From a phage: a stretch of 64,000 nt of DNA. The notes beneath the pieces are model-generated. The model was not told where the DNA came from. It was given only the letters and a program-made list of their open reading frames with translations, and did no database searches. Below are positions 1 to 64,000 of the stretch, piece after piece; positions within the stretch are counted from its first letter, which is position 1, and each line of letters begins with the position of its first letter. Both the position numbers and the translations under genes were made by a program. The DNA lies in NCBI GenBank assembly GCA_025812035.1, contig GCA_025812035.1_4719.1. One strand, 5' to 3'.

Positions 1-679
1 GATCAAGTTGACGGTGCCATGTTGCGAGTATTCCCGTGTTCGTTACGATGTTTTCTGCTGTTTGCTGTAAATCAGCAATACTGCTTACCGCACCCCCTTT
101 CGGATGAAGATATCGCCAGTTGTAAGGAAAGTTCTCCCAGAATGCGTTATCTTCATTAACGTCGTATTCGGTAATGCTTTTCAGCTTAGCCGCTTTCTTT
201 AATAACGGCTTCACCTGACGAACGAATCGACGGTAACAGCGATTACAGATATCGATCGCGTAGCGGTATAGCTCATTCATGTAAAGCCATAACGCTCGGG
301 TTGCTTCTTTTGCGGTCTGGTCAAAACTTTCCATGTTCAGACTCATTCCGTTGGAAGTCTCCTCTTCCATACCCTCGATGATTTGGTTTGGATCCATTCC
401 CATCCCAGCCGCTGCGGTTGATGCGATATGCTTGATGGTGTTGATATCGCGTTCTTCAACCTCAGTCATGTTTGGGACAATATCCAGCCTGAGTTTATTT
501 AGTGTTTGAAGATGTTGTTCACCTTCTTTCATCACCGTGTTTGTTTCGTCGATTGAGTGAAACTGATTCTCAATATTACCGGCGTCGAGAATATTGCCAG
601 CGATACCGAACGATTCTACAGGTTCATCATCAATCCCTTGAAACAACGATGACATGGGTTGTTGCATCACGTTTTCCAT
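1..679 (-). CDS. Acidic-N-terminus virion/internal-protein family paralog, 5' part only (gene runs past window start)
   Basis: Minus-strand frame open from ATG near 677-679 (GGAG 7 nt upstream) to the window edge; N-terminus MENVMQQPMSSLFQGIDDEP and segment DINTIKHIASTAAAGMGMDPNQII resemble the three downstream paralogs. Absent from ORF track because its stop lies outside the window. Confidence 0.5.
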   Translation of the reverse strand, partial: MENVMQQPMSSLFQGIDDEPVESFGIAGNILDAGNIENQFHSIDETNTVMKEGEQHLQTLNKLRLDIVPNMTEVEERDINTIKHIASTAAAGMGMDPNQIIEGMEEETSNGMSLNMESFDQTAKEATRALWLYMNELYRYAIDICNRCYRRFVRQVKPLLKKAAKLKSITEYDVNEDNAFWENFPYNWRYLHPKGGAVSSIADLQQTAENIVTNTGILATWHRQLD

Positions 680-818
680 TTGGGACTCCTACGTAGGGAA
701 ATCTTGGCGGGTGATCATGTCCGCCATTTACCTTCTGAATCATTAATTCAGAATGCGGAATATGAAGCAAGGCTTCATACCCAAGTCAAAAGATAACCGG
801 ATGTTAACAGCATAATCA

Positions 819-848
819 CCTCCTCCAACCCGTAAGGGAAGGAGGAGG
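819..848 (-). terminator. GNRA-loop hairpin, family copy 1 (CCTCCTCC-AACCC-GTAA-GGGAA-GGAGGAGG)
   Basis: Perfect 8-9 bp G/C stem with A.A internal mismatch and GTAA loop, just 3' of the minus-strand gene ending at 859; no strong U-tract. Confidence 0.6.
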
Positions 849-858
849 GTTATGGTGG

Positions 859-2148
859 TTATGCTTTTTCGGTCACAGCGTTGAAGTATTTCTCTGCAGC
901 AAATACAGCATCCGCATATTGACGTACGGAGGCACGAAGGATCTTGGTTGACAGTACGGTACTTAAACGCGCCATTTCAGAAACCGCACCCACATAAGGA
1001 CGGATGGTTTCACGATCGGCTTCAGGCAGCTTGTCAAGCATGTCGCCCCACTTCGTTTTGATTTTCATACCGTTGAGTTTAGCGGTACGCTCCACAGAAC
1101 CAGCTAAAGCTTCAACCATGTGGAAATAAGAGGGGTCGATCGTACGGAACACGTTAAGATAGGAAGTTAACGCACCTTTCAGTTCGTTATCATCTTTGAA
1201 AATGTTTGCGTTCTCTATCTCACCGGCCACCGTCATCTCGGCTTCAACACGAATATTTTTCACCAACGCATAGGCTTTAATCGCGTCACGTTCGTTTTCA
1301 ACAGCATCGAGACCTTGAATAACGAATTCCTTCCCACCGCTCTCTGGAAAAACAACTTTATTCAGCGCGGATTTGATCGCCAGCAGGTATTTGTCTAAGA
1401 TAGATGGAAGCAGTGTGATGTCGGTGAGGTCTGCGACCTTTTTATTGATATCAGCTACTTGCTTAAACAATGAATCTACACCGCTTGCGCTTCCAGCGAG
1501 TTGTTCGATATGCTTGCTTGCGAACATGGCATTCGCTGACTTCGCATTAGGGAACATATTGACCATATTTTCAGTGGGCTTATCCAGTTGTTTGATATGG
1601 CGTTCACCTTTATTCACGGCGGTTGCGATGCCGACAATTTTGTTGTATGCGACGACCAGGTTCTTGAACAGTACCTGGAGCAGTTTGAACAGCTGCTCAG
1701 CGATATTTGCAATGATTACCCAAACCGCATATAACGCTTGTGCTGCGCGTTCTTTAAAGCCTTCCAATACAATGGCTTGCCCTTCCACTAACTTATCATT
1801 AGCCTGGAACATGTCTTCATCGGACATCCCCAGGTTTGCTGCTGACGTCGAAGCAATCTGACGGATAAGTGCGACGTCGCTAGGACGCGCTTCCGAGATC
1901 GTTGGTGCGATCATGTACGCTGTATCTTCCAGCGTTGCTGAGGTACGCACTGCGATTTCAGCCAGTTCGCTGGATTCATCGATTGTTTCGTCGGTACGTT
2001 GAATCACCAACTCAACTTCGTCCTCTTCGATTTCTGCGTTAGGGTCGTTCTGCTCCGCCGGAATCGCTGCGAGGAGATCTTCAGCACTCAGTAGAGAGAG
2101 TTCGAATGCGTTTTTATTGATGTTATCAAAAAGAGAAATACGAGCCAT
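859..2148 (-). CDS. Paralog family protein, 429 aa (putative internal head/ejection protein; function unknown)
   Basis: Long ORF, ATG with AAGGA SD; acidic N-terminal region; shared module PSDVALIRQIASTSAANLG ... IVLEGF followed by Trp-containing amphipathic helix. Confidence 0.6.
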   Translation of the reverse strand: MARISLFDNINKNAFELSLLSAEDLLAAIPAEQNDPNAEIEEDEVELVIQRTDETIDESSELAEIAVRTSATLEDTAYMIAPTISEARPSDVALIRQIASTSAANLGMSDEDMFQANDKLVEGQAIVLEGFKERAAQALYAVWVIIANIAEQLFKLLQVLFKNLVVAYNKIVGIATAVNKGERHIKQLDKPTENMVNMFPNAKSANAMFASKHIEQLAGSASGVDSLFKQVADINKKVADLTDITLLPSILDKYLLAIKSALNKVVFPESGGKEFVIQGLDAVENERDAIKAYALVKNIRVEAEMTVAGEIENANIFKDDNELKGALTSYLNVFRTIDPSYFHMVEALAGSVERTAKLNGMKIKTKWGDMLDKLPEADRETIRPYVGAVSEMARLSTVLSTKILRASVRQYADAVFAAEKYFNAVTEKA

Positions 2149-2157
2149 GTTAGTTCC

Positions 2158-3474
2158 TTAACCTTTGGTATAAGCGTTAACGAGAGTGTTGATGAATGAA
2201 GTCAATGCACGAAGATATTGATAAGCGAATTGGTTTTCAAGGCGGTTCTCTTTACCACAAAGTAGAATCGCGCGTTTAACGAGCTTAGGATAGATCTCGA
2301 CGTACGGTTGATAGCTTGTATCAAAATTCTGCTCGTTGAAGCGTTTCATGGTGATTTCCTGGATACGCTCCATGGTGCGAATTTTATTGCGAGAGAACAT
2401 CTCAGAGAAAGCACGTCCACGTTTTGTTACCATCAGCAAATCTTTCGCGAACGTAAGTTGTCGAACACTACGTAATTCGTCAGGTGTTGGCAGGACGTAT
2501 GTTTCTGGATCGCTATCCCATTCAACATCTTCAACGACGATATCCAAGTCAAGGTAGTGTTTAACCGCATCGATGATATTGTCTTTTGACGCATCGAATT
2601 CTTTCAGGAAGACCGCCCCGTTGATGTAACGGATGCGTTTCCCGGAAACCGTTGGAGTGATAACGTCAGCACCTTCCACGGAACCGCGATTTTCCAGTGT
2701 CGATTTGACAGCGTTTAAGAAAGACAGATAATCAACGGGAAGTTTTTCAACCTTATCTAAATGGAAGTCGATGATGTTTAATCCTAACCCATCAATAACC
2801 GAATAGCCGTCCGATTTAAGGAACATCTGATTGAAGGTTTCGATGTTGCTTTTCAGCGCGTCTACACCCCCAACTTTGTTACGGTTAGGGAAAAGCGTCC
2901 GCCACCCCGCTTTAAACGCAACCTCTTTATTTTCCTTGTATTTGCCTTTGGGCATCTGTTCGAGGGCCGCAACGGCTTTCTGAAAATTGCGTGTTTCGTC
3001 GTAAACAAGATGGGTAAGCTTCTCGAAGGCCGCTGCCAGGGTCAGGGCAATATCAACTATGATATCCCAGATCTTTTTCATGGCTTTTACAACGGTGTCC
3101 TTAAACCCTTCAACAACCAAAGCTTCTCCAACTTCAACACGATCGGTTGGAGCTAACAGTGTTTCAGAGGGTAGACCCAAGGCAATCGATGCGGATTCTT
3201 GAACGTTACGAACCAATGCAACGTCGCTGTAATTGGCCGATTCGATCGTCGGGGCAACATCAAAACTGATTTCCCGTAACGCCTCAACAGCAGGGAAAGC
3301 ACGATCAAGCGCATCCTCATGTTCGTCGATTGTCACCAAACGTAATTCAACGCCGTCCGCGTCGATGACTTCAGCTGTCGGTTCCACAGCAAGTGCTTCG
3401 GCAACGACGGGATCTTTTTCAAAAGCTTCAAGGCTAATATCGCCTTGTGTTTTAAATAGTGGTATACGTACCAT
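2158..3474 (-). CDS. Paralog family protein, ~438 aa (putative internal head/ejection protein)
   Basis: ORF track 2158..3498; start moved to Met-9 (MVRIPLFKTQ) which follows GGAGA and lies downstream of hairpin ~3523-3554. Module YSDVALVRNVQESASIALG ... LVVEGF. Confidence 0.6.
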   Translation of the reverse strand: MVRIPLFKTQGDISLEAFEKDPVVAEALAVEPTAEVIDADGVELRLVTIDEHEDALDRAFPAVEALREISFDVAPTIESANYSDVALVRNVQESASIALGLPSETLLAPTDRVEVGEALVVEGFKDTVVKAMKKIWDIIVDIALTLAAAFEKLTHLVYDETRNFQKAVAALEQMPKGKYKENKEVAFKAGWRTLFPNRNKVGGVDALKSNIETFNQMFLKSDGYSVIDGLGLNIIDFHLDKVEKLPVDYLSFLNAVKSTLENRGSVEGADVITPTVSGKRIRYINGAVFLKEFDASKDNIIDAVKHYLDLDIVVEDVEWDSDPETYVLPTPDELRSVRQLTFAKDLLMVTKRGRAFSEMFSRNKIRTMERIQEITMKRFNEQNFDTSYQPYVEIYPKLVKRAILLCGKENRLENQFAYQYLRALTSFINTLVNAYTKG

Positions 3475-3522
3475 GTGTTGTCTCCAGTAACAATTCAAAA
3501 GATAAACCAGAACGGCATAAAC

Positions 3523-3554
3523 CCCTCTCCCAACCCGTAAGGGAAGGGAGAGGG
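3523..3554 (-). terminator. GNRA-loop hairpin, family copy 2 (CCCTCTCCC-AACCC-GTAA-GGGAA-GGGAGAGGG)
   Basis: Same architecture with compensatory changes in the outer stem; 3' of the gene ending at 3577. Confidence 0.6.
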
Positions 3555-3576
3555 AATATATCAGTTTATTAACCGA

Positions 3577-4905
3577 TTATTGCTGTGCTGCGTCAGCCGG
3601 TTTCTCAGCCGCCTGGCCGCCGTACTCTTTCAGCATTTTAGCAGCGCCATCCAGTACAGCATTACCTGCCTGAACACCGTACTTCATCAGGCCGGTCTGC
3701 GGATTCACGTAGCAGGAACGTGCGTCTTTCAGAGCAGACAGTACAGCTTGAACACGCTGTTTTTCCTGAGCGGAAACTTCGCCTTTCTTAGACAGATCAG
3801 CTTCCATATCGTCGCCGAATTTAACAGCGTCTTTGAAGCCCTGGGATTTCTTACCGATGTTGCCTTTCAGCGCCAGCAGTTTGTCAGCCAGTACTTCAAC
3901 ACTGCTAACTGCGGCAGCCAGCTGATTCAGAGACAGTACAGTTGCTTCAACTTCTTTCGCTTCACCGGAACGTTCCCAGGTTACTTTACCGTCGTTGGTT
4001 TTGAAACCCCAACCCGCCGGGCCAGCAACGTCAGCAATCGCCGGTGCGTTCAGTTTATCTGCGTACTCGGTGTGGGACTTAGCAACAACGGTGTTGACGA
4101 ATTTATCAGCACGGTCGTCAGCAGCCTTCATTGCTTTCTCGAAGGTGTCAGCGATTTTAGTTGCACCGGTAACCAGATCGTCACCGCCGATATAACCTGA
4201 AACGCCGCTACCCAGTTTAACTTTGGCATTTTTAGCAGCGCCTTTACGTTTGGCGATCATTTCTTTCAGTTTAGCGGCACGTGCTTTCAGTTTGGTTGCG
4301 CCGTCGAAGATACGATCCATGAACTTCACGAAGGTTTCCCAGGAAGTTTTCAGGAAGTTCTTGATGGTTGCCCACAGTTTCTGCCACCATTTTTGTTCTT
4401 CCAGGAAGATCATGTTGGTTGCATCGTAACGGGAAGCGGAGCCACCGAAGCTTTCGAAGGACGGCATGGTTTCCGGCAGTTTGAAACCGATAGTACCACA
4501 CAGGCGTTTCAGGTTACGCATGTGTTCCTGAGCGGTTTGTGCAGACATACCACCGTCTTTCAGGTAGCTTTCGGTTGCAACAACGGTTTCCGTCAGTTCG
4601 TCCATGGCTTCGTCCATGGCTTCTGCGGTTTCGTCGTCTTTTGCAATTTCGATAACAACAGCATCAACCTGCTCGATATCGCCACGAACTTCGATAGCCA
4701 GTTCGGTTTCAGCTGCGGTATCTTCAGCGATTTCAGCGCGTTCGGTCAGTTCAGCTACAACGGTTTCATCATCTGCTGCTGCTGCGGCATCAGCTGCCGG
4801 TTCTGCTTCAACGGTTGCCGCTGCATCCGGATCGATCTCAGCAGCCAGTTGAACCAGCTGTGCGTTAGATGGATTTGCGACAAGACGATCAAAAATAGAA
4901 GGCAT
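3577..4905 (-). CDS. Paralog family protein, 442 aa, Ala/Asp/Glu-rich N-terminus (putative internal/scaffold-like protein)
   Basis: Long ORF with AAAGGA SD; strongly acidic Ala-rich N-terminal ~100 aa; central region similar to the neighbouring paralogs. Confidence 0.6.
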   Translation of the reverse strand: MPSIFDRLVANPSNAQLVQLAAEIDPDAAATVEAEPAADAAAAADDETVVAELTERAEIAEDTAAETELAIEVRGDIEQVDAVVIEIAKDDETAEAMDEAMDELTETVVATESYLKDGGMSAQTAQEHMRNLKRLCGTIGFKLPETMPSFESFGGSASRYDATNMIFLEEQKWWQKLWATIKNFLKTSWETFVKFMDRIFDGATKLKARAAKLKEMIAKRKGAAKNAKVKLGSGVSGYIGGDDLVTGATKIADTFEKAMKAADDRADKFVNTVVAKSHTEYADKLNAPAIADVAGPAGWGFKTNDGKVTWERSGEAKEVEATVLSLNQLAAAVSSVEVLADKLLALKGNIGKKSQGFKDAVKFGDDMEADLSKKGEVSAQEKQRVQAVLSALKDARSCYVNPQTGLMKYGVQAGNAVLDGAAKMLKEYGGQAAEKPADAAQQ

Positions 4906-4969
4906 AATTTGTTTCCTTTACAATAAATTGCACATTAGCTAATGCGGCTTAAGTGAACCGTTAGCTCAC

Positions 4970-5500
4970 TTAAAAGCCCTTAAAACCCGGTGCCATAGGT
5001 TGCCCAAACACCGCATTCAAAGTACATATGATGTCCTGGATGCCATTGTCCCAATGGAGCCAAGTACGCACCATCTCTTCGTCTGACAACGTGATATAAC
5101 TCATAAGTTTACCGCTGCTTTCCAGACGTTGGTGGGAACTTAATGATTGACGATCTGACCAGTTATCAATCAATTGTCCAGCAATCTGTACGTTCGTGTC
5201 TCGTCTACCCGTATGAATAAACCGTAGCGTATCACGGATAAACTCCAGACTGGTGAAGTTCAGATTTGGGTTATGGCTGTTCATTTCCACCCAGTCGGTA
5301 ATGGGGTACATCAAACGATAAAGGGTGGAAAGAACCTGACGTTCATATTTCCAGTCGTCGAGAGGAGTACCGTCAACCAGACGCTGATACAGACTAACAA
5401 CGTCACGATCGAAGTTCTCTTGGCGTTTTACACCGTTAACAGGAAAACCAAAGAACCCGGTACCGTATAACGTTAAAGGGACGTCACGAAGTGCACTCAT
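4970..5500 (-). CDS. Hypothetical protein, 176 aa
   Basis: ORF with ATGA stop/start overlap to the upstream gene (5497-5500), suggesting translational coupling. Confidence 0.55.
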   Translation of the reverse strand: MSALRDVPLTLYGTGFFGFPVNGVKRQENFDRDVVSLYQRLVDGTPLDDWKYERQVLSTLYRLMYPITDWVEMNSHNPNLNFTSLEFIRDTLRFIHTGRRDTNVQIAGQLIDNWSDRQSLSSHQRLESSGKLMSYITLSDEEMVRTWLHWDNGIQDIICTLNAVFGQPMAPGFKGF

Positions 5501-6399
5501 ACAGCCGCCTCTTCTTTTCGTTTGATATCATAACGAAGTTTCTTCAGTCGGTCTTCGTGATATTCGATCTGCTGTTGGATTTTCGGATCGTTACCTGCAT
5601 TCTGTTGCTTTTGCTTCAGCGACAAAATCCAATACTCCAACGCCTGGGCTTCTTCTTTGGCTGCCTGTAACGATGCTTCTTCACGCTCGCTGCGCCAGAT
5701 ACGGAAACGGTAAACAAGCGTGTCGGTTACATCACCATTAGCCCATGAACCCATACGCATCGGGTCGGTGTTACCTGCATTATACAGACCGTTACCAACG
5801 CCGTCTTCATCAGAAACCACAACATCCGGGATTTTATCCAACCCAGCCAGGATCTGTTGTTTCTGCCCACACAACACTTCGGTGGCAACGGCGAAACCGT
5901 ACATATTGGCGGTCAGGTAAGCAATCTCATTTTTGGTGAAGAATTCACCAAGTGCTTTATCACCACCTGGCATGCTTTCACAGATGACTGTTGCACGAAG
6001 CAACGTACGGGCATAGCTAACGTAGAAGCCCAGGGACTCAACAAGACGTACCAGAGCGGCTTCTTTGAAACTTAGACCGTCAGCAGCGACATCGATTTCC
6101 AGGTTTTTATTAACACGTTTAACGATTTCTGGAATCAGGTCAACCGCATTACGTAGTGCTAAGTGAACATTTTCGACCCAGTTTCCAGAACGAACGCGGG
6201 TTAGGCGTTGATGTAGATCCTTATCAGCAAGTTTCCATAACGCGCTTTCTCCCTTCTGGAGAAGCGAAGCGGATGTCTCGTAGTAAGGAATCGCGGTGTT
6301 GTTGATTTCGTCGCGGATTGATTCAAGTGCGTCAGCAACACCGGTGCGTTTAAAAAGCGGTTTCAGACCGCGAATGAATTCTTTAAAATCAATTGCCAT
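5497..6399 (-). CDS. Hypothetical protein, 300 aa
   Basis: Long ORF in the same operon-like run; Lys/Glu-rich coiled-coil-like C-terminus. Confidence 0.6.
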   Translation of the reverse strand: MAIDFKEFIRGLKPLFKRTGVADALESIRDEINNTAIPYYETSASLLQKGESALWKLADKDLHQRLTRVRSGNWVENVHLALRNAVDLIPEIVKRVNKNLEIDVAADGLSFKEAALVRLVESLGFYVSYARTLLRATVICESMPGGDKALGEFFTKNEIAYLTANMYGFAVATEVLCGQKQQILAGLDKIPDVVVSDEDGVGNGLYNAGNTDPMRMGSWANGDVTDTLVYRFRIWRSEREEASLQAAKEEAQALEYWILSLKQKQQNAGNDPKIQQQIEYHEDRLKKLRYDIKRKEEAAV

Positions 6400-6438
6400 G
6401 AGTGAGCACCTATGCTATTTCGAAACAGGTTACGTGTA

Positions 6439-7545
6439 TTAACGAATCTGTGGGACGTTTCCGGTACGGAGCGCCTGGAGGATCGTCAGAAGATCGGAAC
6501 CCGAGGTTGACGAACTGTTTGATTTTTCCAGTTGTTTGAAGCTTACGGTGGTCCCTTGATCCAGACTGTGGAAATAGAAGGTCACCATCTCCTCAGCTTC
6601 GTCGATGATGATCAGTTGCATTGCAAGGGCTTCAGCCATGACTTTCTGGCGTGTATTGTAATCAGATAAACGACGTCCGATCTTACGCTCGATGGCTTCC
6701 TGGTTAGCCTTAGAGATGATATAGGTGGAGGCGATTGCTCCAGAAGAAGGGATCTTTGTGCTCGCTGCCGCTTTTGCAGCATTGATGCGCGCAGCATTCA
6801 CCGCTTTACGGATACCCTCTTTATCCATGCGTGAGATTCGTTTATGTTCACGAACCAAATCGCTAAGCAGGATCATATCACTCCAGAAAGATAGCTCACC
6901 GGCCATCATGCGATGCCAGCGTGCTCGCCAGGTGTTCTGTGGGCCACCGATTGCTAAAATCGATGCAAGCACTTCCGCTGGTGAACTTGCGATACGCATG
7001 CTGATGTTCAACGGCATTTTCATTGTTGCCTGACCGTCGGTCAGCGTCACCGTTAAGAACTTGCCGGTGACCGCGTTTGCATCTTTGTTCAGCAGTTCGA
7101 TCGCAGCGTCGCTGGCTCCAACATCGATGCTATTTTTTTGTTTCCCCTGCAGGTTGAATCCTTTGTCGTCAAGGAAAACAAGGCTTTTGCTATCCGCACT
7201 TTCCAGTGCTAATTTAACAGCCTTATCCATCAGGTTAGCGTTACGATTTGGGTTAACACGACCCAGCGTTTTATCTACACTGATGTTACCCACCTGCATG
7301 ATGGTGTTCAACGCCAGTAAATAGAACCCGGTATACATGTTTTCAGCGGTGCGCATGCAGTTGCCTAACGCATTGCGTGCGTCGCTATAATACAACTCAC
7401 GTTCAAAGATCAGCGGTGCGATAACGCGTGAAGGTTGTGAGAGTTCAACCAGCGAACCTGGTTGGATAAGTTTATTGACTTCGTAGACTTTAGCGATACC
7501 GGACGCAACAACGTTAACAGCGTCGGCAATTTCTGATGCTACCAT
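6439..7545 (-). CDS. Hypothetical protein, 368 aa (possible virion protein)
   Basis: Long ORF, ATG preceded by AAGGA; first gene of the minus-strand run; no recognisable motif. Confidence 0.6.
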   Translation of the reverse strand: MVASEIADAVNVVASGIAKVYEVNKLIQPGSLVELSQPSRVIAPLIFERELYYSDARNALGNCMRTAENMYTGFYLLALNTIMQVGNISVDKTLGRVNPNRNANLMDKAVKLALESADSKSLVFLDDKGFNLQGKQKNSIDVGASDAAIELLNKDANAVTGKFLTVTLTDGQATMKMPLNISMRIASSPAEVLASILAIGGPQNTWRARWHRMMAGELSFWSDMILLSDLVREHKRISRMDKEGIRKAVNAARINAAKAAASTKIPSSGAIASTYIISKANQEAIERKIGRRLSDYNTRQKVMAEALAMQLIIIDEAEEMVTFYFHSLDQGTTVSFKQLEKSNSSSTSGSDLLTILQALRTGNVPQIR

Positions 7546-7579
7546 ATTGAAATCCTTATTTACAAATAAAGGAAAGAAA

Positions 7580-8785
7580 ATGTCTAATTACTACGACCAA
7601 GCTATTCAAACCATTCAGGAGAATAATGCGTCGTTAACACCCGAAGCTGTGGAGGCAGCGGGTAACGCGGCGTTATTCACCGATTCGGATTGGGCAATAG
7701 CGCGGAAGAATATTCGTACCAGTGTCGGTCAAGGGACATACGAGGACAGTATCGCCAGACGGTATCGGAATGTGTCACCTATTCCGGGTAACAGCCCGAT
7801 TCCGATTAACCGCGATCATGCCGGTATTACCTTCTTCACACGACCTAATTTACATCTTACCGACGCGAACTTAAAACGAGATCGACGTTTGTGGTCGTTA
7901 CGCACGGATAACCCTAACAGCATTCAGGCTGTTGTCCGTGACTACTTGGACCCTGTGGGTGCCAGAAAGCGAAACCATCGAGGACGTGCCATCGTCGATG
8001 AGCGCAATCCATTCATAAGTATACTGACGGATAACCTGACGGATATCAGTGGTTTCAACGACATGGAAATGCAGGTCTATCAGGGTAAACCAGGATTACG
8101 CCAAGAAACCGTTGTGATGGCCGACGGTTCGGTGGATATGTTCCAGCCATATAACCTGAACGCGACGTTCAAGAACATCATGGGTAACCCCATCATGTTC
8201 CTTCATTATATTTGGTTAATTTACATCGCAGGTGTGCATAACGGTGAACTGACACCAAGCCCTCAGGCCATCGTTGATAATGAAATGGATTACTGGACAA
8301 GATGCTATCGCATCATCCTGGATCCGACCGGGATGTATGTTCGTTATATCTTCGCACCGACCGCGATGTTTCCTGTTGGGCTACCGATTGGTAATATGGC
8401 TAACTACAGCGTTGACAAACCCTTCACGCAAGATAACGAACGTATCACTATTCCATATCAAGCGGTTGGCAACAACGCGTTCGATGAGATTCTGAAGGAT
8501 GAATTCAATCGACTTGTCCTGATGTTCTATTACGGTGAGAACGATACCCGTACGTTCCTTGAAGATGAGGAGCTGGTACCTATCTCACCCTACGAGCGTC
8601 GAATCATGTCTTATCGTGTTGATATGTATCCGTTCATTCATCCGTTAACCTCAGAGCTTCTCTGGTTCGTACCCGCTGATGATTACAACGAATTCTATCT
8701 GGACCTTGAACCGTCAGCGTTACCACCGGATACGTTCAGTCGCGATCTTGTCCGTACCACCATTCCGCAAAATTACGAGGGATAA
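7580..8785 (+). CDS. Hypothetical protein, ~401 aa
   Basis: ORF track 7547..8785 begins at TTG; ATG at 7580 (MSNYYDQ) follows AAAGGAAAG. Divergent from the 6439..7545 gene with only ~35 nt between starts. Confidence 0.6.
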   Translation: MSNYYDQAIQTIQENNASLTPEAVEAAGNAALFTDSDWAIARKNIRTSVGQGTYEDSIARRYRNVSPIPGNSPIPINRDHAGITFFTRPNLHLTDANLKRDRRLWSLRTDNPNSIQAVVRDYLDPVGARKRNHRGRAIVDERNPFISILTDNLTDISGFNDMEMQVYQGKPGLRQETVVMADGSVDMFQPYNLNATFKNIMGNPIMFLHYIWLIYIAGVHNGELTPSPQAIVDNEMDYWTRCYRIILDPTGMYVRYIFAPTAMFPVGLPIGNMANYSVDKPFTQDNERITIPYQAVGNNAFDEILKDEFNRLVLMFYYGENDTRTFLEDEELVPISPYERRIMSYRVDMYPFIHPLTSELLWFVPADDYNEFYLDLEPSALPPDTFSRDLVRTTIPQNYEG

Positions 8786-8788
8786 TAA

Positions 8789-11782
8789 ATGAGCGTAACC
8801 AACAAAGATCTTGCTGAACAGCTCAATCGCTACATGCTTTCACCTATTGAAATGCAGGCTGTTGCAAGCGATATGATCCGTTTGGCTTCTGACGGCGAGT
8901 TAACCTTGGTTGATCCCAGCTGTCCGTTTGTCTATCTGCTGGAGGTTGCAACGGCAACGGCGGCGAACCAGAATGCACGGGATGAATCACGTGTTCGCGA
9001 ACTGTATCCGAAACTTGCAACGAACTGGAGCCAGCTCTATCGTTGGATGTATGACGAGTCGTACGTCGGTCGTTTCGCGATGCCGGGTAAAACAGAAATC
9101 ATTTATTCGTTAGGGTACCAGGAAATCCTTGATCGCGCTGTAGAAATTCCAAACACCGCTGCCTCCGACGATTTAAGTCGTTCCTACAGCCGTAAGTTAG
9201 TGATACCGCGTACAACGGCGTTTACGGTAGCCGGAATGGATTTCGGATTGCATTACCCTATCGAAATCCAAGTGCAAGCGCACGATCAGATACGTGCTGT
9301 TTATAACACCGACAACATCAGCCCGTTACAAACCTTGGAGAGTAACCAGGTCGAATACGGGGTTGTTCGCGTAAAAGCGGGTAAGGTGTTGGTTATGCGT
9401 ATCCCGCTGTTCCAGTTTAAAACGCTGGTAAAAGATGTGCCGTTTAACAGCATTCACGGGATGAACAGCAGCATTACCTTCGAAGATCAGTTTTACCATT
9501 GCCGTGCGTATATGTCGTCGGATAACGATACCTGGACGGAGATAGCGACAACACACAGCCAGCAGATCTATGATCCGTTAACACCAACCATCGCGTTACA
9601 AGTAGAAGGGAATAAACTTAACTGGCGTGTTCCTGAAATTTATTTGTCTCAAGGTACGATGGATAAAAGCACCATTCGACTTGAGGTGTTGACGACGAAA
9701 GGGAAAATCAGCGTCGACCCATCCGATTACGATGTGACCGATTGGAAAGATAACTACATCGATTTGTCGCCAAAAGCTGAACAGAAATACAGTGCGCCGT
9801 TAAGTGCGTTCAACATTAAAGGGATTTATAGTGAAGGAGCGTTGTCGGGTGGACGATCCGCGTTAACGTTCGAGGAACAACGTGAGCGTGTTATGGCGGG
9901 CGTGAACAAAACCAAGATACCTATCACGGGTACGCAGGTAGAGCTGGTGCTTCAAGATGCGGGTTACGGGATGGTGACCACCATCGACAACGTAACCAAT
10001 CGTTCGTTCCTGGCAACCCGAGATTTACCGCAACTGAGCGATAGCGTGCCTCAAGCCGGTTCGTTGATGGGGTCTTTCTATACGTCAGCTGCAGCATTGG
10101 TGAAAAGTAAGTTTGTCGCTGATAACGGCGATCGCATTACGATTAAACCGGATTGTTTGTATCGCGATAGTAACGGAAGCATTACGTTGTTACCGGACGA
10201 TGAAATCGATCGAATTAACGCGAGTGATTCGGACACTAAGCTGAATGCGGTAAACAATGCCATGCTTTGCTATAGTCCGTTTCATTACGTATTAGACACA
10301 TCTGGTGATTTTGACATCCATGCTTATTACTTGGATAATCCTAAAATCGGCACGCAGGCTTTCCTCGACGCGAACGAGACAATCCCGTTAACCGCCATGG
10401 TAACCGGATACCGTCTGGATCGTATTGCTGAAGGATATCGCCTGAGCCTCATTGTAGAGGGTAACGACGCATGGAAAGCGCTCGACGATAAAAACGTGCA
10501 CGTACAGCTGGGGTTCAATCCGCGGGGTGAGGGTGACTACGCTACGATGTTAGCGTCACCTACAACCGATGAGCAGGGTCGTCGTTTGTTCACCTTCGAC
10601 ATCACCACGAACTATGATTTTACGCGTATCCTGTCTGACGATTCCACGGCGTATGAACCGTATATCGCGTTGACTTCGTTCTCGATGTATGAATCAACGC
10701 CACGGGATTATTGGGCATCGCTGCAGCAGTATCTGGAAATCTTCCACGTGGTGACGGATTATGCGCCAGAAGACGTCGATGGTATTTTACACAGTGCTTC
10801 CGATAATTACCTGGTTAAGAAACTCACGCTTCAAAACGGGTATTGTTTCTACCGTGAACGTCTTACCGCAACCTTTGGTTATGATCTGGATGGTCTCTGG
10901 ATGCGTTCTCGTACGGTGGCCTCGGAGATTACGTATAAGCGTTATACCGAGAACATTCCGTGGTTATACGAAGAAGATATTCCAGCAACCGATGAGACCG
11001 GTTCTGTTATCATTGAACAAGGTGATGATGGTACATTATCGGTTAAATATCTACACCGTAAGGGAGATCCGAAATTAAACAGTGATGGAAGCCAAGCCTA
11101 TCGCTACCTGAAAGGCGACATCATGAAAGATAATTACGGTAATCCGATCCCTGTCGATGAGCGTGAGGTTCTGCGTAACCTGGACATGTTCTTTATTGAT
11201 GCGTCGTATCTGTTAGCGAACGATACAGACGTGATTGCGTATCGTAATGCGATCCCTACGCAACTTATCGAGTGGATCCAGAATGATATCAGCACGTTCA
11301 GGAATTTCTGTTATGAAGAAACAGAGATTTCGCTGTATCCTAAACAATCGCTGGGGTATGTGGATGTTATTGTGGAAAACGGATTGGAAACAACGCTTCC
11401 TGCTGCCCTATCGTTCAACGTGACGCTTTACTTACCGGCTAAGCAATACGCTGACTTGGATTTACGTCAAGTCCTTCAAGCGATGGTGTCGAGAGTCATT
11501 AATGAATGCTTAACATCCCGTACAGTGGCTAAAGCAGAAATGATCGCGATGATTCGTGAGGAAGGAGGTGACGATATCCTGAACGTTGAAATCGATGATT
11601 TTGGACCAGGTAAGAACCTCAGTGTTTATACGGCGAAGAACGATGGCGTTCGTTGTGCTGTGAAGAAAGAGCTTTATGTGAAAGCGGATGGTATCTTGTC
11701 CGTACGCGAAGCGATTGATGTGAGTTTTGTGAAACACGCACAAAGCAACAGCACCGCGTTAGCGCAAGGTCTTCGGATCTAA
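8789..11782 (+). CDS. Hypothetical large protein, 997 aa (possible virion protein)
   Basis: Long uninterrupted ORF starting 4 nt after the upstream stop; no recognisable motif. Confidence 0.65.
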   Translation: MSVTNKDLAEQLNRYMLSPIEMQAVASDMIRLASDGELTLVDPSCPFVYLLEVATATAANQNARDESRVRELYPKLATNWSQLYRWMYDESYVGRFAMPGKTEIIYSLGYQEILDRAVEIPNTAASDDLSRSYSRKLVIPRTTAFTVAGMDFGLHYPIEIQVQAHDQIRAVYNTDNISPLQTLESNQVEYGVVRVKAGKVLVMRIPLFQFKTLVKDVPFNSIHGMNSSITFEDQFYHCRAYMSSDNDTWTEIATTHSQQIYDPLTPTIALQVEGNKLNWRVPEIYLSQGTMDKSTIRLEVLTTKGKISVDPSDYDVTDWKDNYIDLSPKAEQKYSAPLSAFNIKGIYSEGALSGGRSALTFEEQRERVMAGVNKTKIPITGTQVELVLQDAGYGMVTTIDNVTNRSFLATRDLPQLSDSVPQAGSLMGSFYTSAAALVKSKFVADNGDRITIKPDCLYRDSNGSITLLPDDEIDRINASDSDTKLNAVNNAMLCYSPFHYVLDTSGDFDIHAYYLDNPKIGTQAFLDANETIPLTAMVTGYRLDRIAEGYRLSLIVEGNDAWKALDDKNVHVQLGFNPRGEGDYATMLASPTTDEQGRRLFTFDITTNYDFTRILSDDSTAYEPYIALTSFSMYESTPRDYWASLQQYLEIFHVVTDYAPEDVDGILHSASDNYLVKKLTLQNGYCFYRERLTATFGYDLDGLWMRSRTVASEITYKRYTENIPWLYEEDIPATDETGSVIIEQGDDGTLSVKYLHRKGDPKLNSDGSQAYRYLKGDIMKDNYGNPIPVDEREVLRNLDMFFIDASYLLANDTDVIAYRNAIPTQLIEWIQNDISTFRNFCYEETEISLYPKQSLGYVDVIVENGLETTLPAALSFNVTLYLPAKQYADLDLRQVLQAMVSRVINECLTSRTVAKAEMIAMIREEGGDDILNVEIDDFGPGKNLSVYTAKNDGVRCAVKKELYVKADGILSVREAIDVSFVKHAQSNSTALAQGLRI

Positions 11783-11803
11783 AACAAAATAGCAAGTACA
11801 TAA

Positions 11804-11835
11804 CCCTCCTCCAACCCGTAAGGGAAGGAGGAGGG
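11804..11835. terminator. GNRA-loop hairpin, family copy 3, between convergent genes
   Basis: CCCTCCTCC-AACCC-GTAA-GGGAA-GGAGGAGGG between the plus gene ending 11782 and the minus gene ending 11845. Confidence 0.65.
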
Positions 11836-11844
11836 AATATGTTG

Positions 11845-14800
11845 TTATCTTACGTTAGTACTATTCTGCTGTTCGCTGAACCAACCATAAACCTTGAGAT
11901 CGGTACCGTATTTCAGTGCGATATACGCATTCAGTGCTGCACAGAACAAAGACGCGAATGCCCATACCAGCGAAGGATCGACATCTTCCGTTACCGCCAC
12001 CAGGGTAGCCTCTGGTTCCCATGACGGAGAACTGTCTGTAAACGTCGTGAACCATGCCCGACGTTGTTCTTCAGTGGTAAAGTCGCTATGTGGCTCCAAC
12101 GCTTCTTTTGCCAAACGTCGATATTCGGTCATATGAATCGCGAGAGCCGCTGAGCTATCATATTTGCATTCATAGTTCGGATCAACAGCACAACAGAGTT
12201 CTGCGGAATCCAACAAAGCAAGCGCTTGTTTGATGCTGTCGGTGGTGCCTGCACTATAAAGCTCGATAGACTGCGAAAGCTTTTCACAGAACGCATTTAA
12301 CGCGGCAGGATCGGATACCTGAAGGTCAAGACCTAATGTCCACGGATAGTTACTGAACACACCCGTAAACTGCGGCATAACACCCAACAGATGTTGTCCG
12401 ATTACAGCGCGGTTATAAGTAGCCCGATTATAGACTTGAAACGCGGCCTCCAATGCTTGGTTATAATGACGACGAAGTTCGTCACGCGTGTTGCGGAATC
12501 TGTTCGCCGCGAGACTCGTAGCTGCGACGCTACAAACATCGTAACCAGTGGACGAGAGCACAACGTCGTTAAGATCGAACGCTTCCTGTTTCAACGATCC
12601 ATTAACAGCTACCGCTTCGCTGTTCGCTTTATCGACAACCGTACTCAACGCGTTGATATAACGTTTAGCGCGGACTTCCAACCATTGTGCAATACCGAGA
12701 ATATCTACCGCGGCTTTAGCAAGATCGCGTGCGTTCACGATTTCGTTCTTCAAGGCACCCAACCCTTTATTCTCAGGCGAAGAGGCTTGTTGACGAATCA
12801 TGCTGTTTAACATGGTAAGCAGATTATCCAACTCATGTCCGCTGACCTTGTTACGCGCATCGGTAATCGGCCCTTGCAGGAATTTACGGCAACCATCGTT
12901 GTATCGAATCAGTTTATCCACATCGATCGACTCGTTAGCGGATTCCTTGAACTGATTCTTCAATTCTTCACGGTAATCATGAATTTCACTTGCAAGATTG
13001 TCGACAGTGATACCATCATGTTCGAGAAGAACTTTATTGAAGTTACCTTTCTCGAATGCAAGAGCAAGACCTTCGCGAATCTTAGCGAGTTTATCCTGAT
13101 CGAGTTCACGACCGTTTGATAACTCTTTCACTTCCGAGCTGATTAATGCTGCAACGTTACCCAGATTGTCGGTAACCCCTTTGAATGTCCCCGACCAAAT
13201 CGTTCCCGCTTCAGCATATTTCGCAATGGTCTGAATACCGACGGTATGCAATGACGCTAAACGTTTCTTCGTGCCTTCGGTAAGCAGTGCGTCTTTAGCT
13301 CGCGTAAGCTGGCTGTTATTAGCTTCCGCTTGCTGAATCGCTGCTTTCGCATTTCCATTACGCCAGCTCTTAACCAACCAATCAACCAGACGTTTTAGGA
13401 TGTTGACGGTATATTCCATCGTCCGCCGTAACGTCTCCCACGCGCTTTCAGCGGTATAAATGCCGTACCCTTCCATCGTCAACGCTTTCAAGCTTGTTTG
13501 ACGTGCCAGCCATTCTACCGTTGCAGAGCAAACGTTTACTAATGCTTCCAGGTAGTTGTAATAGACGTCTGTTGCCGACGTTTCGTTGAACTTTGAATGC
13601 AGATAGAACTGATCGTAAAGTTCGTCGTCATCACCGAAGGCATCATAGTTCCACAGTTCTGTATCACAACCTGTGCCGCAGAAGACGTCAGCTGTCGTAA
13701 ACTCTTTAAGCGCTTTAGCGGCGTCATTTGTCAGGAATTTACCTGTTTCAACTACATCGTCGACATTAAGTTTGGGGAGTTCGTCGGTGACCGGCTCTTC
13801 CAACATCAGCATATTGAAGAATGTGCTATACTTGTATCCGAGCCATTTTGGATAGCTGCTTTCAGGGATCGTAGACAGCGGCTTGATTTTCTTGGCTTCA
13901 GCCAACGTGTCTTTTGCGACCTGATATTGGTTTTCCCCAGCCTTGACGCGACGTAATGCTTTTTCTTCCAACTGCTTGAGTTTGGTATGTCGTGCTTGTG
14001 CTGGAGCTTCAACAAGTTTTTGTACGGACCGCATTGCTGATATCGCTTCTTTTAATACGATCATCGGCATACGAACTTTACCGTCGTCGAAACTAAGAGC
14101 GCGAGCGACACGTTTACTTACGACAGGCTTATCATGGATATTTCGTTCCACCCACGATTTGTTTGCGTAAGTTTGAGCGATCTGCTGTTGGATATTTTCA
14201 AGGTATTTCCAGCCGTTGGAAGCTTTGTTATCCAGAAGCGGATTCGGTCCCTTCTTATCGAAAAGTTTCAGAATCGGACCAAAGAAACCTTCCTGTACGA
14301 GTTCGATACGCGTGTATCCGTCAGCCGCTTCGATTTCTTCTTGGGTTTTGTCCCAGAGCTGTTCACTACGGACAGCAGTAGCTGTTTCAGATACCGACAT
14401 AACAAGCTCGGCAACAACTTCAGCGCAGGTCAGTACGGTACGCACGCATTGCAGTAGCATACGCTGGTAAACGATACGTGCGTTTTGTAGACGTGCGATA
14501 ACCGCTAAATAACCGATATTGTCAAGACGTTCGTCGGCTTGAGCAGAGTCAACACGTTCTATCAGTTGTTTCACCAACGCGGCTGTTTCCGGATAATCGT
14601 TCACGACGTCACGCATAATTCGTGATGCGAAAACCGCGGTACCTAAAACGTTAAGAAGTGTTTTACCGTCCCATTCTTTTGGTGTCGCTACCGATTCGGT
14701 AGGGATGAGATTTCCCGCTTGGTCGAAGTACGGCATAAGGACATTGATATCCGTAGACGGTACTGCGGTGACTGCGTTGTACTCTTCATCCGCACCATCG

Positions 14801-15450
14801 TCGCCGGATGGTTGTATAGCGAGTGCCTGTTCAAGGATTTTGCGGTCAACAGCATAAAGCGCTGATAGGGCCTGTGTTACCGCAACCAGATCAACAACCG
14901 GTGACCAGAGCTGTGCGAGTTTATCCTTGTATTTCTGTACAGCAATAACGAGGTCTTCTTTTACGTCAGGATGATTGATTAAACCACCCAACGCTTCATG
15001 GACTGCAGAAAAACGTTCAGAATGCGCTTGAGTTAATGCGACAAAATCGTCAACGTACGATGCATTTTCTTCAAGGCGTGCAAGTTCCTGCTCCAGGAGA
15101 TCTTTTACTTGCGTGGCGGATGCGTTTCTCAACTGTTCCCCGATAATCGCGATGGCTTTATCGACAACACGACAAGCTTCATTGAACCCGGTCGTTGATG
15201 GTAACTCGGTCCATAATGCCAGCGGCTTACCTTCCATTGCGTCAGGAAGGGAGTACGACAGCATTGTTAGTTGCTGACGCGATACCTGTTTATCACGATG
15301 TAGCGTTTCTTTCAACGCCAGAAGCTCATCAAGACCCACACTGCTGGGGATCGTGGGATGTGATACAGCGTTGATGTTTTCTGCTAATGACTCAAGAACC
15401 AATAAACCATTTTCAGCGGTAGAGAAACCTGCTTTAAGGTATTTGTTCAT
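11845..15450 (-). CDS. Hypothetical giant protein, 1201 aa (possible virion/ejection protein)
   Basis: Long ORF with GGAG SD; helical Ala/Leu/Glu/Lys-rich; contains IELVQEGF resembling the paralog-module motif. Confidence 0.65.
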   Translation of the reverse strand: MNKYLKAGFSTAENGLLVLESLAENINAVSHPTIPSSVGLDELLALKETLHRDKQVSRQQLTMLSYSLPDAMEGKPLALWTELPSTTGFNEACRVVDKAIAIIGEQLRNASATQVKDLLEQELARLEENASYVDDFVALTQAHSERFSAVHEALGGLINHPDVKEDLVIAVQKYKDKLAQLWSPVVDLVAVTQALSALYAVDRKILEQALAIQPSGDDGADEEYNAVTAVPSTDINVLMPYFDQAGNLIPTESVATPKEWDGKTLLNVLGTAVFASRIMRDVVNDYPETAALVKQLIERVDSAQADERLDNIGYLAVIARLQNARIVYQRMLLQCVRTVLTCAEVVAELVMSVSETATAVRSEQLWDKTQEEIEAADGYTRIELVQEGFFGPILKLFDKKGPNPLLDNKASNGWKYLENIQQQIAQTYANKSWVERNIHDKPVVSKRVARALSFDDGKVRMPMIVLKEAISAMRSVQKLVEAPAQARHTKLKQLEEKALRRVKAGENQYQVAKDTLAEAKKIKPLSTIPESSYPKWLGYKYSTFFNMLMLEEPVTDELPKLNVDDVVETGKFLTNDAAKALKEFTTADVFCGTGCDTELWNYDAFGDDDELYDQFYLHSKFNETSATDVYYNYLEALVNVCSATVEWLARQTSLKALTMEGYGIYTAESAWETLRRTMEYTVNILKRLVDWLVKSWRNGNAKAAIQQAEANNSQLTRAKDALLTEGTKKRLASLHTVGIQTIAKYAEAGTIWSGTFKGVTDNLGNVAALISSEVKELSNGRELDQDKLAKIREGLALAFEKGNFNKVLLEHDGITVDNLASEIHDYREELKNQFKESANESIDVDKLIRYNDGCRKFLQGPITDARNKVSGHELDNLLTMLNSMIRQQASSPENKGLGALKNEIVNARDLAKAAVDILGIAQWLEVRAKRYINALSTVVDKANSEAVAVNGSLKQEAFDLNDVVLSSTGYDVCSVAATSLAANRFRNTRDELRRHYNQALEAAFQVYNRATYNRAVIGQHLLGVMPQFTGVFSNYPWTLGLDLQVSDPAALNAFCEKLSQSIELYSAGTTDSIKQALALLDSAELCCAVDPNYECKYDSSAALAIHMTEYRRLAKEALEPHSDFTTEEQRRAWFTTFTDSSPSWEPEATLVAVTEDVDPSLVWAFASLFCAALNAYIALKYGTDLKVYGWFSEQQNSTNVR

Positions 15451-15465
15451 AAAACACTCCGTTGA

Positions 15466-15496
15466 CCTAGGTGGAGGTTATTGGCCTCCACCTAGG
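15466..15496 (-). terminator. Intergenic hairpin with perfect 12-bp stem
   Basis: CCTAGGTGGAGG-TTATTGG-CCTCCACCTAGG between the 934-aa and 1201-aa genes. Confidence 0.55.
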
Positions 15497-15531
15497 GTTG
15501 AACAACACGTACGGTTATACGGTACGCACGA

Positions 15532-18336
15532 TTACGCTAATTTACCGAAACCGGCTTTCTGTAGTTTCTCGTTGATCAGTTTTGCTTCAGCGAAAACATA
15601 ATCACGATATGCGGTAACTAACCCATCCACCCGTGAACGCAAGGCTTCTTCGAAGCTATACCACGCAGCGATTTCACGAATCTGAGCGTTGATATAATCA
15701 ACGGTTGAGCGAAGCTCGGTTGCATTTTCTTGCGGGATGGCTTTCACCTGGCGAGCAACGTCATTTAAACGACGGAACTGTGTTTCGATTTCTTTAAACT
15801 TACTGTCAGCAAGTTTGCTGAATTCGTCACCGGAACGAGTAAATAACAGATAGCTGTTGCCATCAAGTGCGGTCGCTAACTGCTGAAGTACATTGGTGTC
15901 CGGATACACAGGAGTACCGCTTTGCAGTACTTTCTCACCGAATTCCGCGAAGTCCTTCGGCGGTAAGTGTGCAGACGTTGTCAATTCGTTGAAACGGAAA
16001 GTCAGCGAACTATCATACAACATCCGGTACGCTTCCATACCCTGTTTCATGGTACCAGCCAGGTTAGCCAGACGCGGAGCAATTTCACCCTCTTTAGCGC
16101 GCTTCTGGTCTTCTAACGCCCCTTCCAGTTCTTTACACTGGTCGTTCAGATACACGATACGATCGGGACGCAGACGACGCATCTCACGAAGAATAGTATC
16201 CAGCTTACCTTCCTGGAAATAACCTAGCGTTAAAGACGTACACGCTTGTTGAAGACGATCGAACACTGGTAAGGTTACCATCTCTTTACGGATACCATCA
16301 ACAATCGCAGAAACAGCCGAAAGTTTCTGTTCTGTGGTTAATGGAACGTCAGAGACCGACTTGCTGGGCGCACCAACAACGTTACGCATTGCGTCGGTAT
16401 CCTCGGTTTTATCAACCTCTTTACGAACATTCTCGTCGGGAACATAAACGTTCGCATTACGTTTTGCCTGTTTGATGGCATCGCTGGCCGCTTTTTCGGT
16501 GGCCGCTACGCTATCGGCACGTTTCTTCAAGAGTTCAATAATCCAAAGCAACAGACGACGAATCGCAGTGTAGGCTGTCGTGATGATGACGCCGATAACA
16601 GCCATCTTCATGATACCGAACGATTCCATGGTCGGCTCTAACGCCTGGTCAGGCATATACCGTTCACGCAGCTCCAGATAGATCTGCTCATCCGGTTTGC
16701 TGATCTCACCACGATGCGAAGTCCGATAGATGGCTTCGTCAATCTCAACAAGATCTTTACGTGCTTGACGGTCTGTTTCGGTCAAATAAGCGCAGCCGGA
16801 TACGTCGTCTTCAAAACTTTCGAACTTAAAGAAATCGACAACCATCTTGGCAAGCGCCTCTTTCTTAGCAGGATCGAGCGTCTTCGCATCTTCTTTTTGC
16901 TTATCCATTTTTTCCTTGAATTTCTCTTTGTAGTCATTCAAGGGTTTTACCGCTCTTGCCCTCAACGCGTTATAGATAGTTTTCCAACTTTCTTCGCGTT
17001 CTAAGATAAGGAAGTAGTTTTTGAGTTCGAAAGCACGGTAACGTGCAACGAGCTGTTCTACCTGAGCATGAGCGAGTTGTACATCCATCAACCAGCGGGA
17101 CAATGCTGAAACCAAACGACTATAAGCAAGCAGCGTTTGATATGTCAGCTTCATGTGTTTCTCGTAGAGTTCAATATCTCCGCCCCGGATATCAGCTGTC
17201 GGGTTCATCTCCTTAGTTGCTTTGAAGACTTGTTCAGCTTCATTCAACACTTGCTCGAACTTGACTTCATTGAACGCGTTGAATGGTTCGGCCAGTTCAT
17301 CCATCTGTTCGTGAAGCTCGCGAACCCAAGCTTCTTTGTGATTACGAATGACCGCATCAGCGTGGAGCACGGTTTGATGTTTCTGTACCCATTCTTCGAC
17401 GATATCTGCCGCTGCAACAACACCCATGTTGTCGGAAATCAACGGAATAACATTGGAGAGCATACCAGCACACGCTGGTGTTTTCCAATGATCGTTTAAC
17501 GCGTTACGGAACGCAATAATGTCCGTCATAGACGTAGTGATATCGAGGAACGTGTTACCGTTACGACTCATGCTTGCGATATTTGCAGCAAACGTCTTTT
17601 GCTGATCTACAACGAATGGAATCAATAGCATCAACCATTCAGCAACGCATTTTGCTTTGTCTTTCAGGTTTTTGTCGGCTATTTCTTTGAGATTGATTGC
17701 GCTACCATAACCCGCAAGTTCGTTATATACGTCGTTCAAGGTCATCTGCTTATCCAGCATTTCTCTGAAACGCGGATAATCTTCCCCTAACGCATCGATG
17801 ACATCTTGGATAACATCGTCAGTTGTGGCGATAAATTTCTTCGCGTCGACTTTAGATTTCCAGACGTGTCGTACCGCTTTCTTGATTCCTTCAAAGATAA
17901 ACGCCCAGATACGCTTGATGAGTTCCCAGACTTTCTTCGCACCATCGACAAACAGTTTAGAGACTTTGGCAACGAATCCTTCCTGCACCAACTCAACGCC
18001 GTTACGTGATGGAATTTCGGTGAAGAAAGCATCCGGCAGTTGTTTCGGGAACGCATCACCAAGACGCATACGCAATTCGGGTACATCGGCACGAGAAATA
18101 CCACGCGTCGTTAGCTGCTCGTGAAGACGAACGTTTTCTTCACCAGAGGCTACGAATTCGTTAACGTCAAATGAAACCAGTTCTTGATCTTCGGTGGTAA
18201 CGACGCTTGAACCATCACTGGTTTGGATGTCTTCGTCAGGGAATGCCATGAGCATACCGTGACGCATTTCAACCACCCCGTAATCGGTTGCTAAACCGAA
18301 TTCGTTGTGATCGGGGGTAATAACTGGGATACTCAT
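15532..18336 (-). CDS. Hypothetical giant protein, 934 aa with paralog module and a hydrophobic segment
   Basis: AAGGAGAG SD; N-terminal region ISRADVPELRMRLGDAF ... GVELVQEGFVAKVSKLF...KKVWELIKRIWAFIF matches the module of the ~430-aa paralogs; hydrophobic stretch MAVIGVIITTAYTAIRRLLLWII. Confidence 0.65.
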   Translation of the reverse strand: MSIPVITPDHNEFGLATDYGVVEMRHGMLMAFPDEDIQTSDGSSVVTTEDQELVSFDVNEFVASGEENVRLHEQLTTRGISRADVPELRMRLGDAFPKQLPDAFFTEIPSRNGVELVQEGFVAKVSKLFVDGAKKVWELIKRIWAFIFEGIKKAVRHVWKSKVDAKKFIATTDDVIQDVIDALGEDYPRFREMLDKQMTLNDVYNELAGYGSAINLKEIADKNLKDKAKCVAEWLMLLIPFVVDQQKTFAANIASMSRNGNTFLDITTSMTDIIAFRNALNDHWKTPACAGMLSNVIPLISDNMGVVAAADIVEEWVQKHQTVLHADAVIRNHKEAWVRELHEQMDELAEPFNAFNEVKFEQVLNEAEQVFKATKEMNPTADIRGGDIELYEKHMKLTYQTLLAYSRLVSALSRWLMDVQLAHAQVEQLVARYRAFELKNYFLILEREESWKTIYNALRARAVKPLNDYKEKFKEKMDKQKEDAKTLDPAKKEALAKMVVDFFKFESFEDDVSGCAYLTETDRQARKDLVEIDEAIYRTSHRGEISKPDEQIYLELRERYMPDQALEPTMESFGIMKMAVIGVIITTAYTAIRRLLLWIIELLKKRADSVAATEKAASDAIKQAKRNANVYVPDENVRKEVDKTEDTDAMRNVVGAPSKSVSDVPLTTEQKLSAVSAIVDGIRKEMVTLPVFDRLQQACTSLTLGYFQEGKLDTILREMRRLRPDRIVYLNDQCKELEGALEDQKRAKEGEIAPRLANLAGTMKQGMEAYRMLYDSSLTFRFNELTTSAHLPPKDFAEFGEKVLQSGTPVYPDTNVLQQLATALDGNSYLLFTRSGDEFSKLADSKFKEIETQFRRLNDVARQVKAIPQENATELRSTVDYINAQIREIAAWYSFEEALRSRVDGLVTAYRDYVFAEAKLINEKLQKAGFGKLA

Positions 18337-18773
18337 GCATTCTCTCCTTGCAGTGCGTTAGCGAAAGCCGTTGCGAGTTGCGCAACCAGCTTAGGATCAA
18401 CACCTTCGATAACGTCAGGCAGCCCTGCGGTTTCTTGGTCACGAACAGCGGAGGCTAATAACAGCATGGTTTCAGGTGCGGTTGGCTCATGCACCATGCG
18501 GTAACGCAGGCACCAGAAGTAGCGGGCAACGTCTAACGCATCAGTCAGCCCAATAACCAGTACCTTGTTCAGCTTATCCAACCCGTCACGGATTTTAGGG
18601 AGATGTTCACGAACGAAGATGCTATCCGCAGTCAGATCTTCTTTTTCAGCGAATACTGGCATGCTGTAACCGGCGATGTAACCTGCAGCAATACTTAATG
18701 CGCGGGTCTGTTGTTCGGCTGGGAAGTCACGTACCAGGTCTTTCAGCTGAACGGCGAAATCAGAAATATTCAT
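18333..18773 (-). CDS. Hypothetical protein, 146 aa
   Basis: ORF with AAAGGA SD; ATGA overlap with the downstream 934-aa gene. Confidence 0.55.
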   Translation of the reverse strand: MNISDFAVQLKDLVRDFPAEQQTRALSIAAGYIAGYSMPVFAEKEDLTADSIFVREHLPKIRDGLDKLNKVLVIGLTDALDVARYFWCLRYRMVHEPTAPETMLLLASAVRDQETAGLPDVIEGVDPKLVAQLATAFANALQGENA

Positions 18774-18806
18774 GTTAAATTCCTTTATAGTAGAAGGTGA
18801 ATTAGG

Positions 18807-20117
18807 TTACGCGACGACAGAGTCGAGTTTCGCTGACACTTTGAACAGATCGTTGTTCATTGTGGAAGAAAGGACTTGTTGAATTTCTTCCTGTTTAACG
18901 GCTTTACGAACCCCAGGGCGAAGGATAAGCGTAACCATCTGTGAGAAGGTACGGTTATTGTTCATCACACTCAGTGTTTCATCGATTGTTTTGATGGTAT
19001 CCAACGTCATGGAACGAACGTCGCTTGGGACATCACGATCTTTCAGACGTATGATTAAATCTTGTTTGATTTTACGGAATCGTTCCATGTCGTTATCGTA
19101 AATGCTGTATGTTGGATCTAACCAAACAGAAAGCGCGGTTACGGCTACAACAACGAACACACCGATAGCGCCAACAGAAGCTAAACCTATCGCCATCATA
19201 GAGGCTATAGTAGCATCCATGATGAAGGAGAGCCAGAACATCGTTTTAGACTTCATGGAGTTGGTACCATAAAGCCGAAACATTTTAGCAAGCCCGCTAA
19301 CAAGATACTCCCCACCACCATGACGCGTAGCGAACTGATCAGCCATGAATTCGGAAGCAACGTCAGTGTATCGTCCAGCATTGTTTACGTTTCTTAACTG
19401 CATTGCTTTGTTAGAAACATAAACCGTATACCAGACACTACCGTCGTCTGAGTCGCTGATTTTGTTTACATCAACGTTAGTATCCAGCGTTTTGTTTAAC
19501 GCTTTAGCCAGTTCGATACGTTTTACTTTATCGGTTGTTCCCAACAGTTCACGCTGTACGGTCATGATCGAGGCTTCGACACGAACCGTTTCCGATAATG
19601 TTTCAAGGAAAGTAAATGCGTGACCGATTTCATGCAGCATTATGGCTGCTTTTTCTTCCGGAAGAAAGGGTTCTGTCGCTGTTAGCAGTTCATACGTGAT
19701 GGCAGAACGAATCTTCAACTCTTCAAAGATCCCGTAAACACGACCTTTTTCTAAATCGACATAACCGACAGGCGTATCTTTAATCTTCTTAAGGAGCGCA
19801 ATACCATCGACACCACGCATCCATAATCGATGATAGTCTGCCATGATTGTGTTGTTTGTCGAAATATCCGGTGGGTATACGTAGGCATTCATCTGACCCA
19901 TTTTCACGTCAACCGAAAATTCGATGTTCAACCCAGTATAGCGTTTAACCATCTCGGTTAAATGGCCGTCCTTGAAAACGTTTAAAACATCTTTTTTATC
20001 CAGTCCCTGTTTGCTTCTGAAGAACTCGGTCATCTCCTTGAACAAAGAGCCATCTTGAAAATTGATGGCCTCCATCTTTAATTCATCATGACCATACACA
20101 CGTTGTAATAATGACAT
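18807..20117 (-). CDS. Putative M48-like zinc metallopeptidase with transmembrane segments, 436 aa
   Basis: HEIGH (HExxH) zinc-binding motif, then ~80 aa later EFMAD (ExxAD-type third ligand); two hydrophobic helices (FWLSFIMDATIASMMAIGLA, IGVFVVVAVTALSVWL). Confidence 0.5.
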   Translation of the reverse strand: MSLLQRVYGHDELKMEAINFQDGSLFKEMTEFFRSKQGLDKKDVLNVFKDGHLTEMVKRYTGLNIEFSVDVKMGQMNAYVYPPDISTNNTIMADYHRLWMRGVDGIALLKKIKDTPVGYVDLEKGRVYGIFEELKIRSAITYELLTATEPFLPEEKAAIMLHEIGHAFTFLETLSETVRVEASIMTVQRELLGTTDKVKRIELAKALNKTLDTNVDVNKISDSDDGSVWYTVYVSNKAMQLRNVNNAGRYTDVASEFMADQFATRHGGGEYLVSGLAKMFRLYGTNSMKSKTMFWLSFIMDATIASMMAIGLASVGAIGVFVVVAVTALSVWLDPTYSIYDNDMERFRKIKQDLIIRLKDRDVPSDVRSMTLDTIKTIDETLSVMNNNRTFSQMVTLILRPGVRKAVKQEEIQQVLSSTMNNDLFKVSAKLDSVVA

Positions 20118-20129
20118 TGTACACTCTCT

Positions 20130-20145
20130 AAATTTACGTAAATTT
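20130..20145. promoter_or_regulatory. Perfect 16-bp palindrome AAATTTACGTAAATTT in the divergent intergenic region
   Basis: About 12 nt upstream of the M48-peptidase gene start, within the 220-bp region separating it from the polymerase-like gene; candidate operator. Confidence 0.35.
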
Positions 20146-20338
20146 AAGGGCTAACGGATCGGCTGGCCGCACCAATCACAATGTGTTCGTTGCTATGCAA
20201 CGGCATTCATAGAAATACCTTTTGACGGTAACATCACCTTTCACACCCCAAGCAATAAGAGTGGTCGGTTAAAAACAACAGAACGTGAGGATGATATAGA
20301 AATTCACCTTTTAACACCTATTACGAGTTTATCAAGCC

Positions 20339-22090
20339 ATGAGCGAACAAGAACGAAAACCTAAGAAGAAACTGCTCGGTATTCAATGTCGACACATCAG
20401 TTATAACGAAGCGAACGATGGCAGTAAGAACGATCTCATGATTGCAAAAGAGATCATGTTCTTTGATGATAATACGCAGGCAACGAACCTTCGATTCTTC
20501 GAGAATTACAAACGTCCATTTTGGGTGACGGTAGAGAGTAAACGTAAGAACAAATATAAAAAGGAAAGCGAGAAGCTCTCGCATGTACGTCGCTATGATG
20601 TCCGTCAAAGTGAACTGGTCGATAAAATCAGTTCGGTGCTTTATAAAAGACGTGCTGATGATAACACCCGCTTACAACAGCTCGCACGGAGTCCATACCT
20701 CTATGGAACGGACGTTAGCGCTAGCTGTTATTTAAAAACCCAATACAATACAAAATGGCCGGAATACGCCGATAAATTACCTGCCACCATCGCATGTTTC
20801 GATATCGAAACCGACGTTGTTCATGGGCACGGTAAGATCGTTTGTATGTCTATTACAATGGGCTACAATGCGATACTTTGCTATACCAAGGACTTCGTTG
20901 GTCATATTCCGAATGCGATCGAGAAAACCCACGAGAAGATTCGATATTACCTGGCCGAACGTCTGAACACCAAAGAGGATCCTCACGCGTTCGAAAAATA
21001 TCATTACGATGTTCGAATCGTAGAAAGCCCAGCACAAGCGGTCATCCAATGCATGCAGAAGGTTCACGAATGGCAGCCGGATTATCTCCTTGGCTGGAAT
21101 ATCGCGTTCGATATTCCACGTATGCTCCAGGCGCTGAACGAGGAAGGGTATCGTCCCGAGGATGTTTTCTCCGATCCTCGCGTACCCCCTAAGTATCGCA
21201 TTGCTCGCTGGGTACCACCGAAGACCGACAAGGTATCTGCTTCAGGTCGTAAAACCAACCTTACCCTTGAGCAGACCTGGCCGATGTTTTATACGATGGC
21301 TACATACCAGGTTATGGATGCGATGTGTGGTTATAAGTTCGTTCGTTTAGGAAGACCGGATGAAGGACGTTATTCACTCGATGCGGTGTTAGAGCGTAAT
21401 AAATGTCATACGAAACTAAAAGCGATTCCTGGTACAGAAGGGTTCACGGAGCTCGCCTGGCACGAAGAGATGCAAACGAACCATCAAATCGACTACGGCG
21501 TATATAACCTTTGGGATAACCAAGGTATTGAGGCATTGGACCAGAAAACAAAAGACTATTCGATGACCATCCCTATTCGTTTAGCGGCGTCGGATTTGAA
21601 AGATTTCAGTTCCAACCCTAAACGTATCTGTGATAAACTTTTCTTCGTTTATCTTAACCGTGGGGAAGTCATGGGATGCACCGCCGACGACATGACCCAG
21701 GAAGAAGATAAATGGGTTATCTCACGAGCAGGACATATCGTCACATTACCATGCGATCTCATGGCAGACAACGGCATACATCTCTTCTGGGATATGCCGA
21801 ACTTGAGAAGTTATATCCGTCTATTCGTTGCAGACCTTGACATAAGCAGTTCATACCCGAATGGGCAGATCCTGCTCAATCTATCCAGGGCGTGTGTTTT
21901 TCGTGAGCTCTCACGTATTGAGGGCGTCTCTGACTATCAATTCAGGAAGCTAGGTATCAACTTTATTACCGGAGGTAAAACGAACGCGGTAGACTTCTGT
22001 AGAATCGTTTATAAAGCACCATCGATGTTCGAACTCTTAGAACATTTCGATGCGACGCGTCCGAAAGAGGAAGCGCGAACCATCGAATGA
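20339..22090 (+). CDS. Family-B DNA polymerase-like protein: 3'-5' exonuclease domain plus motif-A-like segment, 583 aa (possible N-terminal part of a split polymerase)
   Basis: Exo I CFDIETD, Exo II GWNIAFDIPRM, Exo III YGVYNLWDNQ with family-B-like spacing; DLDISSSYPN resembles motif A (DxxSLYPS); no motif B/C before the stop; terminator hairpin follows. Confidence 0.5.
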   Translation: MSEQERKPKKKLLGIQCRHISYNEANDGSKNDLMIAKEIMFFDDNTQATNLRFFENYKRPFWVTVESKRKNKYKKESEKLSHVRRYDVRQSELVDKISSVLYKRRADDNTRLQQLARSPYLYGTDVSASCYLKTQYNTKWPEYADKLPATIACFDIETDVVHGHGKIVCMSITMGYNAILCYTKDFVGHIPNAIEKTHEKIRYYLAERLNTKEDPHAFEKYHYDVRIVESPAQAVIQCMQKVHEWQPDYLLGWNIAFDIPRMLQALNEEGYRPEDVFSDPRVPPKYRIARWVPPKTDKVSASGRKTNLTLEQTWPMFYTMATYQVMDAMCGYKFVRLGRPDEGRYSLDAVLERNKCHTKLKAIPGTEGFTELAWHEEMQTNHQIDYGVYNLWDNQGIEALDQKTKDYSMTIPIRLAASDLKDFSSNPKRICDKLFFVYLNRGEVMGCTADDMTQEEDKWVISRAGHIVTLPCDLMADNGIHLFWDMPNLRSYIRLFVADLDISSSYPNGQILLNLSRACVFRELSRIEGVSDYQFRKLGINFITGGKTNAVDFCRIVYKAPSMFELLEHFDATRPKEEARTIE

Positions 22091-22138
22091 TTAAAGTATG
22101 TTGATCCTCGTTTAACAAAAAAGAAAACGCATGCGAAG

Positions 22139-22180
22139 CCCCTCCCCCTGGCGGAAGCCGGAGGGAGGGGTGGAGGTTTT
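22139..22180. terminator. Hairpin plus T-run between convergent polymerase-like gene and paralog array
   Basis: C-rich/G-rich stem (CCCCTCCCCCTGGC / GCCGGAGGGAGGGG) followed by TGGAGGTTTT on the plus strand. Confidence 0.6.
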
Positions 22181-22188
22181 ATGTGTTT

Positions 22189-22638
22189 TTAATTATTATT
22201 GGTGGGGTTATCGTCCGGTTTATATTCAATGCCGTAGGCGACGTAACGGTCTGTTGTATGGACGACAAGCGAGATAGGGAAATCATAATGCATAGTTTTG
22301 TCTCGAACGAGCTGAGTAAAGAGATCCATATAACGTATTAAGTCTTCACTGGTGTAATCAGAAGGGAAGAAGACATCGATGGTTATTGAATCTTCATAGA
22401 GGCGTACGACCAACTTATCCAGAAGGTCGGCATATTGGTTAGCCGGGGTGACGTCCATCTGACAGATGCCACGATCTCCTTCGTCTCGCGATACCCACAT
22501 CGTGGTATCCTGTAATGAGGTTTCAAGGATCTCGAAAATACATTTTGCTGTAAGTCTTAGTTTATTTGTTACGTCATGGTTAGGTGAATAATGGTCACGG
22601 ATGTTTTTCACTGCGTCTTTGATAGAGAAAGTCATCAT
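22189..22638 (-). CDS. Small paralog family protein 1 of 8, 149 aa (function unknown)
   Basis: Shares N-terminal helix motif (AKCIFEILETSLQDTTMW) and acidic C-terminal tail (YGIEYKPDDNPT) with seven neighbours. Confidence 0.6.
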   Translation of the reverse strand: MMTFSIKDAVKNIRDHYSPNHDVTNKLRLTAKCIFEILETSLQDTTMWVSRDEGDRGICQMDVTPANQYADLLDKLVVRLYEDSITIDVFFPSDYTSEDLIRYMDLFTQLVRDKTMHYDFPISLVVHTTDRYVAYGIEYKPDDNPTNNN

Positions 22639-22648
22639 TGATGCTCCT

Positions 22649-23158
22649 TCAAATGAAATTAATACGTGCGGCTGTCGAAACGAGTTCGCTTGTAAAGCAA
22701 TGCTTACCGTCGGGATTTACCGTGTGGGTAAGTTTACAAACCTTAGCGGCAGGGTTAGCGCCGATGACAAGGACGGTCGTCATATCGAACAGTTCCACAC
22801 GTTGAAGAAATGCCGTATCGGCTACCTTCTGTAAACCGGTTGCTTCAAAATCGATGTGGTCGTTAAGAGGCACCAATTGGATTTCAATACGTTCTTTGAA
22901 AAGTTTAAACGTTACTGAAAACCGATGAGGTTCGGCATTAAGCCATAAAGGTCCGCGTTGGAAGTGCTGATATGCTTCATTCGCGGTGTTCTCGAAAACC
23001 CAGCAGTCGTGGACAAGAGAAGCCTCTTGTAACGATGATTCCAGGTAGTCAAATACCTTGTTTATCGTTTTCTCAAGCATAGGTGCTAGTGAACCAGGGT
23101 ATCCAGCAAATGCTGCTTCGGCAATCGATTTTATTGATACGATGTTGTTCTGACTCAT
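22649..23158 (-). CDS. Small paralog family protein 2 of 8, ~169 aa
   Basis: ORF track 22649..23185; start moved to MSQNN after AAGGAA that overlaps the upstream stop; N-terminal motif INKVFDYLESSLQEASLVHDCW. Confidence 0.55.
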   Translation of the reverse strand: MSQNNIVSIKSIAEAAFAGYPGSLAPMLEKTINKVFDYLESSLQEASLVHDCWVFENTANEAYQHFQRGPLWLNAEPHRFSVTFKLFKERIEIQLVPLNDHIDFEATGLQKVADTAFLQRVELFDMTTVLVIGANPAAKVCKLTHTVNPDGKHCFTSELVSTAARINFI

Positions 23159-23162
23159 TTCT

Positions 23163-23615
23163 TTATTCCTTGTTGGCTTCTTCAATGTACTTGGTGTCGT
23201 AAGACAAATGCTGAATTAATTTTCTAGGCTCGATGAAAATACGACACGTGATAAACACATCAGGGTTGTATTGTTCCACGCAACGTCCGAAGGCTTGTTT
23301 TGCGGCGTGACGCATCAACACTAATTCCCGATCGTTCATCTCATCATCAAATTCGATATGTATCGTGATTTTATCGGGAAATAAATAGATAGAGTAATCG
23401 CTACCAATACCGTCGTCGTCAAAGCGATAATCGTTGTGGTAATGGTGAAGTTTACCTTCGTGTACCGTCTGGTACCACCCGACGATACTATCAAGACCCA
23501 TACCCAGGCGTCCGAATGCCTGATTAATAATATCCTCGACGACGGATGCGGGGGTGGGACCATTGAACAATCTATCCAGACGTTTTTTCATCGATTTGTC
23601 TGTTTTCACATTCAT
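23163..23615 (-). CDS. Small paralog family protein 3 of 8, ~150 aa
   Basis: ORF track 23163..23666 would translate the upstream hairpin; start moved to MNVKTDKS. Motif VEDIINQAFGRLGMGLDSIVGW. Confidence 0.55.
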   Translation of the reverse strand: MNVKTDKSMKKRLDRLFNGPTPASVVEDIINQAFGRLGMGLDSIVGWYQTVHEGKLHHYHNDYRFDDDGIGSDYSIYLFPDKITIHIEFDDEMNDRELVLMRHAAKQAFGRCVEQYNPDVFITCRIFIEPRKLIQHLSYDTKYIEEANKE

Positions 23616-23645
23616 CGATTCTGTTCCTGTTATAGTCAGTATAAA

Positions 23646-23681
23646 CCCTCCTTCCCTAGCCATCAAGGCCGGGGAAGGGGG
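23646..23681 (-). terminator. C-rich/G-rich hairpin inside the paralog array
   Basis: CCCTCCTTCCC ... GGGGAAGGGGG between genes ending 23694 and starting ~23615. Confidence 0.45.
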
Positions 23682-23693
23682 TATGTGCGTTAT

Positions 23694-24101
23694 TTATGCT
23701 TCGTTGTCAACTAAAGGTGCTGTATGTTTCTTACCGTCGATGTGCCAAATGAGACACGCTGGATAGAGGTTAACATCTAGAGAGCAGGGGAGGCCATATT
23801 TCTCTTCCAGTTCGTAAAGACGTTCAGCGAGCTGCTTCCGTCCATCATCATCGTTTTGCAATGCATGATGGCCGAATCGTTGCTGGTCGTTCTTTACATA
23901 CGCCTCGAAAAGTATATGTTGTTGAAAAACGATGATTCTTACACCTTCAAGTATGTCGGTGTCGAGCATGCGAGAAAAACTCATACATGCCTCTGATGCC
24001 GAAGACGAGTTTTCCTCTTTAACAATATCAATCATCGCGGTGATACGTGGCTGATCGATGTTGTCGTTAACCGCTTTAACGATGGAATCTACAATACTCA
24101 T
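23694..24101 (-). CDS. Small paralog family protein 4 of 8, 135 aa
   Basis: ORF; N-terminal VKAVNDNIDQPRITAMIDIV; similar fold pattern to neighbours by eye (weakest member). Confidence 0.5.
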   Translation of the reverse strand: MSIVDSIVKAVNDNIDQPRITAMIDIVKEENSSSASEACMSFSRMLDTDILEGVRIIVFQQHILFEAYVKNDQQRFGHHALQNDDDGRKQLAERLYELEEKYGLPCSLDVNLYPACLIWHIDGKKHTAPLVDNEA

Positions 24102-24138
24102 TTTTTATCCTTAATGTTACCGGTTTAGAAATATTATT

Positions 24139-24903
24139 TTATTTACTGTTATCCTTATCGACAGTTGTTACCCATGATGGGAAAGCCGGATGGAAACAGA
24201 GCGTGAACGTAACCTTCGCATCGTATTTAAGCGCGTGGTTCACTAACCGGGTATCGAACGTTTTCCTTAGCCCGTCATCATCATTATCGATGATAGTCAT
24301 ATCCCTTAATATCCCAAGCACGTTAACGCCATCGGGTGTCTGGGTTACGACGACTCGTCGTAACGGCCCATGTGTATAGTCACGTACGTATCCTTTCTTC
24401 GGGTCCGATACTCTGTTTAACGCATCGCGATTTTCGATGAGTTCATCAGCAATACGATAGATGTGTTCCCTTGCTTTATCGTGATCGTATTCTGCTAATA
24501 GTTCCTTTGTATCGAACGATATCGCGTTACTATCATTCGATTCAGAAGGGAAATAAAGAACTAAACGAACAGGGTATTCGTATTGATCCGTTCTCGTTTC
24601 GAAAACACCGGCTAAACATGGTTTATATGCCTTTGCGTCGACGTTGTCTAAACACGGATGCAATAATGCGTGAATAACGACACCATCGTCAGTTAAACCG
24701 AATTCCAGAAATTGTGTTTCATCGGTATCTGTTACCGTTTTCTGAAGATACGCTTTACCGTTAACGATATCGGTATCCCATATATCGTCGTTTAATGATT
24801 CTTCAAACTTATCGAATATAAGGTTTACGGTATCGATGAGTCCATCGATACGCCACTGCTGATTGCTCTCAATTAATTGCTGAACCTTATCTTTGATAGA
24901 CAT
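24139..24903 (-). CDS. Small paralog family protein 5 of 8, 254 aa (extended C-terminus)
   Basis: AAGGAG SD overlapping the upstream stop; N-terminal NLIFDKFEESLNDDIWDTD; central YEYPVRLVLYFPSE matches the family pattern. Confidence 0.6.
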   Translation of the reverse strand: MSIKDKVQQLIESNQQWRIDGLIDTVNLIFDKFEESLNDDIWDTDIVNGKAYLQKTVTDTDETQFLEFGLTDDGVVIHALLHPCLDNVDAKAYKPCLAGVFETRTDQYEYPVRLVLYFPSESNDSNAISFDTKELLAEYDHDKAREHIYRIADELIENRDALNRVSDPKKGYVRDYTHGPLRRVVVTQTPDGVNVLGILRDMTIIDNDDDGLRKTFDTRLVNHALKYDAKVTFTLCFHPAFPSWVTTVDKDNSK

Positions 24904-24905
24904 GA

Positions 24906-25364
24906 TTACTCCTTAGTTCCTTCTTCGTCAGGTGTATACGCCAATGTGAAGAATTCATAACCATCAACAAACTTGAATGTTACTGTAATAGGGAAATCGC
25001 ACGGCATGACGGATTTCATAAATGCATCATTAGCAACCTCAGATAACCGACGTATGACATCTCCCCTGCTGGCGTTGAATGGTAGTTTTATGTCGATAAG
25101 GATGCGGTGCTTGTAAACATAGAAAACAACGGTACTGTCAAGATAAATACCAGAGAGCTGCGTTGTTGGGATGCGTTCCACAATGGAAAAATACGTCCCA
25201 TCAGTATCGCTATTTCCCACCGACCATTTATCGGATTTGCGTAGATTTTCTTTGAGGGATTCGACACTTCGAGTGATGACCTCAACGATAGGCGTGACGT
25301 AAGCGTCTTTATGCGTGTCGAAAAGTTCGTTAACAGTAGACTTGAATGAATATTCTGTTGTCAT
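24906..25364 (-). CDS. Small paralog family protein 6 of 8, 152 aa
   Basis: Start overlaps the upstream stop; VEVITRSVESLKENLRKSDKW ... CDFPITVTFKFVDGYEFFTLAYTPDEEG. Confidence 0.6.
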   Translation of the reverse strand: MTTEYSFKSTVNELFDTHKDAYVTPIVEVITRSVESLKENLRKSDKWSVGNSDTDGTYFSIVERIPTTQLSGIYLDSTVVFYVYKHRILIDIKLPFNASRGDVIRRLSEVANDAFMKSVMPCDFPITVTFKFVDGYEFFTLAYTPDEEGTKE

Positions 25365-25879
25365 TATTCTACCTCTTTCTTCATCTTCATCGGAACAGAG
25401 AGTGTTGTTACCTCTGTTCCATTATCCGGCTCATATTCCAATGTAACGAGATCGTAACCATCCGATAATTCATAATCGATCGCTAGGGGGAACGAGATAC
25501 CGTGCGACTTTATGCATTTACCAAATGTCTCATTGGCCGTATACATTAGAAGTTGCTTTGCGGCAAGCCCGTTTACGCTGAAAGGTAATCGTGCTGTCGC
25601 AGCGATACGATTATTGTAAACTCTGATATCGGTGATATCTACAATCGTAGCATTGCTATGTTGTAATGTTGGAACGGATAGGCTGTAGAAGTAAGGTTTA
25701 GATCCGGAATCGGGTTCATTAAATAATTCCCAACATCCGTCCTCCTGCAATCTTACCTCGAGTATTTCAAAGCTTTTAATTATCGATTCTACCAGCTGCT
25801 CACCGTAAGAATCCCATGTCGTCATTTTAGCACCTTCGATACCTTTTAACCGACACGTGCCCCACTTAACAAGGGACAC
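25364..25879 (-). CDS. Small paralog family protein 7 of 8, 171 aa
   Basis: ESIIKSFEILEVRLQEDGCW ... ISFPLAIDYELSDGYDLVTLEYEPDNG. Confidence 0.6.
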   Translation of the reverse strand: MSLVKWGTCRLKGIEGAKMTTWDSYGEQLVESIIKSFEILEVRLQEDGCWELFNEPDSGSKPYFYSLSVPTLQHSNATIVDITDIRVYNNRIAATARLPFSVNGLAAKQLLMYTANETFGKCIKSHGISFPLAIDYELSDGYDLVTLEYEPDNGTEVTTLSVPMKMKKEVE

Positions 25880-25894
25880 GAAGTCGTTGATTAA

Positions 25895-26395
25895 TTACTC
25901 TTCTGTGTTTTCATTGTCAGGATCGTAGTGGAATTCGAACAGCCCTGAACCGTCATGCCCATTGATTGTTAGTATAACGGGCATATCGAATCCTCGGACG
26001 CGCGAATGAAAACACTGTGCTAATTTTAGTTTGGCGTATGCCGCTATTTCATTGATGGCAATACACGACTCACCTGTTATACTCAGTATAACGTCGATAC
26101 TAACAATGTTGTTGTGCAACGCAAAACGCCAACGATCGATATGATTATTATCTTTAGCGGTTGTCTCGTTTACGAGATAGACTTTATCGTCAGCCGACAA
26201 AGCGGGGCTCCAGCAACGTTCGTTTATTAAATTCGCCTGGAGTTTTAGTATCGTCTGATCAATAATATCCCAACACGTAACCAGCGTGGCGTCAGACACT
26301 GAATTGAGAAGGGCGAGCACTTTATCCTTTATTTTAAGTGCTTCCGCAGGACGCCCGCAAATACCATGCATTTCAACTTTCTTATTCATATTCAC
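25895..26395 (-). CDS. Small paralog family protein 8 of 8, 166 aa
   Basis: WDIIDQTILKLQANLINERCW ... FDMPVILTINGHDGSGLFEFHYDPDNEN. Confidence 0.6.
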   Translation of the reverse strand: MNMNKKVEMHGICGRPAEALKIKDKVLALLNSVSDATLVTCWDIIDQTILKLQANLINERCWSPALSADDKVYLVNETTAKDNNHIDRWRFALHNNIVSIDVILSITGESCIAINEIAAYAKLKLAQCFHSRVRGFDMPVILTINGHDGSGLFEFHYDPDNENTEE

Positions 26396-26432
26396 CTCTT
26401 TTTTAATCTAAATGTTAGTTGGGATAGGGCGA

Positions 26433-27065
26433 TCACATGCTTTCTAACATATTGACGATCATGGAACCCATACCGAAACTCGGTCTCTCGCCGATGTACT
26501 CAGCAAGCTGACGATGAACGTCTTTTGGATTCCCTTCTTCACCGTCGGCATCGATGTAAACCGAAAAAGAAAATGAATCGGAATCCACGCTGATAACCAG
26601 ACGACGTTCATTGCGTTCCTTGAGTGTATCGACAATAGCTGCTTTCAGTACTGTGATCGCGTTCATCGCGTGCAAGATATCTCCATCAGGTCTCGCCAGA
26701 TCGATCTTTTCTTTCAGGTCGATATTGATGTTGGTTACAATTGGATTGAGATCGACTTTGACATAATCGTTAGGGGACACGCGAATAATTGCACGATCGA
26801 TATCTGAACCGTAAAAGTCGATACGTGGCTTTAACACTTCTTTGTTTGGATCCATGTTTTCATCCATACCCGCCTGTAGAAAGCGTTCTACGTTATCCAG
26901 TTCACGATAAACTGACGCTTCGATTTCTTTCAGATAGTTGGCTGCGGTTTCATGTTCTTTGCGTAGCTCGTCTTTAAGGAGCTGTACGGTGACTTCACTG
27001 GAACGAATGCTGTTCGCGAATTGTGTAATTGACATATCGAATTCCTTAAGTTCTCTTGAGTTCAA
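26433..27065 (-). CDS. Hypothetical protein, 210 aa
   Basis: ORF followed on the minus strand by a hairpin plus T-run terminator (~27084-27112). Confidence 0.55.
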   Translation of the reverse strand: MNSRELKEFDMSITQFANSIRSSEVTVQLLKDELRKEHETAANYLKEIEASVYRELDNVERFLQAGMDENMDPNKEVLKPRIDFYGSDIDRAIIRVSPNDYVKVDLNPIVTNINIDLKEKIDLARPDGDILHAMNAITVLKAAIVDTLKERNERRLVISVDSDSFSFSVYIDADGEEGNPKDVHRQLAEYIGERPSFGMGSMIVNMLESM

Positions 27066-27083
27066 TTAATGATGAAATGCTGT

Positions 27084-27112
27084 AAAAAAAAAATGGTGGG
27101 GCGAACCCCACC
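27084..27112 (-). terminator. Rho-independent terminator (hairpin plus U-tract)
   Basis: Minus-strand GGTGGGG-TTCG-CCCCACC followed by a 10-T run; 3' of the gene ending 27137. Confidence 0.75.
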
Positions 27113-27136
27113 GAAACGTCAGACACACGCAGAAAA

Positions 27137-27562
27137 TCAATTCAGTGATGCATACAACGCATAACGACTGTAGATCTCAACCGCTGGCCCGTTATGCGTT
27201 AACAGACCATCTCGGTTGTAATACTGGAAAAAGGAATAGCGTTTGTCGAAGTGATAAACGAAAGCAATGTCTTTACCGTTAAGACCCGTGATGCGTGGTC
27301 TGTTTTTATCTAGCAATGCTTTGACTTTTAACAGTGTTGCCGCACGTGCTTTAACATTAGGGATTAATCCATCACAGTCGATATAAACCGTGTAACCTGT
27401 TTCAGATGTTGCGACGGTTGTATTGCGATTGACGCGGAAGATTTTTGTTTTGTATGTATTATCTTCAAGGATTGGGTTTTGTTTTTCGTATTTTCGTTTA
27501 TGCAGAAATCCTACAACGGTAATATAGTTAGCGGTAATATGTCCGGTTATAGCCTGTAACAT
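27137..27562 (-). CDS. Hypothetical protein, 141 aa, preceded by the conserved ~95-bp leader element
   Basis: ATG with AAGAGGA SD inside the repeated leader (27563-27660). Confidence 0.55.
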   Translation of the reverse strand: MLQAITGHITANYITVVGFLHKRKYEKQNPILEDNTYKTKIFRVNRNTTVATSETGYTVYIDCDGLIPNVKARAATLLKVKALLDKNRPRITGLNGKDIAFVYHFDKRYSFFQYYNRDGLLTHNGPAVEIYSRYALYASLN

Positions 27563-27660
27563 TTTGACATCCTCTTATATTGGATTGATTACAGTTATCT
27601 TAAATAGGCGATAAGATATCTTGCTCTTATCACCTTAGTAATATAGCCGTGAAATAAATT
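27563..27660 (-). promoter_or_regulatory. Conserved ~95-bp leader/promoter element, copy 1
   Basis: Minus-strand order: box TTTCACGGCTATATTA (contains -10-like TATATT), a 5'-UTR hairpin, then AATCAATCCAATATAAGAGGATGTCAA-ATG; the same blocks recur at 51772-51862. Confidence 0.55.
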
Positions 27661-27689
27661 GTGTTAACAAGAAATAAAACAGCATAGAA

Positions 27690-27729
27690 CCCTCCTCCCC
27701 CATCCTTCAAGAGGACGGTGGGAAGAGGG
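27690..27729 (-). terminator. C-rich/G-rich imperfect hairpin
   Basis: CCCTCCTCCCCC ... GGTGGGAAGAGGG, 3' of the gene ending 27737. Confidence 0.4.
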
Positions 27730-27736
27730 AGAGAGA

Positions 27737-28138
27737 TTAAATGTCGTGGACGGCAACGCTGTTTAACCAGCAATACAGCTTAACGCGACACGGATACCGC
27801 TTCATTGCAGCAACCATTTCATCGCGTAAACGCTGGTAGATTTCATCCTGGTGTTCACGTTCAATGGGGTAATCAGCCCAACATTCGATCATGACGTCAC
27901 CATTAGTCAGAATCGTCGTACGCATCCTGTCCTGGACACGACGATCTTTCCCAGCATTAGGGAAATACATCCCTTCAGTACGAATAAGGTCGCCGCAGGG
28001 CATGACTAACCATTCGTTCGTTTTGCCGGTATTCTTATAATCCATTACAGCTTGCATTGCGGTGTCAACGCTAAAAGAAACATAATTCCAAACGGGTGTC
28101 CAACGATAGATTGCAGGTTGTTCAAGTGTTTCGTTCAT
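27737..28138 (-). CDS. Hypothetical protein, 133 aa
   Basis: ORF flanked by C-rich/G-rich hairpins. Confidence 0.5.
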   Translation of the reverse strand: MNETLEQPAIYRWTPVWNYVSFSVDTAMQAVMDYKNTGKTNEWLVMPCGDLIRTEGMYFPNAGKDRRVQDRMRTTILTNGDVMIECWADYPIEREHQDEIYQRLRDEMVAAMKRYPCRVKLYCWLNSVAVHDI

Positions 28139-28193
28139 GAGGCGCTTTTCCTATTTTTTATTTTCTGCACAGGATAAATTCAACGGCATAAAG

Positions 28194-28225
28194 CCCTTCC
28201 CTGCCCTTATATGGGGCGGGAAGAG
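28194..28225 (-). terminator. C-rich/G-rich hairpin
   Basis: CCCTTCCCTGCCC-TTATAT-GGGGCGGGAAG, 3' of the gene ending 28354. Confidence 0.4.
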
Positions 28226-28353
28226 TTTATGACCGCAATGAGAATCTCTCACGACAAGCTCACGACGATTATCGCATCACCCCGCGAGTGAGGGAGATCA
28301 GGATCACCTCCTACGTCGTAATGACAGCAATCCTGTTAACGCCGCCTTAGACG

Positions 28354-28992
28354 TTATGCAAAGCGACGCATGTAACCTGCCAGGTAGTTACGTGTATCGA
28401 AGTAGGCAATTTCAGGAATTGCGATATTAAGGTCGATAGCACGGATTTCAACCTGGCGACGGCTTTCATCATAGATCGCATCCATCAGACGCAGTACTGT
28501 CAGGAAAGCCATGCGGGTATGGTAGTCCAGCGGCATGTTATCGATGCCACGATACAGGTAACGATTTGCGTTGAATGCCCCTTCGCTGTTATCTTTCCAG
28601 ATCTTCAGAATATCAGCAAAGGCGGTGCGGAAAACCTCAGGATTATCCACATCCAGTAACGCACGGAAAGCAGACATTAAAGATCGCTGATGACGGATCA
28701 AGGACTGCGGCGTTTGCGGCATGGTCGGACCCATTTCTTCCGCATATTTCTGGAACGGGGCAACCAGGGTTGCGGCGCGAGAAGCAACGATAGAAATAGC
28801 AGGCGATTCATTCACCGCTGGTTTCGCAGGCTTTTCTTCAACTGCGGTTTCCTTCTTCTCAACAACGACCGTTTTCGGTTGTGCTACAACGTTGTTGGTC
28901 GGAGCAGCAGCCGCACCATTTTCCACGGCGGTCTCTACTGCTGTAATCTTTTCGTCCATTTGTGCGGAACGTTGGTCTTTATTCTTGCTCAT
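28354..28992 (-). CDS. Hypothetical protein, 212 aa, low-complexity Ala/Val/Lys/Glu-rich N-terminus
   Basis: ORF; no recognisable motif. Confidence 0.55.
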   Translation of the reverse strand: MSKNKDQRSAQMDEKITAVETAVENGAAAAPTNNVVAQPKTVVVEKKETAVEEKPAKPAVNESPAISIVASRAATLVAPFQKYAEEMGPTMPQTPQSLIRHQRSLMSAFRALLDVDNPEVFRTAFADILKIWKDNSEGAFNANRYLYRGIDNMPLDYHTRMAFLTVLRLMDAIYDESRRQVEIRAIDLNIAIPEIAYFDTRNYLAGYMRRFA

Positions 28993-29017
28993 GTTTATTT
29001 CCTTTCATTTAACAAGG

Positions 29018-30319
29018 TTAACTAATATAAAGTTCAGGATCGTAAGGCGCTAACGATACACTGGCGTTATGCATTGCTTTCATCATAGTGTTCATGAAAA
29101 CGTTGTTTACACCGGTGATCTCTGCCCCGATCGCGTCTGGGGTTGGAGCCATCGCGTTACCGCAACAGGTAGCACAGTATTCCAACGGACCCGCTTTACA
29201 GCGCTGAGGATCGCGTAACTTGATGGTCTGTCCTTCCAAGGAAGCAAGTAAGTCAGCATCAATAAGTTTAAGCGCTGCACCGTCGATCATATAACGTCCG
29301 ACAAGCAGCTTATCTTTGATGTGATCACGGTTCACCGTGAACAGGATATGTTCTTGGGTACCGCAGTCGTCCATCGTGATTTTAAGGTTCTGTGTCGCAC
29401 GTTGTGATTCCTTAGCTGTTTGTCCAGCTAAAGCGGTCAACGCACCACGTGAGAACGAACCAGCACGCGCACTGTTGTTATACTCTGCCCAATGGTCGAC
29501 ACGCATCCCTTCAGCCAGGCTGTGTGTGATAACGTTACGTTTACCAGGGTCAACGAAGTCAGCTTCAACCCCCATCATGATGTGCGTTTTCTTTCGAGTA
29601 TTACCGAAACTCTTGCCAGGGTTAATATAGAACCCTTCCGACTCATCACCCTTAAAGGATTCCTTATCCATTTTGGTTAGCGTGGCCTCGAGTTTGATCA
29701 GTTCTTCAGGTGTGAACTTACCTTCTTCTTGTAGACGTGCTAACTCTTTATCACGATAGGCGATAATATCGTCATCGACCGTTAACGCTTTATCGCTCAT
29801 CGATGGAACAATTAAACGGTTGATGGCGGTTAATGCGCTGATATTGTTGGTGAATTTCTTCACCTCGCTCGCATACAACGGACCAATCGGACGTTCGTTA
29901 GGATCAGGTATCCCCTCTTCAGGATCATCCGCTACGCGTGGTGCAATCAATGATTCCAATGTACCGCTGGTCAACCGTCCCGCCTGGTATTCAATCTGAA
30001 TCCCGAAAGCGTCATAAAGGACGTACATATTGAACAACGCTTCACCGAAGGTTGTGGTGGTTGTGTTCTTAACCGACGGTAGATCACCAGGCGCAAGCTC
30101 CAACGGATCCCAGAAATTCAACAAGGGTTTTGTTGGCTCTGTTTCCCATTGATGTTCTTCACCGTCGATGGTAACCGTAACGATGTTTCCCTGACGACGT
30201 AATTTAGGCTGATACTTCTCAGCGCCACCTTCCGTAAAAGCAAATGCGTCGTTAATCCACTCAAGATAACGGTAGTGCCCTTCACGCAACGCGTAAAGGA
30301 AATAATCACGAGGTGTCAT
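29018..30319 (-). CDS. Hypothetical protein, 433 aa
   Basis: Long ORF; no recognisable motif. Confidence 0.6.
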   Translation of the reverse strand: MTPRDYFLYALREGHYRYLEWINDAFAFTEGGAEKYQPKLRRQGNIVTVTIDGEEHQWETEPTKPLLNFWDPLELAPGDLPSVKNTTTTTFGEALFNMYVLYDAFGIQIEYQAGRLTSGTLESLIAPRVADDPEEGIPDPNERPIGPLYASEVKKFTNNISALTAINRLIVPSMSDKALTVDDDIIAYRDKELARLQEEGKFTPEELIKLEATLTKMDKESFKGDESEGFYINPGKSFGNTRKKTHIMMGVEADFVDPGKRNVITHSLAEGMRVDHWAEYNNSARAGSFSRGALTALAGQTAKESQRATQNLKITMDDCGTQEHILFTVNRDHIKDKLLVGRYMIDGAALKLIDADLLASLEGQTIKLRDPQRCKAGPLEYCATCCGNAMAPTPDAIGAEITGVNNVFMNTMMKAMHNASVSLAPYDPELYIS

Positions 30320-30332
30320 GTAGTAACTCCTT

Positions 30333-31211
30333 TTAAACGTGGGTCAGGTCACCGTGACGTGAAACGAACTCTGATAACGCTCGGATTGCTTCTTTGGATT
30401 CTTCAGCCATCGGGAAGTTGACGGTAACAAGTTCTCGTAAGACAGGAATGATTTCATTGTCTTCGAGATCGGAAGCTAAGGCGAACGCGATCAGTTCTTG
30501 GGCGTATGCGTACGGTTGCTGGCGTAAAGCAGCAAGCTGATTCCGACACTGCGCTATCAGCAGGTCCAGCGGAACCGCTATCGTACCCCCTTCGTCAACA
30601 TATTGGCTGAATACCGGTGGGAATGCATCACTGATTACACGAATTCGTCTGCGAATGCGATCAGGGATCTGGATGTTTTCTTCATCGGCTACGTTTTCGC
30701 TATCTTTCTCCAGCTTCTTGGTCAGCACCTGCTGGATGCGTGGAAGCAGACTTGAATGCACGAAACTGATCAATGGGGTTACGTTAACAGCGTCGACGCC
30801 GTAAATATGTCGTGCGCATTCTGCTAACGCTTCAGCTGCGGTGTAGTCTTCGTCTTCAACGATAGCGAGTAGAAAATCGGTATCGTCATGTGTTTCCAGG
30901 TCTAATAACGTAGACGCTAACGCATGAAGATACTTCAGGCTATCCAGAGATAGTTGCCCTTCGTTAACTCGGATCCCGAAGGCAAGCAATTGTTGTTTAT
31001 AAAGTTCGATACACCCGTTTGTTAAAATGACATCTAATTCGTTTAAATCGTACTGTTCTCCAGCACCTGACAACATTGTACTACAAAACGTTTCCAGTTG
31101 CTCGCATTTAAAATCTTGGTATAAACGATACATGCAGTGCTGTAACAGCGTACGCCTTGTTTCAGGGATTTTACCTTCTAACAAAGCCAAGACGGAATCA
31201 ATCATATCCAC
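30333..31211 (-). CDS. Hypothetical protein, 292 aa
   Basis: Long ORF; first gene of a minus-strand run, divergent from the plus-strand island starting at 31302. Confidence 0.6.
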   Translation of the reverse strand: MDMIDSVLALLEGKIPETRRTLLQHCMYRLYQDFKCEQLETFCSTMLSGAGEQYDLNELDVILTNGCIELYKQQLLAFGIRVNEGQLSLDSLKYLHALASTLLDLETHDDTDFLLAIVEDEDYTAAEALAECARHIYGVDAVNVTPLISFVHSSLLPRIQQVLTKKLEKDSENVADEENIQIPDRIRRRIRVISDAFPPVFSQYVDEGGTIAVPLDLLIAQCRNQLAALRQQPYAYAQELIAFALASDLEDNEIIPVLRELVTVNFPMAEESKEAIRALSEFVSRHGDLTHV

Positions 31212-31301
31212 TCCGATGCGGTAAATGTCTACTAGCTCTCATAATCTATTGAAGAAACTACCGGCTGACGCCAACTTAGATCAATCAGGAGTAACCATCC
31301 C

Positions 31302-31775
31302 ATGCCAGTTTCATCCAAACCAAGAAAAAAATCAGTAGGAAAACCTAAAGCTCAGGAAACAACAGCAATTCGTTGGGACGAGTTACGCGAACCTATCGAA
31401 AACTGCGAATTGTTATTGAGCACCCTGGGTGCGGCTATTTACCAAGCAACGCAACCCTGCCGTTTACGATTAACCCAAAACAAGCGCGATGAGTTCGTTG
31501 CGTTATCAACAAGCACGAATAAAGATCTTACCGAACTTCAAACCGAATTGACGACGATCAAGAACTCCGTCACGCCGATGTACGGTAAAGAAGTTGATGA
31601 ACAAAGTATTCTGTTACAGTACAACTACGGGATGTCGTTAATGAACATCCTGGAACGCGCATCCGATATTCTACGTCCTGACGTCGCACGCCTGAGTCAA
31701 CTGCGTGTTGAAGGGATGGAGAACCAGATCCGATTCGCTAACAGTGTTAAATCTCAAGGAGCCACCGAAGCATGA
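31302..31775 (+). CDS. Hypothetical protein, 157 aa, basic N-terminus
   Basis: ATG after AGGAG; ATGA overlap with the next gene. Confidence 0.55.
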   Translation: MPVSSKPRKKSVGKPKAQETTAIRWDELREPIENCELLLSTLGAAIYQATQPCRLRLTQNKRDEFVALSTSTNKDLTELQTELTTIKNSVTPMYGKEVDEQSILLQYNYGMSLMNILERASDILRPDVARLSQLRVEGMENQIRFANSVKSQGATEA

Positions 31776-33418
31776 GCGAACAAGAAAAAGAAATTGTGAC
31801 GAGCCAGGAAGATAAGGTTGAGGTAACGGCTCAACCTGTTCATGAAGGTAATACTTCTACGCAGCAGGAAAGTAAAGAAGTTGCTGACGCTCCAGAAGCA
31901 ACCCATGAAGAAGAACCGTCACATCCGCCGCTGATCGATTTCTCAAAAGCAACGATACGTTTCCAGTGCGAAGATATTCGCCCTAAGAGCCCAAAGAAAA
32001 CGAAACGTCAACCGCTGCTATTACCGCTCTATTCTCCGCGTGTGCAGACGGAGTACTACGACGAGTATATTAACACAATTTTAGAGACTGTTCACGCTAT
32101 TGTCTCGAATCGTCAGAAACCGTCAGAAGAGCAATTAGAGCAGTTTAATAAAGCCGCAATACAAACAGCCGCTGAGCAGGAATACCGCCCGAATGGTCAA
32201 GCTCACGATCGAGCGCTGGAACGTAAGGGCAGTCAGTGGACCAACGTACCCGTAGACTCATCCGGCGTTGGTCGCGTTATTCCCGGCATTCCACAACCGA
32301 ACCATATTCCTGATGATGTTGAAGCACCACTGACAGGAACGGACGCGATCTATTTCGCTATCCGTAATACGAAATCAGGTGCACCTGCGGTAATGCCGTT
32401 ATGGCACAGCGGTATTAAGCTACAATTCAATCCACCGTCGAATGAACGTGTTGCGATTATGCATGAGCGTATTGCGCGCGATAAAATCCTGGGTGGGCGT
32501 GATAGTGCGGGGTTCCTGTTTTCGGCAACGTCGATTATCACCATGAAGCATGCGATCGAATTAGCATTAGAATGCTGTTACATGGCCAACGTGCCGAATC
32601 TGGACATTCAACGCCTGAAGGACATTATTCCGGTTACCGATGTTCCAGCGTTACTGTTAAACGTGTTGGTAACCATGTATCCGTACGGTTATCCTTACGT
32701 ACAAACCTGTTATCAGAATCCAGAAACATGCGATTATCGTGTTGAAGATATCGTAAGCTTTGCGAAGCTTTATCAAGTTGACAACAGCGCAATTACCAAA
32801 CGTATGCGACAGATCATGACCGAAGGTCCGGTCATGACAGATGAACTTTTGCGTGAGTATGCGAACGAGTTAGGTGAAACCAACTCCCGTACGCTGGATC
32901 TGTCCGACAACGGTTCTGTTATCATCGAACTTGAAGTACCGAAGATCTCACGACAAATCGCCATGGGTGAACGCTGGTTAAGCGATACACTGGAAGATCT
33001 ACGTGATATTCTGTCACGTCCGTCAATGACCGAAGAAGAGCGCGATCGTGTTATTCGTGAACGTCAGTTCTATAGCTGGATGCGCCAGTATGACGCGTGG
33101 ATCAAATCGATGCATGTGTCGGTAAACGGTACCATGCGTCGTGTAAGTGATGCGGATACGGCAACGGTATTAGCACAGCTTTCACGTGACAGCGACCTTC
33201 GTGAGCGCTATATTGACGGACTGATGCAATTCATCGGTGATTCAACCATTGCGCTTGCGGCAATGCCTGCCTGGAAATGTCCGAAATGCAATGCTGATAC
33301 CGCCGATAATCTACGCGACCAGAAATACTACGACCTGATTGCTTTGGATGTACCCCAGCTTTTTTTTACCCTAAACTCCGTCCAATCTCTGCGGGAGGGG
33401 ATGGACGCGGTATTCTAA
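31772..33418 (+). CDS. Hypothetical protein, 548 aa
   Basis: Long ORF; C-terminal CPKC pair; ends just after an 8-T run (~33360-33367) beyond which the -1 frame stays open into the next ORF. Confidence 0.6.
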   Translation: MSEQEKEIVTSQEDKVEVTAQPVHEGNTSTQQESKEVADAPEATHEEEPSHPPLIDFSKATIRFQCEDIRPKSPKKTKRQPLLLPLYSPRVQTEYYDEYINTILETVHAIVSNRQKPSEEQLEQFNKAAIQTAAEQEYRPNGQAHDRALERKGSQWTNVPVDSSGVGRVIPGIPQPNHIPDDVEAPLTGTDAIYFAIRNTKSGAPAVMPLWHSGIKLQFNPPSNERVAIMHERIARDKILGGRDSAGFLFSATSIITMKHAIELALECCYMANVPNLDIQRLKDIIPVTDVPALLLNVLVTMYPYGYPYVQTCYQNPETCDYRVEDIVSFAKLYQVDNSAITKRMRQIMTEGPVMTDELLREYANELGETNSRTLDLSDNGSVIIELEVPKISRQIAMGERWLSDTLEDLRDILSRPSMTEEERDRVIRERQFYSWMRQYDAWIKSMHVSVNGTMRRVSDADTATVLAQLSRDSDLRERYIDGLMQFIGDSTIALAAMPAWKCPKCNADTADNLRDQKYYDLIALDVPQLFFTLNSVQSLREGMDAVF

Positions 33419-33510
33419 TCGATCCGCGATATGGGTTACATGGCGGGCAACTTGTTCGTGACGATGAAAAAATCTGGCAGCTACTGTTAGCGCGTAAAGG
33501 CGACGGCGGC

Positions 33511-33840
33511 ATGAAGCTGAACATCGAAATGGGTATTGCGTACGATACCATGTTCGGTTTGTATGACCGCGTTAACGACTGGACACCGTTGAAATGGGTT
33601 GCCCAGCATCCTGCTGAAGACCCATGGGACAGATTAGGGATTAAACCCTTAATCGAGGATTACGTACGATTCGGTATTAAAGAGTTCATGTCGCTCGACG
33701 CATTTTTAAAAGCACCGTATCCTTATGCGCAAACGGTACTCAAGATCGCACAAGACGAGCTGCGGAAACGCAGTGCTGTATTGGACGACGATGAGGACAA
33801 GTTACGACGAGAAGAAGAACGTTTACGAAACGGAAGATAA
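33511..33840 (+). CDS. Hypothetical protein, 109 aa (possibly the downstream part of a frameshifted product)
   Basis: ORF; its frame is open upstream to ~33310, overlapping the 3' end of the 548-aa gene. Confidence 0.45.
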   Translation: MKLNIEMGIAYDTMFGLYDRVNDWTPLKWVAQHPAEDPWDRLGIKPLIEDYVRFGIKEFMSLDAFLKAPYPYAQTVLKIAQDELRKRSAVLDDDEDKLRREEERLRNGR

Positions 33841-33841
33841 A

Positions 33842-34351
33842 ATGGCGAGATTTACCAGTTTGATTGGGTTGGACATTTGGGAGACACCTGCTGACGTTAG
33901 GGTTATTCCCGTTAACACTGTCGGTGTGATGGGACGTGGTCTTGCGAAGCAGGCAGCCGAGCGTGTGCCCGGTCTTCTTGAAGCGTACCGTAAGCACTGC
34001 TCTGATGGATTTAAGGTGGGCGAAGTCGTATCGTATCAGCACGGCGAGAACGATCAGCTCACCTACGTACTGTTTCCATCGAAATCGGATTGGCGTGAAA
34101 AAACACGACGCGAGTATATCGTTAGCGGCTTACTGGCGTTAAAGGCGTGGTTATTGGAGCTTCAGTTCGAAAGAGATGGCTTCTCATACCGGAGTCCGGC
34201 TGAACCGTTGATCGTAGCGATTCCTCCTGTTGGTTCTGGTTGCGGTAATATCGGTTACGGGCAATCCGAAACAATCCAGCCTCAATGGGTACGCGCACAA
34301 ATCAAACAGTATCTTGCCACCGTACCGAACGTTCATTTCTACTTGTTCTAA
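33842..34351 (+). CDS. Macro-domain-like protein (ADP-ribose binding/processing fold), ~169 aa
   Basis: ORF track 33725..34351; start at MARFTSL after GGAAG and the upstream stop. VIPVNTVGVMGRGLAKQAAERVPG and IAIPPVGSGCGNIGYG resemble the two conserved macro-domain loops. Confidence 0.5.
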   Translation: MARFTSLIGLDIWETPADVRVIPVNTVGVMGRGLAKQAAERVPGLLEAYRKHCSDGFKVGEVVSYQHGENDQLTYVLFPSKSDWREKTRREYIVSGLLALKAWLLELQFERDGFSYRSPAEPLIVAIPPVGSGCGNIGYGQSETIQPQWVRAQIKQYLATVPNVHFYLF

Positions 34352-34367
34352 CGCAAAGGTAACATAA

Positions 34368-34399
34368 CCCTCCTCCAACCCGTAAGGGAAGGAGGAGGG
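34368..34399. terminator. GNRA-loop hairpin, family copy 4, between convergent genes
   Basis: Identical core to copy 3, between the plus macro-domain gene (ends 34351) and the minus gene ending 34417. Confidence 0.65.
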
Positions 34400-34416
34400 A
34401 ATATGCTGTTATGTTA

Positions 34417-34791
34417 TTAATGTTCGTTCCAAATGGCATCTTCCGGTGGGACGATAGGATCTTTCTTCGGCATTGACGGCACTTCATGACGATGCTTACG
34501 GAATTGCCTATCAATAACCTCACGAAGCCGGTACGCGTCAACCCACGTTGATTTATTGAATAACTCCAACGTCACGGTTAATCGCGTTCTTGACATTGAA
34601 TAGCTTTTCTTTGCAATCAAATCGGGATAATTCAGTTGAGCGAACCAGGCACGTATTTGCGCTTCGGTAAAAGCGATGCTGTAATAACTGAGTTTACCAT
34701 CATTAAAATCGTGCGCGTGGGTGTAACGTCCCGCATAACGCCAGACAAGATGCACATTCAGATCGATCCATGGTGGGGTGGTATCAGCCAT
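34417..34791 (-). CDS. Hypothetical protein, 124 aa
   Basis: ORF ending at the bidirectional hairpin ~34368-34399. Confidence 0.5.
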   Translation of the reverse strand: MADTTPPWIDLNVHLVWRYAGRYTHAHDFNDGKLSYYSIAFTEAQIRAWFAQLNYPDLIAKKSYSMSRTRLTVTLELFNKSTWVDAYRLREVIDRQFRKHRHEVPSMPKKDPIVPPEDAIWNEH

Positions 34792-34800
34792 GTGTTACCC

Positions 34801-35370
34801 TCAACGATTCTTCATCACTTTACCCAGGCTTTCGATATTATCCCAAAAGCGATTTTTACTTGGTGCGTCGCCAACGATAACCGACATCAAATCACGACGT
34901 TCGCGACTGATGATACCCTGCGATTTCCAGATCACCATCGTCCAACATGCAGCCAGAACGAACAGATGGTTAATACTCGGTTTGGTTTGTGCGATGAACG
35001 CAAGCCATGCCCAGATACCGGTGTATACTATCGTCACTAAAAAGAGAGAGATTGTTGCAACGACAACAACGAAGTTTTGGATGGCTGGCTGATTGGCATT
35101 ATCCTGAAAAGCGGTAAGATCGGGAAGATTACCTTCAACGGAACTCGTTTCATCGATTTCCAAGTCTTCGATTTCTTTTCGTGTGTCAGGAGCTAATCCA
35201 GCATCATCAAGATGCTTCTTTAACCGCTGAATACTTAATCGCTGACCAACAGGAATGCTGATGTTGTCGTAACTATTAAGCGCATCAACCAGGGAACGTC
35301 CGTCAACGAGAACCAAGCTCGCAGTACCCATCGTCTGCGGTTTTATTTTGTAAAGGTCTTTTACTTTCAT
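34801..35370 (-). CDS. Hypothetical membrane protein, 189 aa
   Basis: Two or three hydrophobic helices (VVVATISLFLVTIVYTGIWAWLAFIA, LFVLAACWTMVIW). Confidence 0.55.
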   Translation of the reverse strand: MKVKDLYKIKPQTMGTASLVLVDGRSLVDALNSYDNISIPVGQRLSIQRLKKHLDDAGLAPDTRKEIEDLEIDETSSVEGNLPDLTAFQDNANQPAIQNFVVVVATISLFLVTIVYTGIWAWLAFIAQTKPSINHLFVLAACWTMVIWKSQGIISRERRDLMSVIVGDAPSKNRFWDNIESLGKVMKNR

Positions 35371-35391
35371 GTAGACACCACCTCCAACGTG

Positions 35392-38004
35392 TTATGCGTC
35401 CGGCGTAAAATCAAAAGGAACGTCCGTACGAATGATATCATAGCGTTTTCCTAAGAAATAGAACTCCTCGGGGACCTGACCGGGAACAATACTATCGCCG
35501 ATGAACTGCGGATATGCCCAGATGTACTGAGTGAGTCCTTCGAACATATCCAGGTTATTTGCGTGGTTACCCATGATACGTTTCCAAAGTTCGCGTTTAT
35601 ACGGTGTTTTAACATCGAACCCATAAAGCGGTGCAAGATCCACACCAGGCACAAATCCCAGGTAGTAGTGGATCTGACTGACCGGGAAACCAAGCGTATC
35701 TCGCGGAATGGTGATCGCTTGCTCAGCCTTGGTGACATGCGTCTCAATAATCCAGTCGTAGCACTCCGAATAGAACCGATCGAATTTCTCTGGATTATAC
35801 CACGCTTTGGGAAGATTCAATTTCTCCGTAAAATCGTTCGACATGATCGTCGGCAAGAAAGGAAGTATGCCCGTCTTTATTTGCGTGTATTTTGATTTTA
35901 CGCGATTTACCAGATTCCAACAAGCATAACCGAGCTGATCGTTACAGAACTCAACGTACAGATCGTAATCCCCTCCCGATAATGGATTATTAATATCACC
36001 GATATCAGCTGCGTATTTGTTGGGGTATCGTGTATTAAATGCCAGTTTGGTTTGGTAATCGTAAATGCACGGTTTATTGTTCTTCGTGTTAATCCACCAC
36101 CATGGCTCACCTACCTGCACGCAAATGTCCTGGACATGAGGATAGATAATATCAGCAAATGCTGTTAACACATCCCCTAACCACGCCATCGCATGTTGGT
36201 TACATGGAGACAACAACCAAGACGGTGGCGTATATCCGGTTGCTGCTATGTTTCCTTCCCAATCCTGCTGCGCCCACTCGAATGGACACGCTGTACTCAT
36301 CAATTCGTAACTTAAACTGATGGTGACAGAGAAATGGTGTTTTGCGGCGTATGCAGCAAAGGCTTCATGCCATGCAATACAGGGTGGATTTAGTACATCT
36401 GTGGTGTTCACCAGTAACTTACCCGCACTTGGTGTCCAGACAGTATCGTAGAAATGCGACATTCCGACATAGTGCACTAATTCATCCTGATAACCCGCAT
36501 ACACCAGGTTTTCAAATACACGCTCTGGCGTGATGTTGTAATGGTCATCATAAGCGGTTATTGCACGAAGCTCATGCGGTGTGCAACGGTGACGATTAAC
36601 CGTCATTTCCTGGTACACCCCATCGATAGGAAGAATCTCGATGGTTAAACCAAGATCGATCGGCGTTTCCAGATAGGTCGTTTCTGTAGCACCTTCTTTA
36701 TAATGTCGAGAACTCATGCTGAACATCAACGATGTTACCGATTCAAGTTCGATGGGTTCGTCAGCATAGAACCCCGCCATCGCATCGTTGAAATCGATCG
36801 TCACGGTCGCACTCGTACCGTCTTTAGAAACGTCGGTTGCATATCGGGTTAATGAGATATACTGGCGACTATCGTCTTTGTGAACGACGGTTAAAACCGG
36901 TGGGTTTTCAGTATCAGCAAAATTACGCTGGTCGCCAGTAAACGTGATCTTCGCTTTAAAGATCAAACCGAATAACGACGTCATGGGGGCATACGCAACG
37001 CAACCATGATCCAGTGTATCCGTTGTTCGCCATTCTATCCCGACCAACCCGTTAGCGGTATGACATCGCATATACGCGTTAAGTACCATGTCTTCACTGA
37101 CAACCGCGAAGTTCTCTGTTGACTGACCGTTGATAATCCAATACATCGGTTGCCAAAGATTACGAGTACCTTTTGCATAGCGGTAGGTTGGCGCGCCTTT
37201 TGGGTTGCCGTTATTAAGATGGAATACAGCAGTACCTTGGTAGTGATCGTTCGTATTAATCGGAACGCTGTAAGCGTCACCGATATCCGTACGTTCGACC
37301 TTAGCGACTGTTGCGTTTTCAAACAGTCCACGTAGCGTAGGAAGACCAATATCTTCAGGCGCGTTTTCTCGACGAATCGCATCCGCGATGCGATGGGCTA
37401 AGGCGGGGTAAATGACTTCACCTTGTTGCAGGTTCGCAAGCCCTGCGAAACGATCGGGGTCGATGCCAGCAATCAATAACTCGACATCACCCTTCGTTCT
37501 ATCGTCGCGGAGGTATTTCAGTCCAGTAAGATCGAGATGTCGAATTAACGACAACAGATCGTACTTACGGTTTTCAACAGTCAGTTCGAGATCACCTGCC
37601 CAAACCAAACTTCCCTCATCCGCCGCTACTCTAACGGATTGTCGGCCTGTGGTAGATGTTGTTGTCGTTTTATTTAATTGCTCTTGTAGGAAGTCGGTTG
37701 CGAGGTCAAAGGCAACGCCGTAACGGTCAGCGACGGCTTGCATGATTTCACGTAACTGGGTATCTTCTTCAATGATAATCTTGACAGGTATTCCCAAGAA
37801 CGCTTTAGTGAGGTCCCGCTTAACCATCGAGACGAATACGGATTTGTAATACCGGCTTCCATCTTTCCCTTTAAAAAGAATGGAAGTTGTTTCGGGTGAC
37901 GATAGAACACGTGCAAATTCAACATCGTCGAATGTAAGAGAAAGTCCGTTTTTCTCGTTGGTTAATCTTAATATTTCATTTTGCGCGGTTTCATGTAACT
38001 TCAT
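35392..38004 (-). CDS. Putative tail fibre / receptor-binding protein, 870 aa
   Basis: N-terminal ~100 aa (KRDLTKAFLGIPVKIIIEED...YGVAFDLATDFL) shared with the 44028 and 44712 proteins; unique long C-terminus; sits in the fibre cluster. Confidence 0.55.
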   Translation of the reverse strand: MKLHETAQNEILRLTNEKNGLSLTFDDVEFARVLSSPETTSILFKGKDGSRYYKSVFVSMVKRDLTKAFLGIPVKIIIEEDTQLREIMQAVADRYGVAFDLATDFLQEQLNKTTTTSTTGRQSVRVAADEGSLVWAGDLELTVENRKYDLLSLIRHLDLTGLKYLRDDRTKGDVELLIAGIDPDRFAGLANLQQGEVIYPALAHRIADAIRRENAPEDIGLPTLRGLFENATVAKVERTDIGDAYSVPINTNDHYQGTAVFHLNNGNPKGAPTYRYAKGTRNLWQPMYWIINGQSTENFAVVSEDMVLNAYMRCHTANGLVGIEWRTTDTLDHGCVAYAPMTSLFGLIFKAKITFTGDQRNFADTENPPVLTVVHKDDSRQYISLTRYATDVSKDGTSATVTIDFNDAMAGFYADEPIELESVTSLMFSMSSRHYKEGATETTYLETPIDLGLTIEILPIDGVYQEMTVNRHRCTPHELRAITAYDDHYNITPERVFENLVYAGYQDELVHYVGMSHFYDTVWTPSAGKLLVNTTDVLNPPCIAWHEAFAAYAAKHHFSVTISLSYELMSTACPFEWAQQDWEGNIAATGYTPPSWLLSPCNQHAMAWLGDVLTAFADIIYPHVQDICVQVGEPWWWINTKNNKPCIYDYQTKLAFNTRYPNKYAADIGDINNPLSGGDYDLYVEFCNDQLGYACWNLVNRVKSKYTQIKTGILPFLPTIMSNDFTEKLNLPKAWYNPEKFDRFYSECYDWIIETHVTKAEQAITIPRDTLGFPVSQIHYYLGFVPGVDLAPLYGFDVKTPYKRELWKRIMGNHANNLDMFEGLTQYIWAYPQFIGDSIVPGQVPEEFYFLGKRYDIIRTDVPFDFTPDA

Positions 38005-38026
38005 TGAAAACCTCAGCCTTTTAGAA

Positions 38027-38668
38027 TTAGATGTACTGCTTACCGCCCACGAAGGAAGTCAGCCAGTTCCCTGAAACAAGCTGCGATACCCAACCGGGTA
38101 CCGCTCTACCATTCTGGCTCATGATGTTACCACACCAACCAGGGAATCCGGGACGGATATAATAGAAAGTTAAATTGTAGAGATGGCAATTCCACACCGC
38201 AACGTTATGTTTACCAGAAACCGCTTTAAAGACAAACGCAACGGGTAAAGGCGACGATAGCAATTCGGTCACAGGGACGGCTGACCAATTCGCATTCGCG
38301 TTCCACGGTTGCCAGGTATGGCTACGCGAGTCGCAAAATACGTTACCGTTGTTACCGCGCCCACCCGCATTCCACCACAGCGACGGACTCATGTTCTTAA
38401 GTGAGGTAAATTGCTGCGGTGGAATATTAGGAATAATAACAGGGTTGGTACCTTGCCCATGTTTCTTTTCTTTTGCGTTCACATACCCGCTTATCGATTC
38501 GAGGTATTTGACACCAGGATAATTGTTCTGGACTTGTGTCGCAATATCACGAACATCAAACGTCCAGCAGATCATGGTGTTGTAGTAAGCATCGGTGTTG
38601 TCGTACCATGCGTTACCATCTTGTAAACGTGCGCCACTATTCGGTGTTTTATCTGTGTTTATAGCCAT
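38027..38668 (-). CDS. Hypothetical protein, 213 aa, conserved-C-terminus pair member A
   Basis: C-terminal ~40 aa (FYYIRPGFPGWCGNIMSQNGRAVPGWVSQLVSGNWLTSFVGGKQYI) nearly identical to the 38780 protein; N-terminus divergent. Confidence 0.55.
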   Translation of the reverse strand: MAINTDKTPNSGARLQDGNAWYDNTDAYYNTMICWTFDVRDIATQVQNNYPGVKYLESISGYVNAKEKKHGQGTNPVIIPNIPPQQFTSLKNMSPSLWWNAGGRGNNGNVFCDSRSHTWQPWNANANWSAVPVTELLSSPLPVAFVFKAVSGKHNVAVWNCHLYNLTFYYIRPGFPGWCGNIMSQNGRAVPGWVSQLVSGNWLTSFVGGKQYI

Positions 38669-38770
38669 GGTATTGTCCTATACGTTGACGGTTGAGATGT
38701 CGGATGCCGGATGTGTGTTGTCATCCGGTGGTACGTACAGAAACACCCACAGATAAAACAGTAGCTTCTC

Positions 38771-38793
38771 TAACTTCAATTAAATTGAAGTTA
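38771..38793. promoter_or_regulatory. 23-bp palindrome TAACTTCAATT-A-AATTGAAGTTA overlapping a stop codon
   Basis: Perfect 11-bp inverted arms at the 3' end of the 38780 gene, adjacent to a second hairpin (CCGGATG...CATCCGG). Confidence 0.35.
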
Positions 38794-39496
38794 GATATTG
38801 TTTACCTCCAACAAACGACGTTAACCAATTACCTGAAACAAGTTGCGATGCCCAGCCAGGCACTGCCCTACCGTTCTGGCTCATCACGTTACCTGCCCAT
38901 CCCGGAAAACCCGGCCGGAAAATATATACTTGAATATGTGTTAAAGCGTTATCATTACCACCGCCAACAGCAACGTTACGACTCCCAGATGACGGGAAAT
39001 ATTCTTTTAAGAACAGAGGATCGGTTGCTAATAAAGATGCGGGCCAAGGGTTCGCGGATGCATCAACATCGAATTCGGTCCATCGCCATTTACGTCCCGT
39101 GTCGAACCATGTCGATGTACCGCCTCCACGCACTGCAAGATTGCGTGCGTCGCGGGCATTGTAAATTGATTCGATGTTACGCCACCCACCTTTTGCGGCG
39201 TTTGCCGCATAGCAAATCGCATTACCACCATTCTTCTTTTCGTAAACAGTTCGTTTGATATGAACACGATCGATGAACGCTTCACCGTATTTGTTGACGA
39301 GCGTTTGTGCGATATCACGAAGATCGTGCATGTGAAAAGCGATGTCTTCGTTATGGAACCATGTTGTCGGGTTCCAGACGGTACCGTTTGGTTCGGCACA
39401 CATCGATCGGATATTGTTGCGTTGATTAACCGCGATAAAACCCATTGTATACCTCGTTCCTATTCTCAAAAAGGAAATTTCATACGATGACGCCAT
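38780..39496 (-). CDS. Hypothetical protein, ~238 aa, conserved-C-terminus pair member B
   Basis: ORF track 38780..39532 begins inside the hairpin; ATG (MASSYEISF) follows AAGGAGG that forms the hairpin 3' arm. Confidence 0.55.
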   Translation of the reverse strand: MASSYEISFLRIGTRYTMGFIAVNQRNNIRSMCAEPNGTVWNPTTWFHNEDIAFHMHDLRDIAQTLVNKYGEAFIDRVHIKRTVYEKKNGGNAICYAANAAKGGWRNIESIYNARDARNLAVRGGGTSTWFDTGRKWRWTEFDVDASANPWPASLLATDPLFLKEYFPSSGSRNVAVGGGNDNALTHIQVYIFRPGFPGWAGNVMSQNGRAVPGWASQLVSGNWLTSFVGGKQYLTSI

Positions 39497-39500
39497 AGCA

Positions 39501-39530
39501 GCTCCTCCTTCCCTTACGGGTTGGAGGAGC
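39501..39530 (-). terminator. GNRA-loop hairpin, family copy 5, inverted orientation; 3' arm carries the SD of the next gene
   Basis: Plus strand GCTCCTCC-TTCCC-TTAC-GGGTT-GGAGGAGC is the reverse complement of the other copies; 3' of the lipoprotein gene; minus-strand AAGGAGG lies 7 nt before the ATG at ~39496. Confidence 0.6.
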
Positions 39531-39538
39531 ATACTTAA

Positions 39539-40045
39539 TTACTCGCTGATAACCTCAACGGAATTGGGATCAGCGATCATCGCACGGTCAGTAGAACAAT
39601 TGAAGAAGACCATGCCGACACCATCGCCGTTCGAGTTCAGGGTTGAACTTACGTAAGACAGGGTTGGTTTATTCATGCGGTAGAAGCGTTCGCTGGTAGC
39701 GGTATTGAACCCCAGATCAACGTAGTCTTTCACCGTGGTATACAGCTGCGTGGATTCGAAGACGGTTACCGGAGAGTCAACGGTAAATTGACTACCTTCA
39801 TCCACAACCAGAACCTTATCGTTCCAGATTTCAGTGGTTGAAAACTTCGGTTTCCAATGTTCGAATTCCTGGGTTGCACCCCAGCAAGAATACACAGCAA
39901 GATTGCTGTTCTTCTCAACAGGTTTCAAACCCACCAGTTGTGTCAGGTCTTTATCCAGGTTCGGTAAGCCTTCCAGCGTAGCACACCCGCCCAGAGAAAG
40001 CACCATCAACATACCAAGAACGATCGCGCAAAGTTTCTTCATCAT
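39539..40045 (-). CDS. Putative lipoprotein, 168 aa (candidate superinfection-exclusion factor)
   Basis: Signal peptide with lipobox MLMVLSLGGC; immediately downstream of the fibre and Tfa genes. Confidence 0.65.
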   Translation of the reverse strand: MMKKLCAIVLGMLMVLSLGGCATLEGLPNLDKDLTQLVGLKPVEKNSNLAVYSCWGATQEFEHWKPKFSTTEIWNDKVLVVDEGSQFTVDSPVTVFESTQLYTTVKDYVDLGFNTATSERFYRMNKPTLSYVSSTLNSNGDGVGMVFFNCSTDRAMIADPNSVEVISE

Positions 40046-40086
40046 CGGATTTCCTTATATGTTAACGGAAGTGATTTCCATAGTAA

Positions 40087-40503
40087 TTACATAGCAGCAG
40101 GAAATTCCGGCCAATCGATATTTGGTGCAGCATCGGTATCGACAGCCGTCACGGCATCGATGTAATCCAAAACAGCATTAAGTTGAGTCGTTTCTTCCGG
40201 AGTCAGTTTTCGCCCAGCCCGTAATTTTAACTGAATAAGATCGATGGAAGCCAGCGCTGAATCAATCTTTGATTGTTTTATCTGTTCTGCCTCGGCGACG
40301 AGATCTTCGTGCTGCCGCTCGGGTTCAGGAGGCGCGATAAACTCGCCATCCGAGTATAACCAACCTATTCCAGGTGACACAGTTACCGCATCGCTAATAC
40401 TAACCAACTGTTGATTGTCGGATATATTGAGCTCTGCCTCACCATCGTAAACGATCGTGTTTACTACTACCCCATTTTCAATAACAGCGTATGATGTACT
40501 CAT
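40087..40503 (-). CDS. Tail fibre assembly chaperone (Tfa / P2 gpG-like), ~138 aa
   Basis: ORF track 40087..40527; start at MSTSYAVIENG overlapping the fibre stop (TAATG). C-terminal LTPEETTQLNAVLDYIDAVTAVD...NIDWPEFP is the Tfa signature. Confidence 0.8.
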   Translation of the reverse strand: MSTSYAVIENGVVVNTIVYDGEAELNISDNQQLVSISDAVTVSPGIGWLYSDGEFIAPPEPERQHEDLVAEAEQIKQSKIDSALASIDLIQLKLRAGRKLTPEETTQLNAVLDYIDAVTAVDTDAAPNIDWPEFPAAM

Positions 40504-43500
40504 TACATAAACTCCTCGATGATGCAAATCCCATTAGCACCACGCCCACCAGGCTTAGCGCTTCCTGAGAAAGAGTTGTCGTAAGCACCACCACCACCCG
40601 AACCAGGCGCGAGGCCGTTGTGGGCGGTGCCAACACCGGCGCGACCGCCACCGCCCCAATATGACGCACCCCCACACCCACCGACAGTAATAGTACCGGC
40701 TTGTCCGTCGCCACCGTCTCCGCCCGGAATGCGTATATCCCCGGTATTAGGTACGCCCCCATAGCCACCACCAGTGTTTGTGATAGTTGTTTTTCCTGCG
40801 CCTTGCCCGCCGGGAGCGGTTAGCAGGGATGCAAATTTACTATCCCCACCCCCGTTTCCAGATGTTGCTCCAGAGCCGCCGGAACCACCAGAACCAATTA
40901 CAACAGAATAACTAGTAGCTGATATCGTTATAACCGAAATTACTGTTCCACCGGCCCCACCGCCAGCACCAAAAAACGTTTCACCGTTGGAAAAAGCCTG
41001 GCAACCACCGCCACCGCCTCCACCACCGGTTATTGTTACTCTAATCCGTTTTGTTCCTTGTGTTGGGGTGTACGTCCCTGACGATGTGAAAACACGCATG
41101 TTCAGTAAACGTCCGACATATCCGCTAGAATCGGCTAAACCAAGATCTTTAGCTGCTAACGTGATATTAGCTGTACCGTCAAACGGTTTACCGTTAATCG
41201 TGCGCGCAGTCTGCAACTTCGTCGCCGTTGCTGCGTTTCCTGATGTATTCTGGTTTCCCGCGGCGTTAACACCCGGCAGATTGATGTTCGCACTACCGTC
41301 GAAAGACACCCCACCAATGGTGCGAGCTGTTTTCAGTTTTGTCGCCGTGGCAGCATTACCGGTCGTGTCTTGGTTACCGGTGGTGTTTACCCCAGGCAGG
41401 TTGATATTTGCCGTTCCGTTAAATGAAACACCACCAATCGTCCTTGCCGTTTGCAACTTCGTTGCGGATGCCGCATTCCCCGTGGTGTTTTGGTTACCCG
41501 TTGCATTCACGCCCGGGATACTATCCTTAGATGTGTAGATCTGTGCCCATTCCGACCAGTTCGAATCGGTTGCATCACGACGTGAACGTAGGTAAGCTGG
41601 AGCGTGTGCGCCCGCGGTACCTGACCACCCAATAAAGATCTCGCCTTCACCGACCGATGAAGCGCCTTTAAGATGAATGACGTTACCATAAGCGGTAGGA
41701 TATCCGTTATTGTACGCTTCATACATCTGGATGCCCGCATTGCTGCCCTGAGCTGTGTTAGCTAAAGCCGTAACACGACCTTTGGAGGCGAGAGCGGTAA
41801 TACTGAAGCTAATGTCCTTAGTACCGTCAAAGGCGACCCCATTAATCTTCCGTGCTGTTTGGAGTTTCGTGGCAGTAGCCGCATTACCAGAGGTACTCTG
41901 ATTACCTGCTTTGTTCACGCCTGGTAAATCAATGTTGGCTGTTCCATCAAAGGACACGCCCCCTATGGTTCTCGCCGTCTGAAGTTTTGTTGCTGAGCCA
42001 GCGTTTCCGGAAGTGCTTTGATTACCTGCCGCGTTGACACCCGGTAGGTTAATGCTAGCAGAACCATCAAAAGAAACTCCACCTATCGTGATCGGTGTTT
42101 TCAATTTCGTGGCTGTCGCGGCGTTACCCGTCGTATTCTGATTACCGGCTGCATTGACGCCAGGTAATGCGATATCGGCCGTACCGTCGAACGCGACACC
42201 ACCGATTTTACGGGCGGTTTGTAGCTTGGTCGCTGTAGCCGCGTTACCGCTGGTATTTTGCGTGCCCGCTTTATTTACACCGGGAAGATCGATGTTGGCA
42301 GAACCATCGAATCTGACGCCACCTATCGTTCTTGCAGTAGCAAGTTTAGCTGCTGTGGCTGCATTATTGCCCACTTTTAGCCAATCATCCCATGGACCAT
42401 CCTGGCCGTTCCACGACGCCGTTAAACCACGTACGTAAATATTGCCTGTACGTACAGTGTACCGTTGCATCCCACCGAATTGTCCGGCTGGGAGTACTTC
42501 AAGGTAACCTGCGGCATTTGCTTCAGGGAAATTGTGGGCGGCGTCCGCGTTCGTCGCTATTGGTTTAGACCAAATACCCACAGACGCTTCAACCGGACCG
42601 TAGGTATTCAGATTTGCGTCAGCAGGGAGTGGTCCTCGGAAACGCAGTAATTGTATTGGCGTTAACCCCAACGTTCTTTGCATTCCCTCGACACTCGATT
42701 GCGATAAAAGTGCCCGAGCTGTCGACGTGATGGTCGCTAAAGCAACCTTGTCGACTCCAGTGAAATAAGGGAATTTGTTCGCTGATGTCGCTAAACCTGA
42801 AAAGGCGGTCAGTAATGCATTAAGGGGTTGCTTCCCAGCTAACGCTTTCGTTACTGTCGTTGAGAAATTAGGATCACTTCCTATAGCTCGAGCCAGCTTA
42901 TTAAGCGTATTTAGCGCATCTGGAGACGAGTCAATCAACGACGTGATCGCACGCATCACAAATTCCGTGTTGGCAATCTGTCGACTGCTATTGTTAATTG
43001 CTGCGGTGGGTGTTGTTGGAGTACCGGTGAATACAGGACTATTAAGATCCGCCTTGAGAGCAATGAGGCGTTTAAGTGCTTCGACATCGACTTTCAGGTT
43101 TTCCCACCCGATGAGAGAACCGTCTCCGTTGGTATGATAACGGTTATACCAGAAGTCGCCGTTAACACCCCAAAAGAATATACCTTTCTCTTCGTTTTGC
43201 GGGCCGGAACTATTTCGCGATGAGCCGATATATTTGATTTCAATAAGACCCTCAAACACGACTCCCGGGATTATTTTGTTGTCTCCAGCTGACTGTACTA
43301 CTTGATAAACTCCAGGCGTTGCTGCTCTAACCCATGTTAAGAATTCCGTTATTCCAGCGGTGCCACTGAAACGCTTAACGTCGGTAAGTATCGCCCCATA
43401 ACCGAACATACCCGGTAACGCAACTCGTCCGCCGGTACGGTCACGAATATTTGAGGCAACGACGGGCAGCTTTTTACGAACGCTGTTAACCGCCTTAGGT

Positions 43501-44021
43501 GTGGCTGCTTTTGTCTCGTCATCGCTATCGATGGCGTTGCTCAGGATGGTCAGTCCTCGCTTATCTATGGTTGCGTCGGGAAGAAACGCGTTATCCAACA
43601 CTTTAAGCTGTACAGCGCTCGTGTTACTAACAACGAGATACATCTGGCAGTTAAGAACGCTGCTTGCGCCTTCAGTAGGAACAGGCTTGTATCTTTCCGG
43701 TGCGCTGCAGACAGCGACCAGAACACCTCGATCGTCATACAAGCCGATTTCGCGTACCCAGAATCCACCTTGGTTTACAGGAATAATACCCTCAACAATA
43801 ATCCTGGTTGTGTCGTCTGCGTCAACGCGGATGTTAGAAACTTCCCCGCGATAAACTTCGTGTACAAGGGCTGTTTGACTAGCATCGGGAGTTGGTGTAG
43901 AGCCGTTACCGTCACCAACGGCAAAATGTGTAATTTTTAGTTTCTCGCCGTCCGGAAGTAGTGCGGCGGCGATACGTTCAGTACCTTTATCGGTAATGAC
44001 CGTTCTATATGTTGTACTCAT
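40503..44021 (-). CDS. Long tail fibre protein, 1172 aa (P2 gpH / lambda Stf-like N-terminus, fibre repeats, Gly-rich C-terminal tip)
   Basis: N-terminus MSTTYRTVITDKG...HFAVGDGNG...GGFWVREIGLYDD...ETKAATPKAVNSV is P2 gpH-like; ~8 copies of a ~40-aa repeat (TARTIGGVSFDGSANINLPGVNAAGNQNTSGNAATATKLQ); C-terminal ~165 aa Gly-rich. Confidence 0.85.
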   Translation of the reverse strand: MSTTYRTVITDKGTERIAAALLPDGEKLKITHFAVGDGNGSTPTPDASQTALVHEVYRGEVSNIRVDADDTTRIIVEGIIPVNQGGFWVREIGLYDDRGVLVAVCSAPERYKPVPTEGASSVLNCQMYLVVSNTSAVQLKVLDNAFLPDATIDKRGLTILSNAIDSDDETKAATPKAVNSVRKKLPVVASNIRDRTGGRVALPGMFGYGAILTDVKRFSGTAGITEFLTWVRAATPGVYQVVQSAGDNKIIPGVVFEGLIEIKYIGSSRNSSGPQNEEKGIFFWGVNGDFWYNRYHTNGDGSLIGWENLKVDVEALKRLIALKADLNSPVFTGTPTTPTAAINNSSRQIANTEFVMRAITSLIDSSPDALNTLNKLARAIGSDPNFSTTVTKALAGKQPLNALLTAFSGLATSANKFPYFTGVDKVALATITSTARALLSQSSVEGMQRTLGLTPIQLLRFRGPLPADANLNTYGPVEASVGIWSKPIATNADAAHNFPEANAAGYLEVLPAGQFGGMQRYTVRTGNIYVRGLTASWNGQDGPWDDWLKVGNNAATAAKLATARTIGGVRFDGSANIDLPGVNKAGTQNTSGNAATATKLQTARKIGGVAFDGTADIALPGVNAAGNQNTTGNAATATKLKTPITIGGVSFDGSASINLPGVNAAGNQSTSGNAGSATKLQTARTIGGVSFDGTANIDLPGVNKAGNQSTSGNAATATKLQTARKINGVAFDGTKDISFSITALASKGRVTALANTAQGSNAGIQMYEAYNNGYPTAYGNVIHLKGASSVGEGEIFIGWSGTAGAHAPAYLRSRRDATDSNWSEWAQIYTSKDSIPGVNATGNQNTTGNAASATKLQTARTIGGVSFNGTANINLPGVNTTGNQDTTGNAATATKLKTARTIGGVSFDGSANINLPGVNAAGNQNTSGNAATATKLQTARTINGKPFDGTANITLAAKDLGLADSSGYVGRLLNMRVFTSSGTYTPTQGTKRIRVTITGGGGGGGGCQAFSNGETFFGAGGGAGGTVISVITISATSYSVVIGSGGSGGSGATSGNGGGDSKFASLLTAPGGQGAGKTTITNTGGGYGGVPNTGDIRIPGGDGGDGQAGTITVGGCGGASYWGGGGRAGVGTAHNGLAPGSGGGGAYDNSFSGSAKPGGRGANGICIIEEFM
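41140..41525 (-). repeat. Tandem ~117-bp coding repeats inside the tail fibre gene, block 2
   Basis: About three copies encoding the ~40-aa fibre repeat; near-identical DNA between copies. Confidence 0.7.
41795..42360 (-). repeat. Tandem ~117-bp coding repeats inside the tail fibre gene, block 1
   Basis: About 4.5 copies encoding TARTIGGVSFDG...NAATATKLQ-type repeats. Confidence 0.7.
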
Positions 44022-44027
44022 GGCGTT

Positions 44028-44555
44028 TTATCCCGGGTAAATAGTGATGGTGTCACCAACGAGGGTTGTGGCACCAGAGTAAAGATACGCTGGTGATGCT
44101 TCACGTTGGTTAGTCACGGTAAGATTCATTTGCCCACGCCAAACCATGGAGGTATTCGCGATGGGAATCAAGATCTTCTTGGAAGTATCGTCACGAAAAT
44201 TAATGGTGGTAGCAAGGGTAGCTGAATCAAAATCAACGTCAGGTTCAAAGATGAACCCGTATTGATCTGAAATAGCTTGAATGACCGCTCTTATAGTTGT
44301 TGTTTCAACCGACTCCAAAACGATTTTTATCGGTATTCCTAGAAACGCTTTCGCGATATCACGTCGTGTGTAAGTAATAAAACTCTCACCACACCACCTT
44401 GTTCCTTCATTTGCTGTGACGATCACTTTTGCCCTGTTAGCACCAGAACTCCCATCCAGGGTTAAAGTGAGATCGGAGTTACTGAATACGCTACTGTTAC
44501 GTTGGTTTATCAACGCAATCAGTTCGTCCTTCCACGGCGGGTAAAGTGAACGCAT
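44028..44555 (-). CDS. Short protein with the shared fibre N-terminal anchor domain, ~176 aa
   Basis: ORF track 44028..44576; start at MRSLYPPWKDE after GGAGGAGGG. YTRRDIAKAFLGIPIKIVLE...QYGFIFEPDVDF matches the N-termini of the 870-aa and LRR proteins. Confidence 0.55.
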   Translation of the reverse strand: MRSLYPPWKDELIALINQRNSSVFSNSDLTLTLDGSSGANRAKVIVTANEGTRWCGESFITYTRRDIAKAFLGIPIKIVLESVETTTIRAVIQAISDQYGFIFEPDVDFDSATLATTINFRDDTSKKILIPIANTSMVWRGQMNLTVTNQREASPAYLYSGATTLVGDTITIYPG

Positions 44556-44667
44556 AAGCGCACCCTCCTCCAACAATCAATTAAAATGCAAAACACCTCG
44601 AAACCAGAGTGCGATTCGAAGCAAGCGTAAACGGCCTGAACGACCGCATAAAATTCCGCGCATATTA

Positions 44668-44701
44668 CCCCCTCTACCCCGACAAAGCGAGGTAGAGGGA
44701 G
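44668..44701 (-). terminator. C-rich/G-rich hairpin
   Basis: CCCTCTACC-(12-nt loop)-GGTAGAGGG, 3' of the LRR fibre gene ending 44712. Confidence 0.5.
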
Positions 44702-44711
44702 AATAATACGA

Positions 44712-46466
44712 TTATGCTGCTACGTATCCAGGCCAACGTTCTCTTGGCCAGTTTGTTGCACCCTGTCCGACGGTGTCTTTACCAGAAATGACGTTACTTA
44801 CATCCCATCCACTCAGATCCTGATTGAATGCGGTGTTCTCGCGCATCATGAGATCGATCTTACGTAGTGAGTGGGTATTCCAACCAGATATGTCTTGGTT
44901 GAATGCTTTATTGTAGGCAAACATGTTAGACACGTTCTGTAATTTTGACGTGTTCCAACCACTGATGTCGCTATTGAACGACGTGCTTGAGAACATGCTG
45001 CTCGCATCAACAAGATTGTCGGTTTTCCAATTAACCACTTTATCGCCGTCAAATGCATTGCTGCTGCTGAACATAAAACTCATATTGCTAGCTTTGGACA
45101 CATCCCATTTATCTAACCCTTTACCGACGAACTCATTACATGCCGAGAACATCCAGCTCATATCGGTAACCCGACTCACGTTCCATTTGCTGAAGTCAAG
45201 GTTAAGTTTCTGACACCCTAAGAAGGTCTTATACATGTTGGTGATGCGACTAACATCCCACTCTTGGATGTTAGGGTCGTTAAGCGTCGTTAAGTAGTTG
45301 AACAATGTCGCTAACGACGTCCATTTCTCTGGAATCCGGTTTGGTACCGTACGAAGCGATGCAAGGTTGTTGGTTGACGGAGAGCAGAACATACCGTTAT
45401 CCCAATTTACGATTTCCGTAATTTTGGACCCTTTGATCGTCTGAGTGGTATTACCATCTTTCACTATACCCGTAGCAACGATGGTATATTCACCGGTGCC
45501 TGCATAATCGTGGGCGTAGGCACCGTTACTTGAGGTCTCCGTTACTTTATTCCCATCACCCCAATCGATATTAACTTTATCCCACCCACTTAGGTTGAAC
45601 TGTACTTTGCCTCCGGTAGCTTTTAGGATGTATTTACCTCCATTGTCGGTAAAATAGCAGACAACCATTGAACCGTACAGATTACCTATCCGCCAATCAT
45701 CCTTTTCTGTCACTGCGATTTGCGCTAAGCCACGCTGTACGAAGAGTACTGTGCGGTTCTCGTCAGTCTGTAATGTGGCTAATGCTTGGGCCTTATCGTC
45801 CTCGCTAATTTCATTAGCGCTCACTAAAACGCTTAACATTCTTTCGAAGTATTCGATGGGTAATTGACGTCCTACAGACTTATCAACCGACGGTTCAGCA
45901 AGATCGCCCAACGCTGCAGTGGTGGCCAGCATCAACGAACCCTTGGTCATATCTGTTTCTTGTAGGTAGTGCAGTCCTGTAATCTGGTACGCTTGAATAA
46001 TCGTAATCAGGTTCAGCGTATCGTTAACGACCTGTACTTGTAAATGTCCAGACCATACGTAGCTGCTTTCGGCAATTGGTAGTTCGACCGACTGGATACC
46101 TGATGTTTCAAAGGTGATCTTCTTGTTAAGATCGGTTTCCAGGAAATCAACAGCGAGGTCAAAATTTATACCGTACTTCTCAGCGATAGAATCCACGATG
46201 TTTCTGAAAGCAACGTCATTATTTACGATGAAACGTAATGGGATTCCTGCAAACGCTCTAGCAATGTCTCGACGAACATACGTGAGCGACTGCTCGAAGA
46301 AATAGGGGCTACCATCTCGCGGTTTAATGGTCACCTGACATACTTCGGGATATTCAGCTGGGATTAACGACACGAATTCAACATCGGATTCTTTCAATGA
46401 AAGCATATTCTTCCGGTTTACTAATGCCAGAAGATCGGCTTTCCAACCAGGATAAACTGTAGACAT
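44712..46466 (-). CDS. Putative receptor-binding protein with BspA/DUF285-type leucine-rich repeats, ~585 aa
   Basis: ORF track 44712..46550; start at MSTVYPGWKAD after GGAG. Shared N-terminal anchor; C-terminal repeats WNVSRVTDMSWMFSAC, WDVSKASNMSFMFSSS, WNTSKLQNVSNMFAYN, WDVSNV. Confidence 0.65.
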   Translation of the reverse strand: MSTVYPGWKADLLALVNRKNMLSLKESDVEFVSLIPAEYPEVCQVTIKPRDGSPYFFEQSLTYVRRDIARAFAGIPLRFIVNNDVAFRNIVDSIAEKYGINFDLAVDFLETDLNKKITFETSGIQSVELPIAESSYVWSGHLQVQVVNDTLNLITIIQAYQITGLHYLQETDMTKGSLMLATTAALGDLAEPSVDKSVGRQLPIEYFERMLSVLVSANEISEDDKAQALATLQTDENRTVLFVQRGLAQIAVTEKDDWRIGNLYGSMVVCYFTDNGGKYILKATGGKVQFNLSGWDKVNIDWGDGNKVTETSSNGAYAHDYAGTGEYTIVATGIVKDGNTTQTIKGSKITEIVNWDNGMFCSPSTNNLASLRTVPNRIPEKWTSLATLFNYLTTLNDPNIQEWDVSRITNMYKTFLGCQKLNLDFSKWNVSRVTDMSWMFSACNEFVGKGLDKWDVSKASNMSFMFSSSNAFDGDKVVNWKTDNLVDASSMFSSTSFNSDISGWNTSKLQNVSNMFAYNKAFNQDISGWNTHSLRKIDLMMRENTAFNQDLSGWDVSNVISGKDTVGQGATNWPRERWPGYVAA

Positions 46467-46620
46467 AAGCACTCCAATCATGGGGCGGTAACCGCACCCA
46501 ACGGTTAAATTGTCGATTATGGTCGTTGCTGATAAGACGACCATAACCAACGATGTTTAATATGTAGTATATTGATATCATGACGTTATGGGGATCTAAG
46601 TCATACCATGGAGACGGCGA

Positions 46621-46671
46621 AAAAAAAAAGAAAATAGGAAAACGGTGTTCATCCTTTTAGGGATGAACACC
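46621..46671 (-). terminator. Rho-independent terminator (hairpin plus U-tract)
   Basis: Minus-strand GGTGTTCATCC-loop-GGATGAACACC followed by T-rich run (plus-strand A-run 46621-46640); 3' of the gene ending 46692. Confidence 0.7.
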
Positions 46672-46691
46672 GCGTACCATTTGTAAGACGA

Positions 46692-47300
46692 TTAACGAGG
46701 AATCAGATCGTTAAGCTCTTCTTCTTCGATAACAAAGAAGCTGTTCTGGTTGTCTAAATCTGATAACAGGACTTGCCCAACAGTGAAGCAAGTTCCACCC
46801 TTCTTAGGCATCCATACCGGCTCATTCGTTACCTTATCAGGATACCATTTGAAACGGTTGGTATCTAAGAAGAACGCAGCTTTGTTCTCCTTGTCGGTAG
46901 AACGATAGCTAACCAGCGCTGGCCACTCAATCCAGGTATTTGTACATGGTACATGTAAAGGATACCATGCGCGCCAGCGCTTACCAGGACGTTTCGGATC
47001 CTCCCAATATTCAGCGGTTAGCACGGCGTTCTTATATTGTTTCTGTACCAGCATCTCAAGAACAGATTCATTACCGATTGGTAAACGCACCAACTCTCTT
47101 TCGACGTGTGATGAATCTAAAGTCACTTCAGCCATATAAAGAGATTTAGGTAATCCAGCCTGTTTTGTGGGTGGTATTACGACACCGGTAACCAACGGTC
47201 TGCTCGGTTTACGTTTCTGTTCTTTCCGATGCGTGTAAAGGAATAACCCTACAGCTACGACAACAAGTATAATAAACAACACTATCTTAATCCAGCTCAT
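46692..47300 (-). CDS. Membrane-anchored protein, 202 aa
   Basis: N-terminal hydrophobic helix IKIVLFIILVVVAVGLFLY then basic stretch; hairpin plus T-run terminator downstream. Confidence 0.55.
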   Translation of the reverse strand: MSWIKIVLFIILVVVAVGLFLYTHRKEQKRKPSRPLVTGVVIPPTKQAGLPKSLYMAEVTLDSSHVERELVRLPIGNESVLEMLVQKQYKNAVLTAEYWEDPKRPGKRWRAWYPLHVPCTNTWIEWPALVSYRSTDKENKAAFFLDTNRFKWYPDKVTNEPVWMPKKGGTCFTVGQVLLSDLDNQNSFFVIEEEELNDLIPR

Positions 47301-48046
47301 TCGTCAATATCTCCTTCTACAAACAGAGTCAATTTGATTTCAGGGTCATAGAACATGGTAATCACACCATCTTGCTCTACTGAACGTTGCGCTGTCCATA
47401 TTAACTGTTCATCCCGAATATCAAATTTATGCCGTTCGTCGCTGACCACAGCTTCCGCATCAACGTAATGGTAAACATCACCAAGAGGATTCTCAATCCA
47501 GCCACGCACCATCAAACGTTCTTTTTGTTTACGTGTGAAGAAGCGATACGGATCTTCGCACGTGCACCATACGTCTCCGCTCTCATTAACCAGCTCATCG
47601 TAAACTTTAGAAAGTTCGTCAGGCACAGGAATCAAAATGTTATCCTGATAGCTCGACCAGAAACGACGTACATCTTGGATTAAATCGTCGCCTTGCAGTT
47701 TAGTTACCGTGTTGCTATGGTCGATCTGAGCAGTATCTATATCAAGACGGGTAAACGGAAGAGCGTCTAGGTTTGCCGCCACGATCTCGATGTCGTCATG
47801 GTGAACATGAACCCACCCGTCAAACCATCGGTACCCGTCAGCTTGATATAACGTTGTATGATATCTGACAACATTGATGTCTTCGAACGAGTCCAATAAA
47901 GCTTTAGCTGCTAGAAGCGGCGAAAAGTTCTTTGATTGTCCTGGCTTACGTATTTCTTCTTTGATGAACAATTTACCAAGAATCGGATGTTCGATAACAA
48001 AACCACAGGAAAGCATGATGCTTCCTTGATAACGTGCTTCTTGCAT
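47297..48046 (-). CDS. Hypothetical protein, 249 aa
   Basis: ORF with ATGA overlap to the downstream gene. Confidence 0.55.
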   Translation of the reverse strand: MQEARYQGSIMLSCGFVIEHPILGKLFIKEEIRKPGQSKNFSPLLAAKALLDSFEDINVVRYHTTLYQADGYRWFDGWVHVHHDDIEIVAANLDALPFTRLDIDTAQIDHSNTVTKLQGDDLIQDVRRFWSSYQDNILIPVPDELSKVYDELVNESGDVWCTCEDPYRFFTRKQKERLMVRGWIENPLGDVYHYVDAEAVVSDERHKFDIRDEQLIWTAQRSVEQDGVITMFYDPEIKLTLFVEGDIDE

Positions 48047-48165
48047 TTTCTATTCCTCAAACAAAAGATTGTCTTTTAACGCGACATGATTACAAGTACA
48101 CAAGTTACTGAATTTCTGTAAAAGTTAATTTTCGTAAAATAAAAGAAAACGTGTCCGTGTTTCCT

Positions 48166-48202
48166 GGTTCTTCCCCTCCACAGCTTCAGGAAGAGAAGAA
48201 CC
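48166..48202 (-). terminator. Intergenic hairpin
   Basis: GGTTCTTC ... GAAGAACC stem, 3' of the gene ending 48223. Confidence 0.45.
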
Positions 48203-48222
48203 GTTTGCTAAGTTGTTATGTA

Positions 48223-48471
48223 TTAAAACGCATTGATTGGGTTGCTCAACGCTTTATCACGGATTTGAATCGCTGCCAGCATTGCTTTCTGGTACGAATC
48301 GTAAGCATCAACAGAAACCGTCAAATCAACCAATTTCTCTAATACGGATTCAGCCGCTTTTACGCGGACGCGGAACTTGGTGATTGCGTTATCTTTGTTA
48401 CGATAAACCGTGATATGGTGCAGCGGTTGAACTTTGGTTTTAACAGATTTAGTTGCTTTGATCGTTTTCAT
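48223..48471 (-). CDS. Hypothetical small basic protein, 82 aa
   Basis: ORF between two hairpins; Lys-rich. Confidence 0.45.
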   Translation of the reverse strand: MKTIKATKSVKTKVQPLHHITVYRNKDNAITKFRVRVKAAESVLEKLVDLTVSVDAYDSYQKAMLAAIQIRDKALSNPINAF

Positions 48472-48525
48472 GATGATTTCCTTCTTTATTAGGATGATTA
48501 CATTTAGTCAGTTTAACAGCATAAA

Positions 48526-48550
48526 CCCTTCCCGCGTAAGGCAGGAAGGG
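48526..48550 (-). terminator. C-rich/G-rich hairpin containing GTAAGG
   Basis: CCCTTCC-CGCGTAAGGCA-GGAAGGG, 3' of the endolysin gene ending 48565. Confidence 0.5.
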
Positions 48551-48564
48551 TATACGGATTTGTT

Positions 48565-49062
48565 TTACGCGTGTCGTCGTTTACCAAAGAAAATATGATT
48601 GTCTACCACGGTGATATTGGTAGCGTGTTTTTTGAAGTGTTTAGGGCGAAGATGTTTCGCGTTAAAGAATACGGCTCCTCGTGTTGGATCGGCTTTACGG
48701 TAAGCAACAATGTCGTTATTGCGCAATGTTGCGACCTCTCGTGCTATTGCTCTTGCTCGCTCAAAAGCAGCATGATCACGTATGACGATTCGTTGTTGTC
48801 TTGCCCAGGGGAATTGACCTCTTTGCAGTACGACGTCTCTGACGTTCGTAGGGAATCGGTAGTCCATAGATCGATTATGTATTAAAAACGCCACGGAGTA
48901 TTGCCCTCTTACAGATTCGCCCCTGGCTTCCATATACACAGCACATGCGACGATCTCTTTCCGGCAATCGATTCTAGGTCCTGCGTTCACCGATGCTTGA
49001 CTGAACGGTGCGATAAGCAACATAACAAGCCCTAAAACCAACGTGTGTAAAATACCTTTCAT
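48565..49062 (-). CDS. Secreted cell-wall hydrolase (SleB family), candidate endolysin, 165 aa
   Basis: Signal peptide MKGILHTLVLGLVMLLIAPFSQA; ACAVYMEARGESVRGQYSVAFLIHNR and VLQRGQFPW match the SleB/CwlJ hydrolase signature. Confidence 0.75.
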   Translation of the reverse strand: MKGILHTLVLGLVMLLIAPFSQASVNAGPRIDCRKEIVACAVYMEARGESVRGQYSVAFLIHNRSMDYRFPTNVRDVVLQRGQFPWARQQRIVIRDHAAFERARAIAREVATLRNNDIVAYRKADPTRGAVFFNAKHLRPKHFKKHATNITVVDNHIFFGKRRHA

Positions 49063-49315
49063 CTTAATAACCTCACGATAAGGTGCTGTCCACTGGCGTC
49101 ATGATAACGCATCCCGTCTATCGGGTTGTTCTATTCAGCGGGCAGCAGGTTAGCGTCAGATGTTTGCCCGACATCCACGACAGAAATAAATGGTACTGAA
49201 AATGCGGTCTCCTCTGGTTTGGCAATAAACATAACGTTGGATAACAGAACCCATTTTCCGCATCCAACGCGGTAAAGGCGTACATCGTTTGAATTCATAT
49301 AGTTTCTCAAAGATG

Positions 49316-49627
49316 TTAACCTCTACCGTCAAGCCATAAGTTGTACTTATCCCGAACGTATGGCTCACGATAAATACGTCGATAGACTTGATGTGGTATA
49401 AACTTGCAATGTACGAGTTCGTCGCTTAATTTCTGACGTCGTTCCATACCGTTGTGTATACGGCGTATCTCCCGGATATTAAAGGTTGTTTTATTCAAGA
49501 GAATAGACATAATGGCAGATCGATGATCTAGATCAAAGATTGACATCAGGCTTCGTATCTCACGTAAAACAACTTCTCTATCGACAAGGATGCGGTTATT
49601 GAACTTAAGATTCTCGGCGATACCCAT
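49316..49627 (-). CDS. Hypothetical protein, ~100 aa (start uncertain)
   Basis: ORF track 49316..49684 overlaps the upstream gene; internal Met chosen; weak support. Confidence 0.3.
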   Translation of the reverse strand: MGIAENLKFNNRILVDREVVLREIRSLMSIFDLDHRSAIMSILLNKTTFNIREIRRIHNGMERRQKLSDELVHCKFIPHQVYRRIYREPYVRDKYNLWLDGRG

Positions 49628-49976
49628 AACCTTCACCTTCGACACGTCGACATGCCGGTAAAAATAAACACCAGCTTGTTGCACTGAGGATCGTCATTGC
49701 GATGATATCTGCGACATCACTTAGTCGAGCACCAGCTTGCCACATGACGAGTATAAAAAGAACGTATGCGAATCCATACCAGACAAACCGTTTGATGTTA
49801 CGTGTCGACCAAGTACAAATATACAAAAGGGGAAGTTGTCCTATAACACTAACGATGTTTCGGATAACATAATAGGCGCGTTCCGTCGTTGCCTCGAAAT
49901 CGATGTTCGTTGCAGAAATCCCAATCAATATAAAAGTGATAAAGCAATAGATTTTTGCGTACGTTTTTAAACTCAT
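49605..49976 (-). CDS. Small multi-pass membrane protein, 123 aa (holin/antiholin candidate)
   Basis: Three or four hydrophobic helices; near the endolysin gene. Confidence 0.5.
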   Translation of the reverse strand: MSLKTYAKIYCFITFILIGISATNIDFEATTERAYYVIRNIVSVIGQLPLLYICTWSTRNIKRFVWYGFAYVLFILVMWQAGARLSDVADIIAMTILSATSWCLFLPACRRVEGEGYGYRRES

Positions 49977-49991
49977 AACTTTTCCCGTTCG

Positions 49992-50225
49992 TTATTTGCG
50001 TTTCCCTATACTCCTCAACAATGTGACGATAACGAATACCGCTGTCATCAAGAAGAGGAACCATAACCCTACGTTAATTCGGGCGGCGGGTTCATCTACC
50101 ATGAAGAACATCGTTCCACAAAACCCAATAACCATCCAGGTTAAGACCATCCCTGTTAATCCCCGTAGTAGCATATGCCCCATCATGAACTCCTTCTTAC
50201 TTTTTCTGATAAAGCGACGATTCAA
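49992..50225 (-). CDS. Small two-helix membrane protein, 77 aa (holin-like)
   Basis: Two hydrophobic helices (LTGMVLTWMVIGFCGTMFF, GLWFLFLMTAVFVIVTLL) and charged C-terminus RSIGKRK. Confidence 0.5.
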   Translation of the reverse strand: MNRRFIRKSKKEFMMGHMLLRGLTGMVLTWMVIGFCGTMFFMVDEPAARINVGLWFLFLMTAVFVIVTLLRSIGKRK

Positions 50226-50359
50226 GTTTTAGAAACATCGCTAACGCGAATGCGATTATTATCGCACGTATCCACATACCTCCTTGACAACTGTTGTACA
50301 ACATAAAGACCAGAGCGATGCCGCCCATATGCAGGCGGCACTTATCGAACAGTGTGGGT

Positions 50360-50587
50360 TTATACATAGGAAATTAATCGTTGAATGATTTTTACTTTGC
50401 CTTTACCTGGGCCTTTCTTGCGACGATTCAACAGACGGATACGGTTTCCAATTACGGAATCGCCATCATAATCAGCACGTAACTGTGGTGGGAGAGCAAG
50501 ATGTTCGCGATTGACACCCGGGTTGTTATAAAAACGATTGAAACTTAAAAGATGGTTAGTTGGAATCATTGTATTGTCCTTATTCAA
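50360..50587 (-). CDS. Hypothetical basic protein, 75 aa
   Basis: ORF; Arg/Lys-rich; no hydrophobic helix. Confidence 0.4.
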   Translation of the reverse strand: MNKDNTMIPTNHLLSFNRFYNNPGVNREHLALPPQLRADYDGDSVIGNRIRLLNRRKKGPGKGKVKIIQRLISYV

Positions 50588-50944
50588 TTATTTACCCAGA
50601 TAGAGATATTCAGCGCCCTGAACAACGCCGGTTGTTGGATCAACCAGTACGCGAACCCGTGCGTAGGTCTTGAAAGAGGGATTGAAAACTTCGAAGTCAG
50701 CCACTTTCAATTTCACGCTAGGGTTGATAGGGTTCTTAACACCCGGAAGTTCTTTCGGTAACCCGAAATCGACTCCATCTTCTTCAAGGTCTGCTGGCGT
50801 CATGTTCTCCATGGCCATGTAGACCGCTTTTGCTTTATCGTAAACTTCTGGGCTATCCAGCAACCCAGCCTGTGCTGAACCGACAACACCACCGAACAGA
50901 ATAGCAACAGCAACAAACAATTTCGCTAACGTTTTCATGATCAT
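50588..50944 (-). CDS. Secreted protein, 118 aa
   Basis: Signal peptide MKTLAKLFVAVAILFGGVVGSAQA. Confidence 0.55.
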   Translation of the reverse strand: MIMKTLAKLFVAVAILFGGVVGSAQAGLLDSPEVYDKAKAVYMAMENMTPADLEEDGVDFGLPKELPGVKNPINPSVKLKVADFEVFNPSFKTYARVRVLVDPTTGVVQGAEYLYLGK

Positions 50945-50973
50945 CTCCTTAAGAGTAAATGGTACAATACTTA

Positions 50974-51396
50974 TTAACGTACGGCAGCAACGCTACCAGC
51001 ACATGCCTGAATATCATCTGTATTTACGATGATGGTTTCGTTAAACGCACGAATACGTGCACGACGTGCTTCTTTAAGGCTAGCAATTGCGTTAGCAGCT
51101 TGATCTGTATTCGCAAGGCTAATAACCGGGATCAAACGCATATCGGGACTGCAGATATTCAATGCTTGGTACACACGTCCGTTAATTCCTACGGTATCAG
51201 ACATCGGATAGTGCGCACGACATTGAAATTGACCCATGACAACAAGCGAACGATCTGAGATACCAATCTGATAACGACCATCTTCACTGTAGGCGTAGCA
51301 GTTTTGACCACGAGCCATCCAGTTAGCTTGTGCTTGTGTGCTAACAAAAGCCAGGGTGGTGACGATAGCAAATACGATATTTTTGAACAGTTTCAT
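50974..51396 (-). CDS. Secreted protein, 140 aa
   Basis: Signal peptide MKLFKNIVFAIVTTLAFVSTQAQA; four Cys. Confidence 0.55.
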   Translation of the reverse strand: MKLFKNIVFAIVTTLAFVSTQAQANWMARGQNCYAYSEDGRYQIGISDRSLVVMGQFQCRAHYPMSDTVGINGRVYQALNICSPDMRLIPVISLANTDQAANAIASLKEARRARIRAFNETIIVNTDDIQACAGSVAAVR

Positions 51397-51420
51397 GATA
51401 GAGATCCTTATTGAAATAAA

Positions 51421-51447
51421 ATCGGTATAAAGCCCCCCATTAGGGGG
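51421..51447 (-). terminator. Short G/C hairpin with flanking T-rich run
   Basis: CCCCCC-ATTA-GGGGG with T-rich minus-strand sequence after it; 3' of the gene ending 51454. Confidence 0.45.
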
Positions 51448-51453
51448 ACCTGA

Positions 51454-51771
51454 TTAGTTTGCACGTAAGAAATGACCCAGAACCGTTACGATTGGGAACA
51501 GTCCTGTGACGGTATTATCACCCGAAAACATCATGTTTGAGCCGTTAACGGTGATGAAGCGGATGTCGGTTGCGGACCCATCAATAGCGACAAAACGCAT
51601 TGAGTTCGGTGGAAGATCCTCAACAACATCCTCGAGGTATTCGCGATTTTCAAAGGCTTCTTTAACACGACGCATGAAACGAATCAAGGTTCCTTCCGCG
51701 TCGGCTTCCAAATGACCTAAGATATCGCGATTGTTGCGAATAGCGAATACAGCCATTTTAAACATACACAT
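51454..51771 (-). CDS. Hypothetical protein, 105 aa, preceded by second copy of the conserved leader
   Basis: ATG with AAGAGGA SD inside the repeated leader (51772-51862). Confidence 0.5.
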   Translation of the reverse strand: MCMFKMAVFAIRNNRDILGHLEADAEGTLIRFMRRVKEAFENREYLEDVVEDLPPNSMRFVAIDGSATDIRFITVNGSNMMFSGDNTVTGLFPIVTVLGHFLRAN

Positions 51772-51862
51772 CTTGACATCCTCTTATATTGGATTGATTG
51801 CTAATAATTCAAGGTGAAGCTAATTACTGCATTGCTTCACCTAGGTAATATAGCCGTGAAAA
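51772..51862 (-). promoter_or_regulatory. Conserved ~95-bp leader/promoter element, copy 2
   Basis: Same TTTCACGGCTATATTA box and identical 27-nt SD-proximal block; the hairpin between them differs in sequence (GGTGAAGC...GCTTCACC) but keeps its position. Confidence 0.55.
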
Positions 51863-51879
51863 TTAATGCATTAATCCAT

Positions 51880-52833
51880 TCACGCCTTTGCTATATAGGG
51901 TTGGATCTCATTGATACGTTTAACCACAACCTCAGGGAAAAGTTTGAGTATTTCATCGGGTGGTATTGCACCTTCTGTCCAACGATAGCGTTCAACCTTC
52001 TCGATGCGTGGACTCCCTCCGACGTCAGCGATACGAAAGATACAGGCAATGCCTAAATCAAAACACACGCTGTAAATATCTTCCGTGCCTCCTTTATCAG
52101 CAAGTATTTTCGCAAAATGTTCGTTATCAGGAAGAATGGCTAAATTACGTATACGCCAAACATTATTACCCATTTCTTCAAGGATTGGGTATGTTAAAGT
52201 GTGTCCGTGTCGTGTTAACCATCGATGATTTTCGAGGTAGAAGTCCTTATCCCCTGGCCGGTAACCCAATATCACTCTGGTGTAGAAGAGATTGGGCATG
52301 TCGAGCAGTTCTTGAATCGTTGGACCGGTATACTCCCAGAGACAGATTTGTTTGCGGTCTATATCGTAATCTGTGACGTTACTCACCTCCCAACTTATCG
52401 TAAGTTCGTCAACAACATGCCAACCGAAAGTGTGTTCGCAGCCAAGCAGATTAACAATCGCTGATATCTCATGCTTGTCAAATACCCCCAAATTACATGG
52501 TGGCTGCATCGTACGTAATGGTTCCCACAACACACTGTAATCATAAAGCAAATGGCGACATAAACTTTTTGTTAAGGGTGTATGTTCAGTAAACAGTGGA
52601 AGAATCACCGTATCTAACAGTGGACGTAATGGATGGTTGTCAGGCGGTAGAGGAGAAACCAGACGACCTCCTTCTTTAGGGTAATCAAGACCAAACCCGT
52701 AACGCTCCGAAATGAGTGCGATCAGCACTTTTGCTACGCGATTACGTAGCATGCGATGGATATCATCACTGTAACTGAATTTCGGTTTATTTCCGCAAAC
52801 GAAGGTGAAGTATCTAGGTGATAACTTAACCAT
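51880..52833 (-). CDS. Hypothetical protein, ~317 aa
   Basis: ORF track 51880..52905; start moved to MVKLSPRY after AAGGAAAA. Confidence 0.55.
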   Translation of the reverse strand: MVKLSPRYFTFVCGNKPKFSYSDDIHRMLRNRVAKVLIALISERYGFGLDYPKEGGRLVSPLPPDNHPLRPLLDTVILPLFTEHTPLTKSLCRHLLYDYSVLWEPLRTMQPPCNLGVFDKHEISAIVNLLGCEHTFGWHVVDELTISWEVSNVTDYDIDRKQICLWEYTGPTIQELLDMPNLFYTRVILGYRPGDKDFYLENHRWLTRHGHTLTYPILEEMGNNVWRIRNLAILPDNEHFAKILADKGGTEDIYSVCFDLGIACIFRIADVGGSPRIEKVERYRWTEGAIPPDEILKLFPEVVVKRINEIQPYIAKA

Positions 52834-52843
52834 AATCTTTTCC

Positions 52844-53290
52844 TTAATCCAAATAGTACGTGATGGATAGGTCTTTTCCATTGAATACAATATCCGTACA
52901 GTCATGGATCGTCGGTAATACCATTTTGGCGGCTACCGGAACATACGCCTGCAACTCCATGAAGTTATCCATACGGAATGCACGACGCACCATCAACGGT
53001 GTTAGTGTAAATGTTACGCTGACGTTACCGCTTGGAGTCAAGTGCATTATCGCATGCCCATGATCGCACCAACAATGGTTTTCGATCCATCCAGTGTAAA
53101 TCAGAATATTTTTATCCTCGTCGTAATAAGCAATGCCAGTCTGCTTTAAACGGCTGGTAAATCGAGAGGCTTGCTCATAGCCTGCACGCAACATTCGAGC
53201 AACCAGGCGAGTGTTGTTAGCGATTCGATTCTGTTCGTTGGTTTTTGTGGTTTTGAAAAGTTCGATACGTTCTGCTTTTGTAATTTGCAT
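52844..53290 (-). CDS. Hypothetical protein, 148 aa
   Basis: ORF; Cys/His-containing HCWCDHGH segment. Confidence 0.5.
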   Translation of the reverse strand: MQITKAERIELFKTTKTNEQNRIANNTRLVARMLRAGYEQASRFTSRLKQTGIAYYDEDKNILIYTGWIENHCWCDHGHAIMHLTPSGNVSVTFTLTPLMVRRAFRMDNFMELQAYVPVAAKMVLPTIHDCTDIVFNGKDLSITYYLD

Positions 53291-53295
53291 GATTA

Positions 53296-53709
53296 CTAAC
53301 CTAATGAATTGCGTTTAAATAATTGGATGTATGGGGTACCAAATAAAGGACTGTATGAATGTATTCGGTTCTCCTCTGATTCGTAATACTCGATAGGCCA
53401 CGATATTGGTTTAGGTAAGCGATCTAACGCTTGCAACACGGCGAGTTTAACGCTATTACTTTCGATCGGATACGGAAGTACCGTTGACGAACAGAACACA
53501 TGTGTTCGATGCAAATAAATGAGATGCTGCTGTAGCTTAGACAAACGCCTACGCTTGATTAAGAAACCAGTTACGTGGCAATCGGAGTGATCGTAGTGAT
53601 AACGTGCGCTATCGAAATAAACCTGTTCTCCTCTAACAATGAGATACTTTATCGCTTGCATGAAAGAGTAACGGCGTAATTCTCCATTAGCCAACATGAC
53701 ACGAATCAT
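53296..53709 (-). CDS. Hypothetical protein, 137 aa
   Basis: ORF; 1-nt stop/start overlap with the upstream gene. Confidence 0.5.
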   Translation of the reverse strand: MIRVMLANGELRRYSFMQAIKYLIVRGEQVYFDSARYHYDHSDCHVTGFLIKRRRLSKLQQHLIYLHRTHVFCSSTVLPYPIESNSVKLAVLQALDRLPKPISWPIEYYESEENRIHSYSPLFGTPYIQLFKRNSLG

Positions 53710-54308
53710 TACTTAGGCTCCAGAATCGGTCCGAACAACCAGAAAGTCAGACGCTGGTAGATCTGTTCGATGACTGCGGATTCTGTTTGCTCTTCTAGTG
53801 ATTTCCCTTTTTTATGCTGTATTTCTGGCGGGATGTCGCCAGTGTAAACATACCCTGTTGAGAAGTCCCATGCTAGCCGTTTACCGAAAGTGGGTAAGAA
53901 CACCTCTTCGAATCGGAACGCTTTCGAATTCCAATGAAGCAGCTGATCGGATTCAACATGTAAAGCTTTGTTACGTTTGCTTGGCATGTTTCCGAAGTAC
54001 TGAACGATAGCTGATTTCATAACCCGGTCTGCGAAGTCTTTGGCTTCGGCCTCATCGAGGGGAGGCAGGCGATGCGATAGATTCAGCTTGCGTTGTTCAA
54101 CATCAATCTTACGCATCGCTTTAATCAAATCACTAGGAACGATTTTACCCTTATGTCCTTCCTGTCGGTGTATGAAACACCCCTGGAATAACACGCAAAG
54201 TTCTTGAGGTGCGGTACTTTCCATTCGTCCGTAAGCAACGATCACCGAACGGCGACGGTCGATAACTTCGCGGATAAACCGCGGCTCAGTAATACTCACC
54301 ACTGTCAT
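53709..54308 (-). CDS. Hypothetical protein, 199 aa
   Basis: ORF; no recognisable motif. Confidence 0.5.
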   Translation of the reverse strand: MTVVSITEPRFIREVIDRRRSVIVAYGRMESTAPQELCVLFQGCFIHRQEGHKGKIVPSDLIKAMRKIDVEQRKLNLSHRLPPLDEAEAKDFADRVMKSAIVQYFGNMPSKRNKALHVESDQLLHWNSKAFRFEEVFLPTFGKRLAWDFSTGYVYTGDIPPEIQHKKGKSLEEQTESAVIEQIYQRLTFWLFGPILEPK

Positions 54309-54352
54309 TTAAAGCCCTCTTTATCTTTTTCCATTTCTCTTTACATAACCAC

Positions 54353-55039
54353 TTAAGACGTTGCCATCTTATCTTCCAGAGACTTCTTCGGTAAACCATG
54401 GATAACTCCTTTCGGGGTTAAGAACACACAGTCTGGATTCTGCGTTCGCGAACGGTCGTCTGGAGTGTTCAACGAGAACAACAACGCAGAAATACCTTTT
54501 GTCCGGTTTAACGTCGCTACGATCACGTCAAGCTGTCGTAGTGCATCCGATACCGTTCGATGAGGAACGATTCGTGACTGTTTGAAGCTGGCTAACCGCC
54601 AAGTCTCGAACAAACAACGTAGTTTAAACACGTCGGACGGAACAGCAGTAGATCCCTGTTCGATAACCTCAACCCGATCAGCTTCAGGGTAACCTACAGC
54701 AACCGCACTAAAGTGTCTTACCCCGTTATGAAAATCATCGATAGATGCTTCAGCGTATTTACATACCGTGCCAGAAACGACCATCACTTTTGCTAAACCG
54801 CGATAGTTGATCGTCAGCGGAATACGAAATACACGTAAAGCATGTTCCGGATTTAATGAGACGTCGTTAACCTTTGTTGCGGTCAGCTTACCACGCTCGT
54901 AACGTGCGGTGAACGGCAGACCGTCATAAACGGGATTGATCACAACGCCCCCTGGGGAGGCGTTAGCATTGAGATGGGTGTTAAGCCAATCGGATACTTC
55001 CTGTCTACTAGTTACGATTAACATAAAACGATCCTCCAT
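54353..55039 (-). CDS. Hypothetical protein with weak resemblance to the NAD-ligase adenylation domain but lacking the KxDG lysine, ~228 aa
   Basis: ORF track 54353..55078; start moved to MEDRF after AAAGGAAAAG. NPVYDGLPFTARYERGKL...ALRVFRIPLTI parallels [18 protein letters not shown]...[12 protein letters not shown] in the ligase of this window, with V in place of the catalytic K. Confidence 0.3.
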   Translation of the reverse strand: MEDRFMLIVTSRQEVSDWLNTHLNANASPGGVVINPVYDGLPFTARYERGKLTATKVNDVSLNPEHALRVFRIPLTINYRGLAKVMVVSGTVCKYAEASIDDFHNGVRHFSAVAVGYPEADRVEVIEQGSTAVPSDVFKLRCLFETWRLASFKQSRIVPHRTVSDALRQLDVIVATLNRTKGISALLFSLNTPDDRSRTQNPDCVFLTPKGVIHGLPKKSLEDKMATS

Positions 55040-55049
55040 TTCTTTTCCT

Positions 55050-55700
55050 TTATTCATGACGAGTATCTTCCAAATCATCCCTTTGTTTTGTAAATTCTGA
55101 TTGCTTGCGATAAACCGTCCATGAGTCGTATATGCCGTGAAAGTTCAGATGACGTGCGTTTAAGTTAACGGTGAATTCCTCCACGTTAACGAAATCTGAA
55201 CGAAGCATCAGATGAAAGTTATCGTCCCCGGTGCAGCCGCCGTATCCTTCGCCCTGATAGACCAAAAGCTGATGTGGTTGAATACGCGAGGCAACCAACG
55301 CAGCTTGTGGTTCGCAGTAAGGCGGCCACGACAGTAAAATAACATCGTACTGTGAAAGATCGATGTTCGTGTAGTCGACCTGCTGAATGTCCTCGATAAA
55401 CGGGTGGGGATGTAATTCCGTATCGTAAGCGGTAATGTCCTCAACACCAAGTTTACGCAGGACGTAAGTCAGGTAACCTGTCCCACAACCCAGGTCAGCG
55501 ACACGTCTACCGTAACAGATGTTCGCCAACTGGAGTGCTGTATCCATAGTTAACAACGACCATCCAACGTGCTGGGTATATTCTTCACGTACATCCCACT
55601 GTTGGCGGTACGTCATGGGTTCTATGATATCCGCAAGCCGTGGATACGGCAACGGCATTTTGGTTTCGCCTTGCGTGAGTAATGCAATAACGTCGTTCAT
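55050..55700 (-). CDS. Small SAM-dependent methyltransferase, (D/N/S)PPY class, 216 aa
   Basis: Motif I VADLGCGTGYLTYVL, acidic AYD, motif IV LLSWPPY ~65 aa later; too short to carry a typical DNA-MTase target-recognition domain. Confidence 0.6.
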   Translation of the reverse strand: MNDVIALLTQGETKMPLPYPRLADIIEPMTYRQQWDVREEYTQHVGWSLLTMDTALQLANICYGRRVADLGCGTGYLTYVLRKLGVEDITAYDTELHPHPFIEDIQQVDYTNIDLSQYDVILLSWPPYCEPQAALVASRIQPHQLLVYQGEGYGGCTGDDNFHLMLRSDFVNVEEFTVNLNARHLNFHGIYDSWTVYRKQSEFTKQRDDLEDTRHE

Positions 55701-55725
55701 TTTATTTCCTTTTTATCGGCATAAG

Positions 55726-55744
55726 CCCTCCCATAACGGGAGGG
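55726..55744 (-). terminator. C-rich/G-rich hairpin
   Basis: CCCTCCC-ATAAC-GGGAGGG between genes ending 55750 and starting 55700. Confidence 0.5.
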
Positions 55745-55749
55745 TACGA

Positions 55750-56178
55750 TTATTCATTTTCAATAACTTTAAGATTCGGTGTACCGAGTGTTTTCTTCAC
55801 GAGTGCCTCGGCAACGCGTTTCTCGATGAAATCGGTTGCATTGCTTCCGTCTATCGTACGCATATCACCACGGAAGTTATTGAAGACCATAAACAAGTCG
55901 CAACCATCAATGGGTATCGCAAGGTCGTAGCTGACTTGCGATGCTGTGAAGTGGACACCAACGACAACAGCGGGGACGAATTCAACGGCGGTGTTATCTC
56001 CTTCTTCTCCAGTTCCGAACGGAAGCTCAACACGATCGCCGATAGAAAATTGCGCAACATCACCGATGATACGAGTTAACGCTGCTCGTTGCATGTCGGC
56101 GATGGTTTCCTTATTTGCATCGCATGGTAAATCTAAGACTTCTTCCAGCGTGAGGAATTTACGATCGAACCAACTCAT
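55750..56178 (-). CDS. Hypothetical protein, 142 aa
   Basis: ORF; hairpin ~55726-55744 downstream. Confidence 0.5.
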   Translation of the reverse strand: MSWFDRKFLTLEEVLDLPCDANKETIADMQRAALTRIIGDVAQFSIGDRVELPFGTGEEGDNTAVEFVPAVVVGVHFTASQVSYDLAIPIDGCDLFMVFNNFRGDMRTIDGSNATDFIEKRVAEALVKKTLGTPNLKVIENE

Positions 56179-56179
56179 G

Positions 56180-56719
56180 TTAAGCTCCTTTCTGTTTTGT
56201 TTTGATTGATGATGTTAACCAGGACGATCTTACAGTGAAACCCTCAGACTCATAGAACGCCTGGGCTTCGTCGTTATCAGCACGAACATCCAGACCGATA
56301 GAATGCCCACCGCATCGGTAAGCGATGTTACGTGCTTCATTCATCAAGGCGTGGCCGATACCACGTCCACGGTATTCTGGTTTTACAACAATCGATGTAA
56401 CGTCATGAATGCCCATATGGCTCTCTGTATTCACTTCCAAGAGACCTACTGGTATCGAAGCGACGGCGTCGATCATAACGACCAACTTTGCGGTGTCCGG
56501 TAAACGCTTTTCTAATTCTAAGGCATCGTATTCACGTTTTAAGTCAGGGATATTCTCGAACATAAACGTGGTGGCCCACGCCTCTGATTCTACATCGTCG
56601 AGAATACGATACAGTTCACGAATCTGTTGTTTATGTGGATAAAGGTGTGGGTCAGCGGCCGTTGAGGCGATAACGCAATAGAACGGTCGTTCATTAATAA
56701 CTACTGTTTTGATGCTCAT
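56180..56719 (-). CDS. GNAT-family N-acetyltransferase, 179 aa
   Basis: Motif A VVKPEYRGRGIGHALMNEA and motif B AQAFYESEGF. Confidence 0.75.
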   Translation of the reverse strand: MSIKTVVINERPFYCVIASTAADPHLYPHKQQIRELYRILDDVESEAWATTFMFENIPDLKREYDALELEKRLPDTAKLVVMIDAVASIPVGLLEVNTESHMGIHDVTSIVVKPEYRGRGIGHALMNEARNIAYRCGGHSIGLDVRADNDEAQAFYESEGFTVRSSWLTSSIKTKQKGA

Positions 56720-57222
56720 GCTAAAATTCCCTCATTACCTAACAGTCGATTACAGTGACGTCGGTACATTTGACAAAGTGTTGTGATTTGATAAAGTTTG
56801 TTATAGCGTATCTCGATACGTTTTTGCACCTCTTTCCATGGAAGTTTATCGTATTGTCGGTAACGATGAATTTCATTTAACATACGAAGACGAGTAGGAT
56901 CGGTATTCTTTATTGTCGTGAGCTTCACGCGTTGGTATCCGCGCTGTAGTCCCGATTCCGAATACGTGACACCAAACTCATCCTGAATGATAGTGATGAT
57001 CTCCCGCCATCGGCGCTTCTCACCGTCACGTAAGTGCACAACCCGTGCCAGAATGTCGTTCCGATTACGATGACTCAGTTTAATATTAAGCATCGAAGCG
57101 ATCGCGCTAATTGCTCTCTGACTCCGTCCTAATGCTTCACCGATTTCTTTTGATGTCATGACGCCAGCGTTTCGGCGTATGAATGCGATTTCGGTTGTTG
57201 TGTATTCTTTACCTGCTGCCAT
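56716..57222 (-). CDS. HTH-repeat paralog 6 of 6, 168 aa (putative DNA-binding protein)
   Basis: Two helix-turn-helix-like repeats (TTTEIAFIRRNAGVMTSKEIGEALGRSQRAISAIASML); C-terminal Trp/Tyr-rich region; tandem with five paralogs. Start uncertain (67-nt overlap). Confidence 0.55.
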   Translation of the reverse strand: MAAGKEYTTTEIAFIRRNAGVMTSKEIGEALGRSQRAISAIASMLNIKLSHRNRNDILARVVHLRDGEKRRWREIITIIQDEFGVTYSESGLQRGYQRVKLTTIKNTDPTRLRMLNEIHRYRQYDKLPWKEVQKRIEIRYNKLYQITTLCQMYRRHCNRLLGNEGILA

Positions 57223-57692
57223 TTCTTACCACGTGTGTTATAATAGTAACGCTGACAAAGATGTGTGTGATGATACTCCCGCTTGAACTCAACACTGATG
57301 ATGCGAGCAACTTCTCTCCAGTTAACCCCTTCACGTCGAAGTGCTGTGATGCGGTCTGAAATTTTGCACCATTCGCCAGGATCGTATCGTCGTAGCTTAT
57401 GACGTCGTATCACAGAGGCGACGCTTGCTTTCGAGCGGCCAAGGTGATTCGCCATTTGTTTAACCGAGTATCTGTGGATATTGCTACGGATATAGGAAAG
57501 CTCATCGTCAGTATACGTGGCGTTGGTTCTCGGCGAAGGGAACAACACGTACAACTTATTCTTAATCGCGCTTTCTGTACGTTGAAATACAGTAACCAGA
57601 TCACTAATCGGTGGTCTGGGTATCTGATATGCGTAATTCTCGAGGCGTGTGAGTTCCTCATCTGTCCAGCGACGGTACTTGCGCATGGGCAA
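57156..57692 (-). CDS. HTH-repeat paralog 5 of 6, 178 aa
   Basis: RRWTDEELTRLENYAY...; second repeat YTDDELSYIRSNIHRYSVKQMANHLGRSKASVASVIRRH. Confidence 0.55.
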   Translation of the reverse strand: MPMRKYRRWTDEELTRLENYAYQIPRPPISDLVTVFQRTESAIKNKLYVLFPSPRTNATYTDDELSYIRSNIHRYSVKQMANHLGRSKASVASVIRRHKLRRYDPGEWCKISDRITALRREGVNWREVARIISVEFKREYHHTHLCQRYYYNTRGKKWQQVKNTQQPKSHSYAETLAS

Positions 57693-58161
57693 CTCCTTTG
57701 TTTTTCATGTAGTAGCACCAACGTTGATACAACGCATGTTTATTCGTTGTAATCCCAAATTTAACAACAACGTCGTACGTAATAACATTCCAATTTTGGG
57801 TAACGTTAAGTCGTTCCGCGATAAACGCGATGATCGCTTCCCGTTCTTGCTTGGTTAATGCACGACGAATTCCATTAAGCCGTATAAACTGACGAACTGA
57901 GTCATACGAACGGTTTAAATCGTACGCGATCTCACGCAACGATTTTTGTTTGATTACGGACTTAATATACGCACGTTCTTCTTCCGTATATGGTCGATGC
58001 TTTTGGCGTTGGCGTATTCCCAAACGCCCCAGACACGCGTCGATGCTGGCGTGTGTTCGTCCTGTCCGTTGTGCAATTTCATCAATCGTCAGCGACGTGT
58101 TCAAGTACAGATGTGTAACATCTTTTAACTCATCGTTACGCCACGGCCGAGGTTGTCCCAT
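57658..58161 (-). CDS. HTH-repeat paralog 4 of 6, 167 aa
   Basis: RPWRNDELKDVTHLYLNTSLTIDEIAQRTGRTHASIDACLGRLGI; YTEEERAYIKSV...SLREIAYDLNRSYDSVRQFIRLNGI; C-terminal LYQRW. Confidence 0.6.
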   Translation of the reverse strand: MGQPRPWRNDELKDVTHLYLNTSLTIDEIAQRTGRTHASIDACLGRLGIRQRQKHRPYTEEERAYIKSVIKQKSLREIAYDLNRSYDSVRQFIRLNGIRRALTKQEREAIIAFIAERLNVTQNWNVITYDVVVKFGITTNKHALYQRWCYYMKNKGVAHAQVPSLDR

Positions 58162-58639
58162 CGTGTATCCCTCTTTTCTTTCTATGATGCCACCAACGCT
58201 GATAAACAGCTTGCTTCGTCCGTGTTATGCCAAAATGCGCATTAACCCGTTCAGCAATGTGGTACCAATCCTGCGTTTCTTCTAACAATGCATCAACGAA
58301 GGCTATGAAGATCTTAGTATCATCCTCGCTTAACCGCTTGAAGCCATGGCGGTGTGCTATTGTTCGAATACTGTTTGGATCTCTGTTTAAATCGCGTGCA
58401 AGCTGTTTGTAACTTTTGTGCTTACAGTGTAGCCTGATATGTTCCAATTCATCGACGCTGAAACGTTTATGTGGTTTACGGCGTTCGACGTTTAAGTACC
58501 TCAACCTCGATTCGATTGCACCGTACGTCGTTTCCATGATTTCCGCGATTTCACGGATTTTTAATTTCGGACGACGGTCGTACAATTTCAGCAACTGTTC
58601 GTCGTACTGACGATTCCATCGTCGTATAGGTGGTTTCAC
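58136..58639 (-). CDS. HTH-repeat paralog 3 of 6, 167 aa
   Basis: RRWNRQYDEQLLKLYDRRPKLKIREIAEIMETTYGAIESRLRYL; FSVDELEHIRLHCKHKSYKQLARDLNRDPNSIRTIAHRHGF; C-terminal VYQRWW. Confidence 0.6.
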   Translation of the reverse strand: MKPPIRRWNRQYDEQLLKLYDRRPKLKIREIAEIMETTYGAIESRLRYLNVERRKPHKRFSVDELEHIRLHCKHKSYKQLARDLNRDPNSIRTIAHRHGFKRLSEDDTKIFIAFVDALLEETQDWYHIAERVNAHFGITRTKQAVYQRWWHHRKKRGIHDGTTSAVA

Positions 58640-58652
58640 AACTAAGATTCTC

Positions 58653-59120
58653 CTATTCTACGCGTCTTAATGCCTGAGTGTAGTAAAGAGCATGAACTCC
58701 GCTTAACGTGTAATGGGTGTTAAATTCGTTATTGATGATATTCCGTATTCTCTCCCAGGTTTTCTTCTCTTTTCTAAGAGTGTGTATTCGATGATAAATC
58801 ATCTCTCTACGTTGCGCCTTGCATGCAACGATGCCGTAACGGTAGCAGAGTTTAGCGATCGCGTCCACGCTACGATTGAACATTACGGCGGCTTCTTTTA
58901 CGCTGTGTGTTTTAAGATAATCGGCTAACATTACCCGTTCTTCGAAACAACAATAGCGGTGACGTGACATGAGTTTCCAGCGCTTGCGATTGCGGTTAAT
59001 TCGACCTTGAACCGAACCTTCCGTTCGGCCAAGCCGTACCGCAATCTCTTGCATCGGGATACCGTTTCGATAGAGGGTAATCAACAACGCATCTTCTTCG
59101 GGTGTCCAGTCCTTGACCAT
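58653..59120 (-). CDS. HTH-repeat paralog 2 of 6, 155 aa
   Basis: KDWTPEEDALLITLYRNGIPMQEIAVRLGRTEGSVQGRINR is a Myb/SANT-like pattern; second repeat FEERVMLADYLKTHSVKEAAVMFNRSVDAIAKLCYRYGI. Confidence 0.6.
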   Translation of the reverse strand: MVKDWTPEEDALLITLYRNGIPMQEIAVRLGRTEGSVQGRINRNRKRWKLMSRHRYCCFEERVMLADYLKTHSVKEAAVMFNRSVDAIAKLCYRYGIVACKAQRREMIYHRIHTLRKEKKTWERIRNIINNEFNTHYTLSGVHALYYTQALRRVE

Positions 59121-59132
59121 AATGCCACCCCA

Positions 59133-61820
<2,688 letters not shown>

Positions 61821-61900
61821 AAAATTGTCAAAACGTACATCGGCATAACGCCCGTGCCCGCCCGCAATGGGAGGGACACAGGCAATACGCTTTTATTTCC

Positions 61901-62509
61901 TCAGGACTTCACGACGCATTCGACTTCGTCGTTCATATAGGCTTCGTATAAAGACAGCACTTCCTTCATTTTAATTTCAGGTAACGCAACGGAACGAATC
62001 GCTTTTAGGATATTGCGTGTTTGATGGTGTTTAACCTTCGCCTCGCGTAGTTTACAGAATTGACGGATACAGGTATTAACCTTGCCACCGTCTGCACGTT
62101 CGAGGGCGACATGCAGTTTCAGGTCCAGTAATACTTCCGTGAGTTCCTGGGTGGCAGGATCGTTACGAATAAGCCGCACGGTACGTTCATCCGGGTTCAG
62201 CATCGTGAGAAACTGAAGCTTGACCTGTTCAGGTACGGGTTTCGTGTTCATCATGATGGCGTCAAACTGTTCTTTAACATCCAACTCATTGAACACATAA
62301 CGTTCGATATGTACGACGTGTGCTTTTCCTGATTCACCGTAAACCGCCATCGCGCGATAATCATCAAACAACACGACATACATCAGATCTTGTTCCGGTC
62401 CGATGGTACCATCCATGAGTTTCGGCGCGTGCTTCTTAAAGAAGCCATAGCGAACAGCCTCATCCGGCATGAGCGTCCACGCTTTAACGGGTTGCTTTAC
62501 GAGTTCCAT
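61901..62509 (-). CDS. Hypothetical protein, ~202 aa
   Basis: ORF track 61901..62533; start moved to MELVKQPV after GAGGTG. Confidence 0.55.
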   Translation of the reverse strand: MELVKQPVKAWTLMPDEAVRYGFFKKHAPKLMDGTIGPEQDLMYVVLFDDYRAMAVYGESGKAHVVHIERYVFNELDVKEQFDAIMMNTKPVPEQVKLQFLTMLNPDERTVRLIRNDPATQELTEVLLDLKLHVALERADGGKVNTCIRQFCKLREAKVKHHQTRNILKAIRSVALPEIKMKEVLSLYEAYMNDEVECVVKS

Positions 62510-62804
62510 GTAACACCTCATCAAGATTATCACTTACACCTGGCGGTACTACGATACCGGTGCGAATCACAGCAGCAACTTCCTGCATGCCTTTACCCTT
62601 CAACGCATATGTTTCATGTACCACATTACGTCGAGTCGTTAATCCAACAAATTTACATACCACCATGTTGTTTTCTGAAAGGTAAGCGGTATCAAGTTCA
62701 CCATGCAACAATTCTTTTTCTTTGGTATCGATACCTAATAATGCAATTTGATAAGCCGAAAGTTTCCAATAACGCATGTTATCACCCAAACTGTTAAGAA
62801 GCAT
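62484..62804 (-). CDS. Hypothetical protein, 106 aa
   Basis: ORF overlapping neighbours at both ends; start uncertain. Confidence 0.4.
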   Translation of the reverse strand: MLLNSLGDNMRYWKLSAYQIALLGIDTKEKELLHGELDTAYLSENNMVVCKFVGLTTRRNVVHETYALKGKGMQEVAAVIRTGIVVPPGVSDNLDEVLHGTRKATR

Positions 62805-63210
62805 CCTGTTTAATGTTGATGACTATTTCCGTTCGAACCGGGTTGGTCAGCACAGCTCGCATGCGTTCAAGCATCGCTAAGTTATCCGTAACCACCACAT
62901 CGGCGTAACACAGTGGATGACTTTCGAACGCTTCGGTGTCGCTTACTAACAGAACACCCATCACATTTACGTATTGCGGTATACGACCACGAATGCGCTG
63001 CCACAGGTCATGAGTAAGGTCTTCGCTTTCTAATGCAACCACGACGACAGGACTGATATTTACCGGGAAACGCGGATGTACCGTACGACGAAATGTTATC
63101 CAGTTTTCGATGTGGGATAACGCAAGTTCAAGGGAACAACATTTTGGAGAAATCTGTATGTTTATTTGTTGAATCAATGAAAGGGGGTTTTGTACAGTCG
63201 CTTCAGCCAT
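62794..63210 (-). CDS. Hypothetical protein, 138 aa
   Basis: ORF immediately downstream of the next gene. Confidence 0.5.
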   Translation of the reverse strand: MAEATVQNPLSLIQQINIQISPKCCSLELALSHIENWITFRRTVHPRFPVNISPVVVVALESEDLTHDLWQRIRGRIPQYVNVMGVLLVSDTEAFESHPLCYADVVVTDNLAMLERMRAVLTNPVRTEIVINIKQDAS

Positions 63211-64000
63211 TTACTTTTTCCTGAAAATCAATGTCGGTAAACCGTTCCTTACGGCATAGTACAACACTAAGAGGTTAATCTTACCAGCGGATACCGTAAG
63301 CATCTTACGACGACGTGGTAAACTAACCGGTACGGTCGACGCCATCGTCGCACTGTTCTTAAACGTTTGGGAATAACGTCGCAGCGATGCTTCACCTAAC
63401 AACGGAAGGAAAAGATCCTCGGTAAGAACATCATCGCAGATATACGTGATCGCAAGTAACGATGGATTCCACTCGTTCAGGAACTCGAAAATCTCGTTTG
63501 CGATACCCAACGCATTATTAGGAAGCGGAACCTCACGAACGTATTTCTGATTGCCTTTATCCAACAGGATTCTCGACATACAGTAATCGTGGATAATACC
63601 CGCAACGTCATCGGCTGTTTCTGCTGACTGCATCAACGCTTGTGCTTCTTCCCAGGCCAGTTGACGTTTTGTTTCGTAATAGGTTGGTTTCAATACCGCG
63701 TAGAAATCGTGGATCAAACGACCAACGTCCCCACGAGTTTTTGCTGCCAGCGCGATGGCGTATGCTTTCTTCTCCGCATCCGTTAAGATCTGATTACGCC
63801 AGAGCACATATTCGTCTAACAGCTCGGTGTATTTAGCCGTCCATTCAGAGGAAAGATAATAACCGATACTATCAATCAACTCGTGTGTTAAAACACCCAG
63901 ATTCTCGCGTCGTGGATCGGCCGACGGCTCGTAGACGAAAGGTAGCTTCGGTTTTTCAAAACCACCGGCTACAATGGTATCTGAAAAAGCGTTAGCAAAA
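63211..64000 (-). CDS. Hypothetical protein, 3' part (frame open to the window end; true start probably outside)
   Basis: ORF track 63211..63879 begins at a TTG with no SD; the same minus-strand frame has no stop between 63880 and 64000. Confidence 0.5.
   Translation of the reverse strand, partial: FANAFSDTIVAGGFEKPKLPFVYEPSADPRRENLGVLTHELIDSIGYYLSSEWTAKYTELLDEYVLWRNQILTDAEKKAYAIALAAKTRGDVGRLIHDFYAVLKPTYYETKRQLAWEEAQALMQSAETADDVAGIIHDYCMSRILLDKGNQKYVREVPLPNNALGIANEIFEFLNEWNPSLLAITYICDDVLTEDLFLPLLGEASLRRYSQTFKNSATMASTVPVSLPRRRKMLTVSAGKINLLVLYYAVRNGLPTLIFRKK

Follow-up and report, generated by a model that had tools for sequence, protein, structure and literature searches.

The window analysed here, the whole stretch of 64,000 nt, comes from a Goslar-like chimallivirus, a giant nucleus-forming phage of E. 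coli; this is a virulent jumbo phage, as the earlier note on this DNA, made from the sequence alone, had supposed of its setting. Eight back-to-back minus-strand ORFs, p8 to p1, occupy positions 22189-26389 (Table 1). Independent gene calls on public contigs gave 164/153/152/254/135/150/169/149 aa (p8 to p1), in agreement with the eight consecutive minus-strand genes of 135-254 aa first described. Packing by stop/start overlaps with embedded Shine-Dalgarno sequences had also been described: p7 and p6 overlap by one base (ATGA), p6/p5, p3/p2 and p2/p1 have gaps of 2-10 nt and AGGAG-type sites around the upstream stop, and the gaps of p8/p7, p5/p4 and p4/p3 are 37-78 nt. The family members are all acidic (pI 4.5-5.6), and with GRAVY values of 0 or less nothing in their sequences pointed to hydrophobic membrane segments.

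Table 1. Genes and sites of the array and its upstream region (positions in the window)
Feature	Coordinates	Strand	Goslar ortholog	Description
Early (virion RNA polymerase type) promoter-like element TTTCACGGCTATATTACTAAGGTG	27631..27654	-		The p10 start codon follows after ~75 nt
Leader and ribosome-binding cassette AATCAATCCAATATAAGAGGATGTCAAA	27563..27592	-		Immediately before the p10 ATG
p10	27137..27562	-	gp75	141 aa, basic (pI 9.65); first gene of the early block; non-member by profile
Terminator-like G+C-rich hairpin, then T9 run	27087..27112	-		Between p10 and p9; putative terminator in the Goslar annotation
p9	26433..27035	-	gp74	200 aa, acidic; conserved early gene; hhalign against the family <1%
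p8	25895..26389	-	gp73	164 aa; member in every genome examined
p7	25364..25825	-		153 aa; accessory member, 6/11 distinct genomes; to p6, blastp 1e-15, hhalign 97.6%
p6	24906..25364	-	gp72	152 aa; central member, always present; AlphaFold2-modelled
p5	24139..24903	-		254 aa; double-domain accessory member, 8/11 genomes; full N-terminal domain and second diverged copy
p4	23694..24101	-		135 aa; probable degenerate member without the L...W motif and Trp
Terminator-like C-rich/G-rich hairpin CCCTTCCCC...GGGAAGGAG	23648..23679	-		Between p4 and p3; one of a recurring type
p3	23163..23615	-	gp71	150 aa; divergent member, always present; leave-out HMM 5e-5, hhalign 76% to p1/p2
p2	22649..23158	-		169 aa; accessory member, 5/11 genomes; leave-out HMM 1e-5, hhalign 96% to p1
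p1	22189..22638	-		149 aa; accessory member, 5/11 genomes; alleles just 34-85% identical
Terminator-like C-rich/G-rich hairpin, then T-rich run	22140..22170	-		End of the block

Pairwise BLAST, leave-out HMM and profile-profile comparisons identified p1, p2, p3, the N half of p5, p6, p7 and p8 as clear members of one family. The blastp E-values between members included 1e-15 (p6-p7), 1e-8 (p6-p8), 8e-7 (p1-p6) and 2e-4 (p5N-p8), and hhalign probabilities were 74-98%. The p4-family profile aligned to the superfamily profile at 89% (E 2.3e-6, 69 columns, colinear over strands 3-6), and a window-wide scan ranked p4 as the best non-member among all 472 ORFs, so it was assigned as a probable degenerate member. 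The N-terminus of p4 resembles that of p5 and its C-terminus the C-terminus of p5 (blastp 0.002 for the latter). Within p5, the N half matches the family, and the N and C halves aligned to each other with an hhalign E of 1e-3 and 33% identity over 48 columns. The original count of eight paralogs was slightly overstated, as seven are clear, p4 is probable and p5 is a double-domain fusion.

The two motifs said to be common to all copies fared differently: 7/8 genes have the helix motif with its invariant terminal L...W, but just 4/8 the strict Y-x-P-D-[DEN] tail. Positions kept across 15 lineages belong mainly to the hydrophobic core, with the addition of S6, K8, a D-[FM]-P turn, Y143 and a C-terminal Glu; even very diverged paralogs retain this D-[FM]-P turn and an N-terminal S-[IF]-K motif. 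No DNA-level repeats were found between the copies, which indicates that the duplications are old. The array genes share one ancestor and spread by tandem duplication. Later events were the gene fusion in p5, the degeneration of p4, an internal deletion in a relative and cassette-like replacement of alleles between phages.

Pairwise identities among members are just 14-35%, a level at which the motif might be thought accidental or the ORFs not real genes. This explanation was refuted and has practically no probability left: pairwise, leave-out HMM and profile-profile scores are significant, the alignments that the earlier note had proposed giving similarity far above chance for seven genes; orthologs are under purifying selection (omega <0.6), the structure models are confident, and both transcripts and peptides of the Goslar orthologs have been published.

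The genes around the array gave no such signal. HMM and hhalign detected no sequence or profile relation to the family for p9, p10, p11 or Goslar gp70, nor was there a profile relation for two extra genes of relatives (X124 and X151). A third such gene, X139, had a weak signal at the level of p1 (hhalign 41%) that was lost against the superfamily profile, and it was rejected as a member. By eye, the helix/strand order of p9 and p10 resembles that of the family, and they have a Y-I-D-x-D-G ending.

Scans of the members and their neighbours against Pfam, PHROGs and NCBIfam returned nothing above noise, and the eight proteins had no Pfam match at E up to 1, including to PF12699 and PF25613 (DUF7941). 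No mention of Goslar gp70-75 was found in the literature. The array proteins are a previously undescribed, clade-specific family, and these scans, together with the profile search described below, bear out the initial description of a tandem, rapidly diverging family in which neither a function nor a catalytic motif can be recognised.

The AlphaFold2 model of p6 (pLDDT 85.9, pTM 0.78) confidently predicts a domain in the order helix, four-strand sheet, helix and hairpin. In the p5 model (pLDDT 77.7) the order helix, sheet, helix and hairpin occurs twice, and Foldseek matched the p6 model to that of Goslar gp73, the p8 ortholog (E 1.9e-11). A common order of helix(es), 3-4-strand meander, helix and hairpin was thus found in the models of p6, both p5 halves and Goslar gp73. 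No strong structural match to this domain was found in the PDB or BFVD. The best structural neighbours of both models were PA3611 (PDB 3npd) and the T3S4 substrate-switch domain of the type III secretion ruler PscP (PDB 5cuk), which align over 84-86 residues at 2.9-3.0 A and likewise place a long helix on an antiparallel sheet. Identity with T3S4 (type III secretion substrate-specificity switch) was rejected, as a clear superposition together with a sequence-family match was not obtained. A weak sequence match in the PDB had suggested a cGAS/nucleotidyltransferase fold, which was also rejected, as conserved G[GS] and acidic catalytic residues with this fold were not found. Structure prediction and Foldseek, as suggested at the outset, gave no strong match to a well-characterised family, and no resemblance to solved or characterised anti-defence proteins was seen by sequence or structure.

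Upstream of p10, positions 27631-27645 (minus strand) agree at every base with the early consensus of phiKZ, TATATTAC, and with the 201phi2-1 extension TATATTACDWHDGTG (extended ...DWHDGTG; Table 2 of PMC7058600). Exact TATATTACNNNNGTG sites number two in the window versus ~0.03 expected; the second, at 51838-51852, has the same flanking bases as the site before p10. By itself, TATATTAC shows no enrichment in the window (3 sites versus 2.1 expected), and only the extended motif is informative. A sigma-70 promoter scan gave background level. Of the 11 related loci with p10 located, nine show the core TTTCACGRCTAYATTAC upstream of this gene, and in the two others an insertion shifts it to the edge of the examined stretch. 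The last 27 nt before the p10 ATG are the same as the leader that follows the second promoter copy, near 51.8 kb, and are kept in related loci. Goslar-like phages thus have a putative early promoter with a leader cassette whose position is conserved.

Published RNA-seq, measured in Goslar during normal lytic infection, was used to judge timing; p1, p2, p4, p5 and p7 are absent from this phage. On knockdown of ChmA (chimallin), HOV27_gp070-075 changed by log2FC +1.0 to +1.3, and the neighbours gp069 and gp076 by -4 to -5 (Suppl. Table 2 of 10.1101/2023.09.20.558163). Goslar gp70-75 are a sharply bounded block transcribed without the phage nucleus, i.e. early, a label that is not very discriminating because 175/249 Goslar genes (~70%) are detected at 5 min. 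The block begins in the RNA-seq at the promoter-like element upstream of p10, and transcripts remain of the early class beyond the terminator-like site that separates p10 from p9. In the Goslar orthologs the order is p10, p9 and then the array, behind a chimallivirus early-promoter motif. The early expression for which a check had been proposed is seen in these nucleus-independent orthologs. The suggestion that the flanking small genes (26433-28138) belong to the same early module held in part: p9 (gp74) and p10 (gp75, log2FC +1.0 to +1.2) are inside it, but p11 (gp76, log2FC about -5) is outside (10.1101/2023.09.20.558163).

Virion mass spectrometry detected gp71-73 at trace level (Table S4 of 10.64898/2026.04.21.720040), with three peptides from gp71 (p3) and a peptide from gp72 (p6). 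The copy-equivalents per virion were ~2.5-5.8 for gp071, ~0.4-0.8 for gp072 and ~0.3-0.6 for gp073, comparable to the non-virion RNA polymerase and a helicase (10.64898/2026.04.21.720040). Since the peptides are only at trace level, gp71-73 are translated yet not packaged as stoichiometric parts of the virion. These traces, and the occurrence of a tandem paralog cluster in a chimallivirus, are what would favour virion-packaged, injected proteins like those of the PF12699 inner-body cluster (phiKZ gp92-97, Goslar gp53-58), likewise tandem paralogs with a shared predicted fold. The PF12699 proteins, however, have nucleus-dependent transcripts and are high-copy virion cargo, whereas the array family is early, not packaged and limited to Goslar-like phages. 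The packaged paralogs gp53-58 are present at 50-2150 copies per virion, against 0.3-6 here, and drop by 3-5 log2 units in the ChmA knockdown, in which gp70-75 rise (10.1101/2023.09.20.558163). Neither the domain match nor the high virion copy number of PF12699 internal head proteins was found. The DUF7941 paralogs (Goslar gp22/gp23 and eight others) occur across chimalliviruses and are virion-associated and dispersed, whereas the array proteins lack a match to this family as to PF12699. Packaging is already disfavoured on these grounds and we consider it very improbable.

Across 11 distinct related genomes, with flanks 77-99% identical, the number of clear members varies from 3 to 8; p8, p6 and p3 are present in all 11. 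The universal presence of these three fits a core phage function as well as a common host target. An exhaustive profile search of 1.84 billion proteins found the family in Goslar-like phages only, and this search, a BFVD fold search and tblastn of the neighbours all indicated its absence from other chimalliviruses. Three giant proteins matched in the profile search were DUF11/DUF7507 and Sushi repeat proteins, and were discarded as spurious because scores add up over repeats. The Goslar-like clade is uniform (all wGRR > 0.7), and 59 of its 60 known genomes are those of persistent virulent phages recovered in assemblies of bacteria (10.1101/2024.12.31.630880). Within this otherwise uniform clade the array belongs to the loci that vary.

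Array dN was 0.03-0.50 versus 0.01-0.05 in the flanks of the same genomes, i.e. 3-15 times the flanks, and array omega was 0.12-0.56 versus 0.02-0.37. For p6, dN was 0.13-0.16 with flank-like dS (omega 0.25-0.56), and p10 is 94-96% identical in most relatives. The comparison of relatives that had been called for therefore returned faster dN than the flanks and variable membership with omega <1; as gene-wide omega is <1 everywhere, these values do not demonstrate diversifying selection, and relaxed constraint with recombination would give the same dN and omega. Two relatives, L011 and L013, share p6, p7 and p4b and differ in identity to the window at p5 (63% versus 85%) and p3 (73% versus 91%). 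Alleles are shuffled cassette-like between near-identical phages.

The best explanation of the array is that a single alpha/beta domain, small, acidic and non-enzymatic, has expanded specifically in the lineage of the nucleus-forming Goslar-like phages. Hypervariable early accessory clusters are familiar in virulent phages (the T-even early hyperplastic regions, T5 pre-early, T7 class I, and phiKZ early proteins such as Dip); like the array, they consist of small non-enzymatic packed early genes behind a phage-polymerase early promoter, variable among relatives and of narrow clade. Such clusters are a mix of unrelated ORFans, whereas the array is mostly one paralogous family with one fold. A further analogy is with the tandem immunity-protein arrays beside polymorphic toxin loci, whose small, acidic, fast-diverging alpha/beta paralogs conserve only the core and have copy-specific partners.

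Timing, variability and the lack of enzymatic features, with the analogy to early accessory genes of other phages, suggest, at somewhat less than even confidence, that the proteins are non-enzymatic early cytoplasmic binders of variable host targets, a candidate set for host takeover or counter-defence, as the earlier note had proposed. They would act as binding proteins in the cytoplasm of the host during the first few minutes after infection, the conserved hydrophobic core holding surfaces that would be wholly different between paralogs and fast-changing between phages. A different variable host factor would be neutralised or redirected by each copy, and the outcome would be takeover of the host or counter-defence against those cytoplasmic systems from which the phage nucleus gives no protection. 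The always-present p8, p6 and p3 may cover common targets, and the accessory copies may tune the phage to particular hosts.

An early role internal to the phage, with no host target, would have the proteins build or service the early infection vesicle or nascent nucleus (mRNA export, local translation, a shell or import accessory). Expression of the block from the vesicle stage and the three members common to all genomes agree with such a role, and the S-[IF]-K motif and D-[FM]-P turn could be a shared docking site. The vesicle/nucleus life cycle is common to all other chimalliviruses, however, from which the family is absent, and the variable copy number and allele swaps between near-identical phages are unusual for machinery; we regard this role as unlikely. 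Modulation of the persistent or carrier-type infections that are typical for Goslar-like phages, or exclusion of superinfecting phages, rather than lytic takeover, is improbable. It would accord with the recovery of nearly all Goslar-like genomes from bacterial assemblies and with the place of the array among the variable loci of the clade, but many exclusion proteins are membrane-bound and these are soluble, acidic and without apparent membrane segments, and the early expression came from normal lytic infection.

A more specific version of the host-target binder reading is speculative and rather doubtful. The copies would be a repertoire of inhibitors or adaptors on one scaffold, a modular 'antibody-like' counter-defence array swapped between co-circulating jumbo phages, in which all copies would attach to one common machine by way of the shared N-terminal S-[IF]-K helix and the D-[FM]-P turn, and the hypervariable bodies would capture different cytoplasmic host effectors that the nucleus does not keep out (e.g. 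abortive-infection toxins, RNA- or translation-targeting defences).

CRISPRi-ART knockdown, GFP localisation and RNA-seq already exist as tools for Goslar. In nucleus-forming jumbo phages the nucleus shields from DNA-targeting immunity, and little is understood of how such phages withstand defences in the cytoplasm and gain control of the host within the first minutes. The array is expressed from the vesicle stage and is among the few places where near-identical Goslar-like phages differ; it gives a short candidate list for determinants of host range or counter-defence, comprising the three universal members and at least five accessory copies.

Twelve minus-strand genes were numbered in order of rising coordinate as p1 to p12, with p1 to p8 forming the array (see the table). 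The starts of p2, p3, p7, p8 and p9 were set at the first ATG, which matches the Goslar annotation and independent gene calls on public contigs. The genes are densely packed: a single base is shared by p7 and p6, and p6/p5, p3/p2 and p2/p1 are spaced by 2-10 nt, with AGGAG-like sites flanking the upstream stop. All array members are acidic and predicted to be soluble.

Coordinates in the window of the array genes, their neighbours and other features
Feature	Coordinates	Strand
p1	22189-22638	-
p2	22649-23158	-
p3	23163-23615	-
p4	23694-24101	-
p5	24139-24903	-
p6	24906-25364	-
p7	25364-25825	-
p8	25895-26389	-
p9	26433-27035	-
p10	27137-27562	-
p11	27737-28138	-
p12	28354-28992	-
Second promoter copy	51838-51852	-
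DNA polymerase (exonuclease part)	20339-22090	+
Macro-domain protein	33725-34351	+
CTCCTCCAACCCGTAAGGGAAGGAGGAGGGAATATG cassette	820-855	+
CTCCTCCAACCCGTAAGGGAAGGAGGAGGGAATATG cassette	3525-3560	+
CTCCTCCAACCCGTAAGGGAAGGAGGAGGGAATATG cassette	11806-11841	+
CTCCTCCAACCCGTAAGGGAAGGAGGAGGGAATATG cassette	34370-34405	+
CTCCTCCAACCCGTAAGGGAAGGAGGAGGGAATATG cassette	39494-39529	-
CCCTTCCC...GGGAAGGG hairpin	28194-28225	-
CCCTTCCC...GGGAAGGG hairpin	27692-27733	-
CCCTTCCC...GGGAAGGG hairpin	23648-23679	-
CCCTTCCC...GGGAAGGG hairpin	22140-22170	-
CCCTTCCC...GGGAAGGG hairpin	48526-48550	-
CCCTTCCC...GGGAAGGG hairpin	3523-3552	-

Pairwise blastp linked p6 with p7 (1e-15), p6 with p8 (1e-8), p1 with p6 (8e-7), p1 with p7 (2e-6) and residues 1-116 of p5 with p8 (2e-4), and profile-profile comparison of ortholog alignments interlinked p1, p2, p3, the N half of p5, p6, p7 and p8 at 74-98%. 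With richer alignments the p4 family matched the superfamily profile at 89% (E 2.3e-6), colinearly over strands 3-6, p6 75-143 corresponding to p4 50-123. When the window's 472 six-frame ORFs were scanned with the family, the top non-member was p4, the two ends of which resemble the respective termini of p5. Judged by these blastp, profile and ORF-scan results, family membership is certain for seven genes (p1, p2, p3, p5, p6, p7 and p8), and p4 is probably a degenerate member; the eight-paralog array proposed in the earlier note thus largely held. Chance similarity was excluded as an explanation. No DNA repeats were present between array copies, and the array shows that a new domain underwent a real tandem expansion long ago.

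Fifteen diverged lineages gave a signature consisting of an N-terminal S-[IF]-K, F34, L37, L41 and W47 (L41 and W47 being invariant), strands 3-4 with alternating hydrophobic residues, F115, a [hydrophobic]-D-[FM]-P turn, Y143 and a terminal Glu. The helix motif described in the earlier note was recovered in seven of the eight genes, and its strict Y-x-P-D-[DEN] tail in just four. The AlphaFold2 model of p6, built from 31 orthologs and paralogs (pLDDT 85.9, pTM 0.78), predicted helices at 7-16 and 19-41, four antiparallel strands (48-93), a helix (101-119) and a hairpin (126-143). In the p5 model (pLDDT 77.7, pTM 0.68) this order occurs twice, first as a helix at 3-37, four strands, a helix at 90-105 and two strands, and then as a helix at 141-164, three strands, a helix at 210-221 and two strands. 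The doubled fold order, together with a weak sequence similarity between the halves (E 1e-3, 33% over 48 columns), marks p5 as a fused tandem duplicate.

Megablast of 22000-28200 matched solely Escherichia phage vB_EcoM_Goslar (90.9% identity, 57% of the query), a nucleus-forming jumbo phage of 237 kb in the Chimalliviridae. Metagenomic and bacterial-assembly contigs of 237 kb carried array copies identical to those of the window, consistent with bacterial assemblies being almost the sole source of known Goslar-like phages (10.1101/2024.12.31.630880). A word-indexed search of 5.8 billion clusters matched 163 proteins; among the matches listed (120 of 163), all were p2, p3, p5 or p6 orthologs on Goslar-like contigs. 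Exhaustive HMMER against 1.84 billion representatives gave 22 matches, 19 of them full-length or fragmentary family-subgroup sequences and three spurious matches to repeat proteins. The array family had no matches in Pfam, PHROGs, NCBIfam or PDB sequences; a weak match to cGAS was inspected and rejected. With tblastn against 50,697 phage records, p9 and p10 matched Goslar alone, and no mention of Goslar gp70-75 was found in the literature.

Turnover of the array is high inside this narrow clade. Across 11 distinct genomes p8, p6 and p3 were always present, p4 or its counterpart p4b was found in 10, p5 in eight, p7 in six, and p2 and p1 in five each. The order p8 p7 p6 p5 p4 p3 p2 p1 in the window compares with p8 p6 p3 gp70 in Goslar, p8 p6 p4b p3 gp70 in the related genome L012, and X124 p8 p6 p5 X139 p4 p3 p2 p1 gp70 in L017. 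The three universal copies and a conserved polar motif would suit an early phage-internal role, the main rival to a host-directed one; the family is, however, missing from all other chimalliviruses, and we consider this role unlikely. The p8 ortholog of L023 (5575-5733), identical in sequence to P0138, has only 52 aa, an in-frame internal deletion having fused its first 15 residues directly to the final two strands, and illustrates continuing decay and remodelling. Some relatives have additional small genes that the window lacks: two inside the L017 array (124 and 139 aa; 9027-9401 and 11217-11636) and, in L012, L022, L023 and L024, one of 151 aa inserted ahead of the early promoter region, in the interval separating the orthologs of p11 and p10. 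No clear family member is among them; the gene of 139 aa matches p1 weakly (hhalign 41%).

Relative to the window, the flanks (RNA polymerase beta and p12-p9, five closer genomes) had dN of 0.01-0.05 and omega of 0.02-0.37, against 0.03-0.50 and 0.12-0.56 for array genes. The dN of p6 reached 0.13-0.16 while its dS was flank-like (about 0.3); dS was raised in some array genes. Sequence comparison indicates that alleles were replaced through recombination, since L011 and L013 share p6, p7 and p4b yet differ in identity to the window at p5 (63% vs 85%) and p3 (73% vs 91%).

Expression was assessed from Goslar orthologs, matched to window genes via locus tags. Armbruster et al. knocked down the nucleus-shell protein ChmA and set the Goslar transcripts present at 30 min against those of infections lacking the knockdown; the genes not needing the nucleus correspond to the early programme (10.1101/2023.09.20.558163). 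Upon knockdown, HOV27_gp070-gp075 changed by +1.0 to +1.3 log2, and the immediate neighbours gp069 and gp076 dropped sharply (about -4.4 and -5.2; Supplementary Table 2, 10.1101/2023.09.20.558163). Hence p10, p9, the array and gp70 make up the early block, and p11 falls outside it. These published data bear out the earlier suggestion of early genes: transcription of the Goslar orthologs is early and nucleus-independent. Mass spectrometry of Goslar virions was reported to detect peptides of gp071, gp072 and gp073 at roughly 0.3-6 copy-equivalents per virion, a level like that of the contaminating non-virion RNA polymerase and helicase (Table S4, 10.64898/2026.04.21.720040), whereas packaged Goslar paralogs reach 50-2150 copies per virion. 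The three proteins are thus translated and not packaged, which makes virion cargo a most improbable function.

The sequence upstream of p10, TTTCACGGCTATATTACTAAGGTG, contains exact matches to the early-promoter consensus of phiKZ (TATATTAC) and of 201phi2-1 (TATATTACDWHDGTG) (Table 2, PMC7058600). Its pattern of 11 fixed bases has just two exact sites in the window, where chance would give about 0.03. The second exact copy, TTTTCACGGCTATATTACCTAGGTGA, lies upstream of the gp105 homolog, also early, and its flanking bases and 27-nt leader/ribosome-binding cassette (to about 51772) are identical to those of p10. This copy stands at the head of a series of small minus-strand genes whose Goslar homologs, gp105 to gp99, are nucleus-independent transcripts as well. 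The core preceded p10 in 9 of 11 related loci with a located p10. Short palindromic insertions (e.g. CATGATG...CATCATG) directly follow the motif's ATTACC in L011 (around 7680-7790), L012, L013, L023 and L024, and perhaps represent small hairpins, mobile or regulatory, that inserted into the leader.

Several other features of the window were recorded. The CCCTTCCC...GGGAAGGG hairpins, in many cases with TTTATGC(Y)GTT right behind them, mark transcription-unit ends (among them both ends of p11, the p4/p3 gap and after p1) and are terminator-like; the TATG of their tail resembles the phiKZ late-promoter core. The C-rich arm of the CTCCTCCAACCCGTAAGGGAAGGAGGAGGGAATATG cassette is able to pair with a GGAGGAG Shine-Dalgarno directly before the start codon, and the cassette may be a conserved leader, translational-control hairpin or promoter cassette. 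The family-B DNA polymerase gene (583 aa) is unbroken in the window and in L015. Goslar and L002 have it split (L001 parts 578-2074 and 3834-4088): an insert of roughly 1.8 kb with the gene for NUMOD1/HNH endonuclease gp69 follows codon 499, and the remaining 84 codons lie unannotated downstream, an arrangement resembling an intron or homing-element polymorphism. A 208-aa protein encoded about 7 kb away from the array matches the Macro domain (Pfam PF01661) at 24.6 bits, above the cutoff of 22, and may be the DarG2-like anti-defence antitoxin recently described for chimalliviruses (PMC13309987).

Tentatively, and with somewhat less than even confidence, we infer that the array proteins would be non-enzymatic, cytoplasmic binders of variable host factors, serving takeover or counter-defence; a persistence or exclusion role is improbable. 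An anti-defence role is a reasonable hypothesis for what is a new protein family in a phage locus of an already familiar kind.

Follow-up and report, generated by a model that had tools for sequence, protein, structure and literature searches.

The window, the whole 64,000-nt stretch of phage DNA that was analyzed (contig GCA_025812035.1_4719.1 of GenBank assembly GCA_025812035.1), is a 92 to 95% identity relative of Goslar, a nucleus-forming jumbo phage of E. coli. Two copies of a leader element were found in it, both on the minus strand. An exact 16-nt box, TTTCACGGCTATATTA, is present at 27639-27654 and 51846-51861, with the identity running one base further to end in TATATTAC; it lies 77 to 92 nt (copy 1) and 75 to 90 nt (copy 2) upstream of the start codon. 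A 27-nt block, AATCAATCCAATATAAGAGGATGTCAA, is likewise exact at 27564-27590 and 51773-51799 and ends at a distance of 1 nt from the ATG of two open reading frames, 27137..27562 (141 amino acids) and 51454..51771 (105 amino acids). Each leader contains a hairpin, different in sequence between the copies but the same in position. This two-copy architecture, with hairpins of differing sequence at a kept position and dissimilar coding sequences, had been described in an earlier note on the genes starting at 27562 and 51771, and all of it was borne out: the 141- and 105-amino-acid proteins gave no BLASTP alignment with each other at E ≤ 100. Neither protein matched a Pfam or PHROG family, and comparison of the AlphaFold model of the 141-amino-acid protein (pLDDT 85) with known folds gave no match.

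None of 100 shuffles contained a match to the 27-nt block with three mismatches tolerated. For the 16-mer alone (≤3 mismatches), 12 of 100 window shuffles had at least two matches, which is within chance; the significance of the element therefore comes from the two exact box copies together with the 27-mer and the genome-wide pattern described below. The features are as follows (PWM, position weight matrix; TSS, transcription start site).

27679..27729, minus strand: terminator of the late gene lying upstream (homologue of Goslar gp76), a C-rich/G-rich hairpin at 27690-27729 followed by TTCTATGCTGT at 27679-27689
27628..27666, minus strand: promoter copy 1, TAACACAATTTATTTCACGGCTATATTACTAAGGTGATA; PWM score 47.3, matches the core pattern
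27638-27645, minus strand: -10-like octamer TATATTAC, copy 1
27631, minus strand: predicted TSS of copy 1, seventh base past TATATTAC and the G in the conserved T-G-A
27607..27634, minus strand: leader hairpin of copy 1, GGTGATAAGA-N8-TCTTATCGCC (z = -4.4)
27625-27631 / 27610-27616, minus strand: core stem of copy 1, GATAAGA/TCTTATC, with loop GCAAGATA; the stem extends to GGT/GCC
27564..27590, minus strand: 27-nt block copy 1, putative translation initiation region
27137..27562, minus strand: gp75 homologue, first gene of a predicted early unit, 141 amino acids, no known family
51835..51873, minus strand: promoter copy 2, TAATGCATTAATTTTCACGGCTATATTACCTAGGTGAAG; PWM score 52.4, matches the core pattern
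51845-51852, minus strand: -10-like octamer TATATTAC, copy 2
51838, minus strand: predicted TSS of copy 2, by the same reasoning as for copy 1
51812..51842, minus strand: leader hairpin of copy 2, AGGTGAAGC-N13-GCTTCACCT (z = -3.9)
51773..51799, minus strand: 27-nt block copy 2, identical to 27564-27590, putative translation initiation region
51454..51771, minus strand: gp105 homologue, first gene after promoter copy 2, 105 amino acids, no known family

Promoter copy 2 begins 7 nt past the stop codon of the gene before it. The terminator of the gp76 homologue forms the context of promoter copy 1 and lies outside the repeat. Its tail agrees at 9 of 10 positions with the phiKZ terminator motif (...GGGRRGGB-YTTATKYYGT; PMC10914365), and a GGG-(C/T)TTATGCYGT tail is also located upstream of several Goslar boxes.

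A dispersed class of probable early promoters related to those of phiKZ

The box forms the core of a ~39-nt consensus, TAAyNCA-N5-TTTCACGrCTAyATTAC-yTNNrTGA. The Goslar genome gave exactly 12 hits to a 39-nt PWM derived from 12 Goslar sites and used with a cut-off of 12 bits; every hit was on the minus strand and scored above 42 bits, with none between 12 and 42. In the window, copies 1 and 2 alone passed the cut-off. The core pattern YTAYATWACYW-N3-BGR matched 14 Goslar sites (0.5 expected from shuffles), each of them on the minus strand, upstream of a gene and in the same orientation, and two sites in the window. T-G at positions 6 and 7 past TATATTAC was present at all 12 full-consensus Goslar sites, at both window sites, and at five phiKZ sites; among the 14 Goslar core sites it was present in 13, the exception being G-G at 151619. 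The promoters occur as direct repeats of 25 to 39 nt dispersed among regions of variable small genes. The ~95-bp repeated element of the earlier note does not hold as the unit of this class, which is the ~39-nt promoter, and stands as a two-copy leader before these two genes. The same promoter, as TTTCACGTCTATATTACTTGGGTGA, was found in uncultured phage contigs of ~214 to 228 kb; in the one analyzed, L013, which carries the promoter, proteins are only 23 to 25% identical to those of Goslar.

Phages of the phiKZ type have a conserved AT-rich early motif of about 10 nt near -10 that is read by the virion RNA polymerase (PMC7598289). The TSS in phiKZ lies 6 nt downstream of the consensus, the AR9 early consensus is AAATATATATTAT-(6N)-G+1 (PMC5312081), and PHIKZ054 has a primary TSS with the early motif (PMC8244752). 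The start base of such promoters is a purine, usually G. In 50 kb of phiKZ sequence there were seven plus-strand occurrences of TATATTAC and one on the minus strand, five of these in promoter-like contexts upstream of genes; the same core, as CTATATTAC, is present at phiKZ sites 34584, 45568, 51715, 57984, and 70339. The arrangement TATATTAC-N5-T-G is common to the Goslar group and the phiKZ early (virion RNA polymerase) promoters. Such a motif precedes the nuclear-shell gene in both phages: the phiKZ version, GAAAAAAATTTGAGATTTATATTACTAAATTGAAT, lines up almost completely with the ChmA promoter of Goslar, GAAAAAAATTTCAGGGTTATATTACCTAGGTGAAT, and each contains TATATTAC-N5-T-G; the promoters of Goslar gp189 and phiKZ gp54 can be aligned across ~35 nt.

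More broadly, the Goslar-group promoters share with the early promoters of phiKZ, 201phi2-1, phiR1-37, and AR9 (PMC7598289, PMC5312081, PMC8244752, PMC11512511) a long conserved motif with an AT-rich, -10-like core, a T-G 6 to 7 nt downstream, a T-rich/A-rich element further upstream, and a distribution of dozens of copies or fewer per genome, co-oriented with early operons. They differ in that the upstream half (TTTCACGrC, TAAyNCA) is confined to the Goslar group and in copy number (12 to 14 in Goslar versus about 32 in phiKZ). The core is TATATTAC in the Goslar group and phiKZ and TATATTAT-(6N)-G+1 in AR9. No TSS mapping for Goslar-type phages was found in the literature searched. From these comparisons, the box most likely represents the class of early promoters used by the Goslar group, a new member of a kind already known that calls for no new mechanism, and its most likely reader is the virion RNA polymerase, with a predicted start at the conserved G.

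Expression of the downstream genes is consistent with this assignment. In Goslar RNA-seq data comparing ChmA knockdown with control (10.1101/2023.09.20.558163, Sup. Table 2), the 12 full-consensus boxes and two core-only sites were all upstream of genes still expressed at the vesicle-stage arrest. The log2 fold change rose across the box from -7 to +1.3 (gp5|gp4), -5 to +1.2 (gp22|gp21), -4 to +0.95 (gp41|gp40), about -5 to +1.1 (gp76|gp75), +0.1 to +1.0 (gp106|gp105), -0.5 to +0.9 (gp176|gp175), and -4 to +1.0 (gp222|gp221), and that of ChmA was +0.95. For the units that correspond to the two window copies, values were about +1.0 to +1.3 for gp75-gp70, with gp76 at -4.5 to -6.1, and about +0.5 to +1.5 (mostly about +1) for gp105-gp94, with gp106 at about +0.1. 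The mRNA levels of gp75 and gp105 were unremarkable and on a par with those of their neighbors. Vesicle-stage expression would fit early transcription by an injected polymerase, without host RNA polymerase or new protein synthesis.

Leader hairpins

At 6 of 12 Goslar promoters, a perfect stem of 5 bp or more began at the predicted +1 or +2, compared with 8% of control positions (binomial P = 1.5e-4). A stem-loop thus directly follows about half of the Goslar promoters; a convincing hairpin was absent at 4 of the 12, and none was seen at the five phiKZ sites inspected. Since it is missing at these sites, the hairpin is not needed for promoter function. This enrichment, the 14 co-oriented Goslar sites, the likeness to phiKZ, and the RNA-seq data support the suggestion in the earlier note of a phage-specific promoter class, possibly a temporal one, whose leader is structured.

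Where present, the stems are strongly conserved. Among 12 sequences related to copy 1, the stem arms were 100% and 96% identical, compared with 62% for the loop and 71% for third positions of the coding sequence (CDS); among 10 related to copy 2, both 8-nt arms were invariant and the loop was 81% identical. Loops drift at roughly the synonymous rate, whereas stems are invariant or nearly so. Because the stems do not vary, they show no compensatory changes, and the case for RNA pairing is the stem-versus-loop contrast. The gp75 leader is ~90% identical where the protein is 56 to 77% identical. A search of the whole window against Rfam 15 gave no match at the gathering threshold, and the two leaders gave only chance-level matches (E ≥ 0.1, with bit scores far below gathering).

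We infer that the hairpin acts as a 5′-terminal stabilizer of the mRNA. Stem-loops at the 5′ end stabilize mRNA in the E. coli ompA 5′ untranslated region (UTR) and in phage T7 gene 10 transcripts. As in those stabilizers, the hairpins here are short, have few or no unpaired bases at the predicted transcript 5′ end, precede an unstructured ribosome-binding region, and are free in sequence while the stem is kept. Unlike them, several of the stems extend upstream of the predicted +1, in copy 2 and a number of other leaders by 3 to 6 bases. The 5′ arm of copy 2, which encloses a loop of 13 nt, starts 4 nt ahead of the predicted +1; in a transcript beginning at G+1, this hairpin is cut to 5 bp and is gone from the minimum-energy fold. 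Such stems would imply either a heterogeneous start or some other selected feature. A published remark on Goslar, in ambiguous wording, mentions a "TSS sequence" starting 91 nt upstream of chmA, which taken literally would place the start just upstream of the box and not downstream of it.

Other readings of the promoter and its hairpin were considered. The earlier note had pointed out TATATT as -10-like, and a scan for sigma-70 promoters matched TTAACA-16 nt-TATATT at copy 1 (10 of 12 positions), as would be expected if E. coli RNA polymerase read the box as a T4-like host sigma-70 early promoter. However, copy 2 had no match, the single match at copy 1 is within the shuffle expectation (mean 1.1), and conservation is strongest in TTTCACGrC of the spacer and in yTNNrTGA around the start, neither of which is a conserved part of sigma-70 promoters, with their TTGACA-like and TATAAT-like hexamers 16 to 18 nt apart. 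The motif is moreover common to phiKZ early promoters, the downstream genes are expressed from DNA inside the early infection vesicle, and phiKZ infection is reported to be resistant to rifampicin, an inhibitor of host RNA polymerase (PMC4666361). A host promoter is thus most improbable, and TATATT most likely forms part of a phage RNA polymerase promoter and not a host signal. It is quite unlikely that the hairpin is instead a promoter-proximal attenuator or terminator producing abundant short 5′ RNA with occasional read-through. Such elements do lie directly after chimallivirus promoters in phiKZ, where some 5′ UTRs stop >90% of transcripts to give RNAs of ~71 nt and 141 nt (PMC10914365), and the relatives L008 and L075 have extra hairpins between promoter and leader. 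Yet the two window leaders lack terminator features: a terminator scan found none in either, the stems are A/U-rich (GAUAAGA, GAAGC) with no U-run and no phiKZ-type TTAT(G)YYGT tail of the kind that comes after genuine terminators in this phage, and downstream expression is similar to that of neighboring genes. The hairpin might also work as DNA, a stem-loop extruded at the start site that aids or modulates the virion polymerase in a loosely N4-like manner. In N4, whose injected virion polymerase has a single subunit, the recognition element of early promoters lies upstream of +1 and is a stem of 5 to 7 bp with a loop of 3 nt. Consistent with a DNA role, complementarity spans conserved bases upstream of the predicted +1 in copies 1 and 2, Goslar gp236, and the L008 insertion, bases that would lie outside the RNA if transcription starts at G+1, and the pairing 3′-arm bases (ACC) are invariant in 10 gp105 leaders. 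We nonetheless regard this as very unlikely, since the recognition element here is a linear conserved motif and the hairpins are located at the predicted +1 or beyond it, vary by gene in stem sequence, stem length, and loop (3 to 13 nt) in a way not expected of a polymerase recognition element, and are dispensable, being absent at about a third of promoters as well as at the phiKZ sites inspected.

The 27-nt block and the shared leader

The block consists of an unstructured A/C-rich segment, AATCAATCCAATAT, a Shine-Dalgarno sequence, AAGAGGA, and a spacer of 6 to 7 nt. Judged from this layout, it is a ribosome-binding region. It is not a feature of the promoter class: in about 17 independent sources, the genes that it preceded were all homologues of gp75 or gp105. 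Ahead of gp75 homologues it was 92% identical, compared with 71% for CDS third positions, while in 10 gp105 relatives it was hardly more conserved (88%) than third positions (83.5%). Of the two elements for which the earlier note proposed a genome-wide search, the box recurs in front of many Goslar genes and the block is private to these two. An isolated two-copy duplication, which that note had named as evidence against its reading, describes the block in that it serves two genes only, yet the block is kept across the sources.

Two further explanations bear on why the leader is shared. The block could be an operator through which an RNA-binding protein, of the phage or the host, or a small RNA controls translation of two early genes post-transcriptionally, a reading that we consider unlikely. 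Its identity over 27 nt within one phage, spanning the ribosome-binding site, its confinement to two genes, and its excess conservation over synonymous sites in gp75 lineages are in line with an operator, as is the same G-to-A change in the Shine-Dalgarno sequence (AAAAGG) of both Goslar copies. The Goslar gp182 leader also contains, in three genomes, CCTTATATTGGA, which is complementary to the TCCAATATAAG(A)GG part of the block; however, these bases make up the 3′ arm in a local hairpin, and the match may be a coincidence. A genome-wide duplex scan of 59,318 windows gave no complementary outlier (best non-self duplex about -25 kcal/mol), and the two copies in JACXXQ010000003 differ at 5 of 27 positions. 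Alternatively, the shared leader may be a recombination footprint between dispersed promoter cassettes, with no function beyond that of an ordinary ribosome-binding site, which we hold to be doubtful. The dispersal of the promoters as direct repeats amid variable small genes is compatible with such shuffling; compared with Goslar, the window is rearranged below copy 1 (22183-25917), and the L075 gp75 leader has a two-hairpin module resembling that of Goslar gp236, from which we conclude that leader modules move between promoters. T4-type phages shuffle genes by means of promoter-early stem-loop (PeSL) cassettes (PMC2839356, PMC4122927), which are likewise short, dispersed, co-oriented promoter-plus-stem-loop repeats beside small nonessential genes in variable regions; leader modules here occur in differing combinations among relatives and are plausible substrates for modular shuffling. 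PeSL cassettes differ in that their promoter is of the sigma-70 type and their stem-loop is a terminator; here the promoter is assigned to a phage polymerase, and the stem-loop comes after the predicted start and does not resemble a terminator. Recombination products, such as a mini-circle or a deletion between copies, were not observed. The absence of any difference in 27 nt, next to a hairpin region in which the copies differ by about 50%, is unlike neutral decay of a duplication, as is the higher conservation of the block than of synonymous sites in gp75 lineages.

We therefore favor an early promoter read by the virion RNA polymerase, followed by a 5′ stabilizing hairpin and a shared ribosome-binding block, an account to which, taken whole, we give a probability of roughly 0.7. 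A multisubunit RNA polymerase packaged in the virion and injected with the DNA would read the box, with TATATTAC as the -10-like element and a putative start at the conserved G seven bases downstream. The two copies would initiate or strengthen early transcription into two blocks of small accessory genes, namely the homologues of gp75 to gp70 and of gp105 to gp94. Each transcript would open with, or very near, its gene-specific stem-loop, which may guard it against 5′-end-dependent decay in the host cytoplasm. The block probably became common to both genes by copying of a leader cassette and was then kept by selection; sharing it might give both first genes equal efficiency of translation initiation and possibly the same post-transcriptional control. 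If the assignment is true, the box would be the start signal that switches on the first genes of a giant phage.

Two copies of the leader in the window and their counterparts in Goslar

The genes that follow the two copies of the repeated element in the window are homologues of gp75 (copy 1) and gp105 (copy 2) of Escherichia phage vB_EcoM_Goslar, a nucleus-forming member of the Chimalliviridae with a 237-kb genome and the E. coli model for jumbo phages of this kind. The flanks of both copies had 92-95% identity to Goslar, which carries both leaders with few substitutions; the window was distinct from Goslar and from two further IMG/VR relatives. The architecture described in the earlier note, in which a box, a leader, and a 27-nt block precede two genes with dissimilar coding sequences, was confirmed, with the following features.

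27639-27654 and 51846-51861, minus strand: box TTTCACGGCTATATTA, an exact match in both copies
27564-27590 and 51773-51799, minus strand: 27-mer AATCAATCCAATATAAGAGGATGTCAA (the 27-nt block), an exact match in both copies
27137..27562, minus strand: ORF of 141 aa (gp75 homologue); the block stops one base 5' of its ATG
51454..51771, minus strand: ORF of 105 aa (gp105 homologue); the block stops one base 5' of its ATG

Matches to the 27-mer were found in 0/100 shuffles. Each leader contains a gene-specific hairpin at an equivalent position, with the box on one side and the block on the other. The two proteins had no detectable similarity to each other, and Pfam and PHROG searches placed neither in a family. 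An AlphaFold model of the gp75 homologue (pLDDT 85, pTM 0.79) had an alpha/beta fold with two beta-sheets and found no match among PDB and viral structures, the best being another Goslar protein of 163 aa at TM 0.39; from the model, the fold may be restricted to this lineage, with paralogues elsewhere in its early unit. The gp105-homologue model (pLDDT 45) was too poor for a fold search. Family, similarity, and gp75-homologue fold searches revealed no functional link between the two proteins.

Regions headed by the promoters consist of small, variable genes. Little or no megablast match to Goslar was found for a cluster of small early genes downstream of promoter copy 1 (22183-25917), which has undergone rearrangement relative to Goslar and includes diverged paralogues, or for a gene in the tail-fibre region (44723-46624), where a 612-aa ORF replaces gp92/gp93. 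Elsewhere in the window, a junction at 21831-21854, within the ORF at 20339..22090 (plus strand), joins Goslar position 81182 to 82967. The ~1.8-kb Goslar segment that carries the NUMOD1/HNH homing-endonuclease gene gp69, after the DNA polymerase fragment gp68, is missing, and the polymerase ORF is uninterrupted (583 aa, versus 499 aa in Goslar), making this an endonuclease-free allele.

A promoter class related to phiKZ-type early promoters

We scanned the full Goslar genome for the box, its -10-like octamer TATATTAC, and the derived consensus. A total of 10 octamers were found, all on the minus strand, and the 17-mer box recurred with few mismatches 5' of gp4, gp21, gp40, gp46, gp75, gp105, gp159, gp175, gp182, gp189 (the nuclear-shell protein ChmA), gp221, and gp236. 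Alignment of these 12 sites showed conservation over ~39 nt (TAAyNCA-N5-TTTCACGrCTAyATTAC-yTNNrTGA). A position weight matrix (PWM) scan returned exactly the same 12 sites at >42 bits, with none between 12 and 42, and two sites in the window. With a softer PWM the 12 stayed well apart (at least 26.5 bits), and two core-only variants were added, 5' of gp165 and gp210. The core pattern YTAYATWACYW-N3-BGR matched at 14 positions in Goslar, every one on the minus strand, versus 0.5 expected. Since the box recurs genome-wide, an isolated two-copy duplication is excluded for the promoter part, and the window holds just two sites because it spans only ~64 kb of genome. Thus, of the repeated promoter class that had been proposed, the ~39-nt promoter stands as a genome-wide class element, while the remainder of the repeated element is not class-wide. 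The best sub-threshold match in the window (TTACAGGACTGCACTACCTACAAGA, 45958-45982, minus strand, 18.9 bits) lies inside the ORF at 44712..46550 and lacks TATATTAC, and for these reasons is probably non-functional.

According to reviews, an early motif is bioinformatically detectable in every RNAP-encoding jumbo phage; it is ~10 nt long, AT-rich, highly conserved, centred near -10, and used by the injected virion RNAP, while middle and late promoters are not predictable bioinformatically (PMC7598289). The AR9 early consensus is AAATATATATTAT-(6N)-G+1, and in phiKZ and phiR1-37 the transcription start site (TSS) lies 6 nt 3' of the consensus (PMC5312081); a primary TSS with the early motif has been reported for PHIKZ054 (PMC8244752). 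In 50 kb of phiKZ DNA that we read directly, the plus strand carried seven copies of TATATTAC and the minus strand one, and the octamer ranked among the commonest intergenic 8-mers. Five of the phiKZ sites had promoter-like context 5' of genes, of the form ...TTT(G/C)AGAT(T/C)TATATTAC-N5-T-G..., and the site at the phiKZ nuclear-shell gene, GAAAAAAATTTGAGATTTATATTACTAAATTGAAT, could be superimposed almost completely on its Goslar ChmA counterpart, GAAAAAAATTTCAGGGTTATATTACCTAGGTGAAT. The match in core, spacing, and shell-gene site indicates that the Goslar-group box and the phiKZ early promoter are elements of one kind, the upstream half of the box being lineage-specific. This comparison supports reading the box as that group's version of a phiKZ-type early promoter, for which we infer the polymerase and start site from homology and published expression data.

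A near-identical promoter, TTTCACGTCTATATTACTTGGGTGA, was also present in four uncultured jumbo-phage contigs of ~214-228 kb from IMG/VR (L013, at 8083-8107; L018; L031; and L036), followed by a small hairpin as in the Goslar group; in L036 a second core site lies 1.9 kb downstream. L013 (~224 kb), the sole contig analysed further, had no DNA match in the phage collection and was linked to Goslar by weak protein similarity to gp39 and gp41 (23-25% identity). The occurrence of TTTCACGTCTATATTACTTGGGTGA in a contig with proteins this diverged indicates that the promoter specificity is old.

Expression downstream of the promoters

Armbruster et al. performed RNA-seq on Goslar infections in which ChmA knockdown had halted progress at the early infection vesicle, and the arrested transcriptome was reported to match that of wild-type infection at 5-20 min (10.1101/2023.09.20.558163). 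In their Supplementary Table 2, genes separate into an expressed class, with log2FC between about 0 and +1.3, and a late class, at about -3 to -8 (10.1101/2023.09.20.558163). Expressed-class genes followed 14/14 sites, both the 12 with the full consensus and the two core-only variants, mostly with a sharp step at the box.

Published log2FC in arrested Goslar infections at the 12 full-consensus boxes
gp5, -7; gp4, +1.3
gp22, -5; gp21, +1.2 (gp21-gp14 all about +1)
gp41, -4; gp40, +0.95
gp48, -3.2; gp47-46, about +1.1
gp76, -4.5 to -6.1; gp75, +1.05 to +1.17 (gp75-gp70 all +1.0 to +1.3)
gp106, +0.1; gp105, +1.0 (gp105-gp94 about +0.5 to +1.5, mostly about +1)
gp160, -5; gp159, +1.0
gp176, -0.5; gp175, +0.9
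gp182, +1.3; then gp181, -1.1
gp191, -1.1; ChmA, +0.95
gp222, -4; gp221, +1.0
gp236/gp235, +0.5; late genes on both sides

The suggestion of a temporal-class promoter is thus borne out at all 14 sites by published RNA-seq, which is not a TSS map. Neither a promoter consensus nor a start-site map for Goslar was found in the literature searched; the single TSS remark in the knockdown study is ambiguous (10.1101/2023.09.20.558163), and a search with the bare string TATATTAC returned unrelated papers only.

Upstream of copy 1, at 27679-27729 (minus strand), a terminator was observed that consists of a C-rich/G-rich hairpin followed by TTCTATGCTGT. This tail agrees at 9/10 positions with that of the conserved phiKZ terminator motif (GGGRRGGB-YTTATKYYGT), and tails of the same type occur 5' of other Goslar early promoters; the terminator type therefore seems conserved across chimalliviruses.

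Leader hairpins and the 27-nt block

The 50 nt after TATATTAC folded with a mean z of -2.2 versus shuffles, and the hairpin in most leaders started 3-7 nt past the octamer. With +1 taken as the conserved G, the 7th base after TATATTAC, a perfect stem of at least 5 bp began at +1 or +2 in 6/12 Goslar promoters, versus 8% of control positions starting with GA (p = 1.5e-4); three more of the 12 had imperfect stems. We gathered the two leaders from ~17 independent sources (IMG/VR, Logan, ENA and NCBI assemblies, and JGI metagenomes). In gp75 leaders the stem arms were 100% and 96% identical, the loop 62%, and third positions of the coding sequence (CDS) 71%, and the lone stem change retained a G-U pair. 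In gp105 leaders both arms were invariant, with 81% identity in the loop and 83.5% at CDS third positions. Neither stem had a compensatory change that would prove pairing; the near-invariance of the arms while the loops drift indicates that the stems are under selection as stems. The claim of a structured leader was therefore upheld, with hairpins enriched at the predicted 5' end and stems kept. By analogy, the hairpins would act as 5'-terminal stabilising stem-loops, a concept known from the ompA and T7 gene 10 leaders.

The chief problem for this reading is that complementarity extends 3-6 bases 5' of the predicted +1 in copy 2, in window copy 1, and in some others, and a start at G+1 would leave copy 2 with a stem of only 5 bp. 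Initiation may occur further upstream or at more than one position, and a DNA-level role for the leader hairpin is conceivable. Neither leader had terminator-like features, and Rfam gave no match at gathering and only chance-level matches at E up to 10. A riboswitch-like leader was not supported, since folding of the whole leaders gave no significant structure past the 5' hairpin (z = -1.2 and 0.0).

In the gp75 leader of some relatives, a ~40-50-nt two-hairpin module separates TATATTAC precisely from the CTTAGTGA start region, with start-region sequence duplicated at both module ends. The loci concerned were IMGVR_UViG_3300011560_000001 (4380-4435), OGZS01000006.1, and Goslar 226,640-226,690; the OGZS01000006.1 module is similar to the Goslar gp236 leader. 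From their sequences, these look like small structured modules inserted or exchanged at the promoter start site. Leader modules are swapped between promoters in some relatives, a pattern reminiscent of promoter/stem-loop cassettes in T4-type phages (PMC2839356, PMC4122927).

The 27-nt block had been taken as part of the class-wide element, which was not borne out: a scan of the complete Goslar genome placed it at gp75 and gp105 and nowhere else, even with 6 mismatches allowed, and exact-pattern scans of IMG/VR and JGI metagenomes matched gp75/gp105 homologues and no third gene. It spans the ribosome-binding region (-28 to -2). Since AGAGGA/GAGGAT-type Shine-Dalgarno sequences are common in other leaders, its distinctive part is the A/C-rich upstream half, AATCAATCCAATAT. 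Among gp75 lineages the leader was ~90% identical while the protein fell to 56-77%, with completely different first codons, and the block was 92% identical versus 71% at CDS third positions; the contrast was weak for gp105 (88% versus 83.5%). Within genomes, the two copies agreed at 27/27 positions in the window and ERZ1026852, 26/27 in IMGVR_3300011560, 25/27 in Goslar, and 22/27 in JACXXQ010000003. Both Goslar copies have AAAAGG and both window copies AAGAGG, a single event that hints at gene conversion or co-selection. In Logan assemblies, three contigs start at the box (L063, L066, and L067) and one at the block (L065); because assemblers break at intragenomic repeats, this is an independent sign that box and block are repeated in those genomes too.

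The block was probably spread by copying of a leader cassette from one early promoter to another, and selection would now maintain it as the region where translation starts. Control of the block by a shared regulator is conceivable but unsupported, and a genome-wide Goslar duplex scan for an antisense RNA partner gave no outlier past the loci's own opposite strands. An upstream ORF from the ATG inside GGATG was also rejected, as this ATG lies directly against the Shine-Dalgarno and out of frame. The gp182 leader (Goslar 165,985-166,000) contains an 11-nt CCTTATATTGGA complementary to the block's TCCAATATAAG(A)GG and kept in three genomes (Goslar, L043, and L045); because this stretch also forms the 3' arm of a local hairpin, the complementarity may be coincidental. 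We consider it improbable that the start-straddling stem-loop and the private block act together as a control module dedicated to an early regulon of two genes in Goslar-group phages, either through a DNA or nascent-RNA hairpin gating virion-polymerase initiation or escape inside the vesicle or through recognition of the leader by a phage factor that would govern how certain early mRNAs are exported, stabilised, or translated. If it were so, the inserted two-hairpin modules would be mobile regulators of early promoters.

The hairpin and shared block offer modest, testable leads on how early mRNAs made inside the vesicle persist in the host cytoplasm and are translated there. The 39-nt consensus, with its 14 mapped instances, allows direct annotation of early transcription units and should be useful for reporters, for in vitro templates of the virion polymerase, and for interpreting published RNA-seq. 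Its core is common to Goslar, phiKZ, and much more distant uncultured phages of ~220 kb, consistent with a virion-polymerase specificity (TATATTAC-N5-TG) kept across deep divergence.

Follow-up and report, generated by a model that had tools for sequence, protein, structure and literature searches.

The closest described relatives of the gene discussed here are the anti-DarT macrodomains of nucleus-forming jumbo phages. Morgan et al. [quoted passage not shown] Both PhiKZ and PhiPA3 need AdfM for growth on DarTG2 hosts, where the titre of deletion mutants goes down by 3–6 log, and the PhiKZ protein functions alone, in E. coli as well as in vitro (PMC13309987). Nuclear import, which is PicA-dependent, was demonstrated for the AdfM proteins of PhiKZ, PhiPA3 and Asesino; Goslar gp83 is counted among the homologues there and figures only in an alignment, and macrodomains are found in only about half of chimalliviruses (PMC13309987). 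The nuclear import signal of AdfM is a set of folded surface residues and not a motif.

The DNA analysed here is a stretch of 64,000 nucleotides from a phage contig (the window). Over positions 31000–35000 it is 90.6% identical at the nucleotide level to Goslar, a nucleus-forming jumbo phage whose host is E. coli, and the gene order is the same; by this measure, the phage of the window is a Goslar-like nucleus-forming jumbo phage (chimallivirus). The ORF list confirms the four co-oriented plus-strand genes at 31302–34351, with minus-strand genes on either side, that an earlier note on this DNA had described as an island; that word suits the strand, and not the composition, as the bases do not differ from those of the flanks. 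The features are:

31287–31291, plus strand, Shine-Dalgarno-like AGGAG, 10 nt 5' of the gene 1 ATG (sequence inspection)
31302–31775, plus strand, gene 1, ORF of 157 aa, equals Goslar gp080
31772–33418, plus strand, gene 2, ORF of 548 aa, equals Goslar gp081, PhiKZ gp77 family
33511–33840, plus strand, gene 3 as annotated, 109 aa from the ATG at 33511, equals Goslar gp082
33842–34351, plus strand, gene 4, macrodomain of 169 aa, orthologue of Goslar gp83/AdfM
34368–34399, no strand assigned, GC-rich hairpin, lying where the macro gene and the gp084-like gene of the minus strand converge

The stop of gene 1 overlaps the start of gene 2 (ATGA), and the ATG of gene 4 lies 1 nt past the stop of gene 3. 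The AGGAG is located in the 90 nt that separate gene 1 from the divergent gp79-like gene on the minus strand. No sigma-70-like promoter was found there, as is expected since the phage uses its own RNA polymerases; scans for sigma-70 promoters and terminators gave fewer hits than shuffling would lead one to expect and were uninformative. The hairpin at 34368–34399 folds as RNA with −28.6 kcal/mol (z = −4.8, equally stable shuffles 0/200), the Goslar record has a 'terminator' feature at its position, and it is probably a bidirectional terminator. There are no tRNA genes in the window. The joint explanation that we consider best, and hold with considerable confidence, is that gene 4 is AdfM, that genes 1–3 are a separate block and that genes 2 and 3 are most probably connected by a −1 frameshift.

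Fold and family of the gene 4 protein

The earlier note had called the product of 33842–34351 macro-domain-like, pointing to two glycine-rich strings, VNTVGVMGRGLA and AIPPVGSGCGNIGYG, which are both present in the 169-aa translation, and Pfam, DarG profiles, PDB matches and the predicted fold all agree with the call. Pfam Macro (PF01661) matched with 25.3 bits and E 1.5e-5 (gathering cut-off 22), the PADLOC DarG profile with E 1.3e-22, and in searches of PDB sequences the macrodomain of T. aquaticus DarG (5m31) was matched with E 6e-15 (phmmer) and the M. tuberculosis DarG with E 7.5e-12. The AlphaFold model (pLDDT 87.1, pTM 0.85) has the predicted fold of a macrodomain, and in a Foldseek search of PDB structures, a check of the kind that the note had proposed, the best matches were 5m3e, 5m31, 5m3i and 7omu (all DarG/DarTG), followed by TARG1, with much weaker scores for Poa1p and viral macrodomains. 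There were 197 PDB matches at E ≤ 0.001, and among the 50 matches listed, all 50 are macrodomains or designed proteins on a macrodomain scaffold. Gene 4 is a true macrodomain, with DarG as the closest fold, and its glycine loops are not due to chance; the outcome that the note had named as refuting its reading, a structure prediction lacking the macro fold, did not arise.

With Goslar gp83 the protein shares 95.9% identity, and with PhiKZ gp104 31% (E 8e-25). Its predicted catalytic residues, N25 (33914–33916) and K81 (34082–34084), align with N23 and K78 of the PhiKZ protein and are invariant across 14 gene 4 homologues in our alignment. Gene 4 belongs with AdfM by fold, catalytic residues and kinship in sequence. 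Two lineage-specific insertions (~108–122 and ~137–146) are present, and the model confidence is low there. The N-terminus MAEF aligns with the N-terminus MARF of PhiKZ gp104, in agreement with most homologues, and the start at 33842 has better support than the more upstream one that RefSeq gives to Goslar gp083.

Gene 4 is a stand-alone macrodomain with no DarT-binding domain. NCBIfam antitoxin_DarG (NF048014) matched it with E 3.9e-23 and 82.2 bits, under the cut-off of 250, and the match covers only positions 7–146 of the 338-position model, which is the macro half. PADLOC gave no DarT match in the three upstream genes, and the minus-strand neighbours 3' of the macro gene had no significant Pfam or PHROG match. 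The identity of a DarG type II antitoxin was rejected on this score, on the coverage of the macro half only and on darT not being adjacent; gene 4 is a phage counter-defence gene, not the antitoxin of a toxin-antitoxin pair.

A candidate frameshift between genes 2 and 3

The 548-aa protein of gene 2, which had been described as having no recognisable motifs, is a member of a large conserved family in which four cysteines (C313, C320, C503 and C506) are invariant and probably form a zinc site. A profile search, suggested for this protein in the earlier note, matched phrog_4585 with E 9.6e-69, tblastn matched PhiKZ gp77 with E 1e-27, and the gp77 family has matches in 158 phage records from many host genera and 1311 cluster representatives. 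A word-indexed homology search with gene 2, even when fed with a profile, returned only six close relatives; profile searches of the family against PDB and Pfam gave nothing credible, and the AlphaFold model from a 7-sequence alignment was unusable (pLDDT 35). Goslar gp081 is listed in Table S4 of the Goslar proteomics as present in virion preparations at an estimated ~15–35 copies per virion, the preparation also holding phage-nucleus fragments.

Two further features are found at the end of gene 2:

33361–33367, plus strand, candidate −1 frameshift heptamer T_TTT_TTT in the gene 2 frame, inside the T8 run 33360–33367
33367–33840, plus strand, ORF of 157 codons in the −1 frame, entered by the slip and containing gene 3 as annotated

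We think it likely that the gp77-family gene and the small gene behind it are joined by a programmed −1 frameshift at this U-run heptamer, and this site seems to have been conserved in nucleus-forming jumbo phages as well as in their relatives from metagenomes. The heptamer encodes the invariant F531–F532, and the stop of gene 2 follows 18 codons later. Most probably, genes 2 and 3 would give two products, the 548-aa protein and a predicted transframe fusion of 689 aa (532 + 157) with the predicted junction peptide YYDLIALDVPQLFFYPK. The −1 frame is open from 33310 and has no ATG, GTG or TTG ahead of 33511; the differences from Goslar and from the Goslar-like locus L010 in the stretch 5' of 33511 are mostly synonymous, and this stretch can be aligned to the N-terminal regions of homologues of gene 3, including the motif GH..P.FG. 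Goslar-type genomes have this conserved N-terminal part of gene 3 without a start codon. A BLASTP comparison of gene 3 as annotated (109 aa) with PhiKZ gp76.4 gave no match, and the relationship is visible only when the full −1 frame is aligned.

The most serious alternative, which we nevertheless regard as rather unlikely, is that gene 3 is translated independently with no frameshift, either from the ATG at 33511 or by near-cognate re-initiation at the stop of gene 2 (ATC in TAATC at 33418, ATT at 33412), and that the T run is a by-product of the conserved Phe-Phe motif. It is true that PhiPA3, Noxifer, LucasX and RP12 have a usable start, that ATC overlaps the gene 2 stop in 5/6 Goslar-like loci (L010 has GTC) and that a clear stimulatory RNA structure was not found, but the bases of the site itself speak against a by-product. 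The first Phe codon is TTT in 72/74 distinct metagenomic (IMG/VR) loci, while the other Phe codons of the same genes are TTT in 35%, and the base ahead of it is T after many different codons, which results in an in-phase X_XXY_YYZ heptamer (T_TTT_TTY) in 67/74 loci. Independent translation is also at odds with the frame, as gene 3 lies in the −1 frame of gene 2 and is open from the T run in 16/16 phage loci and 74/74 metagenomic loci, and with the conserved coding 5' of any start codon, which was seen in the window and in Goslar, L012, L010, SNUABM_54, Xoo-sp14, PhiKZ and PhiPA3. An in-frame slippery site is present in all 16 phage loci, with weaker sites (G_TTT_TTC, TTC_TTC) in a few lineages, and the −1 extension has 149–223 codons in every locus examined (the +1 frame, as a control, has a median of 6 codons). 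Slippage of the RNA polymerase on the T run may be the mechanism, instead of slippage of the ribosome.

Two other candidates were considered. A slip exactly at the gene 2 stop was rejected, as none of the codons in the P site at that point (UUC, CUA, CUU, AUA) is slippery, and the ATC that overlaps the stop (TAATC) was downgraded as a near-cognate start due to the GTC of L010 and the finding of the U-run. In Goslar-like sequences, a hairpin of 5–7 bp can form 8–9 nt downstream of the heptamer (z about −2 to −2.8); the downstream consensus fold is weak (−2.7 kcal/mol) with compensatory changes absent, other lineages gave nothing consistent, and no convincing conserved stimulatory structure was found downstream of the heptamer. 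Virion proteomics of Goslar, which searched annotated proteins only, recorded 24 peptides for gp081 and one for gp082. None of the GenBank/RefSeq records examined carries a frameshift annotation, and we found no paper describing one.

The site would yield a fixed ratio of a ~62 kDa protein and a ~78 kDa extended protein, and two gp77-family forms in a set ratio would suggest a structural or assembly role. Since the ATG of gene 4 is 1 nt past the stop of the transframe ORF, translation of AdfM could couple to the frameshifted ribosomes.

Probable substrate of the macrodomain and its relation to genes 1–3

The earlier note had proposed reversal of DarT-type DNA ADP-ribosylation for gene 4, which is the demonstrated activity of its homologue PhiKZ gp104 (PMC13309987); the proposal is supported and would seem a right guess, already published for the AdfM family. 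On the basis of the PhiKZ and PhiPA3 experiments, gene 4 may be expected to resemble the tested proteins in activity, nuclear location and phenotype: the protein would be synthesised in the cytoplasm and then, by homology, imported into the phage nucleus, where it would hydrolyse the ADP-ribose that DarT2 puts on thymines of single-stranded phage DNA, with Asn25 and Lys81 as proposed catalytic residues, and this removal would restore DNA replication and packaging on hosts carrying DarTG2.

It is improbable, in our view, that gene 4 has ADP-ribosylated protein or RNA as its substrate instead of DNA, undoing the modifications made by other host ADP-ribosyltransferase toxins or regulating phage ADP-ribosylation in the manner of TARG1/MacroD. 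TARG1 is indeed the next structural match behind DarG (E ~1e-10 to 1e-9), and the catalytic lysine is reportedly common to TARG1 and DarG; however, the top sequence and fold matches are all DarG macrodomains, and the orthologous PhiKZ enzyme works on DarT2-modified DNA, its loss being of importance only on DarTG2 hosts.

Handling of free NAD-derived metabolites or defence signals (ADP-ribose-1''-phosphate, O-acetyl-ADP-ribose, Thoeris-type cyclic ADP-ribose isomers), which the earlier note had also offered, is less probable still, and we found no specific evidence for it. The labels that point to it (the CDD model Macro_Poa1p_like cited in the Goslar record, 'phosphatase' for PHROG 335 and the name 'O-acetyl-ADP-ribose deacetylase' of some metagenomic homologues) are generic automatic annotations, and the activity tested in the AdfM family is on DNA. 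Poa1p structures do match the gene 4 model (E about 2e-7), but some seven orders of magnitude more weakly than DarG and with an rmsd above 5 Å (DarG: 6e-14, 2.0 Å), and the identity of a Poa1p-like phosphatase was rejected on these values.

Genes 1–3 are a conserved chimallivirus block (PhiKZ gp78, gp77 and gp76.4), divergent from the gp79-like gene and the virion RNA polymerase subunit gene, and are not partners of the macrodomain. Gene 1 is 98% identical to Goslar gp080 and its position is kept in seven other loci, with PhiKZ gp78, PhiPA3 gp075, Noxifer gp074 and LucasX_93 among its positional counterparts; BLASTP found no match to PhiKZ gp78 and hhalign against the PhiKZ gp78 group was weak (E 0.004, probability 9%), so that with gp78 there is positional equivalence only, the homology being weak. 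We see very little chance that the four genes are one counter-defence module and that the macrodomain acts together with the 548-aa and 157-aa proteins, although the genes are tightly packed (the ATGA overlap and the 1-nt gap), their order is retained in four Goslar-like lineages (the window's and three further ones, at about 50% identity) and the macro gene of LucasX follows the block at a distance of two genes. A terminator and another gene stand between them in that phage, and the block has no macro gene nearby in PhiKZ, PhiPA3, Noxifer and KpHz_2: PhiKZ gp77 and gp104 are 35 kb apart, and PhiPA3 and Noxifer have the three-gene block without the macro gene. Furthermore, the gp77 family is far wider than the macrodomains, which only about half of the chimalliviruses have, and PhiKZ AdfM is effective alone (PMC13309987). 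The partnership implied by the earlier note is not supported, and in the Goslar lineage the macro gene has come to lie directly behind the block of genes 1–3.

Meaning and comparison with known systems

The macrodomain finding is a confirmation and brings no new principle. A Goslar-group jumbo phage of E. coli or Salmonella is equipped with the AdfM counter-defence, and AdfM carriage predicts resistance to DarTG2, which is useful in judging host range and therapeutic use. The frameshift, if true, would correct how a core gene pair is annotated in all chimallivirus genomes examined, would make PhiKZ gp76.4 a mere fragment of the real reading frame, would add a widespread phage recoding event outside the tail-chaperone and capsid cases, and would give the first handle on a conserved gp77-family protein detected in virion preparations.

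Gene 4 shares with AdfM (PhiKZ gp104, PhiPA3 gp108, Asesino gp217, Goslar gp83) the chimallivirus macrodomain of ~160–170 aa and the retained Asn and Lys of DarG2 type. The Goslar-type protein differs by its two short insertions, and its gene is directly behind the gp77-like block, whereas the PhiKZ copy is in the gp103–gp105 region. The DarG2 macrodomains (T. aquaticus 5M31/5M3E, M. tuberculosis 5M3I, Thermosipho DarTG 7OMU) match gene 4 best in both sequence and fold (TM-score 0.78–0.79 by query and 0.86–0.88 by target, rmsd 2.0–2.5 Å), and equivalents of the catalytic N22 and K80 of T. aquaticus DarG2 are conserved in gene 4, which, unlike DarG2, has neither the C-terminal DarT-binding domain nor an adjacent darT. 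TARG1 (C6orf130), the second-best PDB group for gene 4, has the fold of the same macrodomain subclass, but it is eukaryotic, 16–18% identical and acts mainly on protein-linked ADP-ribose. AdfN (NADAR-domain anti-DarT1), AdfA and AdfB have the same role of phage countermeasures to DarTG, with folds and mechanisms unlike AdfM, since AdfN reverses guanine ADP-ribosylation while AdfA and AdfB bind the toxin.

Programmed −1 frameshifts, such as those of HIV-1 gag-pol (U_UUU_UUA), the phage tail chaperone G/GT, the T7 capsid 10A/10B and dnaX, give a C-terminally extended second product. The candidate described here differs from them in that a conserved stimulatory hairpin or pseudoknot was not found, that the gene family is PhiKZ gp77-like and that the product is a prediction from sequence. 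It shares with them an X_XXY_YYZ heptamer made of U near the end of the upstream ORF, U6A sites being established shift sites (PMC3458567, PMC4373837), and a conserved −1 ORF that is partly without a start codon of its own.

Genomic setting of the four plus-strand genes

The interval 31000-35000 shares 90.6% nucleotide identity with Escherichia phage vB_EcoM_Goslar, a nucleus-forming jumbo phage of 237 kb (Chimalliviridae), and its gene order matches Goslar gp077-gp086. The four co-oriented plus-strand open reading frames were all present at the coordinates first described, with minus-strand genes on either side, and the features of the neighbourhood are as follows.

Neighbouring gene, minus strand: 212-aa protein, Goslar capsid decorator gp77
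Neighbouring gene: 433-aa protein, virion RNA polymerase subunit gp78 of Goslar
31302-31775, plus: gene 1, 157 aa (Goslar gp080), joined to gene 2 by an ATGA overlap
31772-33418, plus: gene 2, 548 aa (Goslar gp081)
33511-33840, plus: gene 3 as annotated, 109 aa (Goslar gp082)
33842-34351, plus: gene 4, the macro gene, 169 aa (Goslar gp083), starting 1 nt past the gene 3 stop
34368-34399: hairpin between convergent genes, -28.6 kcal/mol, z = -4.8
35392-38004, minus: 870-aa protein, DUF7941/non-contractile-tail-sheath type

The hairpin matches the position of a terminator annotated in Goslar. The base composition of the four-gene region is unremarkable, so the term "island", which the earlier note had used, is correct for strand orientation only. 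In the 870-aa neighbour, DUF7941 (E 2.9e-41) occurs together with the N-terminal and TIM-barrel domains of the non-contractile tail sheath type; DUF7941 proteins were recently proposed to make up a filament cloud on Goslar virions.

A candidate frameshift between gene 2 and gene 3

Gene 2 is homologous to PhiKZ gp77 and falls in a large family (1311 cluster representatives) with four invariant cysteines (C313, C320, C503 and C506, the C-terminal pair forming CPKC), likely a zinc site. No relative of the family was found in Pfam or the PDB. The motifs PLWHSG and YPxGY are also conserved in this family. In the Goslar virion LC-MS/MS data (Table S4, doi 10.64898/2026.04.21.720040), the copy-number estimate for gp081 was roughly 15-35 per virion, close to the vRNAP subunit gp78. 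One peptide represented gp082, and gp080 and gp083 were not found; the virion preparation also included phage-nucleus fragments.

The most interesting feature of the interval is a candidate -1 frameshift, conserved among homologous loci, by which the gp77-like gene would be joined to gene 3. Its two elements are:

33361-33367, plus: candidate slippery heptamer T_TTT_TTT, inside a T8 run (33360-33367), 18 codons before the gene 2 stop
Ending at 33840, plus: -1 frame open reading frame, 157 codons open, giving a predicted fusion of 689 aa

For the Goslar virion data, the transframe product would be a 695-aa protein with the predicted junction peptide YYDLIALDVPQLFFYPK, and LRPISSGGDGR, GILIDPR, YGLHDGQLVR and IWELLLAR would be peptides of the -1 frame ahead of the annotated ATG.

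The reading frame of gene 3 is open from 33310, far upstream of the annotated ATG at 33511, and no ATG, GTG or TTG lies between. The gene 2 stop and this ATG are separated by 92 nt (33419-33510), and the 31 codons lying there are coding-like in the gene 3 frame. The differences from Goslar are mainly synonymous; of the first seven codons past the stop, five are distinguished from a further lineage (L010) by third positions alone; and the translated stretch can be aligned to the N-terminal regions of gene 3 homologues, including the motif GH..P.FG. Since this stretch is under coding selection and is without a canonical start, the 109-aa annotation of gene 3 (Goslar gp082) is, as judged from sequence, truncated at its N-terminus. 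In PhiKZ (locus L002, NC_004629 64000-82000), an unannotated gene 3 homologue follows directly after gp77 in the -1 frame (7443-7903 of the locus, minus strand), and the annotated 80-aa PHIKZ076.4 (gp76.4) is only the C-terminal fragment of that open reading frame. Similarly truncated annotations were seen in pEa_SNUABM_54, Xoo-sp14 and FLC9.

Relative to gene 2, gene 3 occupies the -1 frame at each of the 16 loci compared, from phages and metagenomes, and at every one this frame is open from the invariant Phe-Phe codons of gene 2, 13-19 codons before the gene 2 stop, to the stop of gene 3, with a uniform extension of 157-176 aa. The Phe-Phe pair is encoded as T_TTT_TTT or T_TTT_TTC even in phages of 57-63% GC, which otherwise prefer TTC. 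A scan of IMG/VR added 74 further distinct loci, where T_TTT_TTT was present in 39 and T_TTT_TTC in 28, i.e., T_TTT_TTY in 67/74, and where a T run of at least 6 was found in 69. The first Phe codon was TTT in 72 of the 74; among the remaining Phe codons in these genes, TTT made up 35% (308/886). It can also be seen that the -1 open reading frame extends over 149-223 codons in every one of these loci, while the +1 frame, taken as a control, has a median of 6 codons.

Slippage on the T run may be ribosomal or transcriptional. The heptamer is in phase, and a T is conserved as the wobble base of the codon ahead of it, whichever of many codons that is; both features favour the ribosomal route. No conserved stimulatory structure could be shown at the candidate site. 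The GenBank and RefSeq records examined carry no annotated join, and our literature search returned no description of a frameshift between the gp77-like gene and gene 3, although such an absence is not proof of novelty.

In Xanthomonas phage RTH11 (locus L013, approx. 2849-2855), the deposited sequence has T7 where the related LucasX has T8, so the annotated 627-aa "gene 2" of RTH11 continues into a third frame. Either the deposited run contains a homopolymer sequencing error, or the slippery run is truly heterogeneous in length.

A conserved block and the position of the macro gene

PhiKZ, PhiPA3, Noxifer, LucasX and others have an arrangement in common, a gp77-like gene with one small gene before it and one after it, and this three-gene block runs divergently from a gp79-like gene and the gene of a virion RNA polymerase beta-like subunit. 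The macro gene is 33-43 kb away from the block in PhiKZ, PhiPA3 and Noxifer; in LucasX it stands two genes downstream, past a terminator; and in KpHz_2 no gp77-like gene was found within 7 kb of it. It is the fourth gene in Goslar-like lineages only, an order also seen in three more of these lineages, which share approximately 50% identity. Because its position varies between phages, the four genes are read as a conserved core block with an attached accessory counter-defence gene, and not as a functional module. The proposal that the 548-aa and 157-aa proteins are partners of the macrodomain is accordingly left unsupported, the block being conserved apart from the macro gene.

The macro gene as a homologue of AdfM

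The absence of a macro fold in the 169-aa protein had been named as the result that would speak against its assignment, and the fold was found. The protein scores above the Pfam Macro threshold and matches DarG models (PADLOC E 1.3e-22, NCBIfam E 3.9e-23), of which only the macrodomain half is covered. Among solved structures, the closest to it in sequence are the macrodomains of DarG from T. aquaticus (E 6e-15) and from M. tuberculosis. An AlphaFold model built with 14 sequences was confident (pLDDT 87.1, pTM 0.85); its top PDB matches (5m3e, 5m31, 5m3i and 7omu) are all DarG or DarTG, with TARG1 next and Poa1p and viral macrodomains far weaker. N25 and K81, invariant across 14 homologues, align with N23/K78 of PhiKZ and N22/K80 of T. 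aquaticus DarG2. The start at 33842 fits the PhiKZ N-terminus and most homologues. For Goslar gp083, the start given in RefSeq (186 aa; 10810-11370 of the Goslar locus L001) overlaps gp082 by 50 nt (compare 33791-33841 of the window) and is probably wrong, being 17 codons too long.

Morgan et al. (Cell Rep 2026, PMC13309987) described PhiKZ gp104 as a macrodomain protein that is taken into the phage nucleus, takes ADP-ribose off DarT2-modified DNA in vitro (with N23A impaired) and rescues E. coli from DarT2 toxicity. They also reported that PhiKZ and PhiPA3 require their macrodomain protein for growth on DarTG2-carrying hosts, coined the name AdfM (anti-DarT factor macro) and showed Goslar gp83 as one of the homologues in an alignment. 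The window protein shares 95.9% identity with Goslar gp83 and 31% with PhiKZ gp104 (E 8e-25). From this homology, the published gp104 activity (PMC13309987) and the retained catalytic residues, the suggested reversal of DarT-type ADP-ribosylation is supported, and we infer enzymatic activity, nuclear import and phenotype for the window protein. As the function is already published as AdfM, the macro part of the region is ordinary.

Stand-alone DarG-like macrodomains of 28-30% identity are also encoded by roughly 76-kb E. coli phages that show no sign of forming a nucleus, and they occur in several further genera; examples among the matches are Escherichia phages Paul, vB_EcoP_DE5 and Bas91 and SPN3US-like Salmonella phages. 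Macro-type anti-DarT factors may therefore extend beyond the chimalliviruses.
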